DNA of 64,000 bases. It comes from an uncultured Actinomycetes bacterium. Lineage in GTDB: Bacteria > Actinomycetota > Thermoleophilia > UBA2241. The position numbers and the translations under genes were made by a program. The DNA is taken from assembly GCA_963709345.1 (NCBI GenBank), contig CAVPVX010000007.1, positions 320,001 to 384,000 of the forward strand, written 5' to 3'. Of the stretch, positions 1 to 64,000 are shown piece after piece. The notes under the pieces are model-generated. The model was not told where the DNA came from and ran no database searches. It worked only from the letters and a program-made list of their open reading frames with translations. Numbering within the stretch: the stretch's first letter is position 1; each line of letters starts with the position of its first letter.

Positions 1-512
1 AACTGGGCTACGAGGCGGGGACGGGGATCATGGTCGGCATCCCCGGCCAGACCCAGCACAGCATCGCCGACGACATCGACCTCTTCCGCGGCATGGACAT
101 GGACATGATCGGACTGGGACCCTACCTGCCCCATCCGGCGACGCCCCTGGGGCAGGAGTTCGAGCGACGGCAGGCCGAAGGCGACTGGCCGCCGGATCAG
201 GCTCCCAACAGCGAGCTTATGACCTGCAAGGTCCTCGCGCTCACGCGCCTCGCGCGCCCAGACTCCAACCTCCCGGCGACGACGGCGCTCTCGCTGGTCA
301 ACAAGGCCGGAGGGCGCGCTCACGGCCTGGAGCGCGGCGGCAACGTGGTGATGCCCAATGTCACGCCGCCGAAGGAGCGCGAGAAGTACGAGATCTACCC
401 CGAGAAGGCAGCCGTGCACGAGACGGCCGAGGCCATCAACGAGAGCATCATGGCCCTCTTGGAGTCGCTCGGCCGCACGGTGGGCACCGGAGCCGGCGGC
501 CGCGGCTCCTGA
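1..512 (+). CDS. hydE: [FeFe]-hydrogenase H-cluster radical SAM maturase HydE (5'-truncated by window edge)
   Basis: Frame is open from the window start: LGYEAGTGIMVGIPGQT...DMIGLGPYLPHPATPL...PDSNLPATTA...GGNVVMPNVTP..REKYEIYPEK. These are HydE C-terminal motifs (YxxYPxK), not the PylB-type GANxVTS. Confidence 0.85.
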   Translation, partial: LGYEAGTGIMVGIPGQTQHSIADDIDLFRGMDMDMIGLGPYLPHPATPLGQEFERRQAEGDWPPDQAPNSELMTCKVLALTRLARPDSNLPATTALSLVNKAGGRAHGLERGGNVVMPNVTPPKEREKYEIYPEKAAVHETAEAINESIMALLESLGRTVGTGAGGRGS

Positions 513-605
513 GCAGCCCGGCCCGGCGAGGCCTCAAGACGGAGCGGCCGGGGCGCTCGCGCGCCCCGGCCGCTCCCGCTCCACTCAGTCTGCTGCGCTA
601 GAGCC

Positions 606-2270
606 TCACTTCGTCAGCTTGAACGCCCTGCCGTCCATCGGAGCCATCTGCGGGATGCCCATTCTCCGGAGCACCGTCGGAAGGACGTCGACGAGACGGA
701 AGGATGCAGTCCGATCCGCGTGCTTCATGCCCATGGCGTAGAACACCATCGGGATGCGCTGGACTTCTTTCTGCGCTCCACCGTGGTCGCCGTACACGCC
801 GTAGCCCGTCCGGTCCTTGAGCAGGCCGATGACGTCGGGCGCCGTCGGAGATGCCATCGTATTGACGAGCTTCTGACCGTTGGCAGTCCACCAGGAGCGC
901 TCGGCCCTGGTCATCTTGCCGGTCGACGCCAGCACATACCGGTCACCCCAGCGCACGTAGGTGGCGATGACGTCGGGCATGGTCTTCATCGCCGCGGCGG
1001 CCTCGGCCTTCTTGGCCCAACTGCGATCGATGAGCCAGGCCTCCATGGCTGTGGACTGATAACTGTAGGCCAGGTTACCCGTCGCGTTCAGCGGACCGAG
1101 GACGGCCTCGTTGTTGTCACCCGCAAGCCCGTAGTCCGTGTTCGCGCAGGTGTCGTTCGGATCGTAGTACCAGCTCTTCATGCCGCCACCGGCCACGTCG
1201 ACGTAATGCGCGTTCTTGGCGTGCGTCGCGCCGTGGTCGGCGAGGACGACGAAGAGCGTGCTGCTCCATTGACCCTCATCCCTGAGCGCCTGGATGACGC
1301 GGCCGACCTGGTCGTCCGCGTTCTTGGCGATCCAGGGCATGTGGACCTGAGCCATGATCGAGGATGGATCCCAGCCGTACCTGGCGACCGTATCGACGGA
1401 TCCGCCGCCCCACATGTGGCCGATCTTGTCGATACCGCTGAAGTTCAGGTGCATCGCGGACCAGTCTTCATGCTGCATCACGGCGATGGCCGCGTCGGCC
1501 ACCCAGTCGTCACCGCTCAGGTTGTCTTGGTAGGGGCCGGGGACCATGCGGCCGTCTTCCGGGTACAGGTAGGCGGGCATGTCCACGTCGGTGTCGTAGT
1601 AGTCCCAGGGGCCCTCTGAGCTATGGTTGCCCGTACTGATCTTGAACCGGTTGTCATCGGTGATGTAGCTGGGCACGTTGCCGCCGGAAGAGCCGCGGTA
1701 CTTGCCGGTCCAGTCCAGTTTCCAGCTCGGGTCGACGTCCTTCTTGCTGCCGAACGTCACCCAGATGTCGGAACTCGAGGCGGCCGTGGATGCCACCTGG
1801 TAGTACTTGCCACCGAAGTTGGCGACGACACTGCCGGGGAACTTCTCATGCATGTAGTCGCCGAGCTTGGGGTACCCCTCGGCTTCGACGAGCATCGTGT
1901 ACTGGTCATAGTTGAGGTCGCCGACGGTGACGATCGCACCCGCGCCGTAGCCGAGGACGTTCTTCGTGTCACGTATCACCTCGTCCGACCAGCCCATATG
2001 CTTGGGGAACTGGCCGCTGACGATGGTGTTGTGGCTGACGACCGTCTCCGATGCCATCTGGCCGACGGTGGCCTTCGTGAAGTTCTGGCCGTGCTTCTGC
2101 AGCCACAGGACGTTCGTCATGTTGTACTTCTTCGCGTACCCGGGCTTCATCTGGTCCATCGTGATGATGATGACCTTGGTCGGCCGCGCTGCAAGCGCAG
2201 CTCCGGCGGCCACGAGTAAGACGAGCAGTGCCGCGATGGCGAGCAGGAGTCCTCTGCGAACGACCGTCAT
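606..2270 (-). CDS. secreted alkaline phosphatase / nucleotide pyrophosphatase-superfamily protein
   Basis: Signal peptide; IIITMDQ, TVVSHNTIVSG, DKIGH, ADHG and GDHG metal-binding motifs. Confidence 0.8.
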   Translation of the reverse strand: MTVVRRGLLLAIAALLVLLVAAGAALAARPTKVIIITMDQMKPGYAKKYNMTNVLWLQKHGQNFTKATVGQMASETVVSHNTIVSGQFPKHMGWSDEVIRDTKNVLGYGAGAIVTVGDLNYDQYTMLVEAEGYPKLGDYMHEKFPGSVVANFGGKYYQVASTAASSSDIWVTFGSKKDVDPSWKLDWTGKYRGSSGGNVPSYITDDNRFKISTGNHSSEGPWDYYDTDVDMPAYLYPEDGRMVPGPYQDNLSGDDWVADAAIAVMQHEDWSAMHLNFSGIDKIGHMWGGGSVDTVARYGWDPSSIMAQVHMPWIAKNADDQVGRVIQALRDEGQWSSTLFVVLADHGATHAKNAHYVDVAGGGMKSWYYDPNDTCANTDYGLAGDNNEAVLGPLNATGNLAYSYQSTAMEAWLIDRSWAKKAEAAAAMKTMPDVIATYVRWGDRYVLASTGKMTRAERSWWTANGQKLVNTMASPTAPDVIGLLKDRTGYGVYGDHGGAQKEVQRIPMVFYAMGMKHADRTASFRLVDVLPTVLRRMGIPQMAPMDGRAFKLTK

Positions 2271-2460
2271 GTGTTCCCCCTTGTGCGAGCATTCTCCGCC
2301 CGGAGACCACGACCCAGATGACCGGGCAGTCCTACCATGGCGACCCTACGCTTGTGCGTTCTCGAATGTCAATGAAAGAAAGTGTGCACTTATGGAGAAT
2401 GTGAGCACCTCGGCGGCGGTAGCGCCACCGGCCATGTTCAGATAGAATCCGTCACCGCGT

Positions 2461-2537
<77 letters not shown>

Positions 2538-2540
2538 CCT

Positions 2541-2822
2541 TCAGCCCTTCTCGGCGTCCTCTTCGATCCCCAGCAGACGCGCGTACGCATCCGGGTTGTA
2601 CCCCACGATGAAGTCGGCCTCGCCGAATTTCGCGAACGGGAACGCCGACGCACCCCAGGCCCGCATCTCCTCCTGGATGTGCGCCTGCATCTCGCCGTCG
2701 GCAAGGTCGTAGTCGACGTAGTCGTACACGACGTGCTTGTCGTCGAGCCACGCCAGCGACTTCTTGCACCACGGGCAGGTGCTCAGCGTGTACAGCTCGA
2801 CCTTGATACTCTGCTCGGCCAC
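2541..2822 (-). CDS. glutaredoxin/NrdH-like protein (CPWC)
   Basis: YTLSTCPWCKK active site; FP and VGY motifs. Confidence 0.85.
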   Translation of the reverse strand: MAEQSIKVELYTLSTCPWCKKSLAWLDDKHVVYDYVDYDLADGEMQAHIQEEMRAWGASAFPFAKFGEADFIVGYNPDAYARLLGIEEDAEKG

Positions 2823-2851
2823 TCGCGTCTCCTCGCTCGGGACGGCGCGCC

Positions 2852-3109
2852 TCAGCTGCGTTTGAGCAGCCTGTCATACGCCGTCGGGTCGTATCCCTTG
2901 ACCACCCTCCCGCCGATACGCACGAAGGGAAAGCCGTCGGCGCCGGCGGCCTTCATCTCGGCGGAGATCGTGCGCTGCAGATCGGGGCCTGCGGTGTCGT
3001 ATTCGATGACCGAGGCCCTGATGCCTCGCTGCTTGAAGTAGTCCTTCGCCTTGCGGCTCCACCCGCAGGTCGTCAGCGAGTAGACCGCCACCGGTGGTGT
3101 CCTTCCCAT
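2852..3109 (-). CDS. glutaredoxin-like protein, monothiol CGWS paralog
   Basis: YSLTTCGWSRKAK; tandem paralog of the neighbouring glutaredoxin; GGAGG RBS. Confidence 0.8.
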   Translation of the reverse strand: MGRTPPVAVYSLTTCGWSRKAKDYFKQRGIRASVIEYDTAGPDLQRTISAEMKAAGADGFPFVRIGGRVVKGYDPTAYDRLLKRS

Positions 3110-3304
3110 CGTCATCCTCCGCGCGGGTCATGCCGCGCCGTCGTTGACCGTGATGCCGCTCTCGCAGGTATACCCCGGACTGCACGTTCGAAGGCCCGGC
3201 CACGCCCCCGACGGCAGCCGCGGTTGAAGCCGCCGCGGCGTGGCGATACTCCATCATGACGCGGCGCCGACCGTGGCGCCGCACCTCTATGCGCAGGAGG
3301 GACC

Positions 3305-4846
3305 ACGCCTCAGGGATCGCCACTCCATTCCGGAGAGGCCGCCGCAGCCGCCATCGTCTGGCTGCGGCGCGATTTGCGCATCGCCGACAACCCGGCTCTG
3401 CTCGCCGGTCTGGAGCGAGCGTCGCGGAGCAGCGGCGGTCTGCTCCCGGTCTACATCTGGGAAGGCGCCGGAGGGAGAGCATGGGCCCCCGGAGCGGCTG
3501 CGCGCTGGTGGCTCTGGCGCTCGCTGCGCGCCCTGGACGCGGACCTGGTCCGGCGCGGCTCGCGGCTCGCCGTCGAGCGCGGGGATCCGGCGAGCATCTT
3601 GCCGGGTCTGGCGCGACAGGCCGGAGCCGGCGTGGTCGTGTGGGCCTCCGGCCTCGACCCCGAAGAGCTCGCCGACGACGAGCGCGTGGCGGCGGCGCTG
3701 CGCGCCGCCGCCATCGAGTCTCTCGTCGTCCCGCAGGCGAACCTGCTCTTCGATCCGGCCGCGCGACGCACGCGCGAAGGGCGGCCGTACACGGTCTTCA
3801 CGCCGTTCTGGCGCAGCTGTCTCACCGGCCCCGCGACACCCGAGCCTCACCCGGAGCCCCACGCCTTGCCGCCGGCGCCGGCGCGGCCTGTGGGCCTCCC
3901 CCTTGCCGCGCTCGAGCGCGAGGCCGTCCGGCCGTGGTCCGCCGGCCTCGACGAGGTCTGGACCCCGGGCGAGACCGGCGCCCACGCGCGCCTCGCCGGG
4001 TTCCTGGACGGACCTCTCGCGGGATACGCCGCCGACCGCGACCGCCCGGACCTCGAGGCGAGCTCGCGTCTCTCACCGCATCTGCGCTGGGGCGAGCTGA
4101 GCGCCCGCCAGGTGTGGCACGCCGTCGCCGGCGTGCTCGCCGAGGCGGGCCTCGATCTCGAAGCGGCCGTAGGACCTCCGGGGTGGAGCAAAGAGCAGGC
4201 GCCGGGTCTGCGACGTTCCACCGGCGCCTTCCTGCGCCAGCTGGGCTGGCGGGAGTTCGGCCACCACCTGCTGCGGCACTTCCCCGAGACGCCGGAGCGG
4301 CCGCTGCACGAGCGCTTCTCCGCCTTCCCCTGGCGCGACGACCCGGACGAGCGCGAGGCGTGGCGGCGCGGGCGCACCGGCTACCCGGTCGTCGACGCGG
4401 GGCTGCGCGAGCTGTGGACGACCGGCTGGATGCACAACCGCGCACGGCTGCTCGCCGGCTCGTTCCTCGTCAAGGACCTGCTTCTGCCCTGGCAGGACGG
4501 CGCCGCGTGGTTCTGGGACACCCTCGTCGACGCCGACCTCGCAAACAACACACTGGGGTGGCAGTGGGTGGCGGGCTGCGGGGCCGACGCGGCGCCGTAC
4601 TTCCGCGTCTTCAACCCTGTGACCCAGAGCCGGCGCTTCGACCCGGACGGCGCGTACGTCCGCCGCTGGGCGCCCGAGATCGCGGAGCTCGATACGCCGC
4701 ACCTGCATGCGCCGTGGGAGGCGCCGCAGGCCGCGCTCGTCGCCGCCGGAGTGCGACTCGATGCGACGTACCCGGAGCCGCTCGTAGAGCACGGCGAGGC
4801 TCGCTTGCGCGCGCTCGCCGCCTACGAAGCCGTCCGGGCACACTGA
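3305..4846 (+). CDS. phrB: deoxyribodipyrimidine photolyase (class I CPD type); start codon appears to be ACG
   Basis: IVWLRRDLRIADNPAL, SRLSPHLRWGE, WREF, TGYPVVDAG, GWMHNRAR and PYFRVFNP motifs. No canonical start lies upstream of the N-terminal motif; an in-frame ACG follows AGGAGGGACC. Confidence 0.9.
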   Translation, partial: TPQGSPLHSGEAAAAAIVWLRRDLRIADNPALLAGLERASRSSGGLLPVYIWEGAGGRAWAPGAAARWWLWRSLRALDADLVRRGSRLAVERGDPASILPGLARQAGAGVVVWASGLDPEELADDERVAAALRAAAIESLVVPQANLLFDPAARRTREGRPYTVFTPFWRSCLTGPATPEPHPEPHALPPAPARPVGLPLAALEREAVRPWSAGLDEVWTPGETGAHARLAGFLDGPLAGYAADRDRPDLEASSRLSPHLRWGELSARQVWHAVAGVLAEAGLDLEAAVGPPGWSKEQAPGLRRSTGAFLRQLGWREFGHHLLRHFPETPERPLHERFSAFPWRDDPDEREAWRRGRTGYPVVDAGLRELWTTGWMHNRARLLAGSFLVKDLLLPWQDGAAWFWDTLVDADLANNTLGWQWVAGCGADAAPYFRVFNPVTQSRRFDPDGAYVRRWAPEIAELDTPHLHAPWEAPQAALVAAGVRLDATYPEPLVEHGEARLRALAAYEAVRAH

Positions 4847-4910
4847 CCGGACTGCCGGCGGCGTCGCCAGACGCCGGACCGGCGGACCGCCCCCCGCCGG
4901 AGCACGGACC

Positions 4911-5393
4911 TCAGCCGAGCGTGACGATCCGGGGCTCCGGCCGGCCGGCCGACCCGACGGTGAGCAAGGCGCACGTGCGCGGCCCGCCGAAGCGCGCCCT
5001 GCCTGCGGAGCCGGGGTTGAGGAAGAGCGTCTCCCCCCTCCACTCGACGGCGGCCCGGTGGCTGTGGCCGCTGACGACCACGTCGTACCCCTCCGTCACG
5101 GGGTCGTGGCGCCCCATGAGACTCGACAAGATGTGGCAGACGATGATGCGCAGGCCGGCGACCTCCGCCTCGGCCTGCAAGGGTAGATCCTCCCACGAAG
5201 GCGGATCGGTGTTGCCGGCAACGACGGTGAGCGGCGCCAGCGCCTCAAGACGAGGCAGCACGCCGCTGCCCACATCGCCCGCATGCACGATGTGCAGCGC
5301 TCCGGCGAACAGGGCGTCGAGCTGGTCGTCGTAATGGCCGTGCGTGTCGCTGACGACGCCGATGACGGCGGCTTGGCCGGCTGAGGTCTCCAC
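4911..5393 (-). CDS. YfcE-like metallophosphoesterase
   Basis: SDTHG, HAGD, GNTD, GHSH and NPGS motifs. Confidence 0.85.
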   Translation of the reverse strand: METSAGQAAVIGVVSDTHGHYDDQLDALFAGALHIVHAGDVGSGVLPRLEALAPLTVVAGNTDPPSWEDLPLQAEAEVAGLRIIVCHILSSLMGRHDPVTEGYDVVVSGHSHRAAVEWRGETLFLNPGSAGRARFGGPRTCALLTVGSAGRPEPRIVTLG

Positions 5394-5450
5394 ACAGATA
5401 GGATACAGGGAGTCGCGGACGACAGCAGGCGGACGAACAGGGAGGACGTC

Positions 5451-6170
5451 ATGGCGGGTCTTGCCGGCAAGCGCGTGGTGATCACCGGCGGCACCAGCGG
5501 GATCGGCGCCGCGACGGCGCAGCGGTTTCGCGACGAGGGGTGCGAGGTCGTCATCCTGGCGCGCCGCCCGGGGCCGGACGTCGTCCAGTGTGACGTGAGC
5601 GACCGGGAGCAGGTCGAGCGTGCCTTCGCGAGCATCGGCAGCCTCGACGTGCTCATCGACAACGCCGGGACGAGCGTGCGGAGCCCGGCGGTCGACATCG
5701 GCGCCGGCCAGTGGGACCAGGTCATCGCGACCAACCTGAGCGGCGCCTTCTGGGTCGCCCAGGCCGCCGGTCGCGCGATGCTCGCCGGCGACGGTGGCGT
5801 GATCCTCTTCACCGCCTCGACGAACGCCCTCGTCGGCTACCGGTACTACGCCGACTACAACGCCAGCAAAGCCGGGCTCGTGGCGCTCACCAGGTCGCTG
5901 GCGCTGGAGTGGGCGCCCCGGATCCGTGTCAACGCCGTCTGCCCCGGCTACGTGCTCACGCCGATGCAGGAGGCGGAGTACACGCCGGAGATGCTCGACG
6001 AGGTGAACCGGCGCATCCCGCTCGGGCGTCACGCGATGCCCGAGGAGCTCGCCGGCCTCTTCGCCTATCTCGCCGGCGACGAAGCCGCGTACTTCACCGG
6101 CTCGGTGATCGTGATGGACGGCGGCGAGACCGCCGGCAGCGTCGTGAGCGGCGGCGGGCCCGGCTCCTGA
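5451..6170 (+). CDS. short-chain dehydrogenase/reductase
   Basis: TGGTSGIG, DNAG, YNASK and VNAVCPG motifs. Confidence 0.9.
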   Translation: MAGLAGKRVVITGGTSGIGAATAQRFRDEGCEVVILARRPGPDVVQCDVSDREQVERAFASIGSLDVLIDNAGTSVRSPAVDIGAGQWDQVIATNLSGAFWVAQAAGRAMLAGDGGVILFTASTNALVGYRYYADYNASKAGLVALTRSLALEWAPRIRVNAVCPGYVLTPMQEAEYTPEMLDEVNRRIPLGRHAMPEELAGLFAYLAGDEAAYFTGSVIVMDGGETAGSVVSGGGPGS

Positions 6171-6246
6171 CGCCCGGGGGTCGTCACACCGGGTCCTTCG
6201 CCGGGGTGCTCACACCGGGCTCCACGTCATCGGCCGTCCGGCCTGA

Positions 6247-6735
6247 TCACGTGGCGGCGCTGAACACCAGCGACTCGGCGCCGTCGGAGCCGAACAGGGT
6301 CAGCGTGTTCCCCGCCAGGTGGACGGAGGCCGCATCCTCCAGCAGCCGCAGATAGACCGACTCCGCCTCCATGTCGGCCTCGGGGCCGGCCATCATCGTC
6401 ACGGCCGGCTTGCCGGCCGAGAAGTCGTTGCCGGGGCCGGTCGTGTACGAGCCGGAGTACGTGTTCACGGCGCTCGTCCCGGATACTTGACCGTCGGCGA
6501 AGGCCGCCGTGATCGTGAAGTCGAGGGGGTCGAGTCCACTCTCGCGCCAGCGCACGAGGGTCCACTCGGTGCCCTCCAGGTCGACGGCCTCGGGCTCGCC
6601 CGATCCGCCGCCGGTACCGTCGTCCGCCCCGTCGCCCCCGCACCCGCCGAGGCAGAACAGCGCTGCTGCCGCCGCCACGACCGCCGCGATGACGATGGCC
6701 ATCGTCACACGCCGTCTGAGCCAAGAGAGTGTCAT
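6247..6735 (-). CDS. META/HslJ-domain lipoprotein
   Basis: Lipobox LGGC; LEGTEWTL...G.S..NTYSGSY...TMMAG..E..YL..L pattern. Confidence 0.75.
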   Translation of the reverse strand: MTLSWLRRRVTMAIVIAAVVAAAAALFCLGGCGGDGADDGTGGGSGEPEAVDLEGTEWTLVRWRESGLDPLDFTITAAFADGQVSGTSAVNTYSGSYTTGPGNDFSAGKPAVTMMAGPEADMEAESVYLRLLEDAASVHLAGNTLTLFGSDGAESLVFSAAT

Positions 6736-6856
6736 CGCCCCCGCCTTTCGCCATCGACGTCGACGCACCCGGCCGACCGCCATCCCGTTTGGCAGGGAAG
6801 ATAGCACGGTCGTGCCGTGAGCAGGGATGTCGGAGCGGCGCCGCGGGAGAAAACGC

Positions 6857-6933
6857 TGGTAGCGGCGGTAGGACTCGAACCTACGACACGCGGATTATGA
6901 TTCCGCTGCTCTGACCACCTGAGCTACGCCGCC
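6857..6933 (-). tRNA. tRNA-Met(CAT), elongator type
   Basis: Reverse complement GGCGGCGTAGCTCAG...GCGGA-ATCATAA-TCCGC...GGTTCGAGTCC...GCCGCTACCA. Confidence 0.93.
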
Positions 6934-7180
6934 ACGGCGGATGCCTACGGTACCACAGGCACATTTGGCGCTCAATCCGCACCCGGAGCGGCCGCTCACC
7001 GGCCTTCGGCCAGGGCCGGCGGCCGCGTTCAGCGGCGTCATCCCGACCAGATGACGGCGCTCTCACGCGTCCGCGATGCAGATGCCGGCGCCTGTGTGCG
7101 ATCAGCCCACCCGCGCACCATGGCGAGCGCCCGTCGCGGTTGAAAGCGCCCCCGCTTTCGCGTAGGATTCCACGGCTCCC

Positions 7181-7264
7181 GGGGGAGTGCCCGAGTGGTT
7201 AAGGGGGCGGACTGTAAATCCGTTGGCGCAGCCTACCCAGGTTCAAATCCTGGCTCCCCCACCA
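7181..7264 (+). tRNA. tRNA-Tyr(GTA)
   Basis: GGGGGAG/CTCCCCC acceptor stem; CTGTAAA loop; long variable arm; CCA. Confidence 0.96.
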
Positions 7265-7268
7265 GCTA

Positions 7269-7344
7269 GCCCGGTTAGCTCAGTCGGCAGAGCACCTCCA
7301 TGGTAAGGAGGGGGTCCGCGGTTCGAGTCCGCGACCGGGCTCCA
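7269..7344 (+). tRNA. tRNA-Thr(GGT)
   Basis: CCTCC-ATGGTAA-GGAGG anticodon arm; TCCA end. Confidence 0.96.
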
Positions 7345-7622
7345 AGACTTCCCCGCTCATCGGCACTTTCTACCCGCTGCCTCTTCGCCACCAGCACCAA
7401 CCGCACCCAATTCCGCACCTTGCGGCGAGCCGTTCGCGGACCGTCCGCAGGCCGCTCGCGCGCTTTGATAGCCCGCCGGCACGAGCTCGGAGGACGACGG
7501 CAGCCGCGACCGCGGCATACGTCCTGAAGAAGCCGGCCTGGCCTGGCGCCACCTGGTGAGGATGGCCGGCCGTCGATCGGCCGGCACCGTCGCGGGGTCC
7601 ACCAGGGTCCGCCCAGCGGCAT

Positions 7623-7658
7623 GAGGCCTCCGGCGCAGATAGCTGCGCCGGAGGCCTC
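7623..7658. terminator. strong hairpin, probable terminator of the 7665-8114 gene
   Basis: GAGGCCTCCGGCGCAG-ATAG-CTGCGCCGGAGGCCTC, a perfect 16-bp stem. Confidence 0.6.
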
Positions 7659-7664
7659 TGCGCG

Positions 7665-8114
7665 TCAGCGCTTCTCGAGGAGCGTCACGGTCCAGTCGCA
7701 GTTGGCCGACTCGACCTGAACGATGTAGTCACCGGCGTCCTTGTCCAGCATGCTCGAATCGGAGCCGGCCTCGTCGGGCCACGCCGCTGGGAAGCCACCA
7801 TCCTTCTCAAGATCCCAGTCGGCCTGTTCGACGTAGGCGGCCATGACCGGCATCGTCTCGCCTTCCATGGTGAACTCCAGCTTCTGCTCACCGCCCTCGA
7901 GCGTGAACGACGGAGACCGCTTGCTCGCAGATCCGTTCATGGACATGACCTCGACCCACCCGCCATCGCCGCCCGACTCATCTGCTGTAGGCTCTGTCGT
8001 GGCGCCGTCTGCCGATCCGTTGTCAGCGGGCGTCGTGGTGGTGGTCTCCCCACCGCATGCAGCCACTGAGACCGCCAAGATGAGGATGGTCAGGAGGATG
8101 AACAGACGCTTCAC
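7665..8114 (-). CDS. hypothetical lipoprotein
   Basis: Signal peptide with VAAC lipobox, Thr-rich linker and beta-rich domain; typical codon usage. Confidence 0.75.
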   Translation of the reverse strand: MKRLFILLTILILAVSVAACGGETTTTTPADNGSADGATTEPTADESGGDGGWVEVMSMNGSASKRSPSFTLEGGEQKLEFTMEGETMPVMAAYVEQADWDLEKDGGFPAAWPDEAGSDSSMLDKDAGDYIVQVESANCDWTVTLLEKR

Positions 8115-8237
8115 CGAATGCCCCTTCCGTTCGCCAAGCGAGCCCCTCCGCCCGCTCGTTGCAGGACGATGGTACACCACGACGGCGACGGAACCACGTG
8201 ATGTGGCGGCCCGGTGAATACGCGCGTATGTTCGTGT

Positions 8238-8570
8238 TCAATTGCGCGGGACGACCTGATCGAGGCGCTCGAGGCAGAGCTCGTCGGGCGGGAGTCGTGA
8301 AAAGCGCGACAGAGCGACTCTGCATCGTCCCCCCGTGGTCGCCGAGCGTGAACGCGCTGTACGCTTCGGCTCAACGTGCGCGACCACAATGGCGGCGATG
8401 TGGCTTCGCGGTGGGGCCTCCGCCGGCAGCGCGACGACGAGCTCATCCACCTGCGCCGCAGAGACCTCCGCCAGGATCTCGACCCCTGCAGAGGTGTTGC
8501 GCACCCACCCGGTCACGCCGCACACGCTCAGGCGGACGGCGCGAGGGTCTGTTGTCGACGCGTCGCTCAC
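8238..8570 (-). pseudogene. remnant of a HypF-type acylphosphatase domain
   Basis: GWVRNTSAGVEILAE...L..EAPP.S.I motif present; GxVQGVGFR and the downstream HypF domains are absent. Confidence 0.5.
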
Positions 8571-8633
8571 CGCACCGCCGCGATACCGAAGGGCACGCGC
8601 CCGACGCGCCCTTCGCTGGACCGCCGGCGTTGC

Positions 8634-9560
8634 TCACTCCGGGCAGCGGAACTGCAGATCGTCCTTGTAGTGGAGCTCGCCGCACTCGGGACAGCGCAGC
8701 TCGTACCAGAACCCGATGGCGACCTGATGCCGTTCGCAGAACTTGATGCGCGCGGCGAGGACCTCGAGCTCGGGGGCGCCGCACGCCATGCAGGTGAGCA
8801 GCACATCGTCGCCCAGGTCGTAGGCTTGCTCCAGTCGCTGCATGGCCCCCGTGGCGCCCTCGTGCGCCGGGAGCTCGTCCTCGTGGCCGCACCCGTCCGT
8901 CCCGGGCGGCACCTCCGCAAGCTCGAGCGCCGTCACCAGCCCGGGTAGAAACGCAAGGGTGCGACGGGCGCGGCGCAGATTCTCCTGGAAGCGGCAGCCG
9001 CCCGGCTCCTCGCCTATGAGCTCGCACTCGTGACGCTCCACGAGCTTGTGCCGCGTGACGAAGCAGCGCATGTCGATGTGGTCGACCTCGACCGGCTCGA
9101 TGTGCACCGTGCGCGGGCGGCCACGGCCGCGATGGTAGTCGTGTGGCGGCACCAGCGAAAGACACCCGATCTTCGCGTCCGCCTCAAGCGCGGCAACCGC
9201 CTTGTCCAGCCATCCCGGCTGGAACACGAGGGTGTCGTCGACCCTCACCAGATAGTCGCCCTCGACGAGGCGATGCAGGCGGTCGAGGCCGCAGTGCTCG
9301 CCGTGGGCGGAGCCGCTGTCGAGCTCGAAGCCGCTGATGCGGCCGCGCAGGTACTGACGCACCAGGTATGTTGCCACCTGCTCAGGCGCGTCATTGGCGA
9401 ACACGGCGAGCTCCCACGGGTCGTCCACCGTCTCGCGGATGCCGCGAAGGACAGTCCGCAGGGCCGGCACGCCATGACTCGTGAAGACCACGATGCCGGC
9501 GCTTGCAGGCGGTGTGCCCGCAGAGCCCCGCTCGCCGGCCAGGCTGCGCCCGCCGGTCAC
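8634..9560 (-). CDS. GT-A (family 2-like) glycosyltransferase domain with a C-terminal zinc ribbon
   Basis: GDYLVRVDDT...PGWLD; C-terminal CMAC...CERH...CPEC; GTG start overlaps the upstream TGA. Confidence 0.6.
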   Translation of the reverse strand: MTGGRSLAGERGSAGTPPASAGIVVFTSHGVPALRTVLRGIRETVDDPWELAVFANDAPEQVATYLVRQYLRGRISGFELDSGSAHGEHCGLDRLHRLVEGDYLVRVDDTLVFQPGWLDKAVAALEADAKIGCLSLVPPHDYHRGRGRPRTVHIEPVEVDHIDMRCFVTRHKLVERHECELIGEEPGGCRFQENLRRARRTLAFLPGLVTALELAEVPPGTDGCGHEDELPAHEGATGAMQRLEQAYDLGDDVLLTCMACGAPELEVLAARIKFCERHQVAIGFWYELRCPECGELHYKDDLQFRCPE

Positions 9561-9724
9561 GCCGCCCCGCGTTTCTCGCGGACCATGCCGACGACACGCT
9601 CGGCGGTGGCGGCCACCGGAAGCGAGAGCTCCACGCCCGGCTTCTCCATGAGCGCCCTGGTGGAGATGTCGTAGGCCTTGCCGGTCGCTTCGGCGGAGCA
9701 CCCCGGATAGTACAGATACCTCAT
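9557..9724 (-). pseudogene. truncated heterodisulfide reductase subunit B-like remnant
   Basis: MRYLYYPGCSAEATGKAYDISTRALMEKPGVEL is an HdrB N-terminus; only ~55 aa remain. Confidence 0.7.
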
Positions 9725-10150
9725 CAGGCCTTCTCCTCCTGAGCGTCCAGATAGGCCGAGATCTTGTCCAGCTCGTCGCACCCGCGGATGTTCGTGGCGG
9801 CCAGCGGCAGGCGGCCGGCGGTAGAGAGCTGGAGCCCGACCTGCCGGAAGCGGAAGGGCATGCCCCGGTTCCTCGGCGAGCATGTACTTGGTCATGAACT
9901 CGACCTCAAGGTTGCGGCCGTGCTCGTGGACGCTGTCCACGAAGTACTTCTTCATCGCCGGGTTCTTGCCGTCCTTGGGCACGAGGCTGCACATCAGGTC
10001 CGTGATCTTGATGCCGGTCGGGCAGGAGCCGGTGCAAGTGCCGCACTACTGGCAGATCTCGATCTTCTCACCGCCCGGCATGCCCAAGACGGCTTCGGTG
10101 AACTGCCTGTGCAGCTCCCTGGCTTGCGCTGTGGTCGCTGGCTCGGTCAT
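9724..10150 (-). pseudogene. degraded heterodisulfide reductase subunit C-like gene
   Basis: GGEKIEICQ*CGTCTGSCP joined directly to GIKITDLM (second cluster motif deleted); in-frame TAG at 10046-10048; later frameshift; TGATG overlap with the hdrB remnant. Confidence 0.7.
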
Positions 10151-10666
10151 TCCCCTCTCCAGTTCGTCACCTGAATGGCGTATTCGACGGCGCGCCATCC
10201 GCCGGATGCCGGAGCACACGGACGTGCCGCAACGTCGCCGACGCTCACTTCTTAGGCTCGGGGGCGGGTCGAACGAACCCGCGTCTCCGGCCACTGCACG
10301 CTTGTGAACATCATAACAACTCCGCCCACTTCAGCGCACGTGCCGCGATCCGCGGTTCCCCCACGACTTCTCCGCTCTCGAATCACGTACCACGCCGCCC
10401 AGGCTCCCTCCTGTCGCTGTCCTTAATGAGGGCACAACCCCGGGCGACTGAACGGACGGCCCGCCGGCAGCTGCCGCGCATCGAATCAGGTGTTCCCCCC
10501 ATTGAGGCTGTACGGCGACTCCCCACGCACGGAGCGGTGACGCCGGACGTAGCGCAACGCGTTGTGACTCCCTTGGGCCACGGTTACCCCGGTCTCGCGG
10601 CGGAGATCGGCGCAGAAGTGGAGGCGCTGCCGGCACCCTGAACCGCACGCGGAGGCGCACGGGGGT

Positions 10667-11341
10667 TCAGTCGAGACCGACGAGCCCTTCGCGAATGGCG
10701 TATCTGACGAGGTCGGTGACCTTGTGCAGGTCAAGCTTGTCCATGATGTTGCCACGGTGCGTCTCGACCGTCTTGCGGCTGAGGCACAGCAGATCGGCGA
10801 CATCCTGATTGGTGTTGCCTTCGGCGATGAGCTTGAGCACCTCGCGCTCGCGCGCGGTGAGCTCGCCGGCGGCGCGCAGCGCGGACGGCTCGCGCACCAG
10901 GTGTGGGTAGTCCCCGAGCACGGTCTCGAGCCCCTGCGGCTGCAGGACCCGGCCGCCGCTCACGACGGCGCGGACAGCGGCGATCAGGTCCTCCTTGTCG
11001 ACCGTCTTGAGCAAGTAGCCGCCGGCGCCGGCCCGGACAAGTCGGAGCAGGCAGTCCTGGCGATCGTTGCGCGTGAGGACGACGATCCTGAGGTGGGGGT
11101 AGCGCCCCAGCAGCCGATCGGTGAGTTCGAGGCCGTTCATGCGCGGCATGATCGTCTCGGTGACGATGACGTCGGGGTCGCAAGAACCAATGAGGGGCAG
11201 CGCCTCGAGACCGTCGGCGGCTTCGGCGACCACGGTGATGTCCGGCTGCGCCTCGAGCAGCGCCCGCACGCCCTGGCGTTCGATGGCATGGTCGTCGACC
11301 AGCAGTACCCGGATCTCGGCTGGTGGGCCGCTCACACGCAT
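10667..11341 (-). CDS. NarL/LuxR-family response regulator
   Basis: RVLLVDDH receiver; GAGGYLLK; LTAREREVLKLIAEGNTNQDVA...SRKTVETHR HTH. Confidence 0.9.
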   Translation of the reverse strand: MRVSGPPAEIRVLLVDDHAIERQGVRALLEAQPDITVVAEAADGLEALPLIGSCDPDVIVTETIMPRMNGLELTDRLLGRYPHLRIVVLTRNDRQDCLLRLVRAGAGGYLLKTVDKEDLIAAVRAVVSGGRVLQPQGLETVLGDYPHLVREPSALRAAGELTAREREVLKLIAEGNTNQDVADLLCLSRKTVETHRGNIMDKLDLHKVTDLVRYAIREGLVGLD

Positions 11342-11521
11342 CCCCTTGCCTCGGTCGCGGGTACAGGCTCCATCCACCCCCGACCTTGGTGGTCTTTGCG
11401 AGCGTATTCTAGGGTGTAGACCCGAGGGCGACAATCGCTTGCGCGCGCTGCGGACGCTCCATGCGCGCCGCCGCTTTGCGCGCGCGCTCCCCGTGCCCTA
11501 GAATGCCAAGGCTTCACCCGA

Positions 11522-11597
11522 GCCGACGTAGCTCAGCTGGCAGAGCACTTCACTCGTAATGAAGGGGTCCGCGGTTCGATTCCGCGCGTCGGCTCCA
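11522..11597 (+). tRNA. tRNA-Thr(CGT)
   Basis: CTTCA-CTCGTAA-TGAAG anticodon arm; TCCA end. Confidence 0.96.
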
Positions 11598-11926
11598 CTC
11601 CTCTTCCTCTCCGCGCCCGGACGCAGCTTCGGGGCGCCGGCTCCGTCGACGCCGGTGTGCCGGAGCAACAGGCGCAGCGCCGCGGCGGCCAGGTACCCGC
11701 GGCCCCGGCGACGTACCAGCACACGACCTACGCAGCGCACCCTGCAGGGAACGCAGATCGAGTCGGGGAGCGCCATCGTCGTCATCCGTTGACGGGCGGA
11801 CCGGCCCCGTACGCGGCAACGGCCGGTGCGAGCTTGCCTGGCGAGAGGCGAGCGTCACACCGGCCGCGTAAGAGTCTACCACGTGAGGTGCGTTACGGGC
11901 TTGGCCCGCCGCGCCCGGCCCCACGC

Positions 11927-12364
11927 CTACTTGACGCCGTTCAACGCCTCCTGAGCGCCGGGGTCGTCCATCGTGTAGTTGTCATCGCTGGATGAGCCGG
12001 GTGTGGGCCACTGCGTCGTCTTCTCGGCGACGTCGTCGACCACCCAGATCATTGAGCTTGCGTCGAGGAACTTGGTCGCCCATACGCCGACCTGCTCGCC
12101 CTCGGACGAGTCGAACTTCACGGCCACGAAGTAGCCGCCGGCGACGTTCTTCGACTCGGCGACAGCGGCCGCCACGGGCTTCATGTCGACGCCCTCGAAC
12201 TGGCCTTCGGCGATGGCGCTCATCATGACTTCCGCCTCCGTCGCGGCGGACGAGGACGGGCTCGGCGAAGCGTCGTCACCAGATGAACCGCAGCCGAGCA
12301 GCAGCCCTGAGCCGAGGGCGAGTGCAGCGGCGAACGCGAGGAGACGCAAAGAACGGAGTGTCAT
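11927..12364 (-). CDS. hypothetical lipoprotein
   Basis: MTLRSLRLLAFAAALALGSGLLLGC lipobox; ends in TAG. Confidence 0.7.
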   Translation of the reverse strand: MTLRSLRLLAFAAALALGSGLLLGCGSSGDDASPSPSSSAATEAEVMMSAIAEGQFEGVDMKPVAAAVAESKNVAGGYFVAVKFDSSEGEQVGVWATKFLDASSMIWVVDDVAEKTTQWPTPGSSSDDNYTMDDPGAQEALNGVK

Positions 12365-12649
12365 GGGGAGATCCTTCCGATCGAGGTCGGAGAAGCTTAC
12401 CAGCCGGAGCGGCCCACTGCAGCCCGGGCACGGCAGAAGCCGGCGCCACGCGGGTGACACCGGCTTCTGCCGATCTCTGGGTACGACGTGGTCAGCGCGG
12501 CCGGCGGGCGGCCGCACCCCCTGCAGCGCGTACGACCCGCCGCGACCTGTGCTTCCCTGAGACTTTTCGGTCAATCGTGTGCATATTCGCAGTCCAGATT
12601 CGATAGAATCCCCTATAGTGAATCCATACCCCCCCTGAAGGAGACGTTC

Positions 12650-13930
12650 ATGGCGCACGCAGAGAACTTCGAGAGAGCCCTCCAGGTGGGCCGACCTCCC
12701 ACCATCAAGGCCCTGTTCCCGAACTCCAAGGCGCTGCTCGTCAGCGGCAAGGTCATCGACCGGGCGATGCGGGCCAAAGGCAACGCCATCGCGATGGCGG
12801 CCAACGGACGCAACTCCTTCGTCATCCGTGGGGCGCTGCGGGCCGCGCAGAGGGCCAACGCCGCGCTCATCATCGAGATCGCCAAGTCCGAAGGCGGGCA
12901 GAAGGCGTACTGCCCGGTGAACTACTGGAACATGGCGCGCATCGTCGACGCCCTGTGCAACGAGATGGGCATCACGATTCCCGTGGCCATCCACGCCGAC
13001 CACTACGGCATGAAGAACGACGCGGACCTCGCGCAGGCCATGGTCGAGGTCCCCACCATGTTCGAGGCGGGCATCACGTCCATCGCCATCGACGCCTCCC
13101 ACCAGCCCAACGACCAGAACCTGCTCGCCAACCTCGCCGTCAGCCCGTGCATCCCGGCCTGGGCCGGTCTGGAGACCGAGATCGGGGAGATCAAGGGCTC
13201 CACCGGGCTCTCCACGCCGGACGAGGCGCTGTTCCTCATCCAGGGGCTCAACGCGCACGGCATCTTCGCCGACTGGATCGCGCTCAACAACGGGACCACG
13301 CACGGCCTCGAGGCGTCCGACGCCGGCATCCAGGTCGAGCTCACCGCCGCCGTCCATGAGGCCCTCACGCCCTACAACGTCAGCGGCGCCCAGCACGGCA
13401 CGTCGGGCAACAGCTCAGAGCGGCTTCGCGAGATCGCAGCCAAGACGCACACCACCAAGGCCAACGTGGCCACGGCCCTCCAGATGATCTCCTGGGGCCT
13501 CGAGGTCAACGACTACGGCAACGCCCAGCTCAGCCCCGACGGTGAGTTCATCAAGGTGGAAGGCGAGGGCGTGACCGAAGAGATGTGGGCCGAGGTGGTC
13601 GCCTACGCCGACGAGAAGGGCTGGAAGAAGGGCAACTACAAGAACCTCAACCTCCCCTTCGAGAACCGGTTCCTGGCGCAGCCCGCGGAGGTCCGCGAGC
13701 GGATGGCCAGGCGCGTCGAGGACTTCGCCTACAAGATGATGACCGATGTGCTGGGCACGGGAGACACCGCGCCGCTCGCCGTCGAGGCGATCCTCGAGGC
13801 CGGGTCCTACGACCTCGGGGCCAAGGTCGGGCGCATCGAGGATCCGGCCGAGTGGACCGACGCCAAGATCGTGGAGCGGGCGAAGTCGCTGGACGTCGAC
13901 AAGGGTGCAGAAGGCGACTTCGACGATTGA
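12650..13930 (+). CDS. fba: class II fructose-bisphosphate aldolase
   Basis: AIHADH, IDASH, ETEIGEI, NNGTTHG, AQHGTSG and KANVAT motifs; AAGGAG RBS. Confidence 0.85.
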   Translation: MAHAENFERALQVGRPPTIKALFPNSKALLVSGKVIDRAMRAKGNAIAMAANGRNSFVIRGALRAAQRANAALIIEIAKSEGGQKAYCPVNYWNMARIVDALCNEMGITIPVAIHADHYGMKNDADLAQAMVEVPTMFEAGITSIAIDASHQPNDQNLLANLAVSPCIPAWAGLETEIGEIKGSTGLSTPDEALFLIQGLNAHGIFADWIALNNGTTHGLEASDAGIQVELTAAVHEALTPYNVSGAQHGTSGNSSERLREIAAKTHTTKANVATALQMISWGLEVNDYGNAQLSPDGEFIKVEGEGVTEEMWAEVVAYADEKGWKKGNYKNLNLPFENRFLAQPAEVRERMARRVEDFAYKMMTDVLGTGDTAPLAVEAILEAGSYDLGAKVGRIEDPAEWTDAKIVERAKSLDVDKGAEGDFDD

Positions 13931-14072
13931 CCGGCGTCGTCTCGTCGCGTTGAGGCGCCCCGCAGGCGCACGCCACAGCGGCGGGGCACTCCCCGAGCGT
14001 GGTGCGCGGCGCCGGCGGGCGCCGCTGAAAGAGCAGACGAGCGCGGCGGCCGGCTGAAGCCGGCCGCCGCGC

Positions 14073-14906
14073 TCACTCCTTGGCCGCCTCTCCCCCGCTC
14101 TCCGCCGGCGCGAACACCGTCGTCTCGCCCGGCCGCAGCACGCGTACGTCGACCTCCGGCGCAAGGTGCGCCGCATGCCGGGCGAAGGCGTGTGGCCACT
14201 CGGCCCACTTGGCGTTGAACTCCGGCGGCAGCCACGGCGGGTAGATGGTGCCCCAGTGCACGGGCACGCACGCGGCCGGCCGCAGCAACTGCAGCGCTCT
14301 GGCCGCCGAAAGCGGGTTCAGGTGGTCGTCGGGCAGCCGCGGGCCCCAGCCACCGACGGGCAGCACTGCGACGTCGATCGGCGCCAGGTCACGCATGCCG
14401 TCGTACAGGCCGGTGTCGCCGGCGAAGTAGGCGCTGAGCCCGCCGACGACGACGTAGCCAAGGGCGGCCGACTCCGCGGCAAGCGGGTACCGGATGCCGG
14501 CGTGGTCCGCGGGGACGGCCTTCACGCGCACGCGTGCGGAACCGGAAGACCCGACCGCGCCCGCCGGGCCGATCTCCACCTCGTCCCCCACGTCCATCTC
14601 GAGCGGCACGAAGCCGAGCCGTCGCAGCAGGTTGCCGAGGCCACGGGGCACCACGACCGGCGTGCGCCGGTCGATGAGCCGCAGCGACGGCACATCCAGG
14701 TGGTCGAGGTGGGCGTGCGAGATGAGGACGGCGTCGAGGTCGCGCCGCACATCCGGCGGCGGGACGGGGCTGCGCCGGATCAGGACGCCGATCCTCCGGC
14801 GCAGCAGTGGGTCGGTGAGCAACCGCACGCCATCCAGCTCGAGGAGCACCGTCGAGTGCCCCGCGAACGTGAGCGAGAGAGAGGACGTCTCCGTGTGTGT
14901 GCCCAT
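14073..14906 (-). CDS. MBL-fold metallo-hydrolase (UlaG/RomA-like)
   Basis: GHSTVL, TDP, ISHAHLDHLD, FAGDT and PVHWGT motifs. Confidence 0.85.
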   Translation of the reverse strand: MGTHTETSSLSLTFAGHSTVLLELDGVRLLTDPLLRRRIGVLIRRSPVPPPDVRRDLDAVLISHAHLDHLDVPSLRLIDRRTPVVVPRGLGNLLRRLGFVPLEMDVGDEVEIGPAGAVGSSGSARVRVKAVPADHAGIRYPLAAESAALGYVVVGGLSAYFAGDTGLYDGMRDLAPIDVAVLPVGGWGPRLPDDHLNPLSAARALQLLRPAACVPVHWGTIYPPWLPPEFNAKWAEWPHAFARHAAHLAPEVDVRVLRPGETTVFAPAESGGEAAKE

Positions 14907-14935
14907 GCCGCAACCCTACCCGAGGCGGGCGGCGC

Positions 14936-16325
14936 TCAGCGGTCGGCGGCGGCCTCCAGCCCGCCGGCGGCGTCGCGCCGCGACAGCCCGAGCAGCGCCG
15001 CGATGTTCGCCTTCGCCTCTTGCGGGCTGGGATCGTGCGGGTAGGTCGTCTCCGACTCGAAGAGCCGCCCCAGCCGCCGCTCGCCGCGGACCTCGTGCAT
15101 GGTGAGCGGGTCGCTGAGGTCGGCGACCGCGACGCCGAGCGCGCCGGCCACCGTCCGCTTCGCGTCTGCCAGTCTCATGCCCTTGGCCATCTCGAGCCGC
15201 GCCACCAGATCTCCGGCGGCGCGCAGCCCGTTCATTCCCGAGGCCACGGCATGGGCGACCGGCATCCCGAAGGAGTCGCCCGACCCGACCTACAAACCGT
15301 CCAGGTGCAGGATGTCGACGCAGGCACGCGAGCACCGTGAGATCGCGTCGACGGGCGCGAATGCGTTCATGGGCACGCCGCCCACGCCCATGCCGACGTT
15401 GGCGTGCACGGGGATCTTCGCGACCGCCATGCACGGCTTCATGAAGGTGAGCGCACGAGCCGTGTTCCACGCGACTGTGCGGCTCGTGTTCACGTTGACG
15501 GCCGGCCCGAAGACGGTGGCGCCGGCCTCCTGCACCACTTCGAGCTGGCCGGCGGGCTTGAGCCCGGCCAGCCGCACGCCCTTGTACTCGAGCTGCCCGT
15601 GCGTGCCGAGCACGAACTCGCCGGACATGCCGACCATGATGCCCATGTCCGGGTACTTCGCGCGCAGCCGCTCCACGGCGAGCAGCGTCGCGAGGAAGTC
15701 GGCGTCACCGCCGGCGCCGGCGGTGTCGAAGTTGATGCCGTCGGCGCCGGCCTCCCACATCTGCCCCGCCACGTACAGCATGTCGTCGACGGCCAGCTCC
15801 ACCGCGGTTTCCTGAGCGGCGCGCGCCTCGTCGATCCGCATCGCCGGGAGCAGCTCCGACCAGTTGCCGCAGGGGCCGTCGGGCTCGGAGTAGCGCCCAA
15901 GGTCCGGCTGCGCACCGTAGTGTACCGGGATAGTGACGCGCTCCTGGGCCTCCTTCATCGCCTGCTGCTCGGAGCCGACGATGGTCTTGACGGCCTTGTA
16001 CGAGTAGTCGATGTGGTAGAGCTCGCAGGAGTCCGATGCGAAGCATTGCTCGTACTGCAGCAGAGCGTCGACCCGACTGCCCTGCTGCTGCGTGCCGGTG
16101 CCGTCGAAGCTGAGGACGACTTCGTCGCCGATGTCCACAGCACTGAAGCGCGCCGAAGTCGCGAAGATATCCAGAAGGTGCTCGAGCTCGGCGTCCTCGA
16201 GCGGCGGCGACTTGGCCCGAGCTGGCCGCCGCCTCCGTGCCCTCCTCGACCTCGGCGCGCAGCTGACTGCGCGTCAGCGCCACTCCCGAGCCGTCGCCGA
16301 GCCGTGTGATGATCGTCGCTTCCAC
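14936..16325 (-). CDS. mtbB: MtbB-family methyltransferase copy 1; Pyl amber at 15290-15292; +1 frameshift near 16220 (pseudogene or sequence error)
   Basis: TRLGDG N-terminus; DYSYK, [59 protein letters not shown]. Removing one base near 16220 puts the amber at codon 345, as in the paralogs. Confidence 0.85.
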
Positions 16326-16390
16326 CGTGTTTCCCCCCTCGCATGTGCGGGCGCGCCGGCGCGGACCGGCCGACCGCGCCGTCCCGGAAG

Positions 16391-16419
16391 ATGCTACGCA
16401 GAGATCCCGCATCGGGCAA
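16391..16419 (-). promoter_or_regulatory. putative sigma70 promoter of mtbB copy 1
   Basis: TTGCCC-17 nt-TAGCAT on the minus strand. Confidence 0.5.
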
Positions 16420-16497
16420 TGGCTGATTGTGCGGCAAACCTCGCGTGCCGGTCGCGCGAACCTGCTCCCCCCGCATGCGAACGGCCAGAGCGACGCC

Positions 16498-16562
16498 TTG
16501 ACACTCCGGCGACGCACTCGGTATCGTGCGGGGACCATCGCGTTAGTTATGTGAACAACCAA
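16498..16562 (+). promoter_or_regulatory. promoter and putative TetR operator of mtbB copy 2
   Basis: TTGACA(16498)-18 nt-TATCGT, then GTTAGTTATGTGAACAACCAA (16542-16562), which matches the operator at 20337. Confidence 0.65.
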
Positions 16563-16601
16563 ATCCACTCGTCCAACGCCCGCGGGCGCCCGGGAGGGAC
16601 C

Positions 16602-17990
16602 ATGGCACAGCGCATCCCGACACGGCTCGGCGACGGCTCGCTCGCCGAGCTCACGCGAGCCGAGATCGAGACCGACCTGCACGCCGGGACTGAGGCGGCG
16701 GTCAAGCGAGCGAAGGTCGAGCCGCTCGCCCAGGGTGAACTCGACCACCTGCTCGACATCTTCACCTCCCCGGCCAAGTTCACCTCGGTGGACTACGGCG
16801 ACGAGGTGATCCTCGGGTTCGACGGCTCGGGCAACGCCGATCTCGGCGCGCCGATCCTCGAGCAGGTCGTCTACCAGAACCATCACGGCGCCGACATGAT
16901 CGAGCTCTGGCATCACGACTACTCGTACAAGGCCGTGCGCACGGTGCTCTCGTTCCAGACGCAGATGCTCAAGGACGCGCAGTTGCAGACGGTGATCCCG
17001 CTCAACTACGGCGCCATGCCCGACCTGGGGCGGTACTCGCAGCCCGACGGCCCCTGCCCCAACTGGTCGGAGCTCATGCCGCTGGGCAAGATCGCGGAGG
17101 CGCGGACCGCGCAGGAGGAGGCGGTCGAGCACGCCGAGCGCGACATGTGGTGCGTGGCCGAGGCGATGGTCGCCGCCGGCGCCGACGGCCTCGACTTCGA
17201 CACGGCCGGCGCGTCCGGCGACGCCGATCTGCTGGCCACACTCAACGTCACTCGGAGGATCCGTGAGACGTGGCCCGACATCGGCGTCGAGATCGGCCAG
17301 GCCGCCGAGCTCGTGCTCGGCATGCACGGTCAGCTCGAGTTCGACGGCGACCGGCTGGCCGGCCAGTGGCCGCTCGGGCAGCTCCGCGCCTGCACCGCCG
17401 CCGGCGCCACCATCTTCGGGCCGGCGGTCAATGTGAACACGACGAAGTCGCTGGCCTGGAACACCGCTCGCGCCTGCACGCTCGTGAAGCCGGTGACCGC
17501 CGAGGCCACCATCCCCGTCCACATGAACGCCGGGATGGGTGTCGGCGGCGTCCCGATGACACCGTATCCTCCGAGCGACGCCACGTCGCGCGCCTCCAAG
17601 GCGCTCGTCGACATCCTCAAGCTCGACGGGTTGTAGGTCGGCATCGGAGACCCCCTCGGGATGGCCTCCTCACACGCGCTCGCCTCGGGCATGGGCGGGA
17701 TGCGGACCGCCGGAGATCTGGTGGCCCGCATGCAGATGACCCGGGGAATGCGCCTTCCGCAGGCCAAGCAGTACGTCGCCGACAAGCTCGGCTGCTCGGT
17801 GCTCGACCTCAGCGACACCGTGGCGATGCACGACATCCGCCGCGACCTCGGCCTCGGCCGCATCCAGGTGCAGGACCTGACGTACGCCGACCACCCGGGC
17901 GCGATGGAGGCGAAGTTCCACATCGCCGACGTTCTCGGCATCCCGATCAACTCCGTGGAGTGCTTCAAAAGGCACGCCGGCGTGAAATAG
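16602..17990 (+). CDS. mtbB: MtbB-family methyltransferase copy 2, pyrrolysine-containing (amber 17634-17636), 462 aa
   Basis: Homology continues in frame through the TAG: [38 protein letters not shown]. Confidence 0.92.
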
Positions 17991-18062
17991 CCGGCGTCGA
18001 AGGGCCGGCCCGCCGCCGGCCCGCCGCGAGCGCCACTGCGACGAAAGACAGCGAGGACGACG

Positions 18063-19533
18063 ATGGCTTCTCAGCTGGACCTCAGCACACGGCAGCCGCT
18101 GCTGCCGCTCGGCTCCGACTTCAAAGTGACGTTCTACGACGCGGCGCGTCTGGACCGCTACCGCGACGCCGTCCTGACGGTGCTCGAGCGCACCGGCGTG
18201 CGCTTCGGCTCGCCGAAGGCGCTCGCCGTCCTCGAGGAGCACGGCGCCGAGGTCGACCGCGCGTCCGGAGTCGTGCGCTTCGCGCCCGACCTCGTGGGGC
18301 GCGCGCTCGCGAGCGCCCCGCGCGACTTCTGGCTCGGCTCCCGCGACGGCACGCTCGACCTCGACCTCGCCGGCGACGAGACCTTCAACACGACCAACGG
18401 CTGCGGCACCGAGGTGATCGACTGGCGGACCGGCGTGCGCCGGCCGCCGACCAAGGACGACCTCTCGGCCATCACGCGGATGGTGGACTACCTGGGCTCG
18501 CTCCAGTTCTGGTGGCCCAACGTCGCCGCCGCCGACTGCGGCGACACCCACACCCTGCACGAGCTCGACGCGGCCTGGAACAACACGCAGAAGCACCTCC
18601 AGGGCATGGTGCAGGGCGAGCGCAAGGCGCGCTACGCGGTCGAGATGGCGACGGTGATCGCGGGAGGGGCGGAGCAGCTGCGCCGCCGCCCCCCGATGAG
18701 CGACCTCATCGGCACGGTCCAGCCGCTCGTCAACGACAAGGAAGGCATCGAGGCCGCGCTCGTGTTCGCCGCGGCCGGCATCCCCGTGTGCTTCGTGACC
18801 ATGCCCACCTACGGGACGACGGCGCCGGCGACCAAGGCCGGCGCCCTCGTGATGGGCTTCGCCGAGCTCATCAGCGCCGACGGTGTGCGTGCAGCTGGCG
18901 CATCCCGGCGCCCCGGTCATCCTCTTCCCCCTGCCGGTCCACGCCGACCCGCGCACGGCCGCGCTGGCGACGGCGCCTCTGAACCACCGCGGCCTCTTCC
19001 TGCCCGGCGAGCTCGTCCATCACTTCGGCCTGCCGTCGATGACGGGGTACGCCGGCACCGACGACGACCTGCCCGGCAGCTGGCTGGCCGCGGCGGAGAC
19101 GGCGCACACGGTCATGCTCGCCGGCATCGTCGGCTCGGAATTGATGACCACCATCGGCCTCACCAACCGGTACCAGCTGTTCACGCCCGAGCACATGATG
19201 CTCGACGACGACCTCTACCGGCGCGCGACGAGCGCGTTTCGCGACCTGGAACTGGACGAGGAGACGCTGGCGCTCGACGTCATCGACGCCGTCGGGCCCG
19301 GCGGGCACTTCCTGGGACAGCCGCACACCCGCCGTCACATGAAGGAGACCGTGGAGCGCTCGATCGGTCAGGAGATCGGCCCGGACGGCGCGCACCTGCG
19401 GGATGCGCTCGAGGTCGCGCGCGAGCGCGGCCTCGACATCCTCGAGAACTACGCGCCGGAGCCGCTGGACGCGGCCAAGGCGGCGGAACTCGCGAGGATC
19501 TGCGCCGCCGCGGACGCGGAACTGCGCGGGTAG
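18063..19533 (+). CDS. mttB: MttB-superfamily methyltransferase, non-Pyl (Gly at the Pyl site), +1 frameshift near 18878
   Basis: VLERTGVRF, TTAPATKAG, LALDVIDAVGPGGHFL.QPHT motifs. The frame switches at AELISA/TVCVQLAHPGAP; the paralog at 23919 is intact there. Confidence 0.8.
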
Positions 19534-19601
19534 GGCGGCGGGGCAGGGCGCTGAGCCACAGCCCGCGGTCGGACCGCGAGCTGCTCAGCCGAAGCCCGGG
19601 G

Positions 19602-20222
19602 TCAGTCCGGGTCGCCGCCAGACTCGACGTACCCGAACACCAGACGCCGCCAGAGATCGAAGGCGGGGCCGACGTCGAGGTCGGGGTCGGCCTGCACCTG
19701 CAAGGCGACTCCGTCGGCGATGGCCACGGTGAGCATCGCCAGCGGCTCGATGTGAGCGGGCGGCTCCTTGTCCACCGCATCCTTGAGCGCCCAGGCGTCG
19801 AGGCGTCGGTACCACTCGAAGAGGTCGCGCAGATGCGGCCGCAGGTGCTCGTCGCGGATGACGTGAGGGATGACCTCGAAGAACATGCGGTACGCATCCC
19901 GGTCTTTCGGCAGACCCTCGTGCAGGCGCATGAGCTGCGTCCGCCGCTCGTCCCCCGCCGGCACCGTCGTCAGCTGCTCGATGAGGTCCACGCTCTCCTG
20001 GTAGAGCACCGAGTCGACCAGCGCCGTAAGCAGACCCGCCTTGTTGCCGAAGTGGTAGCGGATCAGAGCGGGGTTCTCTCCGGCCTCGCGAGCGATGGTC
20101 GAGAACGTCAGCGCGCGAAACCCGTCGCGAAACAGCACGCGCTTGGCGGCGTCCAGGATGCGCACCGCCGTCGGCGGCAGATCCGGCGTTGGATCGCTTA
20201 TCGGCAGCTCGTACCTTCCCAT
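19602..20222 (-). CDS. TetR-family transcriptional regulator
   Basis: RILDAAKRVLFRDGFRALTFSTIAREAGENPALIRYHFGNKAGL HTH; divergent from the mtbB3 operon. Confidence 0.9.
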   Translation of the reverse strand: MGRYELPISDPTPDLPPTAVRILDAAKRVLFRDGFRALTFSTIAREAGENPALIRYHFGNKAGLLTALVDSVLYQESVDLIEQLTTVPAGDERRTQLMRLHEGLPKDRDAYRMFFEVIPHVIRDEHLRPHLRDLFEWYRRLDAWALKDAVDKEPPAHIEPLAMLTVAIADGVALQVQADPDLDVGPAFDLWRRLVFGYVESGGDPD

Positions 20223-20300
20223 CGCCCCGCCCCTTTCTGCACGCGCGGCGCCTCCCGGGGCGCCGGCGCCCCGGCCGGCGCCGTGCGCAAGCGCCGACGC

Positions 20301-20356
20301 TTGACAGCCTCCGGTCGTCTGCTAGTCTACCGCATCAGTTAGTTGTGTGACTAACT
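20301..20356 (+). promoter_or_regulatory. promoter and palindromic operator of the mtbB3-mttB-corrinoid operon
   Basis: TTGACA-16 nt-TAGTCT with extended -10 TG; inverted repeat AGTTAGT-TGTGTG-ACTAACT at 20337-20356. Confidence 0.7.
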
Positions 20357-20385
20357 AATCATCGCCTTCACCCTGGAGGTACCAT

Positions 20386-21783
20386 TTGGAACGGTCCGTG
20401 CGCACACGACTCGGCGACGGCTCGCTCGTCGAGATGACGCCGAGCGAGATCCGCGCCGATCTCGTCGAGGGTATGGAGCTCGGCGCCCGCCGCGCCAAGG
20501 CCCCACCGCTGAGCGAGGCCGAGATCGACCACCTGCTCGACATCTTCGCCAGCGAGGCGAAGTTCAGCGCCGTCGACATGGGCGACGAGATCGTGCTCAG
20601 CTTCGACGGCACGGGCAATCTCGACTCCGGTGCGCGCGTCGACGAGCTCTACAGCTACCAGAGCCACCGCGGCGCCGACATGCTCGAGCTCTTCTCCATC
20701 GACTACTCGTACAAGGCGATCAAGACGATCCTGAGCTACGAGACCCAGGTGATGAAGGTCGCCCAGCTCAACACGCTGGCGCCGCTGCAGTACGGCGCCA
20801 TGCCCGACCTGGGCCGCTACTCCATGCCCGACGGCCCTATCCCCAACTGGTCGGAGCTCATGCCGCTCGGCCGCATCGAGGAAGCGCGCGACGCGCAGGT
20901 GGCGGCCATCGACCATGCCGTCGCCGACATGGTCTTCGTCGCCGAGGGCATGTGGGAGGCCGGCGCCGACGGCATGGACTTCGACACCGCTGCCGCGGCC
21001 GGCGACGGCGATCTGCTTGCCACGCTCACCGCGGTCGAGAAGATCAAGCACAGGCACCCCGACTGCGGGATCGAGCTCGGGATGGCCAGCGAGTGCGTCC
21101 TCGGGATGCACGGCGAGCTCACCTACAAGGGCCGGCGCCTCGCCGGGATGTGGCCCCAGGACCAGGTCCAGGTCGCCCAGGAGGCCGGCGCCACCATCTT
21201 CGGTCCGGCGGTCAACGTCAACACGACGAAGAGCGTGGCCTGGAACGTGGCGCGCGCCTGCACGATCATCAAGCCGGCGATGGCGGTCGCCGAGATCCCC
21301 GTGCACCCGAACGTGGGCATGGGCGTCGGCGGCGTGCCGATGAGCCCCTATCCCCCAGCCGACGCCGTGTCTCGCGTCTCGCGCGCACTGGTGGACATCC
21401 TCAAGTGCGACGGGTTGTAGGTGGGCGTGGGTGACCCTCTGGGCATGGCGTGCACGCACGCGCTCGCCTCGGGCATGGGTGGAATGCGGACCGCCGGAGA
21501 TCTGGTGGGCCGCATGCAGATGACCCGGGGCATGCGCCTCAAGCAAGCCAAGACCTACGTGGCCGGCAAGCTCGGCGTCTCCGTCGCCGACCTCGCCGAC
21601 CCCATCGCCATGCACGACGTGCGCCGGGACCTCGGCCTCGGCCGCATCCCGGTGCAGGAGCTCACGTACTCGACGCACGCCGGCGCCATGGAGGCGAAGT
21701 TCCACATCGCCGAGGTGCTGGGCGTCCCGATCAACAGCGTCACGCGCTTCCAGGAGTGCGCCGGGCTGCACACCCGGGCCTGA
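20386..21783 (+). CDS. mtbB: MtbB-family methyltransferase copy 3, pyrrolysine-containing (amber 21418-21420), 465 aa
   Basis: TTG start after [39 protein letters not shown]. Confidence 0.92.
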
Positions 21784-21811
21784 TGAAGCTCACGAGCAAA
21801 GGAGGGCCGCT

Positions 21812-23281
21812 GTGAAGCGGAACCTGCACGCCGGCGGCGCCCGCAGCCGCGGGCTGAGCGTCAACGTGTTCACCGACGCCGAACTGGACGAGATCCACCT
21901 CGCCACGCTCGAGGTGCTCGAGCGCACCGGCGTCTTCGTCGAGGACGGCGAGGCGATCGACATCTTCAAGGACGGCGGCTGCCGGGTCGACCGCGAGACG
22001 CGGATGGTCCACATCCCCCCGTTCGTCACCGAGGACGCGATCCGGTCGGCGCCCAGCAGGTACACCCTGTACGGGCGCGACCCGAAGAACGACGTCGTCA
22101 TGGAGCCGGGGCGGGTCGCCTTCACGAACTTCAGCGAAGGCCTCCGCGTGATCGACCCGGAGACGGGCGAGCAGCGCGAGTCCACCAAGCAGGACATCGC
22201 CGACATCGCCCGCCTCAACGATTACCTCAGCGAGATGGACACGCACGAGATCTCCGTCGGCGCCGCGGGAGTGCCGCCGTCCACGTGCGCGGTCCACAAC
22301 AGCGAGATGCAGTTCCTCAACACCACCAAGCCGATCGGCGTCGGTCCGCTCAGCCGGCTCGAGGTCAACGCGATCTTCCGTATGGCCGCGGAGATCGTCG
22401 GCGGCGAGGACGAGCTGCGCGAGCGGCCCATCCTGTACAGCGGGGTCTGCCCCGTCAGCCCGCTCAAGCTGCCGCGCGACGTGACCGAGGTGGTCATCGA
22501 GTCGTCGCGCTGGTGGATCCCGGACAACATCCTCAGCATGGCCATGGCCGGCGGATCCAGCCCGGTCACCCTGGCCGGCTCGCTCGTCACGCACAACGCC
22601 GAGGTGCTGGCCGGCATCACGCTGGCCCAGCTCACCGAGCGCGGCTGCCCCGTCATGTACGGCAGCTCGACCACCGCCATGGACCTCAAGCTCGCAGCCG
22701 CATCCGTCGGCTCGCCGGAGATCTCGCTGATCAGCGCCGCGGTGGCGCAGATGGCGCGGCGCTACCTGCTCCCCAGCTTCGTGGCCGGGTTGTAGACGGA
22801 TTCCAAGCTCGGTGACGCGCAGGCCGGTCACGAGAAGACCCTCACCGGACTCACGGCAGCGTTGGCAGGGGCCAACCTGATCTACGGGGCGGGGATGATC
22901 GAATCGGGCGTCACCTTCGACAGTGCGCAGTTCGTGATGGACAACGAGATCGCACGCATGATCAAGCACGTGGTCGGCGGCATTCGCGTGGACGACGAAA
23001 GCCTGGCGGTGGAGGACATCGCCAAGGTCGGCGCGTTCGGCGACTTCCTGAGCCTCGACGCGACGCTGACACACATGCGCGAGCTCAGCCAGCCGACGGT
23101 GCTCGACAGGCGCGTGCGCGAAGACTGGGAGGCGCGCGGGTCGACCGACCTCTACACCCGGTGCCTCGAGACCGCGCGCGACGTCCTGCATGAGTACCGG
23201 CCCGAGCCGGTACCCAACGACGTCGCCGCACGCATCCATGCCATCGTCGAAGAGACCGACCGCGCCGCCGGCGTCGGCTGA
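21812..23281 (+). CDS. mttB: trimethylamine:corrinoid methyltransferase MttB, pyrrolysine-containing (amber 22793-22795, codon 328), 489 aa
   Basis: YLLPSFVAGL*TDSKLGDAQAGHEKT...ALAGANLIYGAGM matches the canonical Pyl-MttB AGx-O-(S/T)DxK...AGHE pattern; SMAMAGGSSPVTLAG and HNAEVLAGI motifs. Confidence 0.93.
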
Positions 23282-23292
23282 AGGAGACCCGT

Positions 23293-23919
23293 ATGAACGA
23301 CCAGCTCAAGCAGGCCATCATCGCCGGCGACGCCGATGTGGCCACCGCACTCACGACGGCGCTCCTCGCCACCGGGGCCACGGCGCGGGAGATCCTCGAC
23401 TCCGCCCTGCTCCCCGGCATGGAGGTCGTCGGCACGCGCATGCGTGACGGCGAGTGCTTCATCCCCGAGGTGCTGCTCTCCGCCCGCGTCATGCAGGCCT
23501 GCCTCGACCTGCTGCGCCCGCACATGGCCGCCGGCGACGAGGCCGGCGGCGGCGTGGTCGTGATCGGCACCGTCGAGGGCGACCTGCACGACATCGGCAA
23601 GAACCTCGTCGGCATGCTCCTGCAGGGGGCCGGCTTCACGGTCGTCAACCTCGGCACCGGGGTGACGGCGGCCGACTTCGTCGCCGCCGTCAAGGAGCAC
23701 GCGCCGAAGATCATCGGCATGAGCGCCCTGCTCACGACCACCCTGCCGCACATGGCCGAGACGATCGCCGCGCTCAAGGCCGAGGGCCTGCGCGACTCCG
23801 TCAAGGTGATGGTCGGCGGCGCCCCGGTGACCGCCGCCTACGCCGACGAGATCGGCGCCGACGGCTACGGCGCCAACGCCGGCATGGCGGTGGAGCGGGC
23901 GAAGGAGCTGGTGGGGTAG
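23293..23919 (+). CDS. methylamine-type corrinoid (B12-binding) protein, MttC/MtbC-like
   Basis: FIPEVLLSA cap domain; GTVEGDLHDIGKNLV; SALLTTT; VMVGGAPV. Terminal TAG overlaps the next GTG. Confidence 0.92.
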   Translation: MNDQLKQAIIAGDADVATALTTALLATGATAREILDSALLPGMEVVGTRMRDGECFIPEVLLSARVMQACLDLLRPHMAAGDEAGGGVVVIGTVEGDLHDIGKNLVGMLLQGAGFTVVNLGTGVTAADFVAAVKEHAPKIIGMSALLTTTLPHMAETIAALKAEGLRDSVKVMVGGAPVTAAYADEIGADGYGANAGMAVERAKELVG

Positions 23920-25412
23920 TGCCCGCGCCGCCACCCGCGGGCGCTCCTGCAGAACAGGCCGGACCGCGGCAGCAGCCGTTGGCGCCCCTGCGGTCCGACT
24001 TCCCGTGGCGCTTCCATGACGAGGCGGAAGTGGAGCCGCTACGCGAAGCGACCCTTCGGCTCCTCGAGACGACGGGCGTGCGTTTCGAGTCGCCAAAGGC
24101 GCTCGCGATCCTGAAGAGAGCCGGCGCCAGGGTGGACGAGGGTTCCGACCTCGTCCGTCTGCCTCGCCGGCTGGTCGCCGAGGCGCTCGCCCTGGCGCCG
24201 CGGCGGTTCACGCTCGGCGCCCGGGACGCCGCCTGCGACCTCGAGCTCGGCTCCAGCGCGACATACGGCACTACCGACGGCTGCGGCGTGGAGGTCGTCG
24301 ACTGGCACTCAGGCGAGCGTCGCTCGTCCACCAAGGCCGACCTCGAGGCGATCACGCGTATGCAGGACTGCCTCGGCTCCATCTGCTACTGGTGGCCCAC
24401 GGTGAGCGCCGGCGACTGCGGTGAGACGGCCCAGCTCCACGAGATCGAGGCCGGCTGGAACAACACGAGCAAGCACCTCATGGGCATGGTGCAGGGCGAG
24501 GCGCTGGCGAAGGCGGCCGTCGAGATGGCGACCACCGTGGCCGGCGGGGCCGAAGAGCTCCGCCGCCGACCTGTCATGAGCGACCTCATCGGCACGGTCT
24601 CGCCGCTCACGCACGACAAGGACGGGATCGAGGCCGGCCTGGTCTTCGCCGAGGCCGGCATCCCCGTCTGCTACGTCACCATGCCGAACCTCGGCACGAC
24701 GGCGCCGGCGACCAAGGCCGGAGCCTTCGTCGTGGGCGCCGCCGAGATCGTCGCCGCGGCGGTACTCCATGAACTCGCTTCGCCCGGCGCACCGGTGATC
24801 GGGTCGATCATGCAGATCTACGCCGACCCGCGCACGGCGCTCACCATGACATCCCCCCTCGACGACCGCTGCCGCTTCCTGGCCACGGAGCTGCTGCACA
24901 GCTTCGGCCTCCCGGCGCTCGGGCCGTTCGGCGGCACCGATGCGGCGGCGCCGGGGACATGGCTCGCCGGCGTCGAGACGATGCTCCAGTTGTTGCAGGT
25001 GCCGCTCGACGGCTGCGAGCTGTACACCGGTATCGGTCTCACCAACACGTATCAGCTGTTCACGCCCGAGGCCCTGATCCTCGACGACGATCTCTACCAC
25101 CGCGCGAGGCACGCCTTCCTCGACATCCCCATGGATGAGGAGTCGCTCGCGCTTGACGTGATCGAGGCCGTGGGTCCCGGAGGGCACTTCCTCGCCCAGC
25201 CACATACGCGCCGGCACATGCCAGACGCGGTCCTGCGCGCGGTGAGCCAGGAGATCGGCCCCGACGGCCAGCACTACCGCGACCCGGTGGAGGTGGCGCG
25301 AGAGCGCGCGCTGGCCATCCTCGAGCGCTACGTCCCGCAACCGCTGGAGGAGAACGCTCAGGCGGAACTGCGAAGGATCGTCGCAGCGGCAGACCGCGCG
25401 GTGCGCGGCTAG
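23919..25412 (+). CDS. mttB: MttB-superfamily methyltransferase, non-Pyl (Gly at the Pyl site)
   Basis: Close paralog of the 18063 gene; FGLPALGPFGGTDA aligns with the Pyl region; GPGGHFLAQPHT. Confidence 0.85.
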   Translation: MPAPPPAGAPAEQAGPRQQPLAPLRSDFPWRFHDEAEVEPLREATLRLLETTGVRFESPKALAILKRAGARVDEGSDLVRLPRRLVAEALALAPRRFTLGARDAACDLELGSSATYGTTDGCGVEVVDWHSGERRSSTKADLEAITRMQDCLGSICYWWPTVSAGDCGETAQLHEIEAGWNNTSKHLMGMVQGEALAKAAVEMATTVAGGAEELRRRPVMSDLIGTVSPLTHDKDGIEAGLVFAEAGIPVCYVTMPNLGTTAPATKAGAFVVGAAEIVAAAVLHELASPGAPVIGSIMQIYADPRTALTMTSPLDDRCRFLATELLHSFGLPALGPFGGTDAAAPGTWLAGVETMLQLLQVPLDGCELYTGIGLTNTYQLFTPEALILDDDLYHRARHAFLDIPMDEESLALDVIEAVGPGGHFLAQPHTRRHMPDAVLRAVSQEIGPDGQHYRDPVEVARERALAILERYVPQPLEENAQAELRRIVAAADRAVRG

Positions 25413-25439
25413 CGCTCGCAAGCGCCTCGCCGCCCCCGT

Positions 25440-26249
25440 CTACTCGAGCAGCATGCGGTCGACGGCGAACGCCTCGCCGGCGACCTCGTGGAACTTCTCG
25501 ACGAGGTCGCTCACCTGGAGCGCCGCCTTCTGCTCCTTGTCGATATCGAGGACGACGCGACCGCCGTGCATCATGACGAGACGGTCGCCGTAGCGCAGCG
25601 CCAGCTCCATGTTGTGCGTCACCATGAGCGTCGTGAGGCCGCGCTCGGCGATGATCGCGGCCGTGAGGTCCATGATCGTGGCCGCGACCTTTGGGTCGAG
25701 CGCGGCCGTGTGCTCGTCGAGCAGCAGGAGGCTCGGCTCGGCGATGGTCGCCATGAGCAGCGACATCGCCTGCCGCTGGCCGCCGGAGAGCTTGTTGACG
25801 CCGGCTTTGAGCCGGTCCTCCAAGCCCATACCGAGTCGTGAGAGCTGCGCGCGCATGACCTCACGGCGGCGGTGCGTCACGCCGCGACGCAGGCCGCTGC
25901 GCTTCTGGCGCATCAGCGAGATGGCGAGATTCTCCTCGATGGTCATCGACGGCGCCGTGCCGGCGCGGGGATCCTGGAACACCCTGCCGATCAGGCGACT
26001 GCGCACGTGCTCGGCCTGCCGCGTGACGTCGCGGTCACCGAGTTGGACCTTGCCGGCGCTGACGGGGAAGGTGCCGGCGACCGCGTTGAGCAGCGTCGAC
26101 TTGCCCGAGCCATTGGAGCCGATGATCGTCACGAACTGGTCCGCGGGGACGACCAGATCGATCCCGTTGAGGGCGACGACCTCGTTGGCCGTGCCGGGGA
26201 AGAACACCTTGCGCAGCCCGCTTATCTCGAGGGGAGCCGGGGCGCTCAC
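25440..26249 (-). CDS. ABC transporter ATP-binding protein
   Basis: GSNGSGKST, LSGGQRQ, LLLLDEHTAALDP motifs. Confidence 0.92.
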   Translation of the reverse strand: MSAPAPLEISGLRKVFFPGTANEVVALNGIDLVVPADQFVTIIGSNGSGKSTLLNAVAGTFPVSAGKVQLGDRDVTRQAEHVRSRLIGRVFQDPRAGTAPSMTIEENLAISLMRQKRSGLRRGVTHRRREVMRAQLSRLGMGLEDRLKAGVNKLSGGQRQAMSLLMATIAEPSLLLLDEHTAALDPKVAATIMDLTAAIIAERGLTTLMVTHNMELALRYGDRLVMMHGGRVVLDIDKEQKAALQVSDLVEKFHEVAGEAFAVDRMLLE

Positions 26250-27148
26250 AGCCGCACCACCTTGCGGCGGACGGTGGGTATGGAGAGCGCGATGACGACG
26301 AGCAGCGCCGTGAGCAGCTTGAGATCGGTGGGCGCGATGCCGAGGCGCAGGCTGATGGCTATGAGCAGCCTGTACACGATGGAGCCACCGATGACGCTGA
26401 AGAGCACCCAGCTGACACTGCGCACGCCGAAGATGACCTCGCCCATGATCACCCCGGCGAGGCCGGCGACGATCGTCCCGATACCCATGCCCACATCGGC
26501 GAAGCCCTGCTGCTGGGCGACCAGCGACCCGGTCAGGGCGACGAGCCCGTTGGCGATGGACAGCCCGACGATGCGCGTGAAGTTGGTGTTGGTGCCCATG
26601 GCCCGGATCATCTGCTCGTTGTCGCCGGTGGCCAGCAGCGTGAGCCCGAACTCCGTGTGCAGCAGCCAGTCGAGGATGTACTTGACGACGATGGCGAGCG
26701 CGGCGACGACGAGGACGACGTTCCACCCGACCATGGTGAGCGAGAACAGCGCCCCGATCTTGTCGAAGATGACCTCGACACCGAGCAGCGGGGTGTTGCT
26801 GCGCCCCATGATCCGCAGGTTGACGGTGTACAGCGCCGTCATCGTGAGGATGCCGGCGAGCAGCTTGGGACCGTAGTTGGTCGAGTTGTTGTCCCCGGAC
26901 TTGAGCAGCAGATGCAGGAAGCCGGTGACGACCCCGGCGCAAAGCCCCGCGCCCACGCCGGCGGCGGTGGCGACGAGCGGCGACTGCCCGCTCACGATGA
27001 GCGCTCCCGTGACGGCGGCTCCAAGCGGCAGACTGCCGTCGACGGTGAGGTCGGGAAAATCGAGGACGCGGAAGGTGAGGAAGACGCCGAGCACCATGAA
27101 GCAGTAGATGAGGCCCTGCTCGAGGGCGCTGGACATGATCACTTCCAC
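26246..27148 (-). CDS. ABC transporter permease (TrpY/aromatic amino acid-type family)
   Basis: FRVLDFPDLTVDGS.PLG; GFADVGMGIG; multiple transmembrane segments. Confidence 0.9.
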   Translation of the reverse strand: MEVIMSSALEQGLIYCFMVLGVFLTFRVLDFPDLTVDGSLPLGAAVTGALIVSGQSPLVATAAGVGAGLCAGVVTGFLHLLLKSGDNNSTNYGPKLLAGILTMTALYTVNLRIMGRSNTPLLGVEVIFDKIGALFSLTMVGWNVVLVVAALAIVVKYILDWLLHTEFGLTLLATGDNEQMIRAMGTNTNFTRIVGLSIANGLVALTGSLVAQQQGFADVGMGIGTIVAGLAGVIMGEVIFGVRSVSWVLFSVIGGSIVYRLLIAISLRLGIAPTDLKLLTALLVVIALSIPTVRRKVVRL

Positions 27149-27166
27149 GTGCCGCTCACTTCCGTA

Positions 27167-27205
27167 GTCGGGGCCGGGACCGCTGTTCGCGGTCCCGGCC
27201 CCGAC
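27167..27205. terminator. intercistronic 17-bp hairpin after the substrate-binding protein gene
   Basis: GTCGGGGCCGGGACCGC-TGTTC-GCGGTCCCGGCCCCGAC. Confidence 0.6.
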
Positions 27206-27245
27206 GATTCTATCGTGCCTGCGCCCATTGTGGCCGCCAGACGCC

Positions 27246-28256
27246 TCAGAACTTGCTGACGGCCTCGCTCACGAGGTCGGCCGGGATGGTGACGCCCTGG
27301 TCCGCGGCGGCCGTCTCGTTGATCGAGAGCTGCAGGTTGGCCGCGTACTCCACCGGGATCTCCGCGATCGGCGTGCCGCCGAGGATCATCGCGGCCTGGT
27401 AGCCGGCCTGCATGCCGAGATCCTTGTAGTCGAAGCCGTACCCGGCGGCAGCGCCGCGCTTGACGCTGTCGGTGTCGCCGGCGAGCAGCGGGATCTTGGC
27501 CTCGTTGCAGACCTTGACGATCGCCTCGAGGGCGGTGACGGCGGTGTTGTCGCCGATCACGGCGATGGCGTCGACGCGGCCGACGAGCGACTTGGCAGCG
27601 GCCTGCACCTCGGAGGAGTTGCCTGCCGTGGCGTCGACGATCTCGAGCCCCATGGCGCCTGCGGCCTCTTTGGCGGCCTCCACGATGTAGACCGAGTTGG
27701 ACTCGCCGGCGTTGTAGACGATGCCGACCGACTTGGCGTCGGGGTTGAACTGCTTCGCCAGTTCAAGGATGGGCTCGACGGGCTGCAGGTCGCTGACGCC
27801 CGTGACGTTGGCATCGGGCGACTCGGGGTTCGCGACCAGACCGGCGCCCACGGGGTCGGTCACGGCGGTGAAGACGATCGGCGTCGTCTTGTCGGCCTTC
27901 ACCACCGCCTGGGTGGTCGGGGTCGCGACGCCGAGAATCAGATCGAGCCCGTCGGCGGCGAACTTCTGGGCGATGCTGGCGGTCGTCGCCATGTCGCCCT
28001 CGGCGTTCTGCATGTCGTAGGTGACGTTGCTGAAGCCCTTCTCGGCGAGGGCTTCCTTGAAGCCTTCGACGGCGGCGTCGAGCGCCGGGTGGCTGACGAT
28101 CTGCGTGATACCGATCTTGTACGCTTTGGTGGTGTCGGCGCTGGCGCTCGGGCTGCTCTCGGTGTCCCCGTCGCCGCCGCAACCGGCGATGACGCCGGCG
28201 AGGGCCACGATGGCGAGCAGCGCCATGAGCAGGCTCAGCTTGAATGCGCGAGGCAT
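27246..28256 (-). CDS. ABC transporter substrate-binding lipoprotein (TrpX-like, ABC_sub_bind)
   Basis: IAGC lipobox; IGITQIVSHPALDA; TAVTDPVGAGLV; NVTGVSD; AAGGAG RBS. Confidence 0.9.
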   Translation of the reverse strand: MPRAFKLSLLMALLAIVALAGVIAGCGGDGDTESSPSASADTTKAYKIGITQIVSHPALDAAVEGFKEALAEKGFSNVTYDMQNAEGDMATTASIAQKFAADGLDLILGVATPTTQAVVKADKTTPIVFTAVTDPVGAGLVANPESPDANVTGVSDLQPVEPILELAKQFNPDAKSVGIVYNAGESNSVYIVEAAKEAAGAMGLEIVDATAGNSSEVQAAAKSLVGRVDAIAVIGDNTAVTALEAIVKVCNEAKIPLLAGDTDSVKRGAAAGYGFDYKDLGMQAGYQAAMILGGTPIAEIPVEYAANLQLSINETAAADQGVTIPADLVSEAVSKF

Positions 28257-28334
28257 CGTTCTCCTTTTTCCTGTTGTCCACGGACGAATGCGACATTCTA
28301 GTGCGCGGCGCCCGCCGGGCACAACCCCCAGGCT

Positions 28335-28348
28335 CATGAATATTCATG
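28335..28348. promoter_or_regulatory. AT-rich perfect palindrome upstream of the ABC promoter
   Basis: CATGAATATTCATG, just upstream of a minus-strand TTGTGC-18 nt-TAGAAT promoter. Confidence 0.5.
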
Positions 28349-28479
28349 GTCTACGCGACGACGATGGGGCGACCGAGCCTGCAAGCAGGTCCATTGGACC
28401 ACAGAATACTCCATTAGTGCATGGACGCTCACCAGTCTCTCACCTCCGAAGGACGCGCGGCGCACCCCCGCTCCGGCAC

Positions 28480-28517
28480 GCCGAAGGGCGGGGCCGCACG
28501 CGGCCCCGCCCTTCGGC
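28480..28517. terminator. hairpin downstream of mtbB copy 4
   Basis: GCCGAAGGGCGGGGCCGC...GCGGCCCCGCCCTTCGGC inverted repeat. Confidence 0.6.
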
Positions 28518-28602
28518 TCTCTCTCGACGGCACACCTGTCGTCGTGGCCGGCCGCCGCGCGACGGGCGGGCCTCCCGCCCCTCCCCGCGCCGGCTCGTAC
28601 CT

Positions 28603-29988
28603 TTACAGGCGCGCCCGCTCCTTGAACCGCTCGACGCAGTTGATCGGGATATCGAGCAGCTGGCTGATGTTGAACTTGGCCTCCATCATGCCCGCCTCGC
28701 CGGGGTGCGTGGCGGACGTCACGCTGAGCAGCCCCAGGCCATGCTCCTTGCGGATCAGCTCCATGGCCACGGGGTCGCTGAGGTCGCGCGTCGAACAGCC
28801 GAGCTTGCCGGCCACGTATTCCTTGGCTTCCTTGAGACGCATGCGTCTGGTCATCTGCATCCGAGCCACGAGATCTCCCGCTGCCCGCATACCGCCCATG
28901 CCGGACGCCTGCGTGTGGGCCGACTCCATACCGAGAGCGTCGCCCGTGCCCACCTAGTAGCCGTCGATCTTGAGGATCTCGACGAAGGCCTTGCTCGCCC
29001 GCGAGGTCGCGTCGGCCGGCGGGTAGAGGCACGTGGGGACGCCGCCGACGCCCATGCCCACGTTCACGTGGACGGGGATCGTGGCGACCTCGGCGGCCGG
29101 CTTGATGAAGGTGATCGCCCGGGCGATGTTCCAGGCGGTCGACTTGCCTGTGTTGATGTTGACGGCCGGCCCGTAGATGCTGGCGCCGGCCTCGGTGACC
29201 ATGCGCAGTTGGTCCTTGGGCCACATTCCGGCGAGCCTGCTGCCGTCAAACTCGAGCTGGCCGTGCATGCCGAGCACGAACTCGGCCGCCATGCCGATCT
29301 CGATGCCGAGCCACGGGTACTTCGTGCGCAGCTTGCGGCAGGCGGTGAGGGCGGCGAGGAAGTCGGCGTCGCCCGCCGCCCCGGTCGTGTCCATGTCGAT
29401 GCCGTCGGCGCCGGCCTCGATCATGGCGTCGGCGACGAAGCCGATGTCCTCGACCAGCATCTCGCACGCCTCCACCTGGGCGTCGCGCGCCTCGGCGATC
29501 TTGCCCATCGGCAGCAGCTCGGACCAGTTGGGAATGGGGCCGTCCGGCTTGGAATACCGGCCCAGGTCGGGCATGGCGCCGTACTGCACGGGGTTGGTGA
29601 GCAGCGCCTGGGCGATCTTCATGGTCTGGCCCTCGTGGGCCACGTTGGTCTTGACGGCCTTGTACGAATAGTCGGCCTGCCACAGCTCGACCATGTCGAT
29701 GCCGACGACCGTCTCGTAGCTCTGCAGGTCTTGCACGCGGTTGCCGATGTGCTTGGTCCCCGTACCGTCGTTCGACATGACGACTTCGTCGCCGATGTCG
29801 ACGGCGGTGAACCGCGCCGCCGAGGCGTAGATGTCGAGCAGGTGGTCGAGCTCCTCCTGCGTGAGCTCGGGCACCTTGGCCTTCTTGGCCGCGATCTGGG
29901 TACCGGCCTCGAGATCGGCCTTGATCTCGGAACGCGTCAGCTCGACGAGCGACCCGTCACCCATGCGTGTGGGGATCCTGGGCTCCAA
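28603..29988 (-). CDS. mtbB: MtbB-family methyltransferase copy 4, pyrrolysine-containing (amber 28954-28956), 461 aa
   Basis: [38 protein letters not shown]. A TTG start puts the amber at codon 345; alternative ATG at 29994. Confidence 0.92.
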
Positions 29989-30311
29989 TGGCATCACCTC
30001 CGTGCGTCGTCCGGGTCGACCGCTTACGGCGTGGCGGTCACCAGGGCCTGCGGAGAGCCACGTGTGAGAGAAGCGAATCGACCGCTGGTAAGCAGGCCTC
30101 GCGCGCAACTGTACAGCAGCCCGGCGACGGCGCGCCACCGGGTCGCGACGACCCCGAGGCCGGTCTTCAGGCGGCGGCCGGCGAGCGCCGCGGAGGGCGG
30201 GGCGGGAGAAACCACGAACGTCGCCAAGGCGATCGTGACGGCCACGCGCGCCGCGTCACGTCACTCCATGCCCCGCATCCGGCGCACCCGCCCCGCGCCG
30301 CACGCGCACTC

Positions 30312-30387
30312 TGGAGCCGGCGGGCGGAATCGAACCGCCGACCTGCCGCTTACAAGGCGGCTGCTCTGCCAGCTGAGCTACGCCGGC
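30312..30387 (-). tRNA. tRNA-Thr(TGT)
   Basis: Reverse complement GCCGGCGTAGCTCAG...GCCGC-CTTGTAA-GCGGC...GGTTCGATTCC...GGCTCCA. Confidence 0.96.
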
Positions 30388-30477
30388 CCGGTGCCAAGTC
30401 TACCGCAGAGGAGCCATGCCGCGGATCGGGGATGGAGTCGCGGTCGAGGATCCGTCATCCACGCGTGTCCACGGTCG

Positions 30478-31878
30478 TCAGGAGACGGCAGGACCTCGGC
30501 GCGTCCGCTCCGCGAACGCCTCGACCGAGCGCACCGGCAGGTCGAGCACATCCGTGATGGTGAACTTGGCCTCGATCGCCAGCGCGTCGGCGGTCGTCGC
30601 CGTGTCCTCGCTGGGGATCGTCCCCAGCCCGAGCTCACGTCGCACGTCCCACATGACCACCGGGTCGCTCAGATCTCCCGGCTCCACGCCGAGCTTGTCC
30701 GCCACGGCCGCCTTGGCCTCGGGGAGTCGCATCCTTCGCGTCAGCTGCATGCGGGCCACCAGATCTCCGGCGGTCCGCAGTCCGCCCATACCCGACGCGA
30801 CACCATGCCCTATCCCTTGGCTGTGGTTGTCGCCGGCTCCTATCTACAAACCGTCCAGCCGCAGGATGTCGACGCAGGCGCGCGAGGCGCGCGAGACGGC
30901 ATCGACCGGCGGCAGCGCGTGCATGGGCACGCCGCCGACGCCCATGCCGCCGTTCATGTGTACGGGGATCTCGGCGGCGCGGGAACACGGCTTGACGATG
31001 GTGCAGGCGCGCGCGACGTTCCAGGCGACCGACTTGCCGGTGTTGACGTTGACGGCCGGACCGAAGACCGAGGCGCCGGCCTGCGCCGCCAGGCGCATCT
31101 GCGCCTCGGGCCAGAGCCCGGCCAGCCGTACGCCCTCGTACTCGAGCTCGCCGTGCATGCCGAGGACGAACTCGCTCGCCATGCCGATCTGGATGCCCCA
31201 GTCCGGGTATTTCGCGCGGATCCGCTCGATGGCGCGCAGCGCCGCCAGGAAGTCGGCGTCGCCCGCGGCGCCGGCGGTGTCGAGGTTGATGCCGTCGGCG
31301 CCCGCCTCGTACATGCCCTCGGCGACGTAGACGATGTCGTCGACGGCCAGCTCGACGGCCGCCTCCTGGGCAGCGCGGGCGTCGTCGATCCTGCCCAGCG
31401 GCAGTAGCCGCGACCAGTTGGGCACCGGCCCGTCGGGTTCCGTGTAGCGCCCGAGGTCCGGCATGGCGCCGTAGTTGCACGGAATAGTCAGCAGGAGTTG
31501 CGCCCGGCGCATCGTCGCCTGCTCGAAGGGCAGCACCGGCTTGATCGGCTTGAAGGAGTAGTCGTGATGGTAGAGCTCGACGGTGTCGGTGCAGACTGTC
31601 TGCTCGTAGTTCTGCAGGTCGTTGATGCGTGAGCCGGCGTCCTGGCTGCCGACGCCGTCCGAGGTGAGCACCACCTCGTCGCCGATGTCGACGGCGGTGA
31701 ACCGCGCGGGGCTGGCGAAGATGTCGACCAGGTGGCCGAGCTCACCCTCGTCGAGCGGCTCGACCTTGGCTCGCCGGACGGCCGCCTCCGTGCCGTCGCG
31801 TACCTCGGCTTCGATGCCGGCACGGCTCATCCGCACCAGCGAGCCGTCGCCCATCCGTGTCGGGATGACGCTGTCCAT
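30478..31878 (-). CDS. mtbB: MtbB-family methyltransferase copy 5, pyrrolysine-containing (amber 30844-30846), 466 aa
   Basis: [45 protein letters not shown] RBS. Confidence 0.92.
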
Positions 31879-31959
31879 GACTCCTCCAGTCAACCGCCTT
31901 GCCGAAGCCCGTCGGAGCCCCCTCGGGGTCACCGTGAGCTCTCACCCCGGGCCTGTCCG

Positions 31960-31988
31960 AGGCTACACTCCGCGAGCGCGCCTGTCAT
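31960..31988 (-). promoter_or_regulatory. putative promoter of mtbB copy 5
   Basis: ATGACA-17 nt-TAGCCT on the minus strand. Confidence 0.5.
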
Positions 31989-32095
31989 GAACGCATCATT
32001 CGGCAAAGTTGGCGGCGCGCGTAGCGCAAAGGTGGGTGAAGACCGCGTCGCCGCAAGCCGGGCGCATCTGCGCGTCGCACGGCGCACTCGAACGG

Positions 32096-32545
32096 TTAAA
32101 GGGGCGAGGCCCCGCGGGGAGACGGGGCCTCGTTCAAGGGTCTTGGGGGAGAACCCTCGAGGGGGGTGTGATCGCTTGTCAGCGACTGGAGCCACTACTG
32201 ATACTGCCCCGCGATTGTTGAGTGCACGTGAAGTGCGCGTGAAGTCGCGGGTAGCCGCTTGAAGCGAGTAGTGCCTGGACGCTACGAGGCGACGAGGCGC
32301 CGCGAGACAAGGCTCGAAGCCCGATCCTCGGCCCCACGTCTTCGCTCCCGTTAACAGACCGAGGGCCGACGAGCCCGGTCGCTCCAAAGCGACCGTTCCG
32401 CCGGCCCTCAGGCCGTGCGGTTCGCCCGGGGCCGGGGCGAACCAGCAGGAAGATAGGAGGTACCAGCACTTGTCGCTGGCAGCGGGCTTCTCGGAGACGG
32501 GAAGCGTCGCACGACGGACGCTAGAAGCGAGATGCGAAGGAAGTA
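32096..32545 (-). ncRNA. candidate ~450-nt structured non-coding RNA of unknown family
   Basis: About ten consecutive stems; G-U pairs occur on the minus strand; C-rich loops; AT-rich patch at the 5' side; terminator-like hairpin at 32105-32132. Confidence 0.55.
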
Positions 32546-32657
32546 TTAATCGATTATTAATGGATATGAAGTGAGCAGCCTATTGTGGCTGCTTCAAGGC
32601 GACCGATAGTGATAGGTTCATGACCGATTTGAAGACCTTTGGGGGCCCGCCCCGATC

Positions 32658-35558
<2,901 letters not shown>

Positions 35559-35566
<8 letters not shown>

Positions 35567-36344
35567 GGACGCGCTCCAAATCCATCTCCCAGCCGGCCAG
35601 GTCGGCGAGGAGCACGGGGTCGAGCAGGTCGTAGCGGAGCGGCGTGACGGCCACGCAGCCCTGCGCCACGACGTCGAAGTCGGTGTCGACCCACTCGCCC
35701 GAGGCCGGGTGGTCGCAGGGCAGCAGGAACTCCCGCGGCGGCGCGCCGGGGTCGTCGGCCGCCAGCACGACTCTGTCGTGGCAACTTGCGCCGCCGAGGC
35801 GCGCGGGGCGGATGCCCGTGAACTCCGCGAGCGGCCTGTCGGGTAAGTTCACATTGAGGATGCAGTTGCGCGGGAGGCCGCGCTCGATGACGTGCGCGAC
35901 CATGGCGCGCAGCACCGGCACCGCTTCGTCGAGCCACGCGGCCTCAGGGTTCTCCACCGAGAAGGCGACCGCGGGGTGGCCGCGCAGAGCGGCCTCGAAC
36001 GCGGCGCCGACGGTACCCGAGTACGTGATGTCGGCGCCCATGTTGCCGCCGGCGTTGACTCCCGAGACGACGAGGTCCGGCGCCGGCCGGTCGACCCCGA
36101 GCAGGGCGACCCTGACACAGTCCGACGGCGTACCGTCGCAGGCGAAGCCCTGCCAGCCGTCGCCGAACTCCCTCGGCGCCAGGCGCAGGGCGCGGTGGAT
36201 GGTGATCCCCCGAGCCACCGCGCTCGTGTTGCGGTCCGGGGCGATGGTGGTGACGTTCCCGAGGCCCTCGAGGGCACGGCGCAGCACGGCGATGCCGGGA
36301 GCGCCGATGCCGTCGTCGTTGGTGAGGAGGATCTCGAGGGTCAC
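35559..36344 (-). CDS. surE: 5'/3'-nucleotidase SurE (probably leaderless)
   Basis: ILLTNDDG, DGTPSDCV, SGVNAGGNMG, YSGTVGAA motifs; -10 TACAAT 6 nt before the GTG. Confidence 0.92.
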
Positions 36345-36503
36345 CACTTCATTGTACCGGAAGGGCCGGGTGACGTTCGCCACGGACCCTCCCAAGGGAC
36401 GCCGCCATGCTGTAGCCTGTGGAGGCGACGCGCCGCGCGCACGGCCACGGCAGGAAACCCTCGAGCGCCGTCGTAGGAGTCCCGAGCCAAGCTGCAAAGG
36501 AGC

Positions 36504-37409
36504 GTGGTGAGCGAAGCGACCTGCGTTGCGCACGACACCGGCGTCAGGCGCCTGACGGCGCGGCGCGCCGTGGCGCTCCTCGCCTCCCTCCTCGTCGTCT
36601 CGGCGCTCGTGTTCGTGGTCGGAGCCGCGTACCTCTGGCCGCTGTTCGTCTTCCCTCTCGTGCTCGCCGCCGTGTTCTTCTTCGAGCTCGGCAGCCTCAC
36701 CGTGACACTGTGGCTCGGCAACTTCTTCGTGCTGTACTACAGCTTCCGCGCCCCGGCCACGACGGACTCCGTCCGGCAGGCGCTCCTGGGCACCGCCCTC
36801 TTCTTCCTCGCCGGCCTCCTGCTCGGACACGTGCAGCGGCGCCACCAGGTGACGCAGGAGGCGCTCGCCGCCTCGTCGCTCAGCGACCGCCTGACCGGCC
36901 TGTACAACTACGGCACCTTCGTCGACTACCTCCACACGGAGGCGACCAAGACGGACCGCTACGGCGGCGACATGGCGCTCATCATGCTCGACCTCGACGG
37001 CTTCAAGCAGTTCAACGACCGCCACGGCCACCAGACCGGCAACGAACTGCTCCGCCGCGTCGGCACGTCGCTCCGCGGCCTCGTCCGTGACGCCGACATG
37101 GCGGCGCGCTACGGCGGTGAGGAGTTCGCCGTGCTCATCCGCGGGGACGAGACCGACGCCTACGAGTTGGCCGAGCGGCTGCGCCGCGCCGTCGAGGGCA
37201 TCTCCGTGAGCGGCCGAGGCGGCGAGCCGGCGTTCACGACCATCTCCGCGGGCGTCGCCGCCTATCCCGCCGGCGCGCGCGACGAGACCGAGCTCATCGA
37301 ACGCGCCGACGCGGCGCTCTACGAGTCCAAACGCAGGGGACGCAATCGGGTGACCATCTCGACCGTCGTCGCCCGGGAGCAGCAGATCCCCGCCAGCCTC
37401 AGCGCCTGA
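36504..37409 (+). CDS. membrane-bound diguanylate cyclase
   Basis: Transmembrane N-terminus; DRLTGL, DLDGFKQFND, RDAD I-site, RYGGEEF. Confidence 0.9.
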   Translation: MVSEATCVAHDTGVRRLTARRAVALLASLLVVSALVFVVGAAYLWPLFVFPLVLAAVFFFELGSLTVTLWLGNFFVLYYSFRAPATTDSVRQALLGTALFFLAGLLLGHVQRRHQVTQEALAASSLSDRLTGLYNYGTFVDYLHTEATKTDRYGGDMALIMLDLDGFKQFNDRHGHQTGNELLRRVGTSLRGLVRDADMAARYGGEEFAVLIRGDETDAYELAERLRRAVEGISVSGRGGEPAFTTISAGVAAYPAGARDETELIERADAALYESKRRGRNRVTISTVVAREQQIPASLSA

Positions 37410-37475
37410 GGCGCCGGGTCCGGAGTTCGACCCCGGCCGGCGCACGTCGCTTGGGCGACCCTCCGGAAACGCCTT

Positions 37476-38783
37476 CTACCGGCCGAACGCCACCGAGGGC
37501 AGTCTCGTGTCCGGACGCGCGTAGAGGTCGCCGCAGAAGAGCTCGACGCCGTTGCGCTCCAGAAGCCGCTGCTGCCCGGCCTCGCGCACGCCCGTGGCGA
37601 TGAGGTCGGCGCCGATCCGGTCACCGAAGCGCACCAGCAGCTGCACGACGTCGACCGGCGTCGGCTCGCCCCCGAGGCCGGCGACGAGCACGGGGTCGAG
37701 ACACAGATACTCCGGCGCGGCCTCGGCGATGAGCTCCAGCGTCGTGAACTGGGCGCCGAGGCCCGAGATGCACAGCAGAAAGCCGAGCTCACGCACATCG
37801 GCGAGCGTTCGCAGAGTCGAGGCCGTGTTCGTCCCCAGGTCGTCGGCGTCGATCTCGAAGACGACATGCTGCGGCACGAGCGCACGGTTCAGCGAGTAGA
37901 ACTCGCTGACGGCGACGACCGCGGCATTGGGAAGCTCGGCGGCGGCACACCCCAGGAAGAGCAGATCGTCGGCCCGCAACCCTGCAGCCGCGGTGACGGT
38001 GGCCTCGCGCGCGGCGATGCCGTAGGCCGGCAGGAGACGGGAGCGGCGGGCGACATCGAGCAGTACGTCGGGCAGCCGCAGCGGCGAGTAGAAGGGGCCA
38101 CGCACGCTGCTTCTGTAGCCGATCACCTCTCGCCCGACAGGATCCACGACCGGCTCGAACAGGGGCTCGAGCTCGGCGCGGGAGACGCACTCCGCGAGCG
38201 TCGCCTCGAGGTCCTCGTCGTACGCGTCGGCCTGCTCGTTCGCCGCCTGCATCGCGAGGGCGAGGCCTTGCTGCAGATTCTGCTCGAAGGTGAGGCCGGC
38301 ATCGACGTCGACGATCGCGGAGCCGACCGACGGGTGCACGCGGTCGTAGACGCCCGGGGCCAGGTCGTTGAGCAGCAGCGACTGCAGACGCTCGTACACG
38401 CGCCGCGTCACCGCCGCGAGGTCGTCCTCCGAGATGACAGCAGCCGCGCGCGGCGGCGACAGCAGGACGATGAACGCGTCGTCGGTGAGCGTGAAGTCGC
38501 TGACCACGTCGAGGCGGCGCAGGGTGCTTCCCACCATGCCTTCGAGGTTGGCGGCGACGGCGTCGAGGATCTCGGAGACGATCCGCCAGCCGAAGACGGG
38601 CTCGAGACGTCCGTAGCGGTCCAGGCTGATGTACAGGAGCGCGACCTGGCCGGACTTCTCGAGCTCGAGACGGACGGAGTCGGCGACGAGGTTGAGGGAC
38701 GGCAGATGCGACGGACCGTCGCTGACCAGACTGCGCAGCGTGGTGCGGGCCTTGCGCAGCGCATCGTCGCTCGGTCGGTCCAC
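37476..38783 (-). CDS. degenerate GGDEF-EAL domain protein
   Basis: FEPVVD..VIGYRSSVRGP (EAL motif lost), VVFEI, LIATGV, FCGDLYARP; N-terminal GGDEF-like fold without the motif. Confidence 0.7.
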   Translation of the reverse strand: MDRPSDDALRKARTTLRSLVSDGPSHLPSLNLVADSVRLELEKSGQVALLYISLDRYGRLEPVFGWRIVSEILDAVAANLEGMVGSTLRRLDVVSDFTLTDDAFIVLLSPPRAAAVISEDDLAAVTRRVYERLQSLLLNDLAPGVYDRVHPSVGSAIVDVDAGLTFEQNLQQGLALAMQAANEQADAYDEDLEATLAECVSRAELEPLFEPVVDPVGREVIGYRSSVRGPFYSPLRLPDVLLDVARRSRLLPAYGIAAREATVTAAAGLRADDLLFLGCAAAELPNAAVVAVSEFYSLNRALVPQHVVFEIDADDLGTNTASTLRTLADVRELGFLLCISGLGAQFTTLELIAEAAPEYLCLDPVLVAGLGGEPTPVDVVQLLVRFGDRIGADLIATGVREAGQQRLLERNGVELFCGDLYARPDTRLPSVAFGR

Positions 38784-38805
38784 GCTGTTCCCCCTTCCGG
38801 CCGCG

Positions 38806-39153
38806 TCAGGTCGCCTTCTGCTTCTCCTTGGGCTTGTCGCCGCCGGCCGCCGGCTTGTCCGGCGCGGCGGCGGACCCGTCCTTGGCGGTTGCGTCGGACG
38901 AGCCGCTCCCGCCGGCGCCCTCGGACGAGGACTCGCCGGACCCGGAGTCGCACCCGCCGGGGCGGCGGCTGGAGCCCTTGCCGTAGTCGGTGGTGTAGAA
39001 GCCCGATCCCTTGAAGTGGATGGCGACGGGGTGGAGCACCTTGCGCAGCGGTCCGCCGCACGCCTCGCACTCGACCAGCGGGTCGTCGCTCATCTTCTGG
39101 AAGGCCTCGAACGAGGCGCTGCAGTCGTCACACTGATACTCGTAGATGGGCAA
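38806..39153 (-). CDS. FmdB-family zinc ribbon protein
   Basis: MPIYEYQCDDC...CEACGG...FKGSGFYTTDY. Confidence 0.9.
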   Translation of the reverse strand: MPIYEYQCDDCSASFEAFQKMSDDPLVECEACGGPLRKVLHPVAIHFKGSGFYTTDYGKGSSRRPGGCDSGSGESSSEGAGGSGSSDATAKDGSAAAPDKPAAGGDKPKEKQKAT

Positions 39154-39232
39154 GCAGAAATCCCCGGCCGTGGTCAGCGGAATCCGAGTGTAGCACAGGC
39201 CGGCCGCGACCCGCTGCGCCGCGCGGCCGGCC

Positions 39233-39919
39233 TCATGGGGCGAACGGCGGCAGGTGGCCGGCGATCACCTGCACGGGCGCCCAGGCACGGATGCGCCGCC
39301 ATGACTCGAGCAGTTGGGCCGCCGCAGGTCCCGTGGGCCGCATGGCCGCGAACTCGTCCGGGCAGGGGCCGACGGTGTCGCCGCAGAGCACGACCGTCCC
39401 CGCTGCCGTCTCGACGGCAAGGCTGATGTGGCCGTCGCAGTGCCCCGGCGTCAGGGCCCAGCGCACGTCCCCCGCGAGCTCTCCGCCGATACCCGTCAGC
39501 CGCTCGAGCGGCCCCCCACCCAGGAGCGCGGCGGCGAGCGCCCAGTAGGGCGCCGCCGTCTCGAGCTCGTGCACGACCACGGGCGCCGGGAGATCGGTAC
39601 ACCCCCCGACGTGATCGAGGTGCGCATGCGTGAGCACGACGAGATCGACGTCCAAAGGGTTCAGGCCGCGGGCCGCGAGCGCTCCGACCACGGGTTCGTT
39701 CTGCAGCGGCAACCCAGGGTCGACGACGATCGTCCGGGGGCCACGCAGGAGGACGGTGTTCGGGAAGGTCGTCATGCCGACGACGGACCGTCGCTCGCGA
39801 AGTCCCCGATACGCGACGAACGCCTCCGGCGAGCGATGCTCGGGCAGGACCTCGACGGCGTCGCCCTCGACGCTGAACACGAAGCGTGCGGTGGGAATGA
39901 GGATGTCGACTTCGTACAC
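39233..39919 (-). CDS. MBL-fold metallo-hydrolase
   Basis: VVDPG, THAHLDHVG, TPGHCDGH, CGD and AGH motifs. Confidence 0.85.
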   Translation of the reverse strand: MYEVDILIPTARFVFSVEGDAVEVLPEHRSPEAFVAYRGLRERRSVVGMTTFPNTVLLRGPRTIVVDPGLPLQNEPVVGALAARGLNPLDVDLVVLTHAHLDHVGGCTDLPAPVVVHELETAAPYWALAAALLGGGPLERLTGIGGELAGDVRWALTPGHCDGHISLAVETAAGTVVLCGDTVGPCPDEFAAMRPTGPAAAQLLESWRRIRAWAPVQVIAGHLPPFAP

Positions 39920-39953
39920 GAGGGCTGCCTCGGCCGGTGGCGCTCCAACCGTC

Positions 39954-40274
39954 TCAGGCCGAGACGGCCGGCCCCCCTTCGTCGTCGCGCGCGTACAGGA
40001 AGTCGACCTTGTCCATGTTCATGATGATGAAGGGTGCGGTGTCCAGAAGCTCCTGGGTGCCCTTGTTGAAGATGCGCACCTTGGACAGGGTCAGGCGCAC
40101 GTCGCTGAACGACCGGATGTAATCACTGGCGCGGCGAGAGCTGGCTCGGTGCCCGACGCCGAAGTGGGCGATGCCGACGATCTTGAACTCGCCCATGTAG
40201 GCGACGATCTCGAGCTCCTTGAAGTCGGAGTCGGCGGCAAAGCCGTCGAGTCCGCCGTGTCCCTCAGTCTCCAT
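39954..40274 (-). CDS. conserved hypothetical protein (DUF6812-like)
   Basis: RRASDYI...LTLSKVRI...PFIIMNMDKVDF; strong coding codon bias. Confidence 0.65.
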   Translation of the reverse strand: METEGHGGLDGFAADSDFKELEIVAYMGEFKIVGIAHFGVGHRASSRRASDYIRSFSDVRLTLSKVRIFNKGTQELLDTAPFIIMNMDKVDFLYARDDEGGPAVSA

Positions 40275-40512
40275 CGTCTGGCCCTCCCGTCGTCGGCCGG
40301 CCTGCCGCGGTGGGACCGGCAGCGGAACACGGCGTGCCGGCGAAGGCGCCGACCGCGCCGCGGCTGGGACGCAGCGCCAGCCGTAGCCGGCCCAGCGCCA
40401 CGCGCCGTGATTCGCCTCGCCGCGGCGCCAGCACGACGCCCAGAGCCGCACCTGCGGCGCTCCCGATATCCGATCTGCCGATCATCTCCATGATCGACCC
40501 ACTATAGCGACG

Positions 40513-42918
40513 CTACTTCTCGAAGACCAGGTGATCGCCGCTCACGCCCACCCGGATGGTATCCCCCTCGGTGAATGAGCCGCTGAGCAGCTCTTTCGAG
40601 AGCGGGTTCTCGATCAGCCGCTGGATGGCGCGCTTGAGCGGCCGCGCCCCGAACCGCGGATCGTACCCGGCGTTCGCGACGAAGCTACGCGCCTCCGGGG
40701 TCACCTCGAACCGCATGCCCTGGCCCTCCACCAGGCGCCGCACGTGCGTCAGCAGCAGGTCGGCGATCTGCTCGAGCGCGGCGCGGCCGAGGCCGTGGAA
40801 CACGATCGTGTCGTCGATCCGGTTCAGGAACTCCGGCCGGAAGGTCTGCCCGAGCGCCCCCATGAGCCGGCTCTCGACGGCGTCGTAGTCGCTCTCCATC
40901 TCCTCGGCGTCGGGGATGAGATCCGCGCCGACATTGCTGGTCATGATGACGACGGTGTTCTTGAAGTCGACGGTGCGGCCCTTGTTGTCGGTGAGACGGC
41001 CGTCGTCGAGCACCTGCAGCAGGATGTTGAACACGTCCGGGTGCGCCTTCTCGATCTCGTCGAAGAGCACGACGCTGTACGGGTGCCGGCGGACAGCCTC
41101 GGTGAGCTGGCCGCCCTCCTCGTAGCCCACGTAGCCGGGCGGCGAGCCGACAAGGCGACTCACGGAGAACTTCTCCATGTACTCGCTCATGTCGAGCCGC
41201 ACCATGGCGCTCTCGTCGTCGAAGAGGAACTCGGCCAGCGCCCGGGCGAGCTCGGTCTTGCCCACTCCCGTCGGGCCGAGGAAGAGGAACGAGCCGATCG
41301 GCCGCTTGGGGTCCTTGAGCCCGGCGCGGGCGCGCCGCACGGCCTCGGACACGGCGACGACCGCCTTGTCCTGGCCGATGACGCGCCCGTGCAGTCGCTC
41401 TTCCATCTGGAGGAGCTTCTCGGTCTCCTCCTCCTTCATGCGCTGCACCGGGATGCCCGTCCAGGCGCTCACGATGCCGGCGATGTCGTCGCCGCCGATC
41501 GTCGCCTCGGCGATGCCCTTGTCGGCCAGCCACGCCTCCTTGGCGGTCACGAAGGTCTGCTGGATCTTGTCGGTCTGCTCCTTGAGCTGGGCGGCACGCT
41601 CGTAGTCCTGCGCCTGCACGGCGGCAGCTCCTTCGCGCGTCAACTCCTGGAGGCGACGTTCCATGTCACGCAGATCCGGCGGCAGCATCGTCGCCTCGAT
41701 GCGCATCTTGCTGGCCGCCTCGTCGAGCAGGTCGATGGCCTTGTCGGGCAGGAAGCGGTCGCTGATGTAGCGGTCGCTGAGCACCGCCGACTCGCGGATC
41801 GCCTCGTCGGTGATCTTGACCTTGTGGTGTGCTTCGTACTTGTCGCGCAGCCCCGTGAGGATGGCGATCGTCTCCTCGACCGTCGGCTCGCCGACGAGGA
41901 CAGGCTGGAAGCGGCGCTCGAGCGCAGCGTCCTTCTCGACGTTCTCGCGGTACTCGTCGAGCGTCGTCGCGCCGACGCACTGAAGCTCGCCGCGAGCCAG
42001 CATCGGCTTCATCATGTTGGAGGCGTCCATCGCGCCCTCCGCGGCGCCGGCGCCCACCACGGTGTGGAGCTCGTCGATGAAGAGGATCACATCCTTGGAC
42101 CGCTGGATCTCGTCGAGGGCTCCCTTGAGACGCTCCTCGAATTCGCCGCGGTACTTGGCGCCGGCGACCATGGCGCCGAGGTCGAGCGCGAGCACGCGCT
42201 TACCGCGCAGCGACTCGGGAACGTCGCCGTCCACGACCTTCTGCGCCAGTCCCTCGGCGATGGCGGTCTTGCCGACGCCGGGCTCGCCGATCACGACCGG
42301 GTTGTTCTTGGTCCTGCGGCTGAGCACCTGGATGACGCGCTTGATCTCCTCGTCGCGGCCGATGACGGGGTCGAGCTTGTCGTCGGCGGCCAGCGCCGTG
42401 AGGTCACGCGTGTACTTGCCGAGCATGCTCTCGCCGGTCGCCTGGCCCTCGTAGTCGACGCCGGTGGCGCGGGTCTGCTGCAGCGCCTTCATCACGCCCT
42501 CCTCGGTCAAGCCGAGATCGCGCAGCGTCGCGCCGCCGGGCCCGTCGCCCTCGAGCATGATGCCGAGCAGAAGGTGCTCGGTGCCGATGAAGGCGTCGCC
42601 CATGGCCTGCGCCTTCTGGGCCGCGATGTCGAGTGCGGCTTTGGCCCGCGGCGTGAGGTACAGCTGGTCGGCGTCGCCGCCGGGGCCGCCGACGCGGCCC
42701 GCCCCGGCGGTCTGCAGGTAGTGGTTGGCGCGCGCCATGGCGACGCCCTTGTCGACGCCCAGCAGGCTGAACACCTGCTCGACGACGCCGCCCGGCAGAC
42801 TGAGCACGCCTATCAGCAGGTGCTCGGTGCCGAGCTGGTTGCCCGGACCGCGGCGCACGATGCCCTGCGCCGTCTCGAGCGCTTCTCGCGCCCGCTCGGA
42901 GAACCTGTTCATATCCAT
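40513..42918 (-). CDS. Hsp100/Clp AAA+ ATPase (ClpC-type middle domain, no IGF loop)
   Basis: Clp N repeats; [33 protein letters not shown]; short YERAAQLK middle domain. Confidence 0.92.
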
Positions 42919-42949
42919 GGGGATCCTCGCTCTGCTCTCGTGCCGCGCG

Positions 42950-43360
42950 TCATACGCGCCGCCGCCGGCGTCCCAGCCGCACCATCTGGCTGCTCGCGAC
43001 CGGCACCAGCTCCAGACGGTGCGAACGCTCGACGCGCTCGACCTCGCGACGCATCGCGAGGGCGGCCTCGTCGAGCCTCGTCTGCAGACGCGCCATGTCG
43101 CGGCGCAGGCCGGCCAATTGCTGTTCCATCACGAGGACGCGCTCGACACCCGCGAGATTCAAGCCCAGCTCCGTCAGCTCCTGGATGCGCAGCAGCCTCT
43201 CCACGTCGCGGCGCGAGTAGCGCCGCGTGTTCTTCGCCGTCCTCTGCGGGTGCACCAGGCCGCGGCGCTCGTAGAGTCGCAGCGTCTGCGGGTGCATCCC
43301 GGCGAGCTCGGCCGCGACCGAGATCGAGTAGAGCGGCATATCTCCGTCATCACGTCTCAT
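42950..43360 (-). CDS. hspR: heat-shock repressor HspR (MerR family)
   Basis: [25 protein letters not shown]...GLNLAGV. Confidence 0.92.
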
Positions 43361-43391
43361 CGTTCAGCCATCGTCTCCGGGAGGCTTCGCG

Positions 43392-44531
43392 TCATCCCGC
43401 CGTCGAGCGCGGGTCGGGGAAGGTCGCGGCGAGCTTCTCGAACAGTTGCCTCTGCTCCTTGGTCAGCTTGGCCGGCACCTCGACCCGGACCTTGACGAGG
43501 AGGTCGCCGTGCCCGCCTTTGAGCTTCGTCATGCCCTTGCCGCGCACGCGCAGCGTGCGCCCGTCCTGGGTGCCGGCGGGGATCTTGAGCGAGACCCCGC
43601 CGCCGCCCGGAGTCGGGACCTTGACGCTCGCGCCCAACGCCGCCTCGGCGACGGTGACCGGCACCTCGACGACGAGGTTGTCGCCGCGCCGGTCGAAGAG
43701 GTCGTCTGTCTCGACGTGCACGCGCACGTAGAGGTCGCCGGCCGGCCCGCCACGAAGGCCGGCCTCACCCTTGCCCTTGATGCGGATCTTGCTACCGTCC
43801 TTGACACCCGCCGGCACTTTGACCTGGTACCGGCGGGTCTTGTGCTGGACGCCGCTGCCGTGACACCCCGGGCACGGGCTCTCGATGATCGTGCCTTGCC
43901 CGTGGCAGCGCGGGCACGGCTGCGAGATCGCGAACGGACCCTGATTGCGGGCGACGACGCCGCGGCCCTGGCACTCCGGGCACACCTTGGGCGTCGTCCC
44001 CGGCTTGGCGCCGCTCCCGTGACAGGTGGCGCACGTGTCGGGCTTGTCGACCGGCACCCGGACTGTCACGCCGCGGAGGGCGTCGTCGAACGAGATGGTC
44101 ACGTCGACCTGGAGGTCGGCGCCGCGCTCGGCGGCCCTGCGGCGCCCGCGCCCGGCTCCGGGGCCGCCCGCGGTGCCACCGAACAGGTTGCCGAGGATGT
44201 CGCCGAGGTCGCCCATCTCGAACTGCGCGCCGCCCTGGCCGAACGCGCTCGGATCGAACCCCTGGTAGCCCCCGGCGCCCGGCCGGAAGCCGCCCGCACC
44301 CGGGCCCCCGCCGAAGGCGCCGAGCCGGCTCATCTCGTCGTAGTGCTTGCGCCGTTCGGGGTCGGAGAGCATCTCGTAGGCCTCGCTGACCTCCTTGAAC
44401 TTATCCTCGGCCGCCTTGTCACCGGGGTTCTTGTCCGGGTGATGCTGGCGCGCAAGCTTGCGGAACGCCTTCTTGATGTCGTCCTGAGAGGCCCCTTTGG
44501 GGACGCCGAGAGTCGTGTAGAAGTCGCTCAT
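43392..44531 (-). CDS. dnaJ: chaperone DnaJ
   Basis: J domain HPD, G/F-rich region, four CxxCxGxG repeats. Confidence 0.96.
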
Positions 44532-44541
44532 CCCGACCGAC

Positions 44542-45144
44542 TCAGCTCACCACGATGACCTTGGCCGGACGAAGCAGCCTGCCGTGCAGCAGGTAGCCAC
44601 GCTCCAGCACCTGCAGCACCGTGCCCTCGGAGTACTCCGGCGACGCCTGGGTCATGATCGCCTCGTGCAGATTGGGGTCGAAGAGGATTCCCGGCTCCGC
44701 CGGTATCTCCTCGAGACCGTGGCCCTCGAGCGTGCCGCGCAGCTGGCCGGAGACCAACTCGAGGCCGGCCAGCAGCTGACCCTCTTCGTGCCGGGCGGCC
44801 GCATCGAGCGCCCGGCTCATGTTGTCCATGACCGGCAGCAAGGACTCGACGACGGTCTCGGCGGCCCGCAGGCGCAGCTCCTCGTGGTCGCGCTGGACGC
44901 GCTTGCGGTAGTTCTCGAACTCGGCCTTGAGGCGCCGCAGATGGTCGAGGTACTCGTCGCGCTCACGCTCGACCTCGGCCGGCTGCCCGGCCTCGCCGGT
45001 CGGCGGTGAGGCCACTCCGGCGCCGGACTCGGCCGCTTCGCCGGCAGCGGCCGGCTCGGCCGCCTCGACGTCGATCTTGACCTCTGCGGCGCCGGCGCGC
45101 CCGGGGCGCTTCTCGTCGCGCTTCGTGTGCTTCCTGTCCGTCAT
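44542..45144 (-). CDS. grpE: nucleotide exchange factor GrpE
   Basis: [35 protein letters not shown] motifs. Confidence 0.95.
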
Positions 45145-45253
45145 GTCCGTTCTCTGTGTCGTCTCATGCGCGGCACGCGGCCGCTCCGTCTCGCCGGGGA
45201 GTCCGGGCGGGGCGAAGCGCAGTGCCCCGCCCCGCCGGCGCTCCCGGCGCGTC

Positions 45254-45709
45254 TCAGCTCTCCGCCTTCTTGGTGTCGACCGCCTTCTTGGCCTTGACCT
45301 CGATGCGTTGCGGTTTCTCCTCGTCGGCCTTCGGTACGGTCACCGTGAGGATTCCGTCGTCGTACCCTGCCTGGATCTCGCCGGCCTTGACGCCCTGCGG
45401 CAGCGCCAGACTGCGCTGGAAGCTGCCGAAGCGGCGCTCCACGCGGTAGTAGCGCTCGTCCTCGATCTCTTCCTCGAACTTGCGCTCGCCCTTGATGGTG
45501 AGCACGTTGTCCTCGACCTCGATCTCGATGTCGTCGGGGTCCATGCCGGCGAGCTCGGCCTTGAGGACGACGGCGCCCTTCCTGTCGAAGACATCGACCG
45601 CCGGCAGCCAGCTCTCCTGACGGCCCGACCAGACCTGGTCGACCAGCCGGTTGAACTGGTTCTGGACCTGGGTCATCTCGCGGAACGGATCCCATCTGAT
45701 GATCGCCAT
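45254..45709 (-). CDS. Hsp20/alpha-crystallin small heat-shock protein
   Basis: WDPFRE, PAVDV, LTIKGER, ERRFGSFQRS, GILTVTVPK motifs. Confidence 0.93.
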   Translation of the reverse strand: MAIIRWDPFREMTQVQNQFNRLVDQVWSGRQESWLPAVDVFDRKGAVVLKAELAGMDPDDIEIEVEDNVLTIKGERKFEEEIEDERYYRVERRFGSFQRSLALPQGVKAGEIQAGYDDGILTVTVPKADEEKPQRIEVKAKKAVDTKKAES

Positions 45710-45789
45710 GGTTGACACCTCCCTGTGGTGTGGTGGATGACGGCGGGCGGGCCCGGCGAAAGGCGTCGCCCGCCGTTGGCTCCTGTCTG

Positions 45790-47691
<1,902 letters not shown>

Positions 47692-47725
47692 GAAAGCTCC
47701 TCCCTGCAGGATTACTCTGATAGGA

Positions 47726-47758
47726 ATCATAAAAGTTGAGTCAGTACGTGTCAACTTT
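47726..47758 (-). promoter_or_regulatory. dnaK promoter overlapped by a HAIR-like HspR operator
   Basis: Minus strand TTGACA-17 nt-TATGAT; inverted repeat AAAGTTGAGT-N7-TGTCAACTTT resembles CTTGAGT-N7-ACTCAAG. Confidence 0.85.
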
Positions 47759-48447
47759 GTACCCGGGTCGCTCGCTGCCCAAACGCCCCTTTCGGACACC
47801 GGGCGGGGTGATCCTCGCGTCCCCGGCCGGCGAGATCGCGGTCCGGGCACTCAAGCGCGCTTGGCGCCGCCGCCGACAGGGACGCAACGCCGGCGGCGAT
47901 GCAACGCCGAGCGTGCGTTGCGCACAAGCGCGCGGCCGGTACTCTGCGGTTGAGGGAACTGGGGGTGGGGGCTGGAGGAGCGTGCGACGAGCGTCTACGT
48001 GACACGACGTCACGTGCGTTGGCACACTCCAGATCCCGTAGACATCCACGGGTAAGCCGGGATACCCCGACGGCCGCCCGGCTTGCGGGCTACGTGCTCA
48101 CCGGCTACTTCAACACGTGTCGCCCGACAGCGGCATCGCACGGCCGGTCTACGAAGAGAGGGCCGAGACGGCGCGCTCCCGCACCCAGACGCTGGCGATC
48201 GCACGCAGCGAGGGTTGCGCCACGTGTCACGTGAGCAACCACTCACCCGTCAAGGTCAACCAGAAGATCAAGCACGAAGGCACCGTCGTGACCAGCTCCA
48301 TGGTCGCCGGCGCCGAGAAGGTGACCGTGTAGTGCAAGAAGGGCGGCGCCCAACGGGCATGGCGGTTCGGTTGCCGATTCGGCTGCCGAAACCGCCAAGT
48401 CGTTGCCGAACCCTACACATCTCGCCGTTCAGCGGTTAGACTGTCGC

Positions 48448-48637
48448 GCACACGCGCGGCGTGTGTCCGCGCTCAGGCAGTCCGCCGCGTCGTCGCCGGA
48501 CGCGACGTCCGGGAGCAGATCGCTCCCGAGTCTCAGGCGGACGAGACACGACTGTGAGATGATGCGCAGACTGACGTGACCTCGCCACGCTCTGAACGAG
48601 CACACGCCGCGCCGCCCGCCCTACTTCACGGCGGCGC
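48448..48637 (+). ncRNA. candidate structured 5' leader (riboswitch-like) or small RNA upstream of the aminotransferase
   Basis: 12-bp closing stem 48454-48465/48601-48612, nested stems with G-U pairs, competing hairpins; -10 TAGACT at 48437. Confidence 0.5.
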
Positions 48638-48709
48638 CGCCACCATTCCGTATCCCTGCCTCATCCTCTGGAGACCGAGGCGGGACGACTGCGAAGGAGA
48701 GTAACCCAC

Positions 48710-50089
48710 ATGGCAGAGTGCGTACCGAACCGCAAGCTCATTGCGGAACTCATGGAGAGAGAAGAGAAGCGGCTCGAGAAGGAGACGCCCAAGTCCTACG
48801 AGATCTACCAGCGCGCCATCAAATCGATGCCTATGGGCGTCGCGTCGTCGTATCAGGCCCGCGACCCTTACCCGGTCTACTTCACCCACGGCACGGGCCC
48901 GCACATCTGGACCGTCGAAGGCCGGGAGATCGCCGACTTCCACAACGGCTTCGGCTGCATGGTGCAGGGCCATGCGCATCCCGTCATCGTCGAGGCCATC
49001 CAGAAGCGCGCGCCGTTGGGCACGCAGTTCGCCCTGCCGACCGAAGACTCCGTCATCATGGCCGAGAACCTCGCCGGCGCCTTCAAGCTCCCCAAGTGGC
49101 GCTTCGTCAACTCGGGCTCCGAGGCCACGATGGACGCCATCCGCGTGGCGCGCGCGTTCACCGGCCGTGAACCGATCGTCAAGATGTTCGGCTCCTACCA
49201 CGGTCACCACGACTACGTCATGGTCAGCATCGGCGCCCTCGACTACGGCAAGATCGGCCCGCGCGACAACTATTGCTCGCTCCCCTACGGCGCCGGCATC
49301 CCGCAGAGCTCGATCGACCTCACCGTCGCGGTGCCCTTCAACGACATCGAGAACATCACCAAGCGCATCGAGCGCATGGTCGACGAAGGCAACCCGCCGG
49401 CCTGCGTCATCATGGAAGCCGCCATGATGAACCTCGGCGTCGTGCTGCCCGAGCCGGGCTTCCTCGAGGGCATCCGCAAGCTCACCAAGAAGCACGGCAT
49501 CGTCCTGATCTTCGACGACGTCAAGGTCGGCATCTGCACCGCCCGCGGCGGCTCGGTCGAGCGCTGGGGCGTCCTGCCCGACATGGTCACGCTCGGCAAG
49601 GCCCTCGCCGGCGGCACGCCGGCCGGCGCCATCGGCGGCAGCGACGAGGTCATGGCGATGGTCAACGACGGCACCGTCTTCCAGGTCGGTACCTACTCAG
49701 GCAACCCGCTCGCCATGGCGGCCGCACGCGCCAGCTTCGAGCAGGTCATGACGGATGACGCCTACAAGCACCTCAACCACCTGAACGACAAGATCATCGC
49801 CGGGTGCGACGCGGTCTGCACGAAGTACGACTTCCCCGGCTACACGGTCGGCATCTCGTCCAAGGGCTGCGTCAACTTCGCCCTCGACAAGATCACCGAC
49901 TACGAGTCGTTCATCAAGACCCAGGACCACGAGCTCGTCGCCTTGGCGTGGCTCTACAACATGAACCGCGGCATCATCATCGCCCCCGGCCGCGAGGAGG
50001 AGTGGACGCTCTCCATCACCCACACCGACGCTGACATCGATCTCTACATCAGCGCCTTCGAGGACCTCGTCCGCGACGTCACCGCCTGA
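48710..50089 (+). CDS. class III PLP aminotransferase (glutamate-1-semialdehyde aminomutase-like)
   Basis: GHAHP, RFVNSGSEATM, YHGHHD, LIFDDVKVG, PDMVTLGKA, GTYSGNP motifs. Confidence 0.88.
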   Translation: MAECVPNRKLIAELMEREEKRLEKETPKSYEIYQRAIKSMPMGVASSYQARDPYPVYFTHGTGPHIWTVEGREIADFHNGFGCMVQGHAHPVIVEAIQKRAPLGTQFALPTEDSVIMAENLAGAFKLPKWRFVNSGSEATMDAIRVARAFTGREPIVKMFGSYHGHHDYVMVSIGALDYGKIGPRDNYCSLPYGAGIPQSSIDLTVAVPFNDIENITKRIERMVDEGNPPACVIMEAAMMNLGVVLPEPGFLEGIRKLTKKHGIVLIFDDVKVGICTARGGSVERWGVLPDMVTLGKALAGGTPAGAIGGSDEVMAMVNDGTVFQVGTYSGNPLAMAAARASFEQVMTDDAYKHLNHLNDKIIAGCDAVCTKYDFPGYTVGISSKGCVNFALDKITDYESFIKTQDHELVALAWLYNMNRGIIIAPGREEEWTLSITHTDADIDLYISAFEDLVRDVTA

Positions 50090-50144
50090 GCCGGAGACAC
50101 AGGGCCGGCCGCCGGGAGCGGGACCGGCTTCGCGCGCGAACGAA

Positions 50145-50180
50145 GAAGGGGCGGGCGGCCTTTCGGCCGCCCGCCCCTTT
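50145..50180 (+). terminator. rho-independent terminator
   Basis: AAGGGGCGGGCGGCC-TTTC-GGCCGCCCGCCCCTTT. Confidence 0.75.
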
Positions 50181-50225
50181 GCTTCCTCTCGCTCGCCGCA
50201 CCCGAACGCCGGTGCGGCACGCGGC

Positions 50226-51107
50226 TCAACCGGCGGTGTCGGCGCCCCAATCGATCTCCGGCTCCGAGAGCGGTGGGCGCTGCGGCTCACCTGGCCCGTC
50301 ACCGTCGGCGATATCGTCCAGAAGCTGGCTCACCTCGGCCCAGACGCTGTCGCGGTGAGCCTGCAGTTCGGCGGCGTCGTCGGCGCGGGACTGCCGCTCC
50401 GCCTTCACCAGCAGCACGCCGGCTTCAGCCAGCTTGCCGAGGATGCTCACGACGGTGATCTCCTCCAGACGGCTCTCGCGCGTGATCTGCTTGACGGTGC
50501 GCTGCCCGTCCACCTGCAGCAGCACCATGAACTCGTCGCGGCCCATCGGCAGCGGGTTGCGGGGCAGCGTGACGTAGTCGCCGTTGCGCACCAGCACCGT
50601 CGCCGGCTGCCCGAGCATCTCGACCGCCAGGCAGTATTCGCCGCCCAGCGCCGAAATGTCGAGCAGCACCGAGTGCGTGTCGACGGTGATGAAATCGACG
50701 GAATGCGGGTCGGGGTCGACGATGAAGACGAAGGTCCCCGATGTCTCGAGCTTGGCGGCAACGAGCGTGTTCGCGATCTGCCGCGACAGCACGTCGCGGA
50801 GCGCGTCCTCGGCGACGGCCCCTCCCTCTACCAGCAAGGACCCCACCGGCCTCGGCCGCGCCTCCTGCACGGTGAGCGCGGCGGCGAGTTGCGCCTCGTT
50901 CACAAGTGCGCGCTTGAGCAACTGGCTGCCGATCACGGTGTCGGCGACCACGCGGGTCGAGTCGCGAGTCTCCGCGATCCGCCCCCCGGCGAAGTGCACG
51001 TCGACGATGCGCTCCGGGCACTCGATGTGCAGCGTACCGGAGCGGCGCGTCCGCCCAAGCATCTGCAGGATGTCGACGATGCCGAAGGTATCAAGGGTGC
51101 CCCGCAT
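50226..51107 (-). CDS. DUF4388 (PatA-N)-domain protein
   Basis: MRGTLDTFGIVDILQMLG..RRSGTL; IGSQLL...QLAAAL..Q repeat; C-terminal winged helix. Confidence 0.8.
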   Translation of the reverse strand: MRGTLDTFGIVDILQMLGRTRRSGTLHIECPERIVDVHFAGGRIAETRDSTRVVADTVIGSQLLKRALVNEAQLAAALTVQEARPRPVGSLLVEGGAVAEDALRDVLSRQIANTLVAAKLETSGTFVFIVDPDPHSVDFITVDTHSVLLDISALGGEYCLAVEMLGQPATVLVRNGDYVTLPRNPLPMGRDEFMVLLQVDGQRTVKQITRESRLEEITVVSILGKLAEAGVLLVKAERQSRADDAAELQAHRDSVWAEVSQLLDDIADGDGPGEPQRPPLSEPEIDWGADTAG

Positions 51108-51135
51108 GGTGCGCCGAAGTCTATAATCGGAGCCG

Positions 51136-51789
51136 ATGAACGTCGACCTCCACACGCACACGTACCCGGCCTCCGACTGCTCCCGCATCGCCTACCGCGA
51201 CTACATCGCGTGGTGCGTAGCGCACGAGGTCGAGGCCGTCGCCCTGACCAACCACGGCGACGTGACGGACAACCTCAAGCTCGGTCCGGCCCTGGCCGCC
51301 GAGGGCGTGCTGCTGATCGACGGTGTCGAGATCAGCACGCTGTTCGGCGACTTCATCATCTTCTCGCCGGACCTGGACCTGCTGGCGACGTTCAGAGACG
51401 TGCAGGACGTCCCTCGCGACGGCGAGCTGCCCGGCGACGCAGCCGTCGTCTGGGTCCACCCCGGAGCCGGCGGAGGGCGCAGCGGCTCAGCCTACTACCC
51501 GGGCATCGATCGGATGGTCGCGGGTATCGTCGACGCCGTGGAGGTCTACAACGCCTCCTGGCTCGCCGACCGGTACGTCGCCGCGGCGGAGAGCCTGGCG
51601 GCGCAACTCGGGGCCGCGCGCACGGGCGGCAGCGACGCCCACGACGCGGCGCAGATCATGAAGTGCTACACGGAGCTGCCGGACCCCGTGCGATCCACCG
51701 CCGACGTCGTCGTCGCCATCAGGGCAGGCCGCACCACCCCTCACCGCAGCGAAGCCCCTGCGCGCAAGCGCCGGTTCGGACTCTTCTAG
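51136..51789 (+). CDS. PHP-domain metal-dependent phosphoesterase
   Basis: DLHTHT, LTNH, GVEIST, HP, VEVYN and GGSDAH motifs; TATAAT 8 nt upstream, so probably leaderless. Confidence 0.88.
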   Translation: MNVDLHTHTYPASDCSRIAYRDYIAWCVAHEVEAVALTNHGDVTDNLKLGPALAAEGVLLIDGVEISTLFGDFIIFSPDLDLLATFRDVQDVPRDGELPGDAAVVWVHPGAGGGRSGSAYYPGIDRMVAGIVDAVEVYNASWLADRYVAAAESLAAQLGAARTGGSDAHDAAQIMKCYTELPDPVRSTADVVVAIRAGRTTPHRSEAPARKRRFGLF

Positions 51790-51797
51790 GAGGCGCC

Positions 51798-52190
51798 ATG
51801 TGGACGCTCCAGGTGCGCACGCACCGGCGTGTGACCTTCACCGACATCACCCATGACGTGGCGGCGCTGGTCCGCGACCGCGGCGACGGGCTCGTCACCG
51901 TCTTCGTGCCGCACACGACCGCCGGCGTCACCATCAACGAGAACGCCGACCCCTCGGTGCGGGACGACCTGGAGATGGCCCTGGACCGCCTCGTTCCGGC
52001 CGGACTGCCTTTCACTCACCTCGAGGGCAACAGCGACGCCCACACGAAGGCCAGCCTGATGGGCAGCAGCGTCTGCGTGCCGGTGCACAACGGGGCCCTG
52101 CAACTGGGCACGTGGCAGGGCATCTACTTCGCCGAGTTCGACGGACCGCGGAGCCGGCGGACCCTGGTGACCTTCACGGCGACGGCGTAG
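51798..52190 (+). CDS. yjbQ: YjbQ/UPF0047 family protein
   Basis: HTTAGVTINENADP, EGNSDAH, LGTWQGIYFAEFDGPR motifs. Confidence 0.93.
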   Translation: MWTLQVRTHRRVTFTDITHDVAALVRDRGDGLVTVFVPHTTAGVTINENADPSVRDDLEMALDRLVPAGLPFTHLEGNSDAHTKASLMGSSVCVPVHNGALQLGTWQGIYFAEFDGPRSRRTLVTFTATA

Positions 52191-52206
52191 TCGCCGGCCG
52201 CGACCC

Positions 52207-53706
52207 TCAGCTCGCGAGCGACTGCTCGAAGAGGTGCCGCAGTGGGTCGGCGTTGAGCCGCCCGCCGTCGTGCCGCAGGAGCAGCCGCTCGGCCGTGAGC
52301 TCCTGCCCGCCGGACCACAGCTCGCGCAGCCAGTCGCCCGCCGCCGGTCTCGTGAACCAGGCGAACCCGAAACGGTCCTGGAGCATGAGGCGCAGCGCGC
52401 CCTCGAGCATCCAGGCGCGCAGGTAGCTCGCACAGTAGAAGCCGTCGTCGACGTCGACAAGGTAGTTCTGGGGCGGGACTTCCACCAGCGTCGCGTCGCT
52501 GAGCCGGCGACTGTACTCGGCAGCCATGGCGTCGAGGTCTCCGGTCTGCGCGTGCAGGGTCGTCTCGTAGGCGAGCTTCGCCGCGTAGCGGCGCATGAAG
52601 TACAGGTCGTTGACCGCCGCGAATCTGACGAACTCGTCGCTGTCTTCGTACCCGAGCATCTGCGTGAGCCACTCGCGGTTGAGGATGAGGTGGTCGAAGG
52701 TGAACGCGAACCCCTCGGTGACCGCGTTGTCACCGAGATGCCGGTACTCGAACGCGAGCTCGGGCCTGACGTGCGCGAAGTGCTCGGTGTGCCCGGCCTC
52801 GTGCAGCAGCGTCGCGTAGTCGTCCTGCCCCCCGCGCGGGAGCACGACAAGGTAGATTTCGCCGGGCACGCGCACGGGCGCGCAGAACGCTCGCGGCGAC
52901 TTGAGCTCGCGTACCTCGGTGTCGAGGTGGATGTTCGGCTGCGCGGCCAGGTCGATGCCCAGACCGCTGAGGGTCTTGCGCAGGGTCGGCACCAGCCCCT
53001 CCGCCGTGAAAGTGGCGTCGAAGCCTTCGGCGCGCCAGAGATAGGGCAGGTCCGCGAACTGGAGGTCCTCGAGACCGACCCCGAGACGCTCGCTCACCAG
53101 ACGGTCCATCGCCCGCTCATAGAGACCGGCGGTGTCGGAAAGGAATGCCTCGAGCTCGGCGCGCAGATGGTCGTAGTCCAGACCCCGGATCTCGGCGTAC
53201 AGCTCCTTGTAGTTCTTGTGCCCCAGCTCCGCGGCAAGCTCGTGGCAACGACGCCAGATGCGCTCGAGAAGAGGATTCAGCTTCTCGGCCGTCGCCGCGA
53301 GACGCGCCTCCTGGATGCGCCTCCGGCGTGCGGGGTCGTGCTCGTTCCCCTGGGCGACGCCCGCCTGCCGCAGACCGATGGTCTCGCCGCCGACATCGAT
53401 CTGCGCCGCCCCCTCAGTGTTGGCGAGCTCGTCGGCCAGATGCTTGGTCTGCTCGCCCATGAAGCCGTCGACGGCGAAAGCGAGCAGATACGCGAGGCGC
53501 AGCTTTGCGTCGCCGGTGGCCTCGCGGTAGAGGCCCTCGAGGCCTTCGATGCTCTCGCCTGTGAACAGCTCCGGATAGCGATCGTACACTGCCGCCGTGT
53601 CGCAGACAGGCTTGCGGCCGGAGAAGTGCTCGTAGTACTCGAGGTCGAGCGCGCCGACGAACTCCTCGGCGCGCCGCCGGTACCGGTGAAGATCGAGAAC
53701 GCCCAA
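52207..53706 (-). CDS. M3-like (gluzincin) metallopeptidase
   Basis: KSPRAFC, LLHEAGHTEH, VTEGFA motifs; AAGGAGG RBS before TTG. Confidence 0.75.
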   Translation of the reverse strand: MGVLDLHRYRRRAEEFVGALDLEYYEHFSGRKPVCDTAAVYDRYPELFTGESIEGLEGLYREATGDAKLRLAYLLAFAVDGFMGEQTKHLADELANTEGAAQIDVGGETIGLRQAGVAQGNEHDPARRRRIQEARLAATAEKLNPLLERIWRRCHELAAELGHKNYKELYAEIRGLDYDHLRAELEAFLSDTAGLYERAMDRLVSERLGVGLEDLQFADLPYLWRAEGFDATFTAEGLVPTLRKTLSGLGIDLAAQPNIHLDTEVRELKSPRAFCAPVRVPGEIYLVVLPRGGQDDYATLLHEAGHTEHFAHVRPELAFEYRHLGDNAVTEGFAFTFDHLILNREWLTQMLGYEDSDEFVRFAAVNDLYFMRRYAAKLAYETTLHAQTGDLDAMAAEYSRRLSDATLVEVPPQNYLVDVDDGFYCASYLRAWMLEGALRLMLQDRFGFAWFTRPAAGDWLRELWSGGQELTAERLLLRHDGGRLNADPLRHLFEQSLAS

Positions 53707-53855
53707 CGGACCCTCCTTCCGTCGGTGACGCCGAAGTGGCGACACCAGCCTCGACTCTACCAGCAGACGTCCCGCCTCACAGCCCGATCGAGGCCTCGCA
53801 GGGTGGACGATAGCCGACTCGCAGGCCACCCGGTGAACGAGTACACTCGCGCTTC

Positions 53856-55250
53856 ATGCCACCGCATCCCGGAGACACCGTACGCCTGGACGTGACCTCG
53901 CTCGCCTACGGCGGGCAGGGCATCGCGCGCCTGGACGACTTCGTCGTCTTCGTGCGCGGCGGCGTGCCGGGCGACACCGTGCTGGCACGTATCACGCGCC
54001 GCAAGAAGTCGCACGCCGAGGCGAGGGCGCTGGAGATCGTCTCGCCCTCGCCCGACCGCGTGCCCCCGCGCTGCGCCCACGCCGCCACCTGCGGCGGCTG
54101 CGAGTGGCAGACGCTCGCCTACTCGAAGCAGCTCCAGTTCAAGCAGCAGCAGGTGGTCGACTCGCTGGAGCGACTGGGGCACCTGAGCGGTTTCGAGCTC
54201 GACCCCATCCTCGGCATGGACGACCCGTGGCGCTACCGCAACAAGATGGAGTTCTCGTTCGGCGCATCCGAGAGCGGCGATCTCGTGCTTGGCCTGCACA
54301 AGCGCGGCTCGTGGCGCGAGGTCGTCGACATCATCGACTGCCGCCTCGCCTCCGAGCGCATGAACGCCGCGCGCCTGGCGGTAGCGCGGGCCTGCCGGTC
54401 GCTGGAGCTCGCGCCGCATGGGCGCGACCGCAACGACCCCGCGGGCCTCCTGCGCCACCTCGTGGTGCGCGAAGGGCGCAGCAGCGGTGACCTGCTGGTC
54501 AACCTGTTCGTCACCGGGCGCTTCCCCGAAGAGGACGACCTCGTCGAGCGCGTCGTCGCCGAGAGCGGCTGCACCTCGCTCCTCCTCACGGTCAACGACT
54601 CCCCGGCGGACGCGGCCGTGGGCGACGAGCCGCTGGCCCTGCACGGCGAACCCTTCCTCCGCGAACGCCTCGCCGGGTGCGACCTGCGCGTGCCGGCGAC
54701 GGCTTTTCTCCAGACCAACAGCGCGATGTGCGAGACGCTCTACGAGACGGCGCTCCACTACGCGGATGCGGACCCCGGCCGCCCTTCCGTCGACCTGTAC
54801 TGCGGCATCGGCTCGCTGACCCTTCCGCTGGCGCGCGCGTCCCGGGAAGTCCAGGCCGTGGAGATCCAGGAGGAGGCGATCGCCGCGGCGCGCGTGAACG
54901 CGGACCTCAACGCTGTCGCCGGCGTCGGCTTCCACGCCGCCGACGTGCGCCCGCTGCTGCGCTTCCCCCCGCACCCCGTACTGGACCACGAACGCGCGAC
55001 CGCGGAGGACCGCCCGGCGGTGGTGGTCACCGATCCGCCACGGGCAGGCATGGCCCGCAAGGCGCTGCAACGCTCGGCCGCGCTCGGCGCCGAGCGCTTC
55101 GTGTACGTGTCGTGCAACCCCACGACTCTGGCCGGCAACGCCGCCGAGCTGACGGAACTGGGGTACCGACTGACGAAGGTCGCGCCCGTCGACATGTTCC
55201 CGCACACCCACCACATCGAGACCGTGGCGCTCTTCACCCAGGACGCGTAG
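53856..55250 (+). CDS. rlmD: 23S rRNA m5U1939 methyltransferase RlmD
   Basis: TRAM domain; CGGC, YRNK, FLQTN, DLYCGIG, DPPRAG, YVSCNP, DMFPHT motifs. Confidence 0.93.
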   Translation: MPPHPGDTVRLDVTSLAYGGQGIARLDDFVVFVRGGVPGDTVLARITRRKKSHAEARALEIVSPSPDRVPPRCAHAATCGGCEWQTLAYSKQLQFKQQQVVDSLERLGHLSGFELDPILGMDDPWRYRNKMEFSFGASESGDLVLGLHKRGSWREVVDIIDCRLASERMNAARLAVARACRSLELAPHGRDRNDPAGLLRHLVVREGRSSGDLLVNLFVTGRFPEEDDLVERVVAESGCTSLLLTVNDSPADAAVGDEPLALHGEPFLRERLAGCDLRVPATAFLQTNSAMCETLYETALHYADADPGRPSVDLYCGIGSLTLPLARASREVQAVEIQEEAIAAARVNADLNAVAGVGFHAADVRPLLRFPPHPVLDHERATAEDRPAVVVTDPPRAGMARKALQRSAALGAERFVYVSCNPTTLAGNAAELTELGYRLTKVAPVDMFPHTHHIETVALFTQDA

Positions 55251-55298
55251 CCCCCGAGAAGGCGATGCAGGCGCCCGGCTCCCGGCGCGAGCGACTCG

Positions 55299-56042
55299 TC
55301 AGCCCCCACCGCGCGGCGTCGTCCTGCGACTCTCACGGATCCGCACCAGCAGCAGATCGGCGTTGACCGCGAGAAACGCCGCGGAGAGCAGAGGCAGAGC
55401 GGGCAACGCCGTCCACCACATCGCCACCGCGATCGTCCCGAGGAACGACCCCACCATGGCCACGGCGCTCCACCGCGCGCGCAGGCCGAACCGCTTGGCC
55501 GCCCCCAGATACAGGGCAAGGAAGATCACGTCGCTGACGCCGAGCCCCGTGAACGCCTCGGCGTACGTGTAGCCCGCCCACGTCACCACCACGGTGAAGT
55601 AGCCGACGACCACAGGGCCCTTTTCGAGGATCGCCTTCGTCGGCCCCGCCGCCACACTGACGATGTCCACCGCCGCGGACACGACGGCGACGATGACCAC
55701 CCAGCTCAAGCGCTCGAGCTCCTCCGCGATCCAGAGGCCGAGGGCGCCGGCGGCGACGACCTTGGCGACATTGGCCAGGGGGATCCAGCCGAGCCAGACG
55801 AAGAGGACGGCCAGCGGAAGCGCCGCCACGGTGATCAGCGGCAGGCGCCGGCCAAGCGCGCGAAGCGGCAGCATCCCCCACACCAGCAGTGCGGCGAGAG
55901 ACAGGACGACGGCCGCCGAGACCATGATGTCGAGACGCACGGGAAGCGCCGGGAGAGCGCTGCTCCCATACCCCCAGGCGAGGAGGAGCGCCCCGGCCAC
56001 GAACGCCGGCGCGCCGACCTTCGCTGAGGGGGAACGAGTCAC
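55299..56042 (-). CDS. hypothetical multi-pass membrane protein (presenilin/SPP-like motifs)
   Basis: Hydrophobic; AVDIVSV, GLGVSD and LPALP motifs recall GxGD proteases; start uncertain. Confidence 0.55.
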   Translation of the reverse strand: MTRSPSAKVGAPAFVAGALLLAWGYGSSALPALPVRLDIMVSAAVVLSLAALLVWGMLPLRALGRRLPLITVAALPLAVLFVWLGWIPLANVAKVVAAGALGLWIAEELERLSWVVIVAVVSAAVDIVSVAAGPTKAILEKGPVVVGYFTVVVTWAGYTYAEAFTGLGVSDVIFLALYLGAAKRFGLRARWSAVAMVGSFLGTIAVAMWWTALPALPLLSAAFLAVNADLLLVRIRESRRTTPRGGG

Positions 56043-56088
56043 GGCCGGGCCCGCCGATCCCGCGGGCGGAAGCGGCGGGTCGCGCGAC

Positions 56089-56691
56089 TCAGTACGGCGG
56101 GATTCCGTCGTACCACTCTCCGAGCCGGCGGAAGGCACGCCAGAAGCCGGCCTTGAGCCGCTGCTCGTCGAGCGAGGCGTCGATGTCCGGAGTGACGAGC
56201 ACCTCGGTGCCCGGCGTGAACTCCACGAGCTCGCCGGGCGTGTACTGCAGCTCCCTGGCCAGGGGGATCTGCGCCGCGCTCAGGGCGGCGACGGTCTCCT
56301 CCCCCATGGCGACGATGAGCTTGGGGTTCACGATGGCGAGCTCGCGACGCAGGTGGTCGATGCACTTGGCCTCCGGGTGCGCCTCGCGGACGTCACCGCA
56401 CTTCACGACGTTGGTGCCGTACAGCTGCAGAGGGTCGATCTTGAGGCGCTGGCAACTCTTCATGAGCGCCGTGCCGGCGCGGCCGAAGAAGGCCACTCCC
56501 TCGTGTTGTTCGGATGGACGCGCCTGGAACTTGAGCAGGAATATGTCGGCCATTGGATGGCCGGAGCCGATCACCGGCATCGTGCGCGCATGACGACACC
56601 TGGAACACCTGAGGATCTCGCCGGTCAGCTCGTTGGTCTCGCTGATGGCCCGGGTCAGATACTTGTCGTAGATCTCGTTGGGTTGCGCCAC
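56089..56691 (-). CDS. uracil-DNA glycosylase family 4-like protein
   Basis: CSRC, PVIGSG, AFFGRAG, TNVVKC, C..HLRREL motifs; catalytic GE(A/G)PG is degenerate. Confidence 0.7.
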   Translation of the reverse strand: MAQPNEIYDKYLTRAISETNELTGEILRCSRCRHARTMPVIGSGHPMADIFLLKFQARPSEQHEGVAFFGRAGTALMKSCQRLKIDPLQLYGTNVVKCGDVREAHPEAKCIDHLRRELAIVNPKLIVAMGEETVAALSAAQIPLARELQYTPGELVEFTPGTEVLVTPDIDASLDEQRLKAGFWRAFRRLGEWYDGIPPY

Positions 56692-56792
56692 GGGGACCTC
56701 GTTCCGGGGGTGCTGGCTAGGTAGTTCGCGCCGTGGCTGCGAACTCCTCGCGACGCCTGGGCAAATGCCGCTCAGGCCGGACCACCACGCTG

Positions 56793-58694
56793 CTACGCAG
56801 GAGGAACACCCTGCCCGGACTCCCTCGCGGAGCCGCTCATCGTCGTCTGGATGAGCTTCAGCGACTGCAGGTAGATGCGGCTTCGGGGCCGGCGCACGAT
56901 GCGGCTCTCGGCGAGAGCGCGGACGAAGTCGCCCGGGCCGTCGAAGTCGTCCATGCCACACAGAGCCGTGCCGATACCCTGGAGCACGTGCGCGTCACTG
57001 CCGGCGGCCGCCGGCAGGCGATACCGCTGGGCGAAGCGCTCAGCCTGTTCGTTGAAGCCGGGGAAGGCCAGCCGCGAGTTGAACACCTCGACGGCGTCGA
57101 TGTCGGCGACGGCGGCGCGCAGGATCGAGGGACCGGGGATGGTGTGCAGCCGGTCGAAGGGGTGAGGCACGTAGACCACGCCTCCCTGCTCCCTGATCGC
57201 GGCAACGGTCTCGGCGAACGTCATCCCGCCGGGTATCGTGCGCTCGAGAAAGAGCCCGATGACTTCGCCCTCGCTGGTCTTGACCTCCTCGCCGACGATG
57301 ACCCTGACCCCGTAGCGACCGGCGAGTTCGCGCGCCTCCAGCCCTCCGGCGACGCTGTCGTGGTCGGTGATCGCCACCACATCCAGCCCGACCTCCCGGG
57401 CGCGCTCGAGGATGTCGGCGACGGGCATCGTGCAGTCCTTGCTGTGATGCGAGTGGATGTGAAAGTCGGCGAAGATCTCGCGCTGCTGGCGGCGGCGGCG
57501 CGGCAAAGGGTGACGGCGGCGGCCGGCGACCTCGGTGTAGACGTCCTCGATGTCGCCGGCGACCCGCTCCCAGTCGTAGCGTCGCACCGTCCGCAGCGCC
57601 TCCGCCGAGAGCCGCCGCCGCAGGGCGTCGTCGTCGATCAGCCGGGTGAGCGCCGCGGCGAGCGCCCGGACGTCCCGTGGGCGAACGAGAAGGCCGTCGC
57701 TCCCGTCGTCGATGACCTCGTCGTAGCCACGGATCCGCGAGGCGACGACCGCGGCTCCGGACGCCATCGCCTCGAGCAGCGCGACACCCGCCGTCTCGGG
57801 GCCGAGCGACGGCGAGCAGAAGACGTCGGCGCGGCGCAGGAGGCCGGCCACGTCCTCTTGAGGGAGTCTCCCGTGAAATCGCACCCGGTCCTCCCAGCCC
57901 GGCGGCACCAGGCGCGCGTACCGGCGCTCCTGGGCGTCGTTGCCGCACACGTCGAGCGTCACTCCCCCGTGGTCGCTCATGAGCCGCAGGGCGCGCAGCA
58001 GGACGCCCAGCCCCTTGCGCCGCTCCTCGCCGCCCGTGAACGCGAGGCGCAGCGGGCCGTCGGTCACGGCGCCGGAAGGCCGGAACCGGTCGAGATCGAC
58101 GCCGGCGGGGATCACACGGTAGGCGCCGGGGAACGTGGCCGCGGCGATATCTCGCACGGCCGCCGACGACGCGATCGCCGCGTCGAGCGAGTCGAAGAGC
58201 CGCTGCAACTGCGGCCGCGTCGACCAGAACGGCCGCATGCGCTCGGGGTTGGCGTGGAACGTCGCGACGAGCGGGCAGCCGGCGTGCCGGAGGGTCGACC
58301 AGCCCAGGCCCGGCACGAAGGGCTCGTTCAGGTGCAGAAGGTCGAAGTCCTCGGCGCCGAGCAGGACGTCGATGTTGGCGATGAGGTCCGACGGGGCCGC
58401 GATGAGACTCAGCGCGCGGCTCTCGCGCACCGCGTAGGTCGCGCCGGCGAAGAAGAAGCGCGGGTACGGCTCGTCCGGCAGGAACAGCGTGTCACGCTCG
58501 CCGGTGAGCACCGCTCTCACCCGGCGCTGCGCCTCCTCGACCGCCAGCCGGTCGGCGTTCGGCGCTATGACCGTGACGCGATGGCCGCGGACGGTGAGCC
58601 GCCCGGCCAGCGCCAGGACCTGGCGATTGACCGGAGAGGGCGTCGTCCACAGAAACGGGGTGAGGATGCCCAGCGTGAGTCCCATGCCGGTCAC
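56793..58694 (-). CDS. GT4 (PimA-like) glycosyltransferase fused to a PHP domain
   Basis: HLNEPFVP, ERRKG, ETAGVALLEAMASG; then DFHIHS, ITDH, GEEV, PHPFD, GSDAH. Confidence 0.85.
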   Translation of the reverse strand: MTGMGLTLGILTPFLWTTPSPVNRQVLALAGRLTVRGHRVTVIAPNADRLAVEEAQRRVRAVLTGERDTLFLPDEPYPRFFFAGATYAVRESRALSLIAAPSDLIANIDVLLGAEDFDLLHLNEPFVPGLGWSTLRHAGCPLVATFHANPERMRPFWSTRPQLQRLFDSLDAAIASSAAVRDIAAATFPGAYRVIPAGVDLDRFRPSGAVTDGPLRLAFTGGEERRKGLGVLLRALRLMSDHGGVTLDVCGNDAQERRYARLVPPGWEDRVRFHGRLPQEDVAGLLRRADVFCSPSLGPETAGVALLEAMASGAAVVASRIRGYDEVIDDGSDGLLVRPRDVRALAAALTRLIDDDALRRRLSAEALRTVRRYDWERVAGDIEDVYTEVAGRRRHPLPRRRRQQREIFADFHIHSHHSKDCTMPVADILERAREVGLDVVAITDHDSVAGGLEARELAGRYGVRVIVGEEVKTSEGEVIGLFLERTIPGGMTFAETVAAIREQGGVVYVPHPFDRLHTIPGPSILRAAVADIDAVEVFNSRLAFPGFNEQAERFAQRYRLPAAAGSDAHVLQGIGTALCGMDDFDGPGDFVRALAESRIVRRPRSRIYLQSLKLIQTTMSGSARESGQGVPPA

Positions 58695-58814
58695 ATGCTA
58701 CCCCAGCCGGGCGCCCGGGAGGGCGCGCGCCGGCAGCGCCACCCGCCCGGCGGTGACGACACGCCGGGGCCGTTGTGATGCGGGAAACCCTCTGCGCGCA
58801 CGTCGCGCCCGAGG

Positions 58815-59918
<1,104 letters not shown>

Positions 59919-60095
59919 GGTCGATCTACCTCCACTGGCTGCGGCCGCAGTGGCGACCGCTCAATCGGGGGCCCGAAGCAGGGCGCACAGGCTGCTCCCG
60001 CGGGGCTCAAGATAACGCGCGAGAGTATATCATGCAGCCGCGATGGCAACGTCGGCGCGCCGTGGCGTCGACGGGACGCCGCCTCGCGGCTCCGC

Positions 60096-60731
60096 TCAGC
60101 CGCCACCCTCCACGTGCTGCTCCTCACGCCGCAGCTTGCGCAGCACGTGGACCATGCGGTGACCGACGGTCAGCGTGGTCAGCGCCGCGAGGAGATACAG
60201 CATCCACACGAGGAAGCTGCTACCGCCTATCTGCCACCAGGAGAACAGGAAGCCCAAACCGAGCCCGACGAGACGCTCCGGCCGTGACATGAAGCCCACC
60301 TTGCAGTCCACGCCGAGCGCTTCGGCGCGAGCGCGGGTGTAGGAGACCATCTGCGAAGCCCCCATGAACACCAGGGCGGCGATCGTGGGTCCCCACTGCT
60401 CCTCACGCACGAAGTACACGACGAGAGCCGAGGAGATCATCAACTCCGAGACACGGTCGGTCGTCGAGTCGAGAAAGGCGCCCGCCCGCGTCGACCCGAC
60501 GCCGGCGCGCGCGACGGCGCCGTCGAGAGCGTCGCAGATCGCCGCCACGGCGCCGACGAGCACCGCCCAGCCGAAGTGGCCTGTCACGATCAGGGGCAGG
60601 CCGCCGATCTGCAGCAGCAGGCCGAATACCGTGAGCATGTCGGCGGTCACGCCGGCGTGCGCCAAGACGATCCCGAGCTTGAAGAACCCGCGGCGGGCGC
60701 CGTCGGTGTAGCGCGTCTTGAGGTTCGTCAC
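60096..60731 (-). CDS. CDP-alcohol phosphatidyltransferase (PI/PIP synthase-like)
   Basis: DALDGAVAR...GAFLDSTTDR; SYTRARAE; RPER. Confidence 0.9.
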   Translation of the reverse strand: MTNLKTRYTDGARRGFFKLGIVLAHAGVTADMLTVFGLLLQIGGLPLIVTGHFGWAVLVGAVAAICDALDGAVARAGVGSTRAGAFLDSTTDRVSELMISSALVVYFVREEQWGPTIAALVFMGASQMVSYTRARAEALGVDCKVGFMSRPERLVGLGLGFLFSWWQIGGSSFLVWMLYLLAALTTLTVGHRMVHVLRKLRREEQHVEGGG

Positions 60732-60732
60732 G

Positions 60733-61527
60733 TCAGCCGTCGCGCTCGCGCACGGTGAGCGGCGAGGACTGGGTGACGGCGCTCGGCTGCACGTTCTCGG
60801 CGAACGCCCAGGCAGCCAGCACAACGAGACCCCCGGCCACCGCATCGATGATGAAGTGATTGCCGGTGGCGATGATCGCGACCAGGACGATGAACGCGTA
60901 CGAGAAGCCGAGGACGCTCAGCCAGCGCTCGCGGCCGAGCGCGCAGAGAGCGATGGCGATGAAGAGCGCGTAGCCGAAGTGCAGGCTCGGCATGGCCGCG
61001 AACGGGTTGGCCAGCAGCCCGCCCTCGAGGATCTGCTCACGCACGCCCTGAAGGAAGTTGATGTCGGCGACGCCGGATGTGAAGATCATGCGCGGCGGCG
61101 CCGTCGGCAGCAGGGCGAACGCGATCACGGCGATGAAGTTCATGGCGAGAAACCAGTTGCGGTAGAGCGACCAGTGGCTGCGCCGCTGCGTGAAGATCCA
61201 CACCATGGTGCCGATGATGAGCGGCAGGTGCAGGTTGGCGTAGATCCAGACGAGGGACGTCATGAGCGGCTCGACCGCGCTGATCCGCCCCTGGATCCAC
61301 GGCTCCCACCAGATGCCAAGGGCCTTCTCCAGATTCATGAAGTAGACACCGTTGGCGATGGCGACGGCCTCGCGCCCCTGGGCGAGAGCCCTGGACACGT
61401 CGTAGGCCGCGTAGCAGGCGACCATGATCATGCCTTGGCGGAGCACGTCTTCCCCGCCCCGCGGGGCAAGAGAGAATCTAGCGTCATTGAGAAGACGACC
61501 GACCGCAGGCCCGAGGCGCAAACTCAC
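60733..61527 (-). CDS. PAP2/Aur1-like membrane phosphatase or phosphotransferase
   Basis: PTAPPR, NPFAAMPSLH, TGNHFIID motifs; start uncertain. Confidence 0.85.
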   Translation of the reverse strand: MSLRLGPAVGRLLNDARFSLAPRGGEDVLRQGMIMVACYAAYDVSRALAQGREAVAIANGVYFMNLEKALGIWWEPWIQGRISAVEPLMTSLVWIYANLHLPLIIGTMVWIFTQRRSHWSLYRNWFLAMNFIAVIAFALLPTAPPRMIFTSGVADINFLQGVREQILEGGLLANPFAAMPSLHFGYALFIAIALCALGRERWLSVLGFSYAFIVLVAIIATGNHFIIDAVAGGLVVLAAWAFAENVQPSAVTQSSPLTVRERDG

Positions 61528-61644
61528 CCTCTCCGTCCTCCCGTCAGGTAGGCGTCTTGAGCAGGCACCCACAACTGAGAAACGATACCAGAGCCATGGG
61601 GACGCGGGCAACTGATTCAGAGGAGGCGCGTGTGCGTGTAATGA

Positions 61645-61720
61645 TGGTGGGCCGTGAAGGATTCGAACCTTCGACCTTGGGATTAAGAGTCCCCTGCTCT
61701 ACCAACTAAGCTAACGGCCC
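61645..61720 (-). tRNA. tRNA-Lys(CTT)
   Basis: Reverse complement GGGCCGTTAGCTTAG...CTCTTAA...GGTTCGAATCC...CGGCCCACCA. Confidence 0.95.
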
Positions 61721-61776
61721 ACGCGGGACGAGGCGATATGGTACCAGCCGGCCGCGGTCTTGCCAAACGCCCGACC

Positions 61777-62007
61777 TCAGCCGCCGAAGACGTGCCGCCC
61801 CGCCACCTCGTAGCCCTCGGCGGCCACGGCCGCTTCGATGCTCTCGAGCGGGACTGTGGTGGCATCGAAGTCCACCGCCACGGTCTTCTCGCCCACGTCG
61901 ACCAGCGCCGCCTCCACCCCGTCCAGGGCGCTCAGAGCCGACTCGATCGCCATCTTGCAGTGGTCGCACGATACCGACGGAACGTTGAGCACGACGCGCG
62001 TGGCCAT
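61777..62007 (-). CDS. copZ: copper chaperone CopZ / HMA-domain protein
   Basis: SCDHC metal motif; GYEV end. Confidence 0.88.
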   Translation of the reverse strand: MATRVVLNVPSVSCDHCKMAIESALSALDGVEAALVDVGEKTVAVDFDATTVPLESIEAAVAAEGYEVAGRHVFGG

Positions 62008-62009
62008 CG

Positions 62010-62825
62010 TTATCCCTTTCCTTCTGCCGCCGGCGACCCCAGCTCGTCCAGCCGGAAGGTCGCCGAGCGTCCTTCGCCGAAGTCGACGGTGACGCTGTCG
62101 ACGGGCGCCAGCAGGTCGATGACCTTACCTTCCCCGGAAGGCGTGCGAACGATAGCGCCACGCTTGGGCGCCCGCTTCCGGAACGAGACGTAGACCTGAT
62201 GCTCGTACTTGAGACAGCACATGAGGCGGCCGCAACAGCCGGAGATCTTGGTCGGGTTGAGCGGCAGGTTCTGGTCTTTCGCCATGCGGATGGATACGGG
62301 CTCCTGGTCCCCGGCGAAGGTGGCGCAGCACAAGCTGCGCCCGCAGGGACCGAAGCCGCCGACGATACGCGACTCGTCACGGGCGCTGACCTGCTTGAGT
62401 TCCACGCGCCGCCCAAGGCGGTCGCTGAGCTTGCCTACCAGTTCCCTGAAGTCGACGCGTTCCTCCGCGAAGAACGTGATCGTCAGCTTGGGGCTGTCGA
62501 AGGCCTGGCGAGCGTCGACGACCTTCATGTCGAGCCGCAACTCGGCGGCCAGGCGGCGGCACTCGGCCTTGGCCTCGAGCTCCGCCCCACGATGTGAGGC
62601 GATGGCCTCGAGATCGCCGGCGGTCGCCTTGCGCACGACGCGCTTGAGGCCACGCGGGGCGGCTTCGGAGGCGACGCCGTCCGGCCCCTTGACGAGCCTG
62701 CCGAAGTCGGCGCCGCGCGTCGTCTCGACGACGACGCCGTCGCCCACGGCGAGCTCGAGGTCGCCGGCGTTGAACTTGTAGACCCTGCCGCCGCCGCGAA
62801 ACACGACGCTCGCGATCCTAGGCAC
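62010..62825 (-). CDS. ricT: PSP1-domain protein RicT/YaaT
   Basis: RVDFRELV, GPCGRSLCC, ISGCCGRLMCCLKYE motifs. Confidence 0.92.
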   Translation of the reverse strand: MPRIASVVFRGGGRVYKFNAGDLELAVGDGVVVETTRGADFGRLVKGPDGVASEAAPRGLKRVVRKATAGDLEAIASHRGAELEAKAECRRLAAELRLDMKVVDARQAFDSPKLTITFFAEERVDFRELVGKLSDRLGRRVELKQVSARDESRIVGGFGPCGRSLCCATFAGDQEPVSIRMAKDQNLPLNPTKISGCCGRLMCCLKYEHQVYVSFRKRAPKRGAIVRTPSGEGKVIDLLAPVDSVTVDFGEGRSATFRLDELGSPAAEGKG

Positions 62826-63951
62826 TGTCTGAGACCTCCTCGAAGCGCGCGAACACAGCGAGCAGCGCGAGCTTCTGGTCGACGTTCAGGTAAAGATCCT
62901 TGCGCGTCCGAGCGGCGATGCCGAGAAGCCGTGCATAGTGCTCCGGCGTCGCCACGGCTGCGGAGACGACTTCATCCCCGCGGTCGCTGTTCCAGAGTAC
63001 ATCGGTTGCCCCGGATGCGACCACCCAGAGGTCCCGGACCCAGGCTGTGAGAAGGTCGAGAGCGTCCAGCGCGGCGAGACGCCGCAACCGTCTCTCGTCC
63101 CGCTTCGCGCGCTCTTCGGCCCGACTCGAGTACCACTTCAGATCCTTCGGATCCTGGAACTGCTGCTCCAGGGCCGTGCTGGCCACGGTCAGCTCCTTCG
63201 CGACGGCTTCGGAGATCCCGGCCTGCTGGTCGTCGAGAACGCCGATGAAGGCGGCGGCCGGCTCTCGACCCTCACCCGGCCGCGCCCCGGCGAAGAACGC
63301 CGCCGCGTGTCTCAGGTACTCCTGGCGACGCCGTGGTCCCTCCGCGTCGGCGACCAGCCTGGAGGCCCGCTCCACGGCGCCGCGGGACAGCCGCGCGAGC
63401 GCCTCGGCGGCGGCGTCGTCCAGGCCGTGCCGCCTCTGCAGGTGCGCGCGCAGCACGGCGTCGCTCACCGGGCCGAACTCGACGGTCTGACAGCGCGAGA
63501 CGATGGTCGACAGCACACGCTCGAGCCGGTCGGTCTCGAGCAGGAAGACGACGTAGGGCGGCGGTTCCTCGATGCTCTTGAGCAGCTTGTTGGCGGCCGC
63601 CGGGTGGAGGTGCTCGACCCCGGGAATGACCCAGACACGATGTGCGGCCGCGAACGGCTTGAGGCTGAGGTCGGCGATCAGCGGCTTGATCTGCTCGACG
63701 CGATACACGTCGCCCTCGCGCTCCAGCACGTGCAGGTCCGGATGCACCCCGCGCCGCGCCCGCTCGCACTCGGCACAGGCGCCGCAGCCGCCGCACGGCG
63801 AGACCAGAGCGGCGCCGAGTTCCGTGGCGAACGCCGTCTTGCCCAGCCCCTCGGGGCCGGCCAGAAGATACGCGTGGCTCAGCGTGCCGTCGCGCAGCAC
63901 TCGCGCGAAGAACTCCTTCGCGCGCTCCTGCCCGGGCGTGCCCTCGAACAT
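62818..63951 (-). CDS. holB: DNA polymerase III delta' subunit
   Basis: HAYLLAGPEGLGK, CGGCGACAEC, HPD, AANKLLKSIEEP, TIVSRC motifs; upstream of ricT. Confidence 0.9.
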   Translation of the reverse strand: MFEGTPGQERAKEFFARVLRDGTLSHAYLLAGPEGLGKTAFATELGAALVSPCGGCGACAECERARRGVHPDLHVLEREGDVYRVEQIKPLIADLSLKPFAAAHRVWVIPGVEHLHPAAANKLLKSIEEPPPYVVFLLETDRLERVLSTIVSRCQTVEFGPVSDAVLRAHLQRRHGLDDAAAEALARLSRGAVERASRLVADAEGPRRRQEYLRHAAAFFAGARPGEGREPAAAFIGVLDDQQAGISEAVAKELTVASTALEQQFQDPKDLKWYSSRAEERAKRDERRLRRLAALDALDLLTAWVRDLWVVASGATDVLWNSDRGDEVVSAAVATPEHYARLLGIAARTRKDLYLNVDQKLALLAVFARFEEVSDSA

Positions 63952-64000
63952 GCCGGACTCCTCAGTCGCCGAGCCGCAGACCGGCGTCGGCTATCGCGTC

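What the first reader, a model, noticed from the sequence alone, without database searches (positions are those of the whole stretch)
14936..31878. Expanded pyrrolysine-dependent methyltransferase cluster (5 MtbB + Pyl-MttB) in an apparent Actinomycetota anaerobe
Seen: six genes whose homology runs in frame through a TAG. All five MtbB paralogs carry it at codon 345 (DG[L/Y]*[V/I]GxGD) and the MttB at codon 328 (AGL*TDSK). They sit with a corrinoid protein, two non-Pyl MttBs, a TetR and an ABC transporter. Known: these are the Pyl positions of methanogen MtbB and MttB, and the best-described bacterial Pyl users are Firmicutes and Deltaproteobacteria. Inference: this organism uses the 22nd amino acid for anaerobic N-demethylation, with an unusually large MtbB expansion. 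Standard gene callers split all six genes.
Basis: partly seen in the sequence, partly recalled or inferred. Interest (0 to 1): 0.92.

Follow-up and report, generated by a model that had tools for sequence, protein, structure and literature searches.

The report
Pyrrolysine methyltransferase gene cluster, Thermoleophilia
An uncultured high-GC soil actinobacterium carries six methylamine methyltransferase genes that read an in-frame TAG as the 22nd amino acid, pyrrolysine, and it has the full machinery to do so; the trait is real but has already been reported briefly for this lineage.

Summary
Five MtbB genes and one MttB gene each carry one in-frame TAG at the pyrrolysine (Pyl) position. They sit beside a corrinoid protein, two non-Pyl MttBs, a TetR regulator and an ABC importer.

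The genome (3.1 Mb, 98% complete) holds pylB, pylC, pylD, tRNA-Pyl(CUA), pylSn and pylSc on another contig. Codons after the TAG are under purifying selection (dN/dS 0.12-0.31). The MttB TAG aligns with Pyl334 of PDB 7XCL. All six sites match Rfam PYLIS_2 or PYLIS_3.

TAG is still a common stop (about 22% of crude ORFs), RF1 is present, and five genes of this cluster end in TAG. Pyl therefore competes with termination.

The closest relatives are Thermoleophilia MAGs. PylS occurs in 73 of 79 sampled genomes of the same family, and MtbB gives 1-12 matches per genome, so the expansion is a family trait.

Two genes here, MtbB(a) and one non-Pyl MttB, are frameshifted, perhaps by assembly error.

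Prior art exists: Guo 2022 (two Actinobacteria with PylRS) and Ellenbogen 2023 (Actinobacteriota MAGs expressing Pyl mttB and mtbB). This scan also noted the same trait in other genomes of the lineage. Verdict: a new member of a known kind.

One extra result: a hairpin about 65 nt after the TAG shows strong covariation. In one MttB paralogue that lost its TAG, the codons that form the hairpin are gone.

The parts
14936..16325 (-). MtbB(a), a Pyl-type dimethylamine methyltransferase paralogue. In-frame TAG at 15290-15292. Frameshift near 16215-16225, which may be a pseudogene lesion or an assembly indel.
   Evidence: PF09505 E 1.2e-140. TIGR02368 392 bits against a cut-off of 369. Frames shown. 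The orthologue in G402 is intact.
16602..17990 (+). MtbB(b). In-frame TAG at 17634-17636. The gene itself ends on TAG at 17988-17990.
   Evidence: PF09505 527.7 bits, profile 4-462 of 463. TIGR02368 410 bits. Stop context.
18063..19533 (+). Non-Pyl MttB-superfamily gene 1. Frameshift near 18880. Ends on TAG.
   Evidence: The two halves match PF06253 positions 32-279 and 283-493. The orthologues in G402 and G401 lie in a single frame.
19602..20222 (-). TetR-family regulator
   Evidence: PF00440 E 4e-12, plus a weak BetI-type C-terminal match.
20386..21783 (+). MtbB(c). In-frame TAG at 21418-21420.
   Evidence: PF09505 E 5e-165. TIGR02368 419 bits. dN/dS after the TAG is 0.31.
21812..23281 (+). 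Pyl-type MttB (trimethylamine methyltransferase). In-frame TAG at 22793-22795.
   Evidence: TIGR02369 681 bits against a cut-off of 525. The TAG aligns with X334 of PDB 7xcl. dN/dS after the TAG is 0.17.
23293..23919 (+). Corrinoid (B12-binding) methyl carrier protein. Ends on TAG.
   Evidence: PF02310 and PF02607. Best NCBIfam hits are MtgC and MtbC types, all below their cut-offs.
23988..25412 (+). Non-Pyl MttB-superfamily gene 2. The start coordinate is approximate. Ends on TAG.
   Evidence: PF06253 E 8e-58. TIGR02369 scores only 294 bits, below the 525 cut-off.
25440..28337 (-). ABC importer: ATPase 25440-26240 (ends on TAG), permease 26246-27148, binding protein 27246-28337.
   Evidence: PF00005. 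PF02653 and PF04392.
28603..29994 (-). MtbB(d). In-frame TAG at 28954-28956.
   Evidence: PF09505 E 6e-167. TIGR02368 431.5 bits.
30312..30387 (-). tRNA-Thr(UGU), lying between MtbB(d) and MtbB(e).
   Evidence: ARAGORN. Rfam tRNA 70.5 bits.
30478..31878 (-). MtbB(e). In-frame TAG at 30844-30846.
   Evidence: PF09505 E 4e-162. TIGR02368 413.7 bits.
21418..21517 (+). PYLIS_2 element of MtbB(c). The same element occurs at 17634-17733 (+), 15193-15292 (-), 28857-28956 (-) and 30747-30846 (-). Its conserved hairpin spans nt 67-98 counted from the T of TAG.
   Evidence: Rfam RF02509 46.8-68 bits against a gathering score of 36. Covariation shown.
22793..22892 (+). PYLIS_3 element of MttB. Inside it is a 6-bp hairpin, GUUGGC-AGGN-GCCAAC, at 22861-22876.
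   Evidence: Rfam RF02510 71.8 bits against a gathering score of 38. Rare codons fixed in this stretch.

Best explanation
This is a gene cluster for corrinoid-dependent demethylation of methylated amines, in an uncultured Thermoleophilia bacterium that genetically encodes pyrrolysine.

Shown: six genes (five MtbB, one MttB) need their single in-frame UAG read as an amino acid. The genome supplies tRNA-Pyl(CUA), the split synthetase PylSn plus PylSc, and PylB, PylC and PylD to make pyrrolysine.

Inferred from the family's known chemistry: Pyl in the active site binds the amine. The methyl group passes to the Co(I) corrinoid protein encoded at 23293-23919. A RamA/AcsV-like activase encoded elsewhere keeps that protein reduced. 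An MtbA/MtaA-type (URO-D family) methyltransferase passes the methyl on, probably to tetrahydrofolate. It is then oxidised through MTHFR and formyl-THF synthetase rather than turned into acetate, because no acetyl-CoA synthase was found.

Shown: UAG is not reassigned. It still ends about a fifth of genes, including five genes in this cluster, and RF1 is present. Pyl insertion must therefore compete with termination.

Inferred: insertion is helped or tuned by local context. That context includes a UUG codon before the UAG and a conserved PYLIS hairpin about 65 nt downstream.
For: Pyl machinery, all above curated cut-offs:
- PylSc 318 bits.
- PylD 212 bits.
- PylB 427 bits and PylC 280 bits.
- PylSn 122 bits.
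- tRNA-Pyl with anticodon CUA directly after pylD. It folds with a short D-loop and a short variable loop.

The genes are read through the TAG:
- Family models span the TAG.
- The MttB TAG aligns with X334 of 7xcl.
- The TAG aligns with a TAG in the G402 orthologue for 6 of 6 genes. dN/dS after the TAG is 0.12-0.31, against 0.10-0.31 before it.
- The TAG column is invariant in 81 of 81 MtbB sequences.
- All 150 listed MtbB rows from family genomes carry exactly one TAG.
- Rfam PYLIS_2 matches five sites and PYLIS_3 one site, all above gathering score.

UAG is still a stop:
- 484 of 2160 crude ORFs end in TAG.
- prfA scores 483 bits against a cut-off of 423.
- rho and infC end in TAG.
- Five cluster genes end in TAG.

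The pathway:
- Corrinoid protein.
- Corrinoid activase.
- Four URO-D family genes.
- MTHFR and FTHFS.
- No AcsB.

Conservation: the whole 18.5 kb cluster is collinear with G402 at 78-89% nucleotide identity. G401 is collinear over most of it (77-90%) but lacks MtbB(a) and MtbB(e).
Against: - No protein-level evidence exists. Pyl incorporation is inferred.
- No substrate is known for any of the five MtbB paralogues. They score only just above the MtbB equivalog cut-off (392-431 against 369), while two other copies in the genome score 475 and 517.
- The methyl acceptor is not identified. The only strong pterin-binding hit is dihydropteroate synthase.
- Two genes are frameshifted here.
- TAG-ending genes show no nearer back-up stop than TGA-ending ones (median 84 against 63 codons). 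There is thus no genomic sign of adaptation to read-through.
- The PYLIS hairpin lies too far from the UAG to touch the decoding ribosome, so its role is open.
Confidence: 0.88

Rival explanations
1. Most or all of the five MtbB paralogues in the window are not dimethylamine methyltransferases. Each would act on a different secondary or tertiary methylated amine, using the same Pyl chemistry.
For: - The paralogues are only 44-68% identical.
- Each sits in its own clade with orthologues from several other MAGs.
- The window copies score 392-431 bits on TIGR02368, just above the 369 cut-off. Two other copies (C11:181561, C2:387335) score 517 and 475 and carry an 11-residue insert the rest lack.
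- The cluster carries its own ABC importer, TetR regulator and two non-Pyl MttBs, which in known cases act on quaternary amines (for that statement).
Against: - All ten copies still pass the curated equivalog cut-off.
- The residues around Pyl are invariant.
- No structure or assay of any MtbB is available. PDB has no sequence relative, so substrate pockets cannot be compared.
Confidence: 0.35
2. The TAGs are ordinary stops. The genes would be split or decaying, and only the N-terminal fragments would be made.
For: - TAG is a common stop in this genome and RF1 is present.
- Two methyltransferase genes in the window carry frameshifts, and many MttB hits genome-wide are fragmented.
Against: - A complete pyl gene set and tRNA-Pyl are present.
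- dN/dS after the TAG is 0.12-0.31 in all six genes.
- The TAG is never replaced or lost in 81 of 81 MtbB sequences.
- The family profiles continue to their last positions.
Confidence: 0.03
3. UAG is reassigned genome-wide to pyrrolysine, as recently reported for some archaea.
For: Five cluster genes 'end' in TAG, and in MtbB(b) the frame stays open into the next gene.
Against: - RF1 is intact.
- 484 of 2160 crude ORFs end in TAG.
- rho and infC end in TAG where their Pfam domains end, and are followed by separate ribosomal protein genes.
- In a screen of TAG-joined ORFs, all 10 candidates sent to Pfam turned out to be two adjacent genes. About 38 joins with an extension over 200 codons were left untested.
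Confidence: 0.02
4. The frameshifts in MtbB(a) and non-Pyl MttB 1 are assembly indels, not real pseudogenes.
For: - The orthologues in G402 (and G401 for the MttB) are intact.
- Those two genomes carry their own single-base indels in the otherwise conserved corrinoid gene, one of them in a G run.
- MtbB(a) still shows dN/dS of 0.12-0.19.
Against: - The shift in MtbB(a) is not in a long homopolymer.
- About ten MttB or MtbB copies genome-wide are fragmented, although 98% of marker genes are found. A large family in flux is expected to shed copies.
Confidence: 0.55

Closest known systems
Methanosarcina MtbB / MttB with MtbC / MttC and the pylTSBCD cassette (Pyl-dependent methylamine:corrinoid methyltransferases; PDB 7XCL for MttB)
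   Same: - Same protein families, above curated cut-offs (TIGR02368, TIGR02369).
- UAG at the same residue: X334 of 7xcl for MttB.
- A cognate corrinoid protein next to the genes.
- PYLIS_2 and PYLIS_3 regions after the UAG.
   Different: - This organism is a bacterium, so PylS is split into PylSn and PylSc.
- It has no methanogenesis or acetyl-CoA synthase context.
- It has 10-11 MtbB copies, against three in Methanosarcina (recalled, not from a call).
- TAG is a frequent stop here.
Pyl-decoding bacteria of Firmicutes and Deltaproteobacteria (e.g. Acetohalobium arabaticum, Desulfitobacterium, Bilophila, the Olavius delta-1 symbiont)
   Same: - Split PylSn plus PylSc, as stated for all bacterial PylRS in Guo 2022 (passage read).
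- Pyl-type MttB alongside many non-Pyl MttB homologues.
- UAG kept as a stop.
   Different: - Different phylum, and GC content of 69%.
- MtbB, rather than MttB alone, is strongly expanded.
- The gene order is pylBCD-tRNA, with pylSn about 1.1 kb further on and pylSc about 2 kb beyond that on the opposite strand.
- The organism names in this entry are recalled, not taken from a call.
Actinobacteriota MAGs of Stordalen Mire that express Pyl-encoding mttB and mtbB (Ellenbogen et al. 2023, PMC10805028)
   Same: Same lineage. MAGs titled bog_752, palsa_645 and palsa_647 are among the closest MtbB relatives. The paper names genus Bog-752 and states that some Actinobacteriota MAGs express Pyl mttB and mtbB (passages read).
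   Different: In the passages I read, the paper gives one sentence. It does not describe pyl genes, copy numbers, cluster anatomy, stop-codon usage or PYLIS elements. Its supplements were not opened.
Rfam PYLIS_2 (RF02509) and PYLIS_3 (RF02510), from Have et al. 2013 (PMC3639795)
   Same: All six post-UAG regions match above gathering score. The MtbB hairpin I found by covariation is the 3' hairpin of the PYLIS_2 consensus structure.
   Different: - The 5' hairpin of PYLIS_2 is mostly unpaired here.
- The perfect 6-bp MttB hairpin of this lineage is not part of the PYLIS_3 consensus structure.
- Have et al. found no significant common structure for mttB (passage read).

Membership tests
MtbB, dimethylamine:corrinoid methyltransferase (TIGR02368 / PF09505) | Full-length match above the curated equivalog cut-off. 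| tested here: met
   The five window copies score 392.1-431.5 bits against a cut-off of 369.1. The other five copies in the genome score 370.2-516.9 bits.
MtbB, dimethylamine:corrinoid methyltransferase (TIGR02368 / PF09505) | A single in-frame UAG at the conserved Pyl site. | tested here: met
   One TAG falls in the same column in 81 of 81 sequences. The Rfam PYLIS_2 model, which starts at the UAG, matches all five sites. No direct alignment to an experimentally characterised MtbB sequence was made.
MtbB, dimethylamine:corrinoid methyltransferase (TIGR02368 / PF09505) | Methyl transfer from dimethylamine to the cognate corrinoid protein. | not testable with these tools
   This needs an enzyme assay. 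The substrate of the divergent paralogues is open.
Pyl-type MttB, trimethylamine methyltransferase (TIGR02369) | Match above the equivalog cut-off, with the UAG at the position of Pyl334. | tested here: met
   681 bits against a cut-off of 525. The TAG aligns with X334 of 7xcl_A. The two neighbouring non-Pyl MttBs fail this test: gene 2 scores 294 bits.
Genetically encoded pyrrolysine system | tRNA-Pyl with CUA anticodon, PylS (Sn plus Sc), and PylB, PylC and PylD. | tested here: met
   All lie within C11:11.6-19.1 kb of the same genome.
Genetically encoded pyrrolysine system | A Pyl residue found in the protein. | not testable with these tools
   This needs mass spectrometry.
Rfam PYLIS_2 / PYLIS_3 | Covariance-model match above gathering score directly after the UAG. 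| tested here: met
   PYLIS_2 scores 46.8-68 bits (gathering 36) at five sites. PYLIS_3 scores 71.8 bits (gathering 38) at one site.
Rfam PYLIS_2 / PYLIS_3 | Stimulation of UAG read-through. | not testable with these tools
   Only indirect evidence is available: covariation, and loss of the hairpin codons in one paralogue without a TAG.
Methylotrophic acetogen (Wood-Ljungdahl) | Acetyl-CoA synthase AcsB/CdhC. | tested here: not met
   No PF03598 match in a 98% complete genome. The methyl-branch enzymes MTHFR and FTHFS are present.
Genome-wide UAG-to-Pyl code | UAG no longer used as a stop, and RF1 dispensable. | tested here: not met
   TAG ends 484 of 2160 crude ORFs. prfA is present above its cut-off.

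The most novel reading that the evidence does not exclude
This Thermoleophilia family may be a large, overlooked guild of non-methanogenic, non-acetogenic Pyl users, with two linked features.

1. Its eight or so old MtbB paralogue groups, including all five in this window, would each demethylate a different methylated amine rather than dimethylamine alone.

2. The hairpin about 65 nt downstream of the UAG would be a working recoding or regulatory signal. It is kept by compensatory synonymous changes in MtbB. It is built from fixed rare codons in MttB. It is lost in the one MttB paralogue that replaced UAG by a Leu codon.
Probability: 0.3. Interest if true: 0.75.

Novelty: new member of a known kind. 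Interest (0 to 1): 0.5.

Why it matters
Pyrrolysine use is rare in bacteria and has been studied almost only in methanogens, Firmicutes and Deltaproteobacteria.

In this case a whole family of common soil and wetland actinobacteria carries the system. PylS was found in 73 of 79 sampled genomes of the family. Each genome has many MtbB and MttB copies.

These bacteria compete with methylotrophic methanogens for methylamines, which bears on methane budgets.

Standard gene callers split every one of these genes. Metabolic surveys therefore under-count them.

The lineage also gives a natural test bed for two open questions:
- How a cell tolerates UAG as both a stop and a sense codon within one operon.
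- Whether PYLIS hairpins do anything.

Tried and rejected
Structure of MtbB(c).
- AlphaFold2 was run on the 10-sequence alignment A1. It gave mean pLDDT 66, with the stretch around the Pyl site below 50.
- Foldseek against PDB then gave no match at E <= 0.001. Only weak TIM-barrel hits appeared, such as DHDPS, BHMT and the MetH Hcy domain.
- This was too weak to use, and no pocket comparison was possible.
- PDB holds no sequence relative of MtbB.

Expression.
- No public run holds more than 24% of the sampled words of 20386-23919.
- When laid at 88% likeness, short contigs from three RNA-labelled runs (X17, X18, X20) cover parts of the stretch, and a few bridge the MtbB(c) TAG.
- These contigs are about 90% alike, so they come from relatives or paralogues. 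RNA libraries can also hold DNA, and contigs show no level of expression. I draw no conclusion on expression from them.

Whole-window RNA stability.
- The 100 nt after each TAG is not unusually stable. The z-scores are +0.08 to -0.63 in four of six genes, and -1.6 and -2.9 in two.
- Upstream control windows range from +1.3 to -2.0.
- Only the local hairpin stands out.

Back-up stops after TAG-ending genes: none nearer than after TGA-ending genes.

Other Pyl proteins.
- Of the 61 TAG-joined ORF pairs that passed the coding filter, I set aside the MtbB- and MttB-sized pairs and the roughly 38 with an extension over 200 codons. The latter were taken to be the next gene and were not tested.
- The remaining 10 went to Pfam, and all proved to be two adjacent genes.

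In-frame TGA in four MttB hits: the TGA lies before the true start in all four, so this is not selenocysteine.

Rfam at gathering score found nothing in the pyl locus. tRNA-Pyl is seen only by ARAGORN.

Literature.
- The search 'Thermoleophilia + pyrrolysine' gave one unrelated paper.
- The search 'Thermoleophilia + methylamine + methyltransferase + corrinoid' gave none.

Full report
**What is in the window.**

ORF lists under table 11 and with TAG read through, together with family scans, give this gene map:
- MtbB(a), 14936-16325 (-)
- MtbB(b), 16602-17990 (+)
- non-Pyl MttB 1, 18063-19533 (+)
- TetR, 19602-20222 (-)
- MtbB(c), 20386-21783 (+)
- Pyl-type MttB, 21812-23281 (+)
- corrinoid protein, 23293-23919 (+)
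- non-Pyl MttB 2, about 23988-25412 (+)
- ABC ATPase, permease and binding protein, 25440-28337 (-)
- MtbB(d), 28603-29994 (-)
- tRNA-Thr, 30312-30387 (-)
- MtbB(e), 30478-31878 (-)

All but the N-terminally frameshifted MtbB(a) match their family profile from end to end across it.

In (d) the TAG is codon 347 counted from the first ATG.

Two things were missed:
- MtbB(a) has a frameshift near 16215-16225.
- Non-Pyl MttB 1 has a frameshift near 18880.

**The pyrrolysine machinery exists.**

The window is C7:320001-384000 of a 3.11 Mb genome in 11 contigs. The genome is 98% complete and has 69% GC.

Contig C11 carries, in order:
- pylB, pylC and pylD
- a tRNA with anticodon CUA that ARAGORN calls tRNA-Pyl
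- pylSn, about 1.1 kb further on
- a second corrinoid protein
- pylSc, on the opposite strand

All of these score above the curated NCBIfam cut-offs.

The tRNA folds into a cloverleaf. It has one base between the acceptor and D stems, a 5-nt D-loop and a 2-nt variable region. That these are typical tRNA-Pyl traits is recalled, not tested here.

**The TAGs are translated.**

1. The Pyl-type MttB scores 681 bits on TIGR02369 (cut-off 525). Its TAG aligns with the X at residue 334 of PDB 7xcl.
2. All ten full-length MtbB copies in the genome pass TIGR02368 (370-517 bits; cut-off 369.1).
3. Against the orthologues in genome G402, TAG pairs with TAG in 6 of 6 genes. dN/dS after the TAG is 0.12-0.31, the same range as before it (0.10-0.31).
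4. I aligned 81 MtbB sequences: 10 own copies and 71 full-length relatives. Seven of the 78 loci were dropped as partial or irregular (L074, L075, L077, L080, L095, L101, L105). Every sequence has one stop, a TAG, in the same column.
5. All 150 listed MtbB rows from 40 family genomes carry exactly one TAG.
6. The 100 nt starting at each TAG match Rfam PYLIS_2 (five sites, 46.8-68 bits, gathering 36) or PYLIS_3 (71.8 bits, gathering 38).

**UAG is still a stop.**

- A crude caller based on GC3 finds TGA 1591, TAG 484 and TAA 85 among 2160 ORFs.
- RF1 is present.
- rho and infC end in TAG.
- Five genes inside this cluster end in TAG: MtbB(b), both non-Pyl MttBs, the corrinoid protein and the ABC ATPase.
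- After MtbB(b) the frame stays open for 783 codons, running into the next gene.
- TAG-ending genes have no nearer back-up stop than TGA-ending ones (median 84 against 63 codons).
- I screened ORFs joined by a TAG with a coding signature on both sides. Apart from MtbB and MttB, all 10 candidates tested with an extension of up to 200 codons were pairs of adjacent genes. Longer joins were not tested.

Pyl therefore seems confined to the two methyltransferase families and must compete with termination.

**Who it is, and how widespread the trait is.**

The closest MtbB relatives in named genomes are almost all MAGs titled Thermoleophilia, Actinomycetota or Actinomycetes bacterium. One is titled delta proteobacterium (L073). 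The list includes bog_752, palsa_645 and palsa_647. G000 itself is unnamed, so its class is inferred from these titles.

PylSc was found as follows:
- 73 of 79 genomes of the same family.
- 9 of 61 genomes of a second family in the class.
- 0 of 260 genomes from ten other families of the class.
- In an even sample of the phylum, only G000 and one genome of that second family, out of 401.

MtbB occurs in 38 of 40 family genomes that are at least 90% complete. They give 1-12 matches each, with a median of 7.5. Matches are not exact copy numbers.

Pyl-type MttB occurs in 27 of 31 family genomes, with 1-8 matches each.

Two genomes of the same genus, each 1.7-1.8 Mb, lack all three.

The expansion is therefore a family trait.

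**The paralogues are old.**

Identities among the ten own copies are 44-68%. In a tree, each of the five window copies groups with orthologues from several other MAGs.

Two copies outside the window (C11:181561 and C2:387335) sit on a separate long branch. They have an 11-residue insert and score highest on the MtbB model, at 517 and 475 bits. The window copies score 392-431.

This leaves room for different substrates, but nothing here tests that.

**Synteny and frameshifts.**

The 18.5 kb cluster is collinear with G402 (C6:24.9-47.2 kb), with the main blocks at 78-89% nucleotide identity. G401 is collinear over most of it but lacks MtbB(a) and MtbB(e).

The orthologues of MtbB(a) (in G402) and of non-Pyl MttB 1 (in both genomes) are intact. 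In turn, G402 and G401 each carry a one-base indel in the corrinoid gene.

The frameshifts may therefore be assembly errors. Real decay of single copies in a large family is not excluded. About ten MttB or MtbB copies genome-wide are fragmented.

**Metabolic context (inferred).**

Present in the genome:
- a RamA/AcsV-like corrinoid activase
- four URO-D family genes, one of which is probably hemE
- MTHFR and formyl-THF synthetase
- cytochrome bd
- an NrfH/NrfA-like pair

Not found:
- acetyl-CoA synthase
- heme-copper oxidase
- a pterin-binding methyltransferase; the strong PF00809 hit is dihydropteroate synthase

The likely fate of the methyl groups is transfer to THF and then oxidation, in an anaerobe or microaerophile.

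**The post-UAG hairpins.**

*MtbB.* RNAalifold on 105 nt from the TAG of the 81 MtbB sequences predicts one helix only, at columns 70-95. I tested the 13-pair hairpin at columns 67-98:
- 92.9% of cells pair, against 85.0% in shuffles (0 of 500 shuffles reach the observed value).
- The covariation score is 0.204, against 0.071 (0 of 500).
- Slid controls pair at only 31-43%.
- The covarying pairs are all third codon positions. Pair 78-87 shows CG 50, GC 14, UG 12. Pair 75-90 shows CG 40, GC 12, AU 8, UG 8, UA 2. Pair 72-93 shows GC 33, CG 12, AU 6.
- Fixed G-U pairs point to RNA on the sense strand.
- The Gly codon whose third base (A) opens the tetraloop is GGA in 81 of 81 sequences, although GGA makes up only 7.3% of Gly codons genome-wide.
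- Across the whole gene this is the only conserved structure: -7.67 kcal/mol, next best -1.84, over 135 windows.
- It is the 3' hairpin of the Rfam PYLIS_2 consensus, so it is not new. The sequences are related, so the shuffle counts are not probabilities.

*MttB.* In the Pyl-type MttB genes a perfect 6-bp hairpin sits at nt 69-84 from the TAG. It is built from GCG TTG GCA GGN GCC AAC.
- TTG is used in 25 of 26 distinct sequences and GCA in 26 of 26. Genome-wide, TTG is 4.3% of Leu codons and GCA is 4.7% of Ala codons.
- It is the top structure of that gene.
- It is not part of the PYLIS_3 consensus structure.
- Two MttB genes have the same peptide motif but no TAG, and both use common codons that break the hairpin. 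One is a Pyl-type paralogue in G128 with Leu in place of Pyl. The other is a non-Pyl paralogue on C5 of G000.
- These are two cases, so this is a hint and not a test.

*Codon before the UAG.* When the residue before the MtbB UAG is Leu, its codon is TTG in 61 of 64 sequences.

**Prior art.**

- Guo et al. 2022 (PMC9630628; passage read) list PylRS genes in two Actinobacteria.
- Ellenbogen et al. 2023 (PMC10805028; passages read) state that some Actinobacteriota MAGs express Pyl-encoding mttB and mtbB, and name genus Bog-752. Their supplements were not opened and may hold more.
- Have et al. 2013 (PMC3639795; passages read) predicted a consensus structure after the UAG of mtbB and none for mttB.
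- Searches for Thermoleophilia with pyrrolysine or with corrinoid methyltransferase terms found nothing relevant.
- Earlier notes of this scan describe the same trait in other genomes of the lineage.

**Verdict.**

It is a new member of a known kind. The useful additions are the family-wide extent of the trait, the coexistence of sense and stop UAG within one operon, and the covariation evidence for the PYLIS hairpin.

Noticed in passing
L160 (G128:C4:790934-795334), second gene at about 2999-4401: This Pyl-type MttB paralogue scores 652 bits on TIGR02369 but has no TAG; a Leu codon (CTC) sits at the Pyl position. It keeps the ALAGAN peptide but uses common codons (GCG CTG GCG GGC GCG AAC), which break the hairpin present in all TAG-bearing copies.
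   Followed up: partly
G000:C2:391900-393261 (-) (L127) and G000:C7:776285-777439 (+): These are two MtmB (monomethylamine methyltransferase, PF05369) homologues with no internal stop. One is full length (profile 1-450). They are therefore MtmB-like proteins without pyrrolysine, sitting in a Pyl-using genome.
   Followed up: partly
window 15293-15295, 17631-17633, 21415-21417, 22790-22792, 30847-30849: The codon just before the Pyl UAG is the rare Leu codon TTG in five of the six window genes. Among the 81 MtbB sequences it is TTG in 61 of the 64 that have Leu there. Genome-wide, TTG makes up 4.3% of Leu codons.
   Followed up: partly
G000 genome-wide: The 3.1 Mb genome gives 64 matches to the MttB family. 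That corresponds to roughly 40 or more genes, mostly non-Pyl. About ten are split into fragments by frameshifts.
   Followed up: partly
G002 and G014 (same genus as G000): These two near-complete genomes of 1.7-1.8 Mb lack PylS, MtbB and Pyl-type MttB. This looks like loss of the whole trait together with genome reduction.
   Followed up: no
L124 (G000:C11:57914-60118) and L125 (G000:C11:465428-466405): rho and infC both end in TAG and are followed in the same frame by rpmE and rpmI. Any UAG read-through would therefore fuse them to the ribosomal proteins.
   Followed up: partly
L122 (G000:C7:473316-474494): An NrfH-like and a cytochrome c552 (NrfA-like) gene lie next to each other. This suggests nitrite ammonification as a possible electron sink.
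   Followed up: no
L005 2349-4679 (G000:C11:8348-10678): Just upstream of the pylBCD genes lie an aldehyde:ferredoxin oxidoreductase gene, a 4Fe-4S ferredoxin gene and, after them, a nitroreductase/BluB-like gene.
   Followed up: no
L136 about 12400-12490 (G402) and the G401 orthologue: In both related genomes the corrinoid protein gene of the syntenic cluster has a one-base insertion relative to the window. This is likely a sequencing error of those assemblies.
   Followed up: partly
Pyl-type MttB alignment, nt -12 to +38 around the TAG: A second, weaker consensus helix (-7.0 kcal/mol) pairs bases just before the TAG with bases about 31-38 nt after it. This would place the UAG inside a loop.
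   Followed up: no

Follow-up and report, generated by a model that had tools for sequence, protein, structure and literature searches.

The closest described counterparts of the feature reported here are the PYLIS elements (RF01982, RF02509, RF02510), RNA structures modelled over 100 nt beginning with the pyrrolysine (Pyl) UAG and thought to aid Pyl decoding, and stop-codon context effects, in which the letters beside UAG shift the balance between suppressor tRNA and release factor. In E. coli, the P-site peptidyl-tRNA reportedly alters the efficiency of RF1 at UAG, as described by the Isaksson laboratory in the 1990s. Context effects in genetic code expansion are reviewed in PMC11441406, in the sections available mainly for the 3' side of the stop codon, with the immediate 3' base as the main determinant. 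For natural Pyl sites, the available part of PMC3639795 studies downstream structure only and names RF01982 for the mtmB PYLIS; according to the available text of a 2025 paper (PMC12626013), Pyl insertion has no known sequence cue of broad conservation, and that of PMC13663744 mentions local codon context merely as a possibility. Neither a rule for the codon before the Pyl UAG nor a UUR/AUA context rule was found in the full-text literature; subscription papers and supplements lie outside that literature, and a prior description is possible.

The locus described here is a 64,000-nucleotide stretch of DNA (the window; G+C content 69%) from an uncultured Actinomycetes bacterium (GCA_963709345.1, contig CAVPVX010000007.1, positions 320,001 to 384,000), and the feature of interest is the codon immediately before the Pyl UAG (codon -1). 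Similar to PYLIS, it is a cis sequence at the Pyl UAG of the same genes; dissimilar from PYLIS, it is a single upstream codon that shows no structural partner, and it is common to three gene families and, in analogous form, to two domains. Like stop-codon context effects it concerns the letters beside UAG; however, unlike the effects seen with laboratory reporters, it is a natural, evolutionarily maintained 5' codon at Pyl sites, known from sequences. As in SECIS-directed selenocysteine insertion, cis information carried by the mRNA assists the recoding of a stop codon; SECIS is, however, an obligatory hairpin working with a dedicated elongation factor, and Pyl is reported in the available text of PMC12626013 to need neither. 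The -1 rule belongs with stop-codon context and recoding signals.

Pyrrolysine genes of the window and the decoding machinery

Five genes of the window encode MtbB (dimethylamine methyltransferase) paralogs, and one encodes a Pyl-type MttB (trimethylamine methyltransferase). The mtbB gene at 14936..16138 (minus strand) covers positions 85-452 only of the PF09505 profile, an apparent 5' truncation, and its Pyl TAG at 15290-15292 follows TTG at 15293-15295 (context GGT TTG TAG G, with G at nucleotide +4). On the plus strand, the mtbB gene at 16602..17990, whose putative start at 16602 was placed by paralog alignment, has its Pyl TAG at 17634-17636 behind TTG at 17631-17633, with GGG at -2 and G at +4; its terminal stop (17988-17990) is also TAG, preceded by AAA and followed by C at +4. 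The next two plus-strand genes are mtbB at 20386..21783 (TAG 21418-21420, TTG 21415-21417, GGG at -2, G at +4) and mttB at 21812..23281 (TAG 22793-22795, TTG 22790-22792, GGG at -2, A at +4). The remaining two mtbB genes lie on the minus strand and have approximate starts: the gene at 28603..29996 carries Tyr at -1 (TAG 28954-28956, TAC 28957-28959, context GGC TAC TAG G), and that at 30478..31880 has TAG at 30844-30846 behind TTG at 30847-30849, with GGT at -2, codon ATA at +1 and A at nucleotide +4. All six amber contexts quoted in a preliminary description of this DNA are thus in place, three on the plus and three on the minus strand, five in MtbB genes and one in MttB.

To match these genes to Pfam, they were translated with TAG as a residue. 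The five MtbB proteins match PF09505 (Dimeth_Pyl, MtbB) at 470-556 bits (cut-off 25), each gene having one in-frame TAG, located where Pyl is conserved, and the MttB protein matches PF06253 (MTTB) at 311 bits, with its TAG in frame at the Pyl column. Among aligned homologs the Pyl column is TAG in 100 of 101 for MtbB and in 43 of 73 full-length sequences for MttB. The genome also encodes a tRNA-Pyl(CUA) at C11:14991-15063; pylB, pylC and pylD adjoin this gene, and the catalytic (C-terminal) domain of PylS is encoded nearby, all scoring above their cut-offs (PylB 427, PylC 280, PylD 213 and PylS C-terminal domain 314 bits). With tRNA-Pyl, pylB/pylC/pylD and the PylS domain all present in the genome, reading the TAGs of the window as pyrrolysine is well founded. 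Two MtmB homologs occur in this genome, and neither has an in-frame stop. When the TAG-ending open reading frames of the genome were ranked by downstream coding potential, an informal check, no Pyl gene other than methyltransferases was found; six fused translations reading through TAG looked, by inspection, like neighbouring in-frame genes with a spacer between them.

Codon choice before the pyrrolysine UAG

A tblastn search of the whole genome with the window proteins gave 21 in-frame TAG sites in MtbB and MttB. The -1 codon is TTG at 10 and TAC at 1 of the 11 MtbB sites, and TTG at 7 and GCG at 3 of the 10 Pyl-type MttB sites. The preliminary description held that Leu at -1 is always TTG, a codon otherwise rare in these genes, and both parts of this claim stand: every Leu at -1 is TTG (5/5 in the window, 17/17 genome-wide), and TTG accounts for 2997 of 87981 Leu codons (3.4%), with CTC at 50%, CTG at 41% and TTA at 0.08%. 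These shares come from 2690 proxy gene calls, for which open reading frames were picked by a codon-usage score in place of a true gene finder. By our own arithmetic the chance of 17 TTG in 17 is 0.034^17, or about 1e-25, a figure that overstates the significance because the paralogs are related.

Several controls within the genome bear on whether TTG belongs to the Pyl site. Of 568 TAG-ending open reading frames, 15 have TTG at -1, and 14 of these 15 are Pyl sites, so TTG-TAG as a marker for annotating real Pyl sites is correct in 14 of 15 cases in this genome. Genuine TAG stops preceded by Leu carry CTG (23), CTC (17), CTT (2) or TTG (1), and depletion of TTG at these stops was not detectable (1/43 Leu, low power). 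It had also been put forward that terminal TAG stops lack TTG at -1; this holds for the window (0/16), where the codons are AAG, AAA, GGG, GGC, GAG, CGG, GTG, TTC, GCG and GCC, but since none of the 16 carries Leu at -1, the window's terminal TAGs say nothing about the choice of Leu codon and the contrast is uninformative. Where non-Pyl MttB paralogs of this genome have Leu in the column homologous to -1, the codon is CTN in 4 of 5 cases (CTC, CTC, CTG, CTC) and TTG once; in such paralogs from other loci it is CTN in 7 of 7. The single TTG precedes TCG, one base from TAG. Furthermore, Leu codons followed by a Tyr TAY codon are TTR in only 46 of 1795 cases (2.6%), Gly-Leu-Tyr triplets use TTG in 4 of 164, and CTC-TAC is common genome-wide (913 cases). 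These counts show that general codon-pair bias does not explain TTG at -1.

Tabulating the -1 codon in relatives, a check that the preliminary description itself had named, showed that CTG and CTC are not used freely: among the matches listed, CTN makes up 3 of 77, 2 of 117 and 1 of 138 Leu codons in three sets. The first set derives from a scan of one genome per species with an exact pattern that left the -1 codon free and returned at least 119 stretches; counts were taken from the tblastn-verified MtbB sites rather than from a raw exact-pattern recount, because the latter includes chance matches in non-MtbB DNA. The 100 verified sites, among the matches listed, comprise TTG 65, TTA 9, CTG 2 and CTC 1, so that Leu is TTG or TTA at 74 of 77 sites in these species-representative genomes, together with the non-Leu codons ATA 15, TTC 4, GTA 3 and ATT 1. 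Within the same class as the window's genome, the motif was present in 87 of 401 genomes, and a reversed-pattern control gave none. A hand tally of the 150 matches listed, with 397 further rows outside it, gave TTG 99, TTA 38, TAC 11, CTG 1 and CGG 1, so that the Tyr form of the window's mtbB gene is found again in relatives. The CGG row is probably a chance match. In a sister family, all 24 MtbB rows listed have TTA at -1. TTR, rather than TTG, is the bacterial rule, with one whole high-GC family using TTA.

The claim that the rule extends to MttB, a different family, also holds. A metagenome scan that required only Y-T-N at -1 gave at least 119 matches with 92 distinct 42-mers; among the matches listed, the codons are TTG 109, TTA 6, CTG 2 and TTT 2, so that Leu is TTR at 115 of 117 sites. 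Where local GC is at least 0.62, the figure is 115 of 115 among the matches listed, and both CTG matches lie on contigs of GC 0.48-0.49. In MttB genes from retrieved loci, TTG is the sole Leu codon at -1, and Ala there is GCG in nine cases and GCA in one; MttB of low-GC lineages carries Gly, Thr, Met, Val or Ser at -1 with mixed third bases. Across these sets the CTG/CTC exceptions amount to about 1-4% among the matches listed, and with exceptions at this level the -1 codon looks like a modulator, not a switch.

A similar strategy was applied to archaea. Among 31 Pyl-type MtmB genes in a sample of the order Methanosarcinales, -1 is ATA 22, GTT 7, GTC 1 and CTG 1. Every Ile is thus ATA (22/22), against an ATA background of 11.3% and mixed codons in 26 further conserved Ile columns. 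Being closely related (median nucleotide identity 78%), these genes represent few independent events. Pyl-type MtmB was found in none of five other bacteria in a first set and as one gene among 301 Desulfobacteria-class genomes; that gene has ATG at -1, which is uninformative on codon choice. On these counts and those of archaeal MtbB given below, archaea follow an analogous rule, ATA where -1 is Ile.

For a control by column, 84 full-length MtbB genes were aligned by codon, of which the 42 with GC of at least 0.62 were used. In these 42 genes TTR makes up 38 of 39 Leu codons at -1 and 0-16.7% of those in the 19 remaining conserved Leu columns. When columns were scanned for anomalous codon usage, -1 ranked first or second in all three groups: high-GC bacteria (TTG 35, TTA 3, CTC 1; G statistic 209), low-GC bacteria (TTG 22, TTA 4, CTG 1, against a TTG background of 19.6% of Leu; G 59.5) and an archaeal clade (ATA 12 and ATT 1 of 13 Ile, against an ATA background of 16.6%; G 39). 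By parsimony on the bacterial MtbB subtree (70 genes, length 23.9), the -1 column has 7 synonymous changes and only 2 T/C switches at the first base, and other Leu columns have 15-35 synonymous changes. A rare-codon pause as a sufficient cause was considered and rejected, as the low-GC bacteria keep TTR at -1 although TTG is common in their genes.

A history without function, in which TTG at -1 descends from a low-GC ancestor or results from gene conversion among paralogs, local mutation bias or avoidance of CTAG, would draw on the relatedness of the paralogs and on the rarity of C before TAG at high-GC sites, where all 10 Ala codons at -1 of MttB are GCG, as fits CTAG avoidance. However, CTAG avoidance cannot account for the missing CTG, and TAC-TAG and TTC-TAG are tolerated. 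The paralogs are 42-67% identical in protein, and synonymous change has reached saturation in the other Leu columns; TTG is common to two unrelated families, with the ATA analogue in a third; and both the non-Pyl paralogs, which use CTN, and the abundance of CTC-TAC speak against it. Taken together, the Leu-column control, the parsimony counts and the codon-pair counts largely refute such a history, which we regard as highly improbable. With shared ancestry, codon-pair bias and the local stem considered below each failing to explain the -1 codon, the data show strong synonymous purifying selection on the -1 codon of the Pyl UAG that is specific to Pyl sites and broad.

Downstream hairpins and the question of a local stem

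Each Pyl site of the window is followed by a PYLIS element. PYLIS_2 (RF02509) matches at 17634..17733 (plus strand), a stretch of 100 nt from the UAG, and likewise at the UAG of the other four mtbB genes, at 15193-15292 (minus), 21418-21517 (plus), 28857-28956 (minus) and 30747-30846 (minus); the five matches score 46.8-68 bits (gathering score 36). PYLIS_3 (RF02510) matches downstream of the mttB UAG at 22793..22892 (plus strand) with 71.8 bits (gathering score 38). Because both models start at the UAG, the -1 codon is covered by neither.

Two mini-hairpins, brought to light by the scan for anomalous codon usage, lie within these stretches. In bacterial mtbB, the sequence N-GCCGG-[AGAU]-CUGGU-N, located +74 to +89 nt from the UAG (21492..21507, plus strand), is paired in 95% of cells; its outer pair covaries, with a covariation score that none of 500 shuffles attains. 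This hairpin, which belongs to the PYLIS_2 consensus, explains the GGA codon at +26 that is invariant in 40 of 40 high-GC mtbB genes against a background of 6%. In bacterial Pyl-type mttB, the sequence G-UUGGC-[AGGN]-GCCAA-C, spanning nucleotides +68 to +83 relative to the UAG (22861..22876, plus strand), is 90.5% paired and has 20 double-change cells against 3.7 in shuffles (0/500); the compensatory changes include Leu CTG together with Asn-to-Ser AGC. The same positions are unpaired in the Rfam consensus of PYLIS_3. The codon-level invariants of the mttB hairpin were not found in non-Pyl paralogs, and both mini-hairpins are absent from archaeal genes.

Since other invariant synonymous sites in these genes proved to be arms of real hairpins, an RNA-level cause for the -1 codon could not be dismissed on principle. 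In one form of such a cause, GGNUU at nucleotides -6 to -2 would pair with a downstream GAYCC, leaving UAG in the loop, and the U at -3 would be needed to pair with the A of an Asp codon. At 82% of 85 bacterial MtbB sites, -6 to -1 and +14 to +19 are able to pair with no more than one mismatch, and 86% of cells are paired on the MtbB alignment when -6 to -2 is set against +15 to +19. However, this pairing is no better than that of shuffles, of which 132 of 500 reach it. The Gly, Asp and Pro codons dictate the paired letters in any case; the one pair left free, -4 with +17, fails to form in 14 of 30 sequences, with no covariation signal, and RNAalifold gives no pairing in the TTG-TAG region. 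In MttB, a low-diversity set, the search for a conserved complement to TTG-TAG gave many equally good chance partners. Moreover, archaeal AUA is unable to form the same pair, and by our reasoning a P-site codon could not be held in a stem while UAG is in the A site. A local stem is, on this evidence, a distinctly unlikely reason for the constraint at -1.

Flanking positions and a putative role in the P site

The preliminary description had read the six ambers as sharing a GG(G/T)-TTG-TAG-purine context and proposed it as a cis signal. The synonymous constraint at -1 lends this proposal partial support, but the rule is TTR and the flanks are looser than that motif implies. The preference for GG(G/T) at -2 is a real but weak bias and is not fixed, as GGC occurs at 32 of 100 MtbB sites among the matches listed. 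The purine at nucleotide +4 is present at 21 of 21 sites in the genome and at 100 of 100 verified MtbB sites among the matches listed, but it is confounded with the encoded residue: it follows from the residue at codon +1 (Val/Ile; Ala/Gly/Thr), and some MttB genes carry Ser TCG, TCA or TCC there, giving T at +4. A broader tendency is seen in the third positions of high-GC MtbB and MttB genes, where C is depleted at codons -2, -1 and +1 and enrichment of T is seen at +2; the Ala codons at +1 of MttB, for instance, are GCG 39, GCA 30, GCT 5 and GCC 2 among the matches listed, against a background of GCC 52% and GCA 5.6%.

These patterns suggest a model in which the -1 codon would be a functional part of the recoding site, maintained in bacteria as UUG or UUA and, where archaea have Ile, as AUA, with a weaker avoidance of third-position C spanning codons -2, +1 and +2. 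The constrained span, from -4 to +9, coincides with the mRNA that occupies the E, P and A sites together with the entry channel during decoding of UAG. As this span lies in the ribosome during that step, a stop-codon context effect is the most likely mechanism: a UUR-reading tRNA-Leu or an AUA-reading tRNA-Ile in the P site may favour Pyl-tRNA(CUA) over the release factor. That the -1 codon acts as a P-site context effect favouring Pyl decoding over termination, as the preliminary description had also suggested, is the reading we consider somewhat probable, with action in the P site deduced from the position of the constraint. The more specific proposal, that across both domains the P-site tRNA directly weakens the release factor or stabilises tRNA-Pyl at the adjacent UAG, is tentative and may well not hold.

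In an alternative step, the waiting ribosome would be kept productive. On this account UAG is decoded slowly, the -1 codon protects the reading frame or a stalled ribosome, and CUN-reading tRNAs in the P site would slip or drop off more than UUR readers do. The +1 frameshift of prfB, in which CUU occupies the P site ahead of a slow stop codon, is a precedent for such slippage. The UUR-reading tRNA-Leu genes have A36-A37-A38, as does tRNA-Pyl, and the CUN-reading ones have G37. In the available text of PMC13663744, ribosome profiling of M. acetivorans identifies UAG as a major pause site. By our reasoning from simple pairing rules, however, re-pairing in a frame shifted by +1 or -1 is not expected of CUG, the main alternative codon, at these sites, and the use of ATA over ATC or ATT in archaea would be left unexplained. 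Such protection of the frame or of a stalled ribosome is closely related to the P-site context effect, and as the cause of the codon rule we consider it unlikely.

As to which property of the P-site tRNA might matter for the favoured context effect, a role for a modification at position 37 is speculation. A purine at nucleotide -1 fails as a rule, given TAC (11), TTC (4), GTT (7, MtmB) and ACT or GGT in low-GC MttB, and none of the simple rules considered, namely purine at nucleotide -1, a weak P-site duplex or an A37 P-site tRNA, fits every case. The idea that genomes using TTA lack tRNA-Leu(CAA) was rejected, because 5 of 5 carry it; both UUR isoacceptors must therefore serve, and a single special tRNA is unlikely.

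Altogether, these data describe a one-codon rule, conserved in three unrelated enzyme families, in several phyla of bacteria and in archaea, that may bear on how a Pyl UAG is discriminated from a stop UAG. If synonymous swaps at -1 were to leave read-through unchanged, the constraint would still need an explanation. If the proposed role is true, the -1 codon would be the first cis determinant of Pyl insertion with broad conservation, and it may be of use both in predicting Pyl sites and as a design rule for better engineered amber suppression in code expansion with PylRS/tRNA-Pyl.

Hairpins 3' of the pyrrolysine UAG in mtbB and mttB

The dimethylamine methyltransferase gene mtbB carries a conserved hairpin of 6 bp capped by the loop AGAU (positions 21492-21507, plus strand), and equivalents were present in the other mtbB copies. 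In bacterial mtbB, this hairpin lies 74-89 nt 3' of the UAG read as pyrrolysine (Pyl; O in the motifs below), and it is included in the consensus of the Rfam model PYLIS_2. The GGA codon lying under the hairpin is invariant in 40 of 40 high-GC genes, because the hairpin forces GGA at this site. The archaeal mtbB genes are without the hairpin found in bacteria at 74-89 nt. A Shine-Dalgarno-like GGAG was also seen within the loop and 5' arm.

A hairpin of the form G-UUGGC-[AGGN]-GCCAA-C was found in the trimethylamine methyltransferase gene mttB (22861-22876, plus strand), 68-83 nt 3' of its UAG; the distance is thus like that in mtbB (74-89 nt). Compensatory changes were observed in the mttB hairpin, one of them made at the price of an Asn-to-Ser replacement, and the hairpin is absent from the non-Pyl mttB paralogs. 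The Rfam PYLIS_3 consensus leaves this segment unpaired.

Residues before pyrrolysine and the state of individual gene copies

Gly or Ala at -2 followed by an aliphatic residue at -1 is common to MtbB (D-G-[LIVFY]-O), MttB ([AG]-G-x-O) and the monomethylamine methyltransferase MtmB (G-[GA]-[IVL]-O) among loci L009-L160. These three families are unrelated in sequence, and the likeness has arisen by convergence, whether of active-site geometry or of translational context.

The genome containing the window encodes 11 mtbB copies and a very large MttB superfamily, with dozens of tblastn matches that are mostly non-Pyl. One such MttB paralog, outside the window (G000:C10:83468, minus strand), reads GGG TTG TCG at the Pyl column; its Ser codon TCG is one base from TAG and the preceding TTG is preserved, and the paralog may have lost its Pyl codon recently. 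The mtbB copy at 14936-16138 (minus strand) is missing approximately 40-60 N-terminal residues relative to its paralogs, with a Pfam match beginning at profile position 85 and a tblastn alignment beginning at residue 38. This copy may be truncated or decaying, and it retains TTG-TAG.

Dual use of UAG and the tRNA genes

The mtbB gene with its Pyl codon at 17634 also terminates in TAG (17988-17990, plus strand; AAA at -1 and C at +4), and therefore UAG serves in both roles, in differing contexts, within one mRNA. TAG still accounts for 21% of stop codons (568/2690) among the genome's proxy gene calls from a codon-usage-scored ORF picker.

Adjoining a tRNA-Met gene, ARAGORN called an odd tRNA-like gene whose 'anticodon' has two bases (6638-6731, minus strand), and three similar odd calls were made elsewhere in the genome. 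In three relatives with TTA at -1 (G121, G186 and G196; loci L326, L327 and L328), a tRNA-Leu(CAA) gene lies ~20-40 kb from mtbB copies on the same contig, possibly by coincidence. A tRNA-Sec gene was found in the window's genome as well, and therefore the organism may use Sec in addition to Pyl.

Follow-up and report, generated by a model that had tools for sequence, protein, structure and literature searches.

How can one mRNA use UAG both to insert pyrrolysine (Pyl) and to end a protein? The question is posed by a four-gene operon at positions 20386-25412 of the window, the 64,000-nucleotide stretch analysed here, which belongs to a Thermoleophilia-like soil actinobacterium of 69% GC. How Pyl can be inserted in a handful of genes when UAG ends hundreds of others has been a question for bacteria since at least 2007, when it was asked for Desulfitobacterium hafniense and the Olavius symbiont how the two meanings part (PMC1976440). 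It was raised again in 2021 and in 2025, and reviews name no known cis context. Dual use of UAG is already published for Pyl bacteria, 20-30% of whose stops are reported to be TAG (Prat et al. 2012, as relayed in PMC4153887 and PMC8211752), and this operon is a further instance of that pattern. What is new here is a conserved rare codon ahead of the Pyl-UAGs, which could help to separate the two meanings, together with the conservation of a hairpin about 70-95 nt downstream.

Two meanings of UAG in one operon

The genome carries the gene set for Pyl decoding, i.e., pylT, a split pylSn/pylSc and pylBCD. ARAGORN calls a tRNA-Pyl (cta) at C11:14991-15063, whose anticodon is CUA and whose shape is of the Pyl type. 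PylSc reaches 318 bits against TIGR02367 (cut-off 178) and PylSn 122.5 bits against TIGR03912 (cut-off 51), while pylB (TIGR03910, 426.7 bits), pylC (TIGR03909, 279.7 bits) and pylD (TIGR03911, 213.2 bits) each exceed their own cut-off. Acetohalobium arabaticum and D. hafniense likewise have pylSn/pylSc, pylBCD, pylT and Pyl in both MtbB and MttB. Unlike them, the host is a GC-rich actinobacterium with many methyltransferase copies: 11 mtbB and 9 mttB genes have TAG where their family conserves Pyl. Actinobacteria provide 2 of the 81 bacterial PylRS genomes in the list given by PMC9630628.

The operon lies on the forward strand, and the sequence-only reading of the window had placed it and its four TAGs correctly throughout. 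The first gene, mtbB (20386..21783; TTG start, TGA stop, 465 aa), encodes a dimethylamine methyltransferase that matches Pfam Dimeth_Pyl over its full length (5.1e-165, profile positions 4-462 of 463). Its internal UAG (21418-21420) occupies the Pyl column of that family, which is common to the 11 genome copies and to 88 related sites; it is preceded by a UUG leucine codon (the pair spans 21415..21420) and followed by G. The second gene, mttB (21812..23281; GTG start, TGA stop, 489 aa), encodes a trimethylamine methyltransferase (MTTB profile, 1e-92). Here the internal UAG (22793-22795), again preceded by UUG (22790..22795) and followed by A, corresponds to query residue 328 and aligns with residue 334 (Pyl334) of Methanosarcina barkeri MttB (7xcm_A). 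Both ambers must be read through, as had been claimed, since the mtbB and mttB frames are otherwise closed. Judged by sequence conservation, TAG at the family Pyl position in 20 genome copies is above chance.

The two remaining genes end in TAG. The third, coding for an MtbC/MtgC-like corrinoid protein (23293..23919), stops at 23917-23919 before a T, and the last G of this stop is the first base of the next start codon, GTG 23919 (TAGTG). Since the MtbC/MtgC profiles are matched as far as their ends (2-202 of 203 and 7-210 of 212), the TAG is the natural gene end. Read-through, previously estimated to add about 60 residues, would add 64, up to the TGA at 24112-24114. The fourth gene (23919..25412; TAG 25410-25412, then C) encodes a non-Pyl methyltransferase of the MttB superfamily. 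It lacks an internal stop and matches MTTB (1.2e-57), and its profile match reaches the last position (469 of 469). Its score of 293.5 bits falls short of the 525 bits set as cut-off for the Pyl-type equivalog; read-through would append 142 residues. Its GTG start is probable: AAGGAG lies 11 nt upstream and the codon overlaps the preceding TAG, although the gene caller instead picked TTG 23979. A sharper case is the second mtbB of the window (16551..17990, forward strand), where both meanings occur in a single reading frame, with an internal Pyl-TAG at 17634-17636 and a terminal TAG at 17988-17990. Induction cannot fully explain how the meanings part on one mRNA, or within this single gene, which makes the operon a clean case offered by nature.

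The four genes are probably co-transcribed, since the gaps between them are short (28, 11 and -1 nt), each is preceded by a Shine-Dalgarno sequence (GGAGG 6 nt upstream of the mtbB start) and a consensus scan of 19500-26500 returned no terminator-like site. The gene order is preserved in 6 related loci. The same scan over the same interval returned no promoter-like site; by eye, a possible promoter can be proposed at 20301..20328 on the forward strand (TTGACA, 16 nt, TAGTCT). Between it and the mtbB ribosome-binding site lies an operator-like palindrome (20337..20356) with two perfectly matching 7-nt arms 6 nt apart, which occurs once in the genome when up to 2 mismatches are allowed and whose half-site is found nowhere else in it. 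A TetR/BetI-type regulator gene (19602..20165, reverse strand; TetR_N 3.4e-12, TetR_C_6 7.6e-06) is divergent from the operon. In Pyl decoding of the Acetohalobium type, transcription of the pyl genes is confined to growth on methylamines; here it is this regulator gene and the palindrome that lie beside the operon. Among public sequencing runs compared with 20200-25600, the best contains 0.27 of the sampled words and none contains half. The contigs that they yield over this interval are short, 85-99% alike, derived from DNA as well as RNA libraries, and come from relatives. One 225-nt contig from an RNA library (87% alike, a relative) spans the mtbB-mttB junction, but a two-gene contig is not equivalent to a single transcript, and the contigs were set aside as evidence on co-transcription, expression or habitat.

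UAG as an ordinary stop in the host

Full reassignment would imply that RF1 is lost and TAG abandoned as a stop. Instead, the genome encodes RF1 (prfA equivalog, 485 bits) as well as RF2, and TAG ends 562 of the 2740 genes called in this analysis (20.5%). This is about as frequent as in two Pyl-negative congeners (74/323, 22.9%, and 94/361, 26.0%). Among the TAG-terminated genes are dnaK (45790-47691), a ClpB-type ATPase gene (40513-42918), rlmD (53892-55250) and yjbQ (51798-52190), for which the gene calls agree with the sequence-only reading. Backup stops are no nearer after TAG: the next TGA or TAA comes at a median of 73 codons after TAG stops vs 63 after TGA stops, and lies within 10 codons in 47/561 vs 242/2078 cases. 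With TAG about as common as in the congeners and backup stops no more frequent after it, UAG has not, in agreement with the earlier proposal, been reassigned across the genome. Even non-Pyl ORFs that share a directon with a Pyl gene resemble the rest of the genome (TAG in 5/30). At nine related loci the corrinoid gene adjoining Pyl genes ends in TGA seven times and in TAG twice, so the stop choice of this gene drifts.

Bacteria of the Acetohalobium and Desulfitobacterium type likewise keep TAG as a common stop, and face the same problem of separation. Methanosarcina acetivorans also uses UAG as stop and as Pyl, its ambiguity has been demonstrated (PMC12626013), and no cis cue is known to be required there (PMC12626013; PMC13663744). 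However, TAG stops are rare in Methanosarcina, about 4-5% according to PMC4153887, which they are not in the host, and termination there depends on an archaeal release factor instead of RF1.

A search for further Pyl proteins, based on coding potential on both sides of TAG, returned 11 sites, including 4 already known to be Pyl; its filter is strict and recovers just 4 of the 20 known Pyl sites. Three of the others are TAG-ATG gene junctions and three resemble ordinary gene ends, and were discarded. The last one is a TAG within a repeat-domain ORF. Listing the extensions that follow TAG proved of no use as a guide to read-through, as the list was swamped by neighbouring genes in the same frame.

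Sequence context of the Pyl codons

The codon immediately before the Pyl-UAG (position -1) is strongly biased. In this genome it specifies Leu at 16 of the 20 Pyl sites and is UUG in all 16. Over the whole genome TTG accounts for 3.56% of Leu codons; none of the 72 codons in eight further mtbB columns with invariant Leu is TTG, and of 43 Leu codons that precede a terminal TAG, 1 is. The bias extends to relatives (73 loci), although there were fewer events than the counts suggest, because related sequences are not independent. Among 88 mtbB sites, 72 have Leu (71 TTG, 1 TTA) and 15 have Tyr; among 27 mttB sites, 19 have Leu (18 TTG, 1 TTA) and 8 have Ala (GCG). Over both families Leu is thus encoded by UUG in 89/91 cases, by UUA in 2/91 and never by CUN. 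When all conserved columns are scanned for synonymous outliers, position -1 ranks 1st of 285 in mtbB and 3rd of 339 in mttB, and the other top outliers sit within the downstream hairpins described below.

A homologue search with the protein retrieved just close relatives, which ended at the TAG (344-aa pieces), and did not reach other phyla. In metagenomes, a scan whose pattern left everything upstream of the TAG unfixed gave 116 confirmed MtbB sites, with TTG (91), ATA (14), TTA (5), CTG (4), GTA (1) and TAC (1) at -1. All 14 Ile codons are ATA, which elsewhere represents 10-19% of Ile codons, and in the metagenome pieces of intermediate GC content the remaining Leu codons are TTG in 15% of cases. 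The sole Pyl-type mtmB in 401 genomes of the phylum reads GGC-TTA-TAG-GGC. The pattern (UUG or UUA for Leu, AUA for Ile) spans non-homologous methylamine methyltransferases and GC contents from 44% to 73%. M. barkeri has other residues at -1, namely Ser in MttB and Val in MtmB. Since the residue is not universal and CTG was found four times, UUG cannot be required. The literature searched gave no upstream-codon rule for Pyl sites, and UUG, where checked, figures as a start codon. The terminal UAGs of the operon, GGG-UAG-U in the corrinoid gene and GGC-UAG-C in the fourth gene, are without the features of the Pyl sites.

Downstream of the mtbB UAG, at 68-95 nt, a conserved RNA hairpin is predicted (21486..21513, forward strand) with a 7-bp core stem and an AGAU loop, and corresponds to the 3' hairpin in the Rfam PYLIS_2 model. 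Across 88 sequences, 94.2% of its cells are paired vs 83.3% after shuffling (0/500 shuffles as high), and 73 double changes vs 21 in shuffled alignments indicate covariation. Its predicted stability is -22.3 kcal/mol (z -3.41). The mttB counterpart is an invariant stretch 64-86 nt downstream (22857..22879, forward strand) with a potential 8-bp hairpin. There, 99.1% of cells are paired, but five of the eight pairs are invariant, one is compensatory in 2 of 27 sequences, covariation is almost absent and stability is ordinary (z -0.48). All 27 sequences keep the rare codons TTG and GCA in this stretch.

The window matches PYLIS_2 (RF02509) at 64.4 bits and PYLIS_3 (RF02510) at 71.8 bits, both above gathering, and both matches begin at the UAGs; protein-coding conservation must supply part of these scores. 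Of the known elements, which include the PYLIS of mtmB1, covariation here backs the 3' hairpin of PYLIS_2. The 5' stem that also belongs to this Rfam model was discounted as a conserved element, its pairing being broken in the window by 8 non-standard pairs, and the PYLIS_3 region is invariant in relatives, with little covariation. Because the models begin at the UAG, they miss the -1 codon. We know of no test of a role for the PYLIS elements in mtbB or mttB.

Competition, context and tolerance

We give a probability of roughly 60% to the following reading: UAG is ambiguous in this host, not reassigned, RF1 and Pyl-tRNA compete for it, terminal read-through is tolerated and context probably tilts the balance. 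As long as the Pyl genes are expressed, RF1 and Pyl-tRNA(CUA) would contest each UAG. Read-through of the internal UAGs would be needed for active MtbB and MttB. The terminal ones would act as ordinary stops, and an occasional extension by 64 or 142 residues would be borne, not prevented, while the Pyl system is on. The contest would probably be biased by the Gly codon, the rare UUG, the purine after the UAG and the hairpin some 65-95 nt downstream. Several points weigh against such an effect. E. coli and Methanosarcina are held to insert Pyl without the need for a cis element (PMC8211752; PMC12626013), and it is hard to see how a hairpin 65-95 nt away from the A site could influence decoding. 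The mttB hairpin barely covaries and is of ordinary stability, the 5' stem of PYLIS_2 is broken in the window, the residue at -1 varies, and the counts come from sequences that are not independent. It had been argued earlier that induction cannot by itself part two meanings on one mRNA, which is sound as logic, although we infer the shared mRNA on which it depends. Of the two outcomes then offered, local context or tolerated ambiguity, the former could be served by the features specific to the Pyl sites, if these act in decoding at all, so tolerance is still likely too.

An extreme form of tolerance, in which RF1 and Pyl-tRNA meet on equal terms at every UAG and context is irrelevant, is in our view rather unlikely. 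UUG and the hairpins would then serve, e.g., mRNA stability, the pace of folding or protein binding. Backup stops that are not enriched and a TAG that is not depleted fit this well, as do the ambiguous decoding in M. acetivorans without known cis cues, as reported in PMC12626013, and the differences among lineages in residue and codon at -1. Yet it leaves unexplained why a codon of 3.6% usage is nearly fixed at -1 in two non-homologous families and several GC classes, and likewise why the rare ATA is fixed where Ile precedes. One might go to the other end and assume strict targeting as in selenocysteine insertion, by a cis element and a dedicated factor, with terminal UAGs never read through. 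Bacterial SECIS/SelB offers the analogy of a stop codon that is a rare amino acid within one gene and a terminator in others. The covarying mtbB hairpin, the above-gathering matches to PYLIS_2 and PYLIS_3 and the argument by Zhang and Gladyshev (PMC1976440) that an element of this kind ought to be necessary in bacteria speak for it. However, the tests reported in PMC8211752 found none to be required. The two hairpins also have no sequence in common. Bacterial SECIS elements directly follow the UGA. Selenocysteine requires this adjoining hairpin plus its dedicated factor, whereas nothing comparable adjoins the UAGs here, and the hairpins lie 65-95 nt away. Strict targeting is therefore highly improbable.

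Two further readings would remove the problem altogether. An internal promoter or processing site might part the Pyl genes from the TAG-terminated ones, so that the four genes do not form one mRNA. Co-transcription is indeed deduced from gene layout, and the RNA-library contigs are short and from relatives, but the 28-, 11- and -1-nt gaps, the TAGTG overlap, the absence of terminator-like sites in 19500-26500 and the order kept in 6 loci make separate mRNAs improbable. Moreover, the argument from two meanings would survive such a split, because mtbB 16551-17990 has both in one frame. That translation simply ends at the internal TAGs, in genes that are broken or naturally split and with no pyrrolysine made, is hardly credible: the bare codon suggests it, but 20 copies here and 88 + 27 sites in relatives share the TAG column, coding conservation runs on past the TAG, and the genome has the full Pyl gene set.

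Within the reading of a context-biased competition, a more specific proposal can be made, if only tentatively and at less than even odds. A hitherto undescribed 5' context may mark the Pyl-UAGs, consisting of a rare P-site codon that starts with A or U and ends in a purine, with a Gly codon before it, helped by the purine at +4 and the hairpin. If true, this 5' context would tilt the contest between RF1 and Pyl-tRNA towards insertion and supply the cis cue so far lacking for both meanings of UAG to share one mRNA. The conserved UUG or AUA at -1 might provide a rule by which Pyl codons are distinguished from stops in the annotation of high-GC metagenomes, and may also matter for the design of amber-suppression sites in PylRS-based code expansion.

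Two uses of UAG in one operon and in one gene

The interval 20386-25412 is filled by four co-directional genes once TAG is taken as a residue. They are mtbB (20386-21783, +; 465 aa, Pfam Dimeth_Pyl at 5.1e-165), with an internal TAG at 21418-21420; mttB (21812-23281, +; 489 aa, MTTB at 1.1e-92), whose internal TAG at 22793-22795 matches residue 334 in an alignment to M. barkeri MttB (7xcm_A); a corrinoid protein gene with B12-binding and B12-binding_2 domains (23293-23919, +); and an MttB-family gene (MttB') without internal stop (23919-25412, +). The last two end in TAG, at 23917-23919 and 25410-25412, the former sharing its G with the following probable GTG start (TAGTG). Since the family-profile matches of both proteins extend to the final positions, these ambers are genuine termini; the extension on read-through would be 64 residues for the corrinoid protein and 142 for the last protein. 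The sequence-only reading is confirmed in all details: it had the ambers at 21418 and 22793 read through, the corrinoid gene (overlapping a GTG start) and the last gene ending in TAG, a corrinoid extension of about 60 residues, and TAG stops in dnaK, the Clp ATPase gene (ClpB-type), rlmD and yjbQ of the window, on which the gene calls agree.

The four genes probably share one transcript, to judge from intergenic gaps of 28, 11 and -1 nt, a Shine-Dalgarno sequence 6–11 nt ahead of each start, no terminator-like sites in 19500-26500, and the recurrence of the order mtbB-mttB-corrinoid(-MttB') in six related loci. Public RNA libraries yielded short contigs of relatives only. A sharper example of dual UAG than the operon is mtbB 16551-17990 (+), which has an internal Pyl-TAG at 17634-17636 and a terminal TAG at 17988-17990; both meanings therefore stand in a single reading frame, regardless of transcript structure. 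Five mtbB genes in the window match Rfam PYLIS_2 (at 15193, 17634, 21418, 28857 and 30747). A non-Pyl MttB homologue at 18120-19515 (+) is split over two frames (18120-18911 and 18892-19515), with a TAG at 19533 ending the piece; the cause is a frameshift, decay to a pseudogene or misassembly.

Pyrrolysine machinery and genome-wide stop usage

The window (C7:320001-384000) belongs to a 3.11-Mb genome (G000; 69 % G+C, 11 contigs, 98 % complete) in which tRNA-Pyl (CUA) lies at C11:14991-15063, with pylB, pylC and pylD immediately upstream and pylSn and pylSc within 4 kb. RF1 and RF2 are both present, each above its equivalog cut-off. The methylamine toolkit is very large: Pyl-TAG sites occur in 11 mtbB and 9 mttB genes (a few copies frameshifted or cut), alongside over 30 non-Pyl MttB paralogues and two MtmB-family genes that lack an internal stop. 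The closest relatives of its mtbB genes are from MAGs labelled Thermoleophilia, Actinomycetota or Actinomycetes, and PylSc turned up in 20 of the 121 genomes sampled from the class (G000 counted), 17 of them from the window's own family; a published list has two Pyl-encoding Actinobacteria (PMC9630628). A tRNA-Sec gene on contig C1 indicates that the genome may use Sec as well as Pyl. At 6638-6731 (-), adjoining tRNA-Met, ARAGORN also called a "tRNA-???" of 94 nt whose anticodon has two bases, and it called three similar ones elsewhere in the genome.

UAG is not reassigned in this genome. Our own codon-usage ORF caller gave 2758 genes, which span 83 % of the genome. It overlooks short genes and places starts only roughly, but stop codons are independent of starts. 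The stops amount to 2079 TGA, 580 TAG and 99 TAA, and after removal of 18 N-terminal halves of Pyl genes, TAG terminates 562 of 2740 genes (20.5 %). In 400-kb samples of two same-genus genomes in which no PylSc was found, the share is 74/323 (22.9 %; Fisher p 0.31) and 94/361 (26.0 %; p 0.02), hence at most a slight dip. According to PMC4153887, which cites Prat et al. 2012, TAG stops make up 20–30 % in Pyl bacteria vs about 4–5 % in Methanosarcina; our value matches the bacterial range. Backup stops are, if anything, scarcer rather than denser past TAG: the next in-frame TGA or TAA lies a median of 73 codons past TAG stops vs 63 past TGA stops, and within 10 codons in 47/561 vs 242/2078 cases. 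Together with the presence of RF1, this upholds the earlier view that UAG is not globally reassigned, for which stop usage and backup-stop distance had been among the proposed checks. In directons with a Pyl gene, TAG accounts for 5 of the 30 other stops, and in related loci the stop of corrinoid genes adjoining Pyl genes is TGA (7/9) or TAG (2/9).

One Pyl-negative congener, G402 (loci L222-L241; 1.66 Mb, one contig, 66 % GC), has 106/361 TAA stops (29 %), vs 3.6 % in G000 and 6.5 % in a further comparison genome, G355. At G000:C7:520926 (locus L218, position 901) a TAG falls within a repeat-domain ORF; coding signal flanks it on either side, and the same open frame contains a second TAG. This is a broken gene or else a Pyl of neutral origin.

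Sequence context of the pyrrolysine codons

At the 20 Pyl sites of the genome, the preceding (-1) codon is TTG in 16, GCG in three and TAC in one, so that Leu is encoded by TTG in 16/16 cases. TTG represents 3.56 % of the genome's Leu codons, 0/72 among the mtbB paralogues at the eight further columns with invariant Leu and 1/43 of Leu codons ahead of terminal TAGs; synonymous sites adjoining the -1 codon vary freely. In 73 related loci, the -1 codon is TTG 71, TAC 15, TTC 1 and TTA 1 at 88 mtbB sites and TTG 18, GCG 8 and TTA 1 at 27 TAG-bearing mttB sites, with no CTN at any of them. A metagenome contig scan with a pattern fixing only residues past the TAG sampled at least 123 loci; 116 of the 123 listed were confirmed as MtbB by profile (115 distinct). 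Among the 116 confirmed matches listed, -1 is TTG 91, ATA 14, TTA 5, CTG 4, GTA 1 and TAC 1, with ATA in 14/14 Ile cases; elsewhere in the same frames TTG forms 15 % of Leu at 45–62 % GC and 4 % above 62 % GC, and ATA 19 %, 10 % and 2 % of Ile over three GC classes. The one Pyl-type mtmB found in 401 phylum genomes reads GGC-TTA-TAG-GGC, with the gene's only TTA. The -2 residue is Gly throughout, including M. barkeri MttB and MtmB; Leu at -1 is not required, since these two proteins have Ser and Val there, respectively. A small predicted stem at 22770-22789 (columns 15–33 of mttB alignment A3) lies just 5' of the mttB GGG-UUG-UAG; its outer pair is changed on both sides in 10/27 sequences and broken in 7.

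When each conserved-residue column is scored against the gene's own synonymous usage, the top mtbB outliers (88 sequences, of which related loci supply 79 and G000 9; 285 columns) are -1 (TTG 71, TTA 1) and +26 (GGA 88/88), then +27 (GAT 56/88), and those of mttB (27 sequences, 339 columns) are +23 (TTG 27/27), +24 (GCA 27/27) and -1. For mtbB, the downstream outliers fall within a hairpin (21486-21513, 68–95 nt past the UAG) that folds at -22.3 kcal/mol (z -3.41) and pairs in 94.2 % of cells over the 88 sequences vs 83.3 % when shuffled (0/500 shuffles reach 94.2 %; double changes 73 vs 21; slid registers 28–47 %). It is the 3' hairpin of PYLIS_2, whose 5' stem is not kept in the operon mtbB. 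The downstream mttB outliers fall in a nucleotide-invariant stretch (22857-22879, 64–86 nt past the UAG) where an 8-bp hairpin is possible, with compensatory change in one pair only (2/27 sequences) and ordinary stability. The two elements have no common sequence and lie at a similar distance from the UAG. The base after Pyl-TAG is G 16 and A 2 at 18 called sites, a purine excess owed in part to the conserved next residue; terminal TAGs are followed by C (39 %), G (31 %), A (21 %) or T (9 %). The operon's terminal contexts are GGG-UAG-U (corrinoid gene) and GGC-UAG-C (last gene).

Proposed competition at UAG and probable control of the operon

The operon's dual UAG use is an already-known phenomenon and not new in kind, as it is published for Pyl bacteria and M. 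acetivorans. Zhang and Gladyshev 2007 (PMC1976440) describe it in Pyl bacteria, argue for some cis cue and report that a search for downstream and UTR structures found none shared by D. hafniense and the symbiont of Olavius; a 2021 review calls the question open, with no context known (PMC8211752); and ambiguous decoding is demonstrated in M. acetivorans (PMC12626013; PMC13663744). Have et al. 2013 state that upstream elements were outside their consideration (PMC3639795). The literature searched does not mention an upstream-codon bias.

Most likely, switching on the Pyl genes sets RF1 against Pyl-tRNA at every UAG. The methyltransferases would need merely a workable share of read-through, and truncated or extended by-products would be borne. 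Where read-through pays, the conserved -1 codon and the +4 purine would tilt the odds, perhaps with the hairpin as well. UUG and AUA might be favoured as codons of minor tRNAs with weak codon-anticodon pairing adjoining the A site; in E. coli, the P-site tRNA affects RF1 termination. GCG and the disfavoured CUG at -1 fit no simple rule.

A TetR/BetI-type regulator gene (19602-20165, -) diverges from the operon, and a perfect 7-6-7 palindrome, single-copy in the genome, occupies 20337-20356 between a candidate promoter picked by eye and the mtbB ribosome-binding site; the two are likely a repressor-operator pair for this operon alone. At the other end, 67 nt past the last TAG and within the 3' end of a convergent ABC ATPase gene, a strong hairpin at 25479-25511 (+; -23.6 kcal/mol, z -3.96) may act as a terminator without a U tract.

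What the first reader, a model, noticed from the sequence alone, without database searches (positions are those of the whole stretch)
32096..32545. Unannotated ~450-nt highly structured RNA with anti-Shine-Dalgarno-like C-rich elements between ligA and mtbB5
Seen on the minus strand, a run of stems: GCCAGC/GCTGGT (32462-32480); GGTTCGCCC/GGGCGAACC (32419-32443); nested GAGGGCCGGCG/CGTCGGCCCTC around CGGTCGCT-TTGG-AGCGACCG (32361-32409); a multibranch domain closed by CACTACT/AGTAGTG with CCCGCGA/TCGCGGG (32193-32273); TCGCT-GACA-AGCGA; TCGAGGGTT/GACCCTTGA (32134-32160); and a final 10-bp hairpin followed by CCCCTTT. The mismatches are G-U on this strand and A-C on the other, which gives the orientation. 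Unpaired parts include ACCTCCT (an exact anti-SD), CACCCCCC, CTCCCCC and TCTCCCC. An AT-rich palindromic patch (ATTAAT-N5-ATTAAT) lies at the 5' end. I do not recognise RNase P, tmRNA, SRP or riboswitch signatures. Inference: a large trans-acting or scaffold ncRNA, reminiscent of C-rich-loop regulators such as RNAIII.
Basis: partly seen in the sequence, partly recalled or inferred. Interest (0 to 1): 0.7.

Follow-up and report, generated by a model that had tools for sequence, protein, structure and literature searches.

The report
Two tandem C-rich small RNA genes
The stretch between ligA and mtbB holds two separately conserved, structured elements that are likely two small regulatory RNA genes rather than one long RNA; each has its own predicted promoter, and both likely block ribosome-binding sites of mRNAs under a cell-envelope two-component regulator in an uncultured actinobacterial family.

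Summary
The stems are real, conserved and on the minus strand, but they are not one 450-nt RNA. Comparison with relatives splits the region into two units. RNA A (about 32510 to 32357/32304) has covarying hairpins and a near-invariant unpaired ACCUCCUAUCU that matches this genome's 16S tail at 10 of 11 bases. It matches no Rfam family and was found in 54 of 89 genomes of the family. RNA B (about 32195-32098) resembles 6C RNA but scores at most 34.7 bits (cut-off 47). Each unit occurs without the other, and B also occurs as stand-alone copies carrying its upstream DNA. A matrix trained on relatives' htrA promoters ranks the two promoters 1 and 2 of 145,421 sites; htrA lies behind a WalR/MtrA-like response regulator. 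Best reading: two trans-acting anti-Shine-Dalgarno sRNAs under that regulator, working like streptococcal csRNAs. Transcription, regulator binding and targets are unshown; no specific target was found. Three look-ups of the scan's notes returned only the neighbouring mtbB genes, not this element.

The parts
32658..34925 (-). ligA, NAD-dependent DNA ligase; upstream neighbour (start codon not fixed)
   Evidence: NCBIfam PRK07956 812.6 bits over cut-off 369; upstream of the element in 21 of 21 genus loci
32613..32632 (.). conserved motif upstream of promoter A (consensus CAAAnCGnTCnTGAACCT); role unexplained, possibly a further regulator site
   Evidence: alignment consensus; coordinates
   Evidence: 41 homologs: commonest hexamers CTTCAT 24, GTTAAT 23, GTTAAC 25, CTTCGC 19; rank 1 of 145,421 with the htrA-trained matrix
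32518..32523 (-). -10 element of promoter A (predicted), TAGCGT
   Evidence: TAnnnT 5-7 nt before the RNA's first GCG in 41 of 41 genus loci and in 50 of 53 metagenome loci with enough upstream DNA
32304..32510 (-). RNA A (predicted sRNA). Conserved core 32510-32357: hairpin 1, hairpin 2 (32481-32461), anti-SD linker, hairpin 3 (32444-32419), hairpin 4 (32414-32357). A fifth hairpin (32329-32304) is diverged in this copy; 3' end uncertain
   Evidence: covariation; fold z -5.55 for 32350-32510; 54 of 89 family genomes
32449..32461 (-). anti-Shine-Dalgarno linker ACCUCCUAUCUUC of RNA A; unpaired except for its first A
   Evidence: ACCTCCTATCT in 39 of 41 homologs; unpaired in the consensus fold; 10 of 11 identical to this genome's 16S 3' tail ACCTCCTTTCT
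   Evidence: CTTCAC at -27 in 35 of 40 and CGCAAC at -16 in 29 of 40; stems not conserved; carried along by 6 of 6 stand-alone B copies; rank 2 of 145,421
32201..32206 (-). -10 element of promoter B (predicted), CAGTAT
   Evidence: G.G[CG]AnnnT at a fixed distance in 40 of 43 copies
32098..32195 (-). RNA B (predicted sRNA, about 100 nt, 6C-like): 5' hairpin 32185-32172, C6 linker 32170-32161, C-loop hairpin 32159-32135, terminal C-loop hairpin 32132-32105, CCCCTTT tail
   Evidence: fold z -5.63; pairs; 6C score 25.6 bits vs cut-off 47; second copy at G000:C1:203115-203219
31960..32010 (-). separate conserved promoter of mtbB (predicted): AACTTTGCCGAA motif, -35-like ATGACA, -10 TAGCCT
   Evidence: conserved block in the alignment, also present where RNA B is missing; coordinates
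30844..31878 (-). mtbB dimethylamine methyltransferase up to its in-frame TAG (reading continues to about 30478); downstream neighbour, not part of the RNAs
   Evidence: TIGR02368 positions 7-355 and 375-464 in two ORFs; PYLIS_2 at 30747-30846

Best explanation
The interval holds two conserved, covarying structured units in tandem that are likely two independently transcribed small RNAs, likely switched on by one OmpR-family response regulator and predicted to repress translation by pairing their unpaired anti-Shine-Dalgarno and C-rich segments with ribosome-binding sites. Shown: two modules with conserved structure, independent occurrence, and one shared promoter geometry. Inferred step 1: phased (S/A)TT(A/C)A(C/T) boxes ending 10 bp before a -10 element are class II activator sites. 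Inferred step 2: the regulator is the WalR/MtrA-like protein encoded with a WalK-like kinase directly upstream of htrA (G000:C1:379308-383198), whose promoter carries the same boxes. Inferred step 3: RNA A's ACCUCCUAUCU and RNA B's CUCCUUUC and C-runs pair with AGGAGG/GGGG-type leaders of several mRNAs, as 6C and csRNAs do. Together they would form the post-transcriptional, repressing arm of a cell-envelope response.
For: Two units: stand-alone B copies with promoter B in 4 genomes (6 copies). B without A sits directly after ligA in 4 of 4 sampled genomes of genus g18, where A was found in 0 of 12. A occurs without B in 8 of 9 inspected loci of genera g15/g75 (one has an assembly gap) and in 18 of 55 metagenome loci. 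Structure: A has 8 of 35 pairs with two-sided change, 0/500 shuffles; a second set has 8 of 26, with one pair C-G 26 / U-A 20 / U-G 8. B has 3 of 23 within the genus and 17 of 23 across genera on a model-fitted alignment. Promoters: identical -16/-27 geometry. The htrA-trained matrix beats the pstS-trained one at 34-41 of 41 A boxes per position and 39-40 of 40 B boxes. Genome-wide ranks are 1 and 2 (htrA matrix) versus 17,041 and 290 (pstS matrix). The regulator was found in 44 of 46 family genomes. Seeds: conserved and unpaired; match to own 16S tail. Precedent: CiaR boxes 10 bp before -10 drive anti-SD csRNAs and CiaR also drives htrA (PMC3091779, PMC4507080, passages); 6C represses via C-rich loops (PMC6486639, passages and section 20).
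Against: No transcript evidence. No specific target: the only perfect complement of 10 nt or more to the linker in the genome is the locus itself, and predicted binding tracks plain SD strength (Spearman 0.88 with the 16S tail). The regulator link is partly circular: htrA was picked from a scan trained on promoters A and B and I wrote the extraction patterns. Boxes were anchored in only 14 of 30 htrA loci; they are not seen before htrA in four g15 loci although g15 carries RNA A. This genome's own htrA -10 departs from the consensus. The regulator is also present in genomes lacking both RNAs, and three other OmpR-family proteins were not tested. RNA A has no U-tract terminator, so read-through into B is open. 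Seven of 23 B pairs never vary within the genus. This copy has lost two seeds common in relatives: the C-rich loop of hairpin 4 and the 5' CUCCUUUC of B.
Confidence: 0.6

Rival explanations
1. Same two sRNAs, but under another regulator: the PhoB/PhoP-like protein beside pstSCAB, one of the three untested OmpR-family proteins, or an unrelated factor.
For: pstS promoters have the same -16/-27 geometry in 28 of 30 loci. The pstS promoter still ranks 41 with the htrA matrix. GCTAAC appears at A's -27 box in 4 of 41. OmpR-family proteins bind similar direct repeats (recalled).
Against: pstS boxes have C at position 2 in 55 of 56 sites, whereas A and B boxes have T in 111 of 123 and 40 of 40. The pstS matrix ranks promoter A 17,041.
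Confidence: 0.17
2. One long transcript of about 415 nt from promoter A reads through B and acts as a single multi-domain regulator; B would be a processed or secondary product.
For: No terminator-like site was found. A and B are adjacent in most genus loci and in 34 of 55 metagenome loci. S. coelicolor 6C is reported to have three transcripts with different ends (PMC5014011, passage). The whole stretch folds at z -5.3.
Against: The intervening segment conserves phased boxes and a -10, not pairs; it varies by insertions of up to about 65 nt. A and B each occur alone, and B travels with its own promoter.
Confidence: 0.1
3. RNA A works by binding a protein or the ribosome (sponge, scaffold or 16S-tail mimic) rather than by pairing with chosen mRNAs.
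For: Sequence conservation exceeds what the stems need: hairpin 3's loop is invariant in 41 of 41 and 61 columns are invariant in a 36-sequence alignment. The layout of hairpin plus ACCUCCU resembles the 16S 3' end. No standout mRNA target was found.
Against: No sequence similarity to helix 45 beyond the tail. The linker is internal, not 3'-terminal. Three g15 copies change it to ACCUCCAU. Anti-SD linkers between hairpins are the usual seeds of csRNA and AbcR (PMC3091779, PMC8844928).
Confidence: 0.08
4. A cis-acting element: leader or attenuator of mtbB, ligA 3' UTR or terminator array, or the antisense strand of a small protein gene.
For: mtbB follows in 19 of 21 genus loci. On the plus strand an AGGAGG is followed by a possible start codon in 35 of 41 homologs.
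Against: mtbB has its own conserved promoter. A is followed by tRNA-Thr without mtbB in 4 of 9 other-genus loci and 9 of 55 metagenome loci. B stands alone beside unrelated genes. Antisense ORFs range from 15 to 97 codons with no common length.
Confidence: 0.05

Closest known systems
6C RNA (Rfam RF01066; M. tuberculosis 6C sRNA)
   Same: RNA B ends in two hairpins with C-rich loops followed by CCCUU and has a third, less conserved 5' loop, as described for M. tuberculosis 6C (PMC6486639 section 20). Same phylum. 6C is the top-scoring Rfam family for B.
   Different: Scores 21.6-34.7 bits, below the cut-off of 47. Loops mostly have 4 C (6 or more in 5 of 43 and 10 of 43), with an extra C6-7 linker and a 5' anti-SD. 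It lies next to ligA rather than near partitioning or pilus genes (PMC1950547, passage). The predicted activator is OmpR-type, whereas C. glutamicum 6C is under SigA/SigB, LexA and RamA (PMC5014011, passages).
csRNAs of the streptococcal CiaRH regulon
   Same: Several sRNAs with an anti-SD between stem-loops; direct-repeat boxes 10 bp before the -10 element; htrA in the same regulon (PMC3091779, PMC4507080, passages).
   Different: No Rfam match to csRNA families was listed. The box is STTAAY/STTCAY, not NTTAAG-N5-TTTAAG. The regulator's helix reads TVDVHIRHLREKL, not VVEVYVSKVRKKL. Different phylum; A and B are unlike each other apart from shared C-rich loops.
AbcR1/AbcR2 of rhizobia
   Same: Two tandem sRNA genes in one intergenic region, each with its own promoter, using anti-SD motifs in loops and linkers on many mRNAs (PMC8844928, passages).
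   Different: AbcR1/2 are homologous to each other, Hfq-bound, and controlled by different factors (LsrB, RpoH1); here the two RNAs differ in fold and share one predicted regulator. No Rfam match.
WalR (TGTWAH-N5-TGTWAH) and MtrA regulons
   Same: The commonest -27 box of promoter A, GTTAACA, read on the other strand is TGTTAAC, a WalR half-site (consensus from PMC4168254, passage). The candidate regulator's best profiles are RpaB, YycF and MtrA, and the kinase's is WalK.
   Different: All scores are below the curated cut-offs (YycF 248/340, MtrA 241.5/300, WalK 299.6/725), and most boxes fit the WalR consensus only partly.
Staphylococcal RNAIII
   Same: C-rich unpaired seeds thought to pair with G-rich ribosome-binding sites; two-component control.
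   Different: RNAIII is one long RNA with a coding region; here there are two short units, no conserved ORF and no Rfam match.

Membership tests
6C RNA (RF01066) | score at or above the Rfam gathering threshold (47 bits) | tested here: not met
   window 25.6; 8 of 20 genus copies listed at 21.6-28.8; 10 of 20 further loci listed at 22.8-34.7
6C RNA (RF01066) | two adjacent hairpins with C-rich loops and covarying stems | tested here: met
   (on a model-fitted alignment)
6C RNA (RF01066) | at least 6 C in each of the two loops | tested here: not met
   runs of 6 or more in 5 of 43 (loop 2) and 10 of 43 (loop 3); 5 and 4 in this copy
6C RNA (RF01066) | represses mRNAs through the C-rich loops | not testable with these tools
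   duplex scan gave no specific target
csRNA (CiaR-dependent) | NTTAAG-N5-TTTAAG CiaR box | tested here: not met
   boxes end in C/T, not G
csRNA (CiaR-dependent) | direct repeat ending 10 bp before the -10 element | tested here: met
   hexamer starts 16 bp before the -10 in both promoters
csRNA (CiaR-dependent) | unpaired anti-SD between stem-loops | tested here: met
   RNA A linker, 39 of 41
csRNA (CiaR-dependent) | sequence homology to csRNA families | tested here: not met
   no such family listed at E up to 10
Known large ncRNAs in Rfam 15 (RNase P, tmRNA, SRP, 6S/Ms1, OLE, raiA, ROOL, GOLLD, RNAIII) | covariance-model match | tested here: not met
   no gathering-level match in the interval; only weak unrelated hits; ARAGORN finds no tmRNA in the window
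WalR/MtrA regulon | regulator is a WalR or MtrA ortholog by curated cut-off | tested here: inconclusive
   best profiles RpaB/YycF/MtrA and WalK, all under cut-off
WalR/MtrA regulon | regulator binds the boxes | not testable with these tools
   motif sharing with htrA promoters only
Pho regulon | boxes match those before pstS | tested here: not met
trans-acting sRNA (kind) | discrete transcript | not testable with these tools
   no run to lay reads from (see Tried and rejected)

The most novel reading that the evidence does not exclude
RNA A is a 16S-tail mimic: a hairpin followed by ACCUCCUAUCU that, under the family's core WalR/MtrA-like envelope regulator, masks Shine-Dalgarno sequences broadly and shifts translation toward leaderless mRNAs. 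RNA B is the deep-branching ortholog of 6C RNA, which would place the ancestral 6C under a cell-envelope two-component system.
Probability: 0.12. Interest if true: 0.8.

Novelty: new variant of a known kind. Interest (0 to 1): 0.5.

Why it matters
It yields one RNA family absent from Rfam 15 (RNA A) and a divergent 6C-like family (RNA B) in an uncultured lineage labelled Thermoleophilia; four literature searches on that class listed no sRNA study. Both come with a predicted promoter and a named candidate regulator, so the claims can be tested directly. If right, a high-GC actinobacterial lineage has arrived at the same circuit as streptococcal CiaRH (envelope two-component system, htrA, anti-SD sRNAs), and the boundary and ancestral control of the 6C family need revising. 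The kind of mechanism is known, so the surprise is moderate.

Tried and rejected
Expression: the look-up of sequencing runs listed no RNA holder; this is no evidence either way, and no reads were laid. RF01066 search of the own genome gave no match but scored only 150 of 1248 candidates and reached the cut-off in 0 of 14 controls, so it is uninformative. The sigma-70 and terminator scan found neither promoter nor a terminator. Targets: no unique complement. mtbB leaders (n=9) and mttB-like leaders (n=35) pair better than average with the A linker (p=0.0008, 0.0004) but equally with the 16S-tail control (p=0.003, 0.0001), so no specific targeting; gene starts came from my own simple caller. Pho-box reading rejected. 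Antisense small ORF rejected. Integration-site idea for B: no duplicated 3' end in the own genome, an integrase fragment beside 1 of 12 stand-alone loci, and the apparent duplication in L051 is an assembly artefact. No exact match in viral contigs. Two weak R1 hits outside the family (2 of 124 genomes, 28-30 bits) showed only a terminal hairpin and were set aside. A first regulon scan with a filter on the -16 box dropped promoter A from its top 22; without the filter it ranks first. Duplicate loci of the same place (15) were removed before counting, and L057 (contig end) was left out of A counts. bioRxiv 10.64898/2026.10.21.760802: main text has no 'Thermoleophilia' or '6C RNA'; its supplements were not seen and could contain these elements as clusters, as could supplements of other motif-discovery papers I did not open.

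Full report
Observation. The 450-nt stretch folds better than shuffles on both strands (z -5.3 minus, -4.5 plus). It lies between ligA and an amber-containing mtbB. No Rfam family reaches its threshold in it; the best weak hit is 6C over the last two hairpins, 25.6 bits against 47.

Distribution. The window is G000:C7:320001-384000. The interval matched 20 of 24 same-genus genomes and 0 of 16 genomes of six other families of the class, then 42 of 53 genus genomes. ligA is upstream in 21 of 21 loci and mtbB downstream in 19 of 21. Two named records carrying RNA A are titled uncultured Thermoleophilia, one Actinomycetes and one delta proteobacterium; earlier scan notes on look-alike windows also say Thermoleophilia. 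The class label rests on these.

The region is two units. The alignment shows a conserved 5' block, a variable spacer and a conserved 3' block. The 3' block (B) has a second copy in the same genome. In all, 6 stand-alone copies in 4 genus genomes carry the same upstream DNA beside unrelated genes. A covariance model of B found it in 13 of 26 other family genomes and weakly in 2 of 124 genomes of other families; in genus g18 it sits directly after ligA with no 5' block. A model of the 5' block (A) found it in 54 of 89 family genomes, once each apart from one marginal second hit, and in 0 of 150 other genomes of the phylum. In nine loci of genera g15 and g75, A is followed by tRNA-Thr (4), by mtbB without B (4) or by a gap (1). 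Of 55 metagenome loci with A, 34 have B, 18 lack it and 3 are too short. In 9 genus genomes where RNA A was not found and the ligA end was, ligA is followed directly by tRNA-Thr in 8 and by mtbB in 1 (a tenth had no ligA match).

Structure. RNA A: 98.5% of cells pair, 8 of 35 pairs change on both sides, 0 of 500 shuffles reach this. A largely separate set of 54 distinct sequences gives 8 of 26, including C-G 26 / U-A 20 / U-G 8 at one pair of hairpin 3; that set was selected on hairpin 1 sequence, so hairpin 1 is not tested by it. Wobble intermediates fix the minus strand. RNA B: 98.9% paired but only 3 of 23 two-sided changes within the genus; 17 of 23 across genera on an alignment fitted to the model. 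These shuffles ignore relatedness, and R-scape was not available.

Promoters. Both units have an nAnnnT element 5-7 nt upstream (41 of 41; 40 of 43; found with patterns that require it, but at fixed distance), with hexamers starting 16 and 27 bp before it and further ones at about 10.5-bp steps. The AT-rich palindrome is two such boxes. This copy of promoter B has one extra 11-bp box unit, which keeps helical phase. A scan of the genome with these boxes gave 8 hits, among them the DNA before htrA and before cydA. htrA follows a response regulator and kinase whose best profiles are RpaB/YycF/MtrA and WalK, all under cut-off; the regulator is in 44 of 46 family genomes. In relatives the htrA promoter keeps STTCAY, CTTAAY, CTCAAC and GTTAAC-N10-CATnnT (14 of 30 loci anchored), while pstS promoters keep a different GCTAAC pair (28 of 30). 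A matrix from relatives' htrA boxes ranks promoters A, B and the second B copy 1, 2 and 28 of 145,421 positions; the pstS matrix ranks them 17,041, 290 and 10,292. The test is partly circular, since htrA was first found with the A/B boxes. Boxes are not seen before htrA in four g15 loci, and three more OmpR-family proteins were not examined.

Seeds and targets. ACCTCCTATCT is in 39 of 41 A copies and CTCCTTTC in 35 of 43 B copies. The genome's own 16S tail reads GATCACCTCCTTTCT, so these are 10 of 11 and 8 of 8 matches. This window's B copy has CTCCAGTC instead, and its hairpin 4 loop is TTGG where 25 of 41 copies have a C4 run. Duplex scans over 2,851 self-called genes found no standout target; predicted binding follows ordinary SD strength, and mtbB/mttB leaders are no more enriched than for a 16S-tail control. 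An antisense small ORF is not conserved.

Mechanism. Shown: two conserved structured modules, their independent occurrence, shared upstream geometry, conserved unpaired anti-SD/C-rich segments. Inferred: transcription; activation by the htrA-linked regulator; translational repression by pairing at ribosome-binding sites. Confidence in the two-sRNA anatomy alone is about 0.85; in the whole chain 0.6.

Comparison. RNA B works like 6C but fails the score and six-C tests, so it is filed as 6C-like, not as a member. RNA A has no family. The circuit resembles CiaRH with csRNAs and htrA, and the tandem layout resembles AbcR1/2; neither is homologous. Papers seen: PMC6486639 (passages and section 20), PMC5014011 (passages), PMC1950547 (one passage), PMC3091779 (passages), PMC4507080 (passages), PMC4168254 (passages), PMC8844928 (passages), bioRxiv 10.64898/2026.10.21.760802 (term search of main text). 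No supplements were read. RNAIII features and the general behaviour of OmpR-family boxes are recalled. Searches pairing Thermoleophilia with sRNA or RNA-motif terms listed no paper on these RNAs; the library lacks most subscription journals.

Verdict. A real and apparently undescribed pair of small RNA genes, a new variant of a known kind; interest 0.5.

Noticed in passing
L250-L279 (pstS upstream regions); G000:C1 about 275310-275350: A predicted Pho box for this family: CTGAC, then GCTAAC-N5-GCTAAC ending 10 bp before a TAGnnT -10, anchored in 28 of 30 loci; a PhoB-like regulator and a kinase lie directly upstream.
   Followed up: partly
window 32613-32632: Conserved motif CAAAnCGnTCnTGAACCT upstream of promoter A in most genus loci; may be reversed boxes or a site for another factor.
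   Followed up: no
window 31995-32010: Conserved AACTTTGCCGAAGTAT motif ahead of the mtbB promoter, a candidate site for a methylamine-responsive regulator.
   Followed up: no
window 15193-30846: Five PYLIS_2 and one PYLIS_3 Rfam hits mark amber-containing mtbB/mttB genes; a self-made gene call gave 9 mtbB-like and 35 mttB-like ORFs in the genome. Covered by earlier scan notes.
   Followed up: no
G000:C2:417653 (+), C1:314788 (-), C7:582507 (+), C10:91788 (-): Further box arrays, one before cydA (cytochrome bd); possible members of the same regulon. Conservation not checked.
   Followed up: partly
G000:C1:202210-203219 (L064): The second RNA B copy lies convergent to a phage-integrase C-terminal fragment; no att-like duplication found.
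   Followed up: partly
L315 (G042:C93): ligA is followed almost directly by mtbB, with both RNAs and the mtbB promoter missing: deletion or mis-assembly.
   Followed up: no
L051 (G021:C1 about 53850-54580): Long poly-A/poly-C run between a full B copy and a repeated terminal hairpin: assembly artefact.
   Followed up: yes
L153: A record titled 'uncultured delta proteobacterium' carries ligA, promoter A, RNA A, promoter B and RNA B at high scores; probably a label issue, transfer not excluded.
   Followed up: no
window 6638-6731 (-): ARAGORN calls an atypical tRNA with unresolved anticodon; Rfam lists nothing there at gathering level.
   Followed up: no
L102, L104, L095, L096: Stand-alone B copies in genera g18 and g16 recur downstream of telA and convergent to msrB (SelR domain).
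   Followed up: partly
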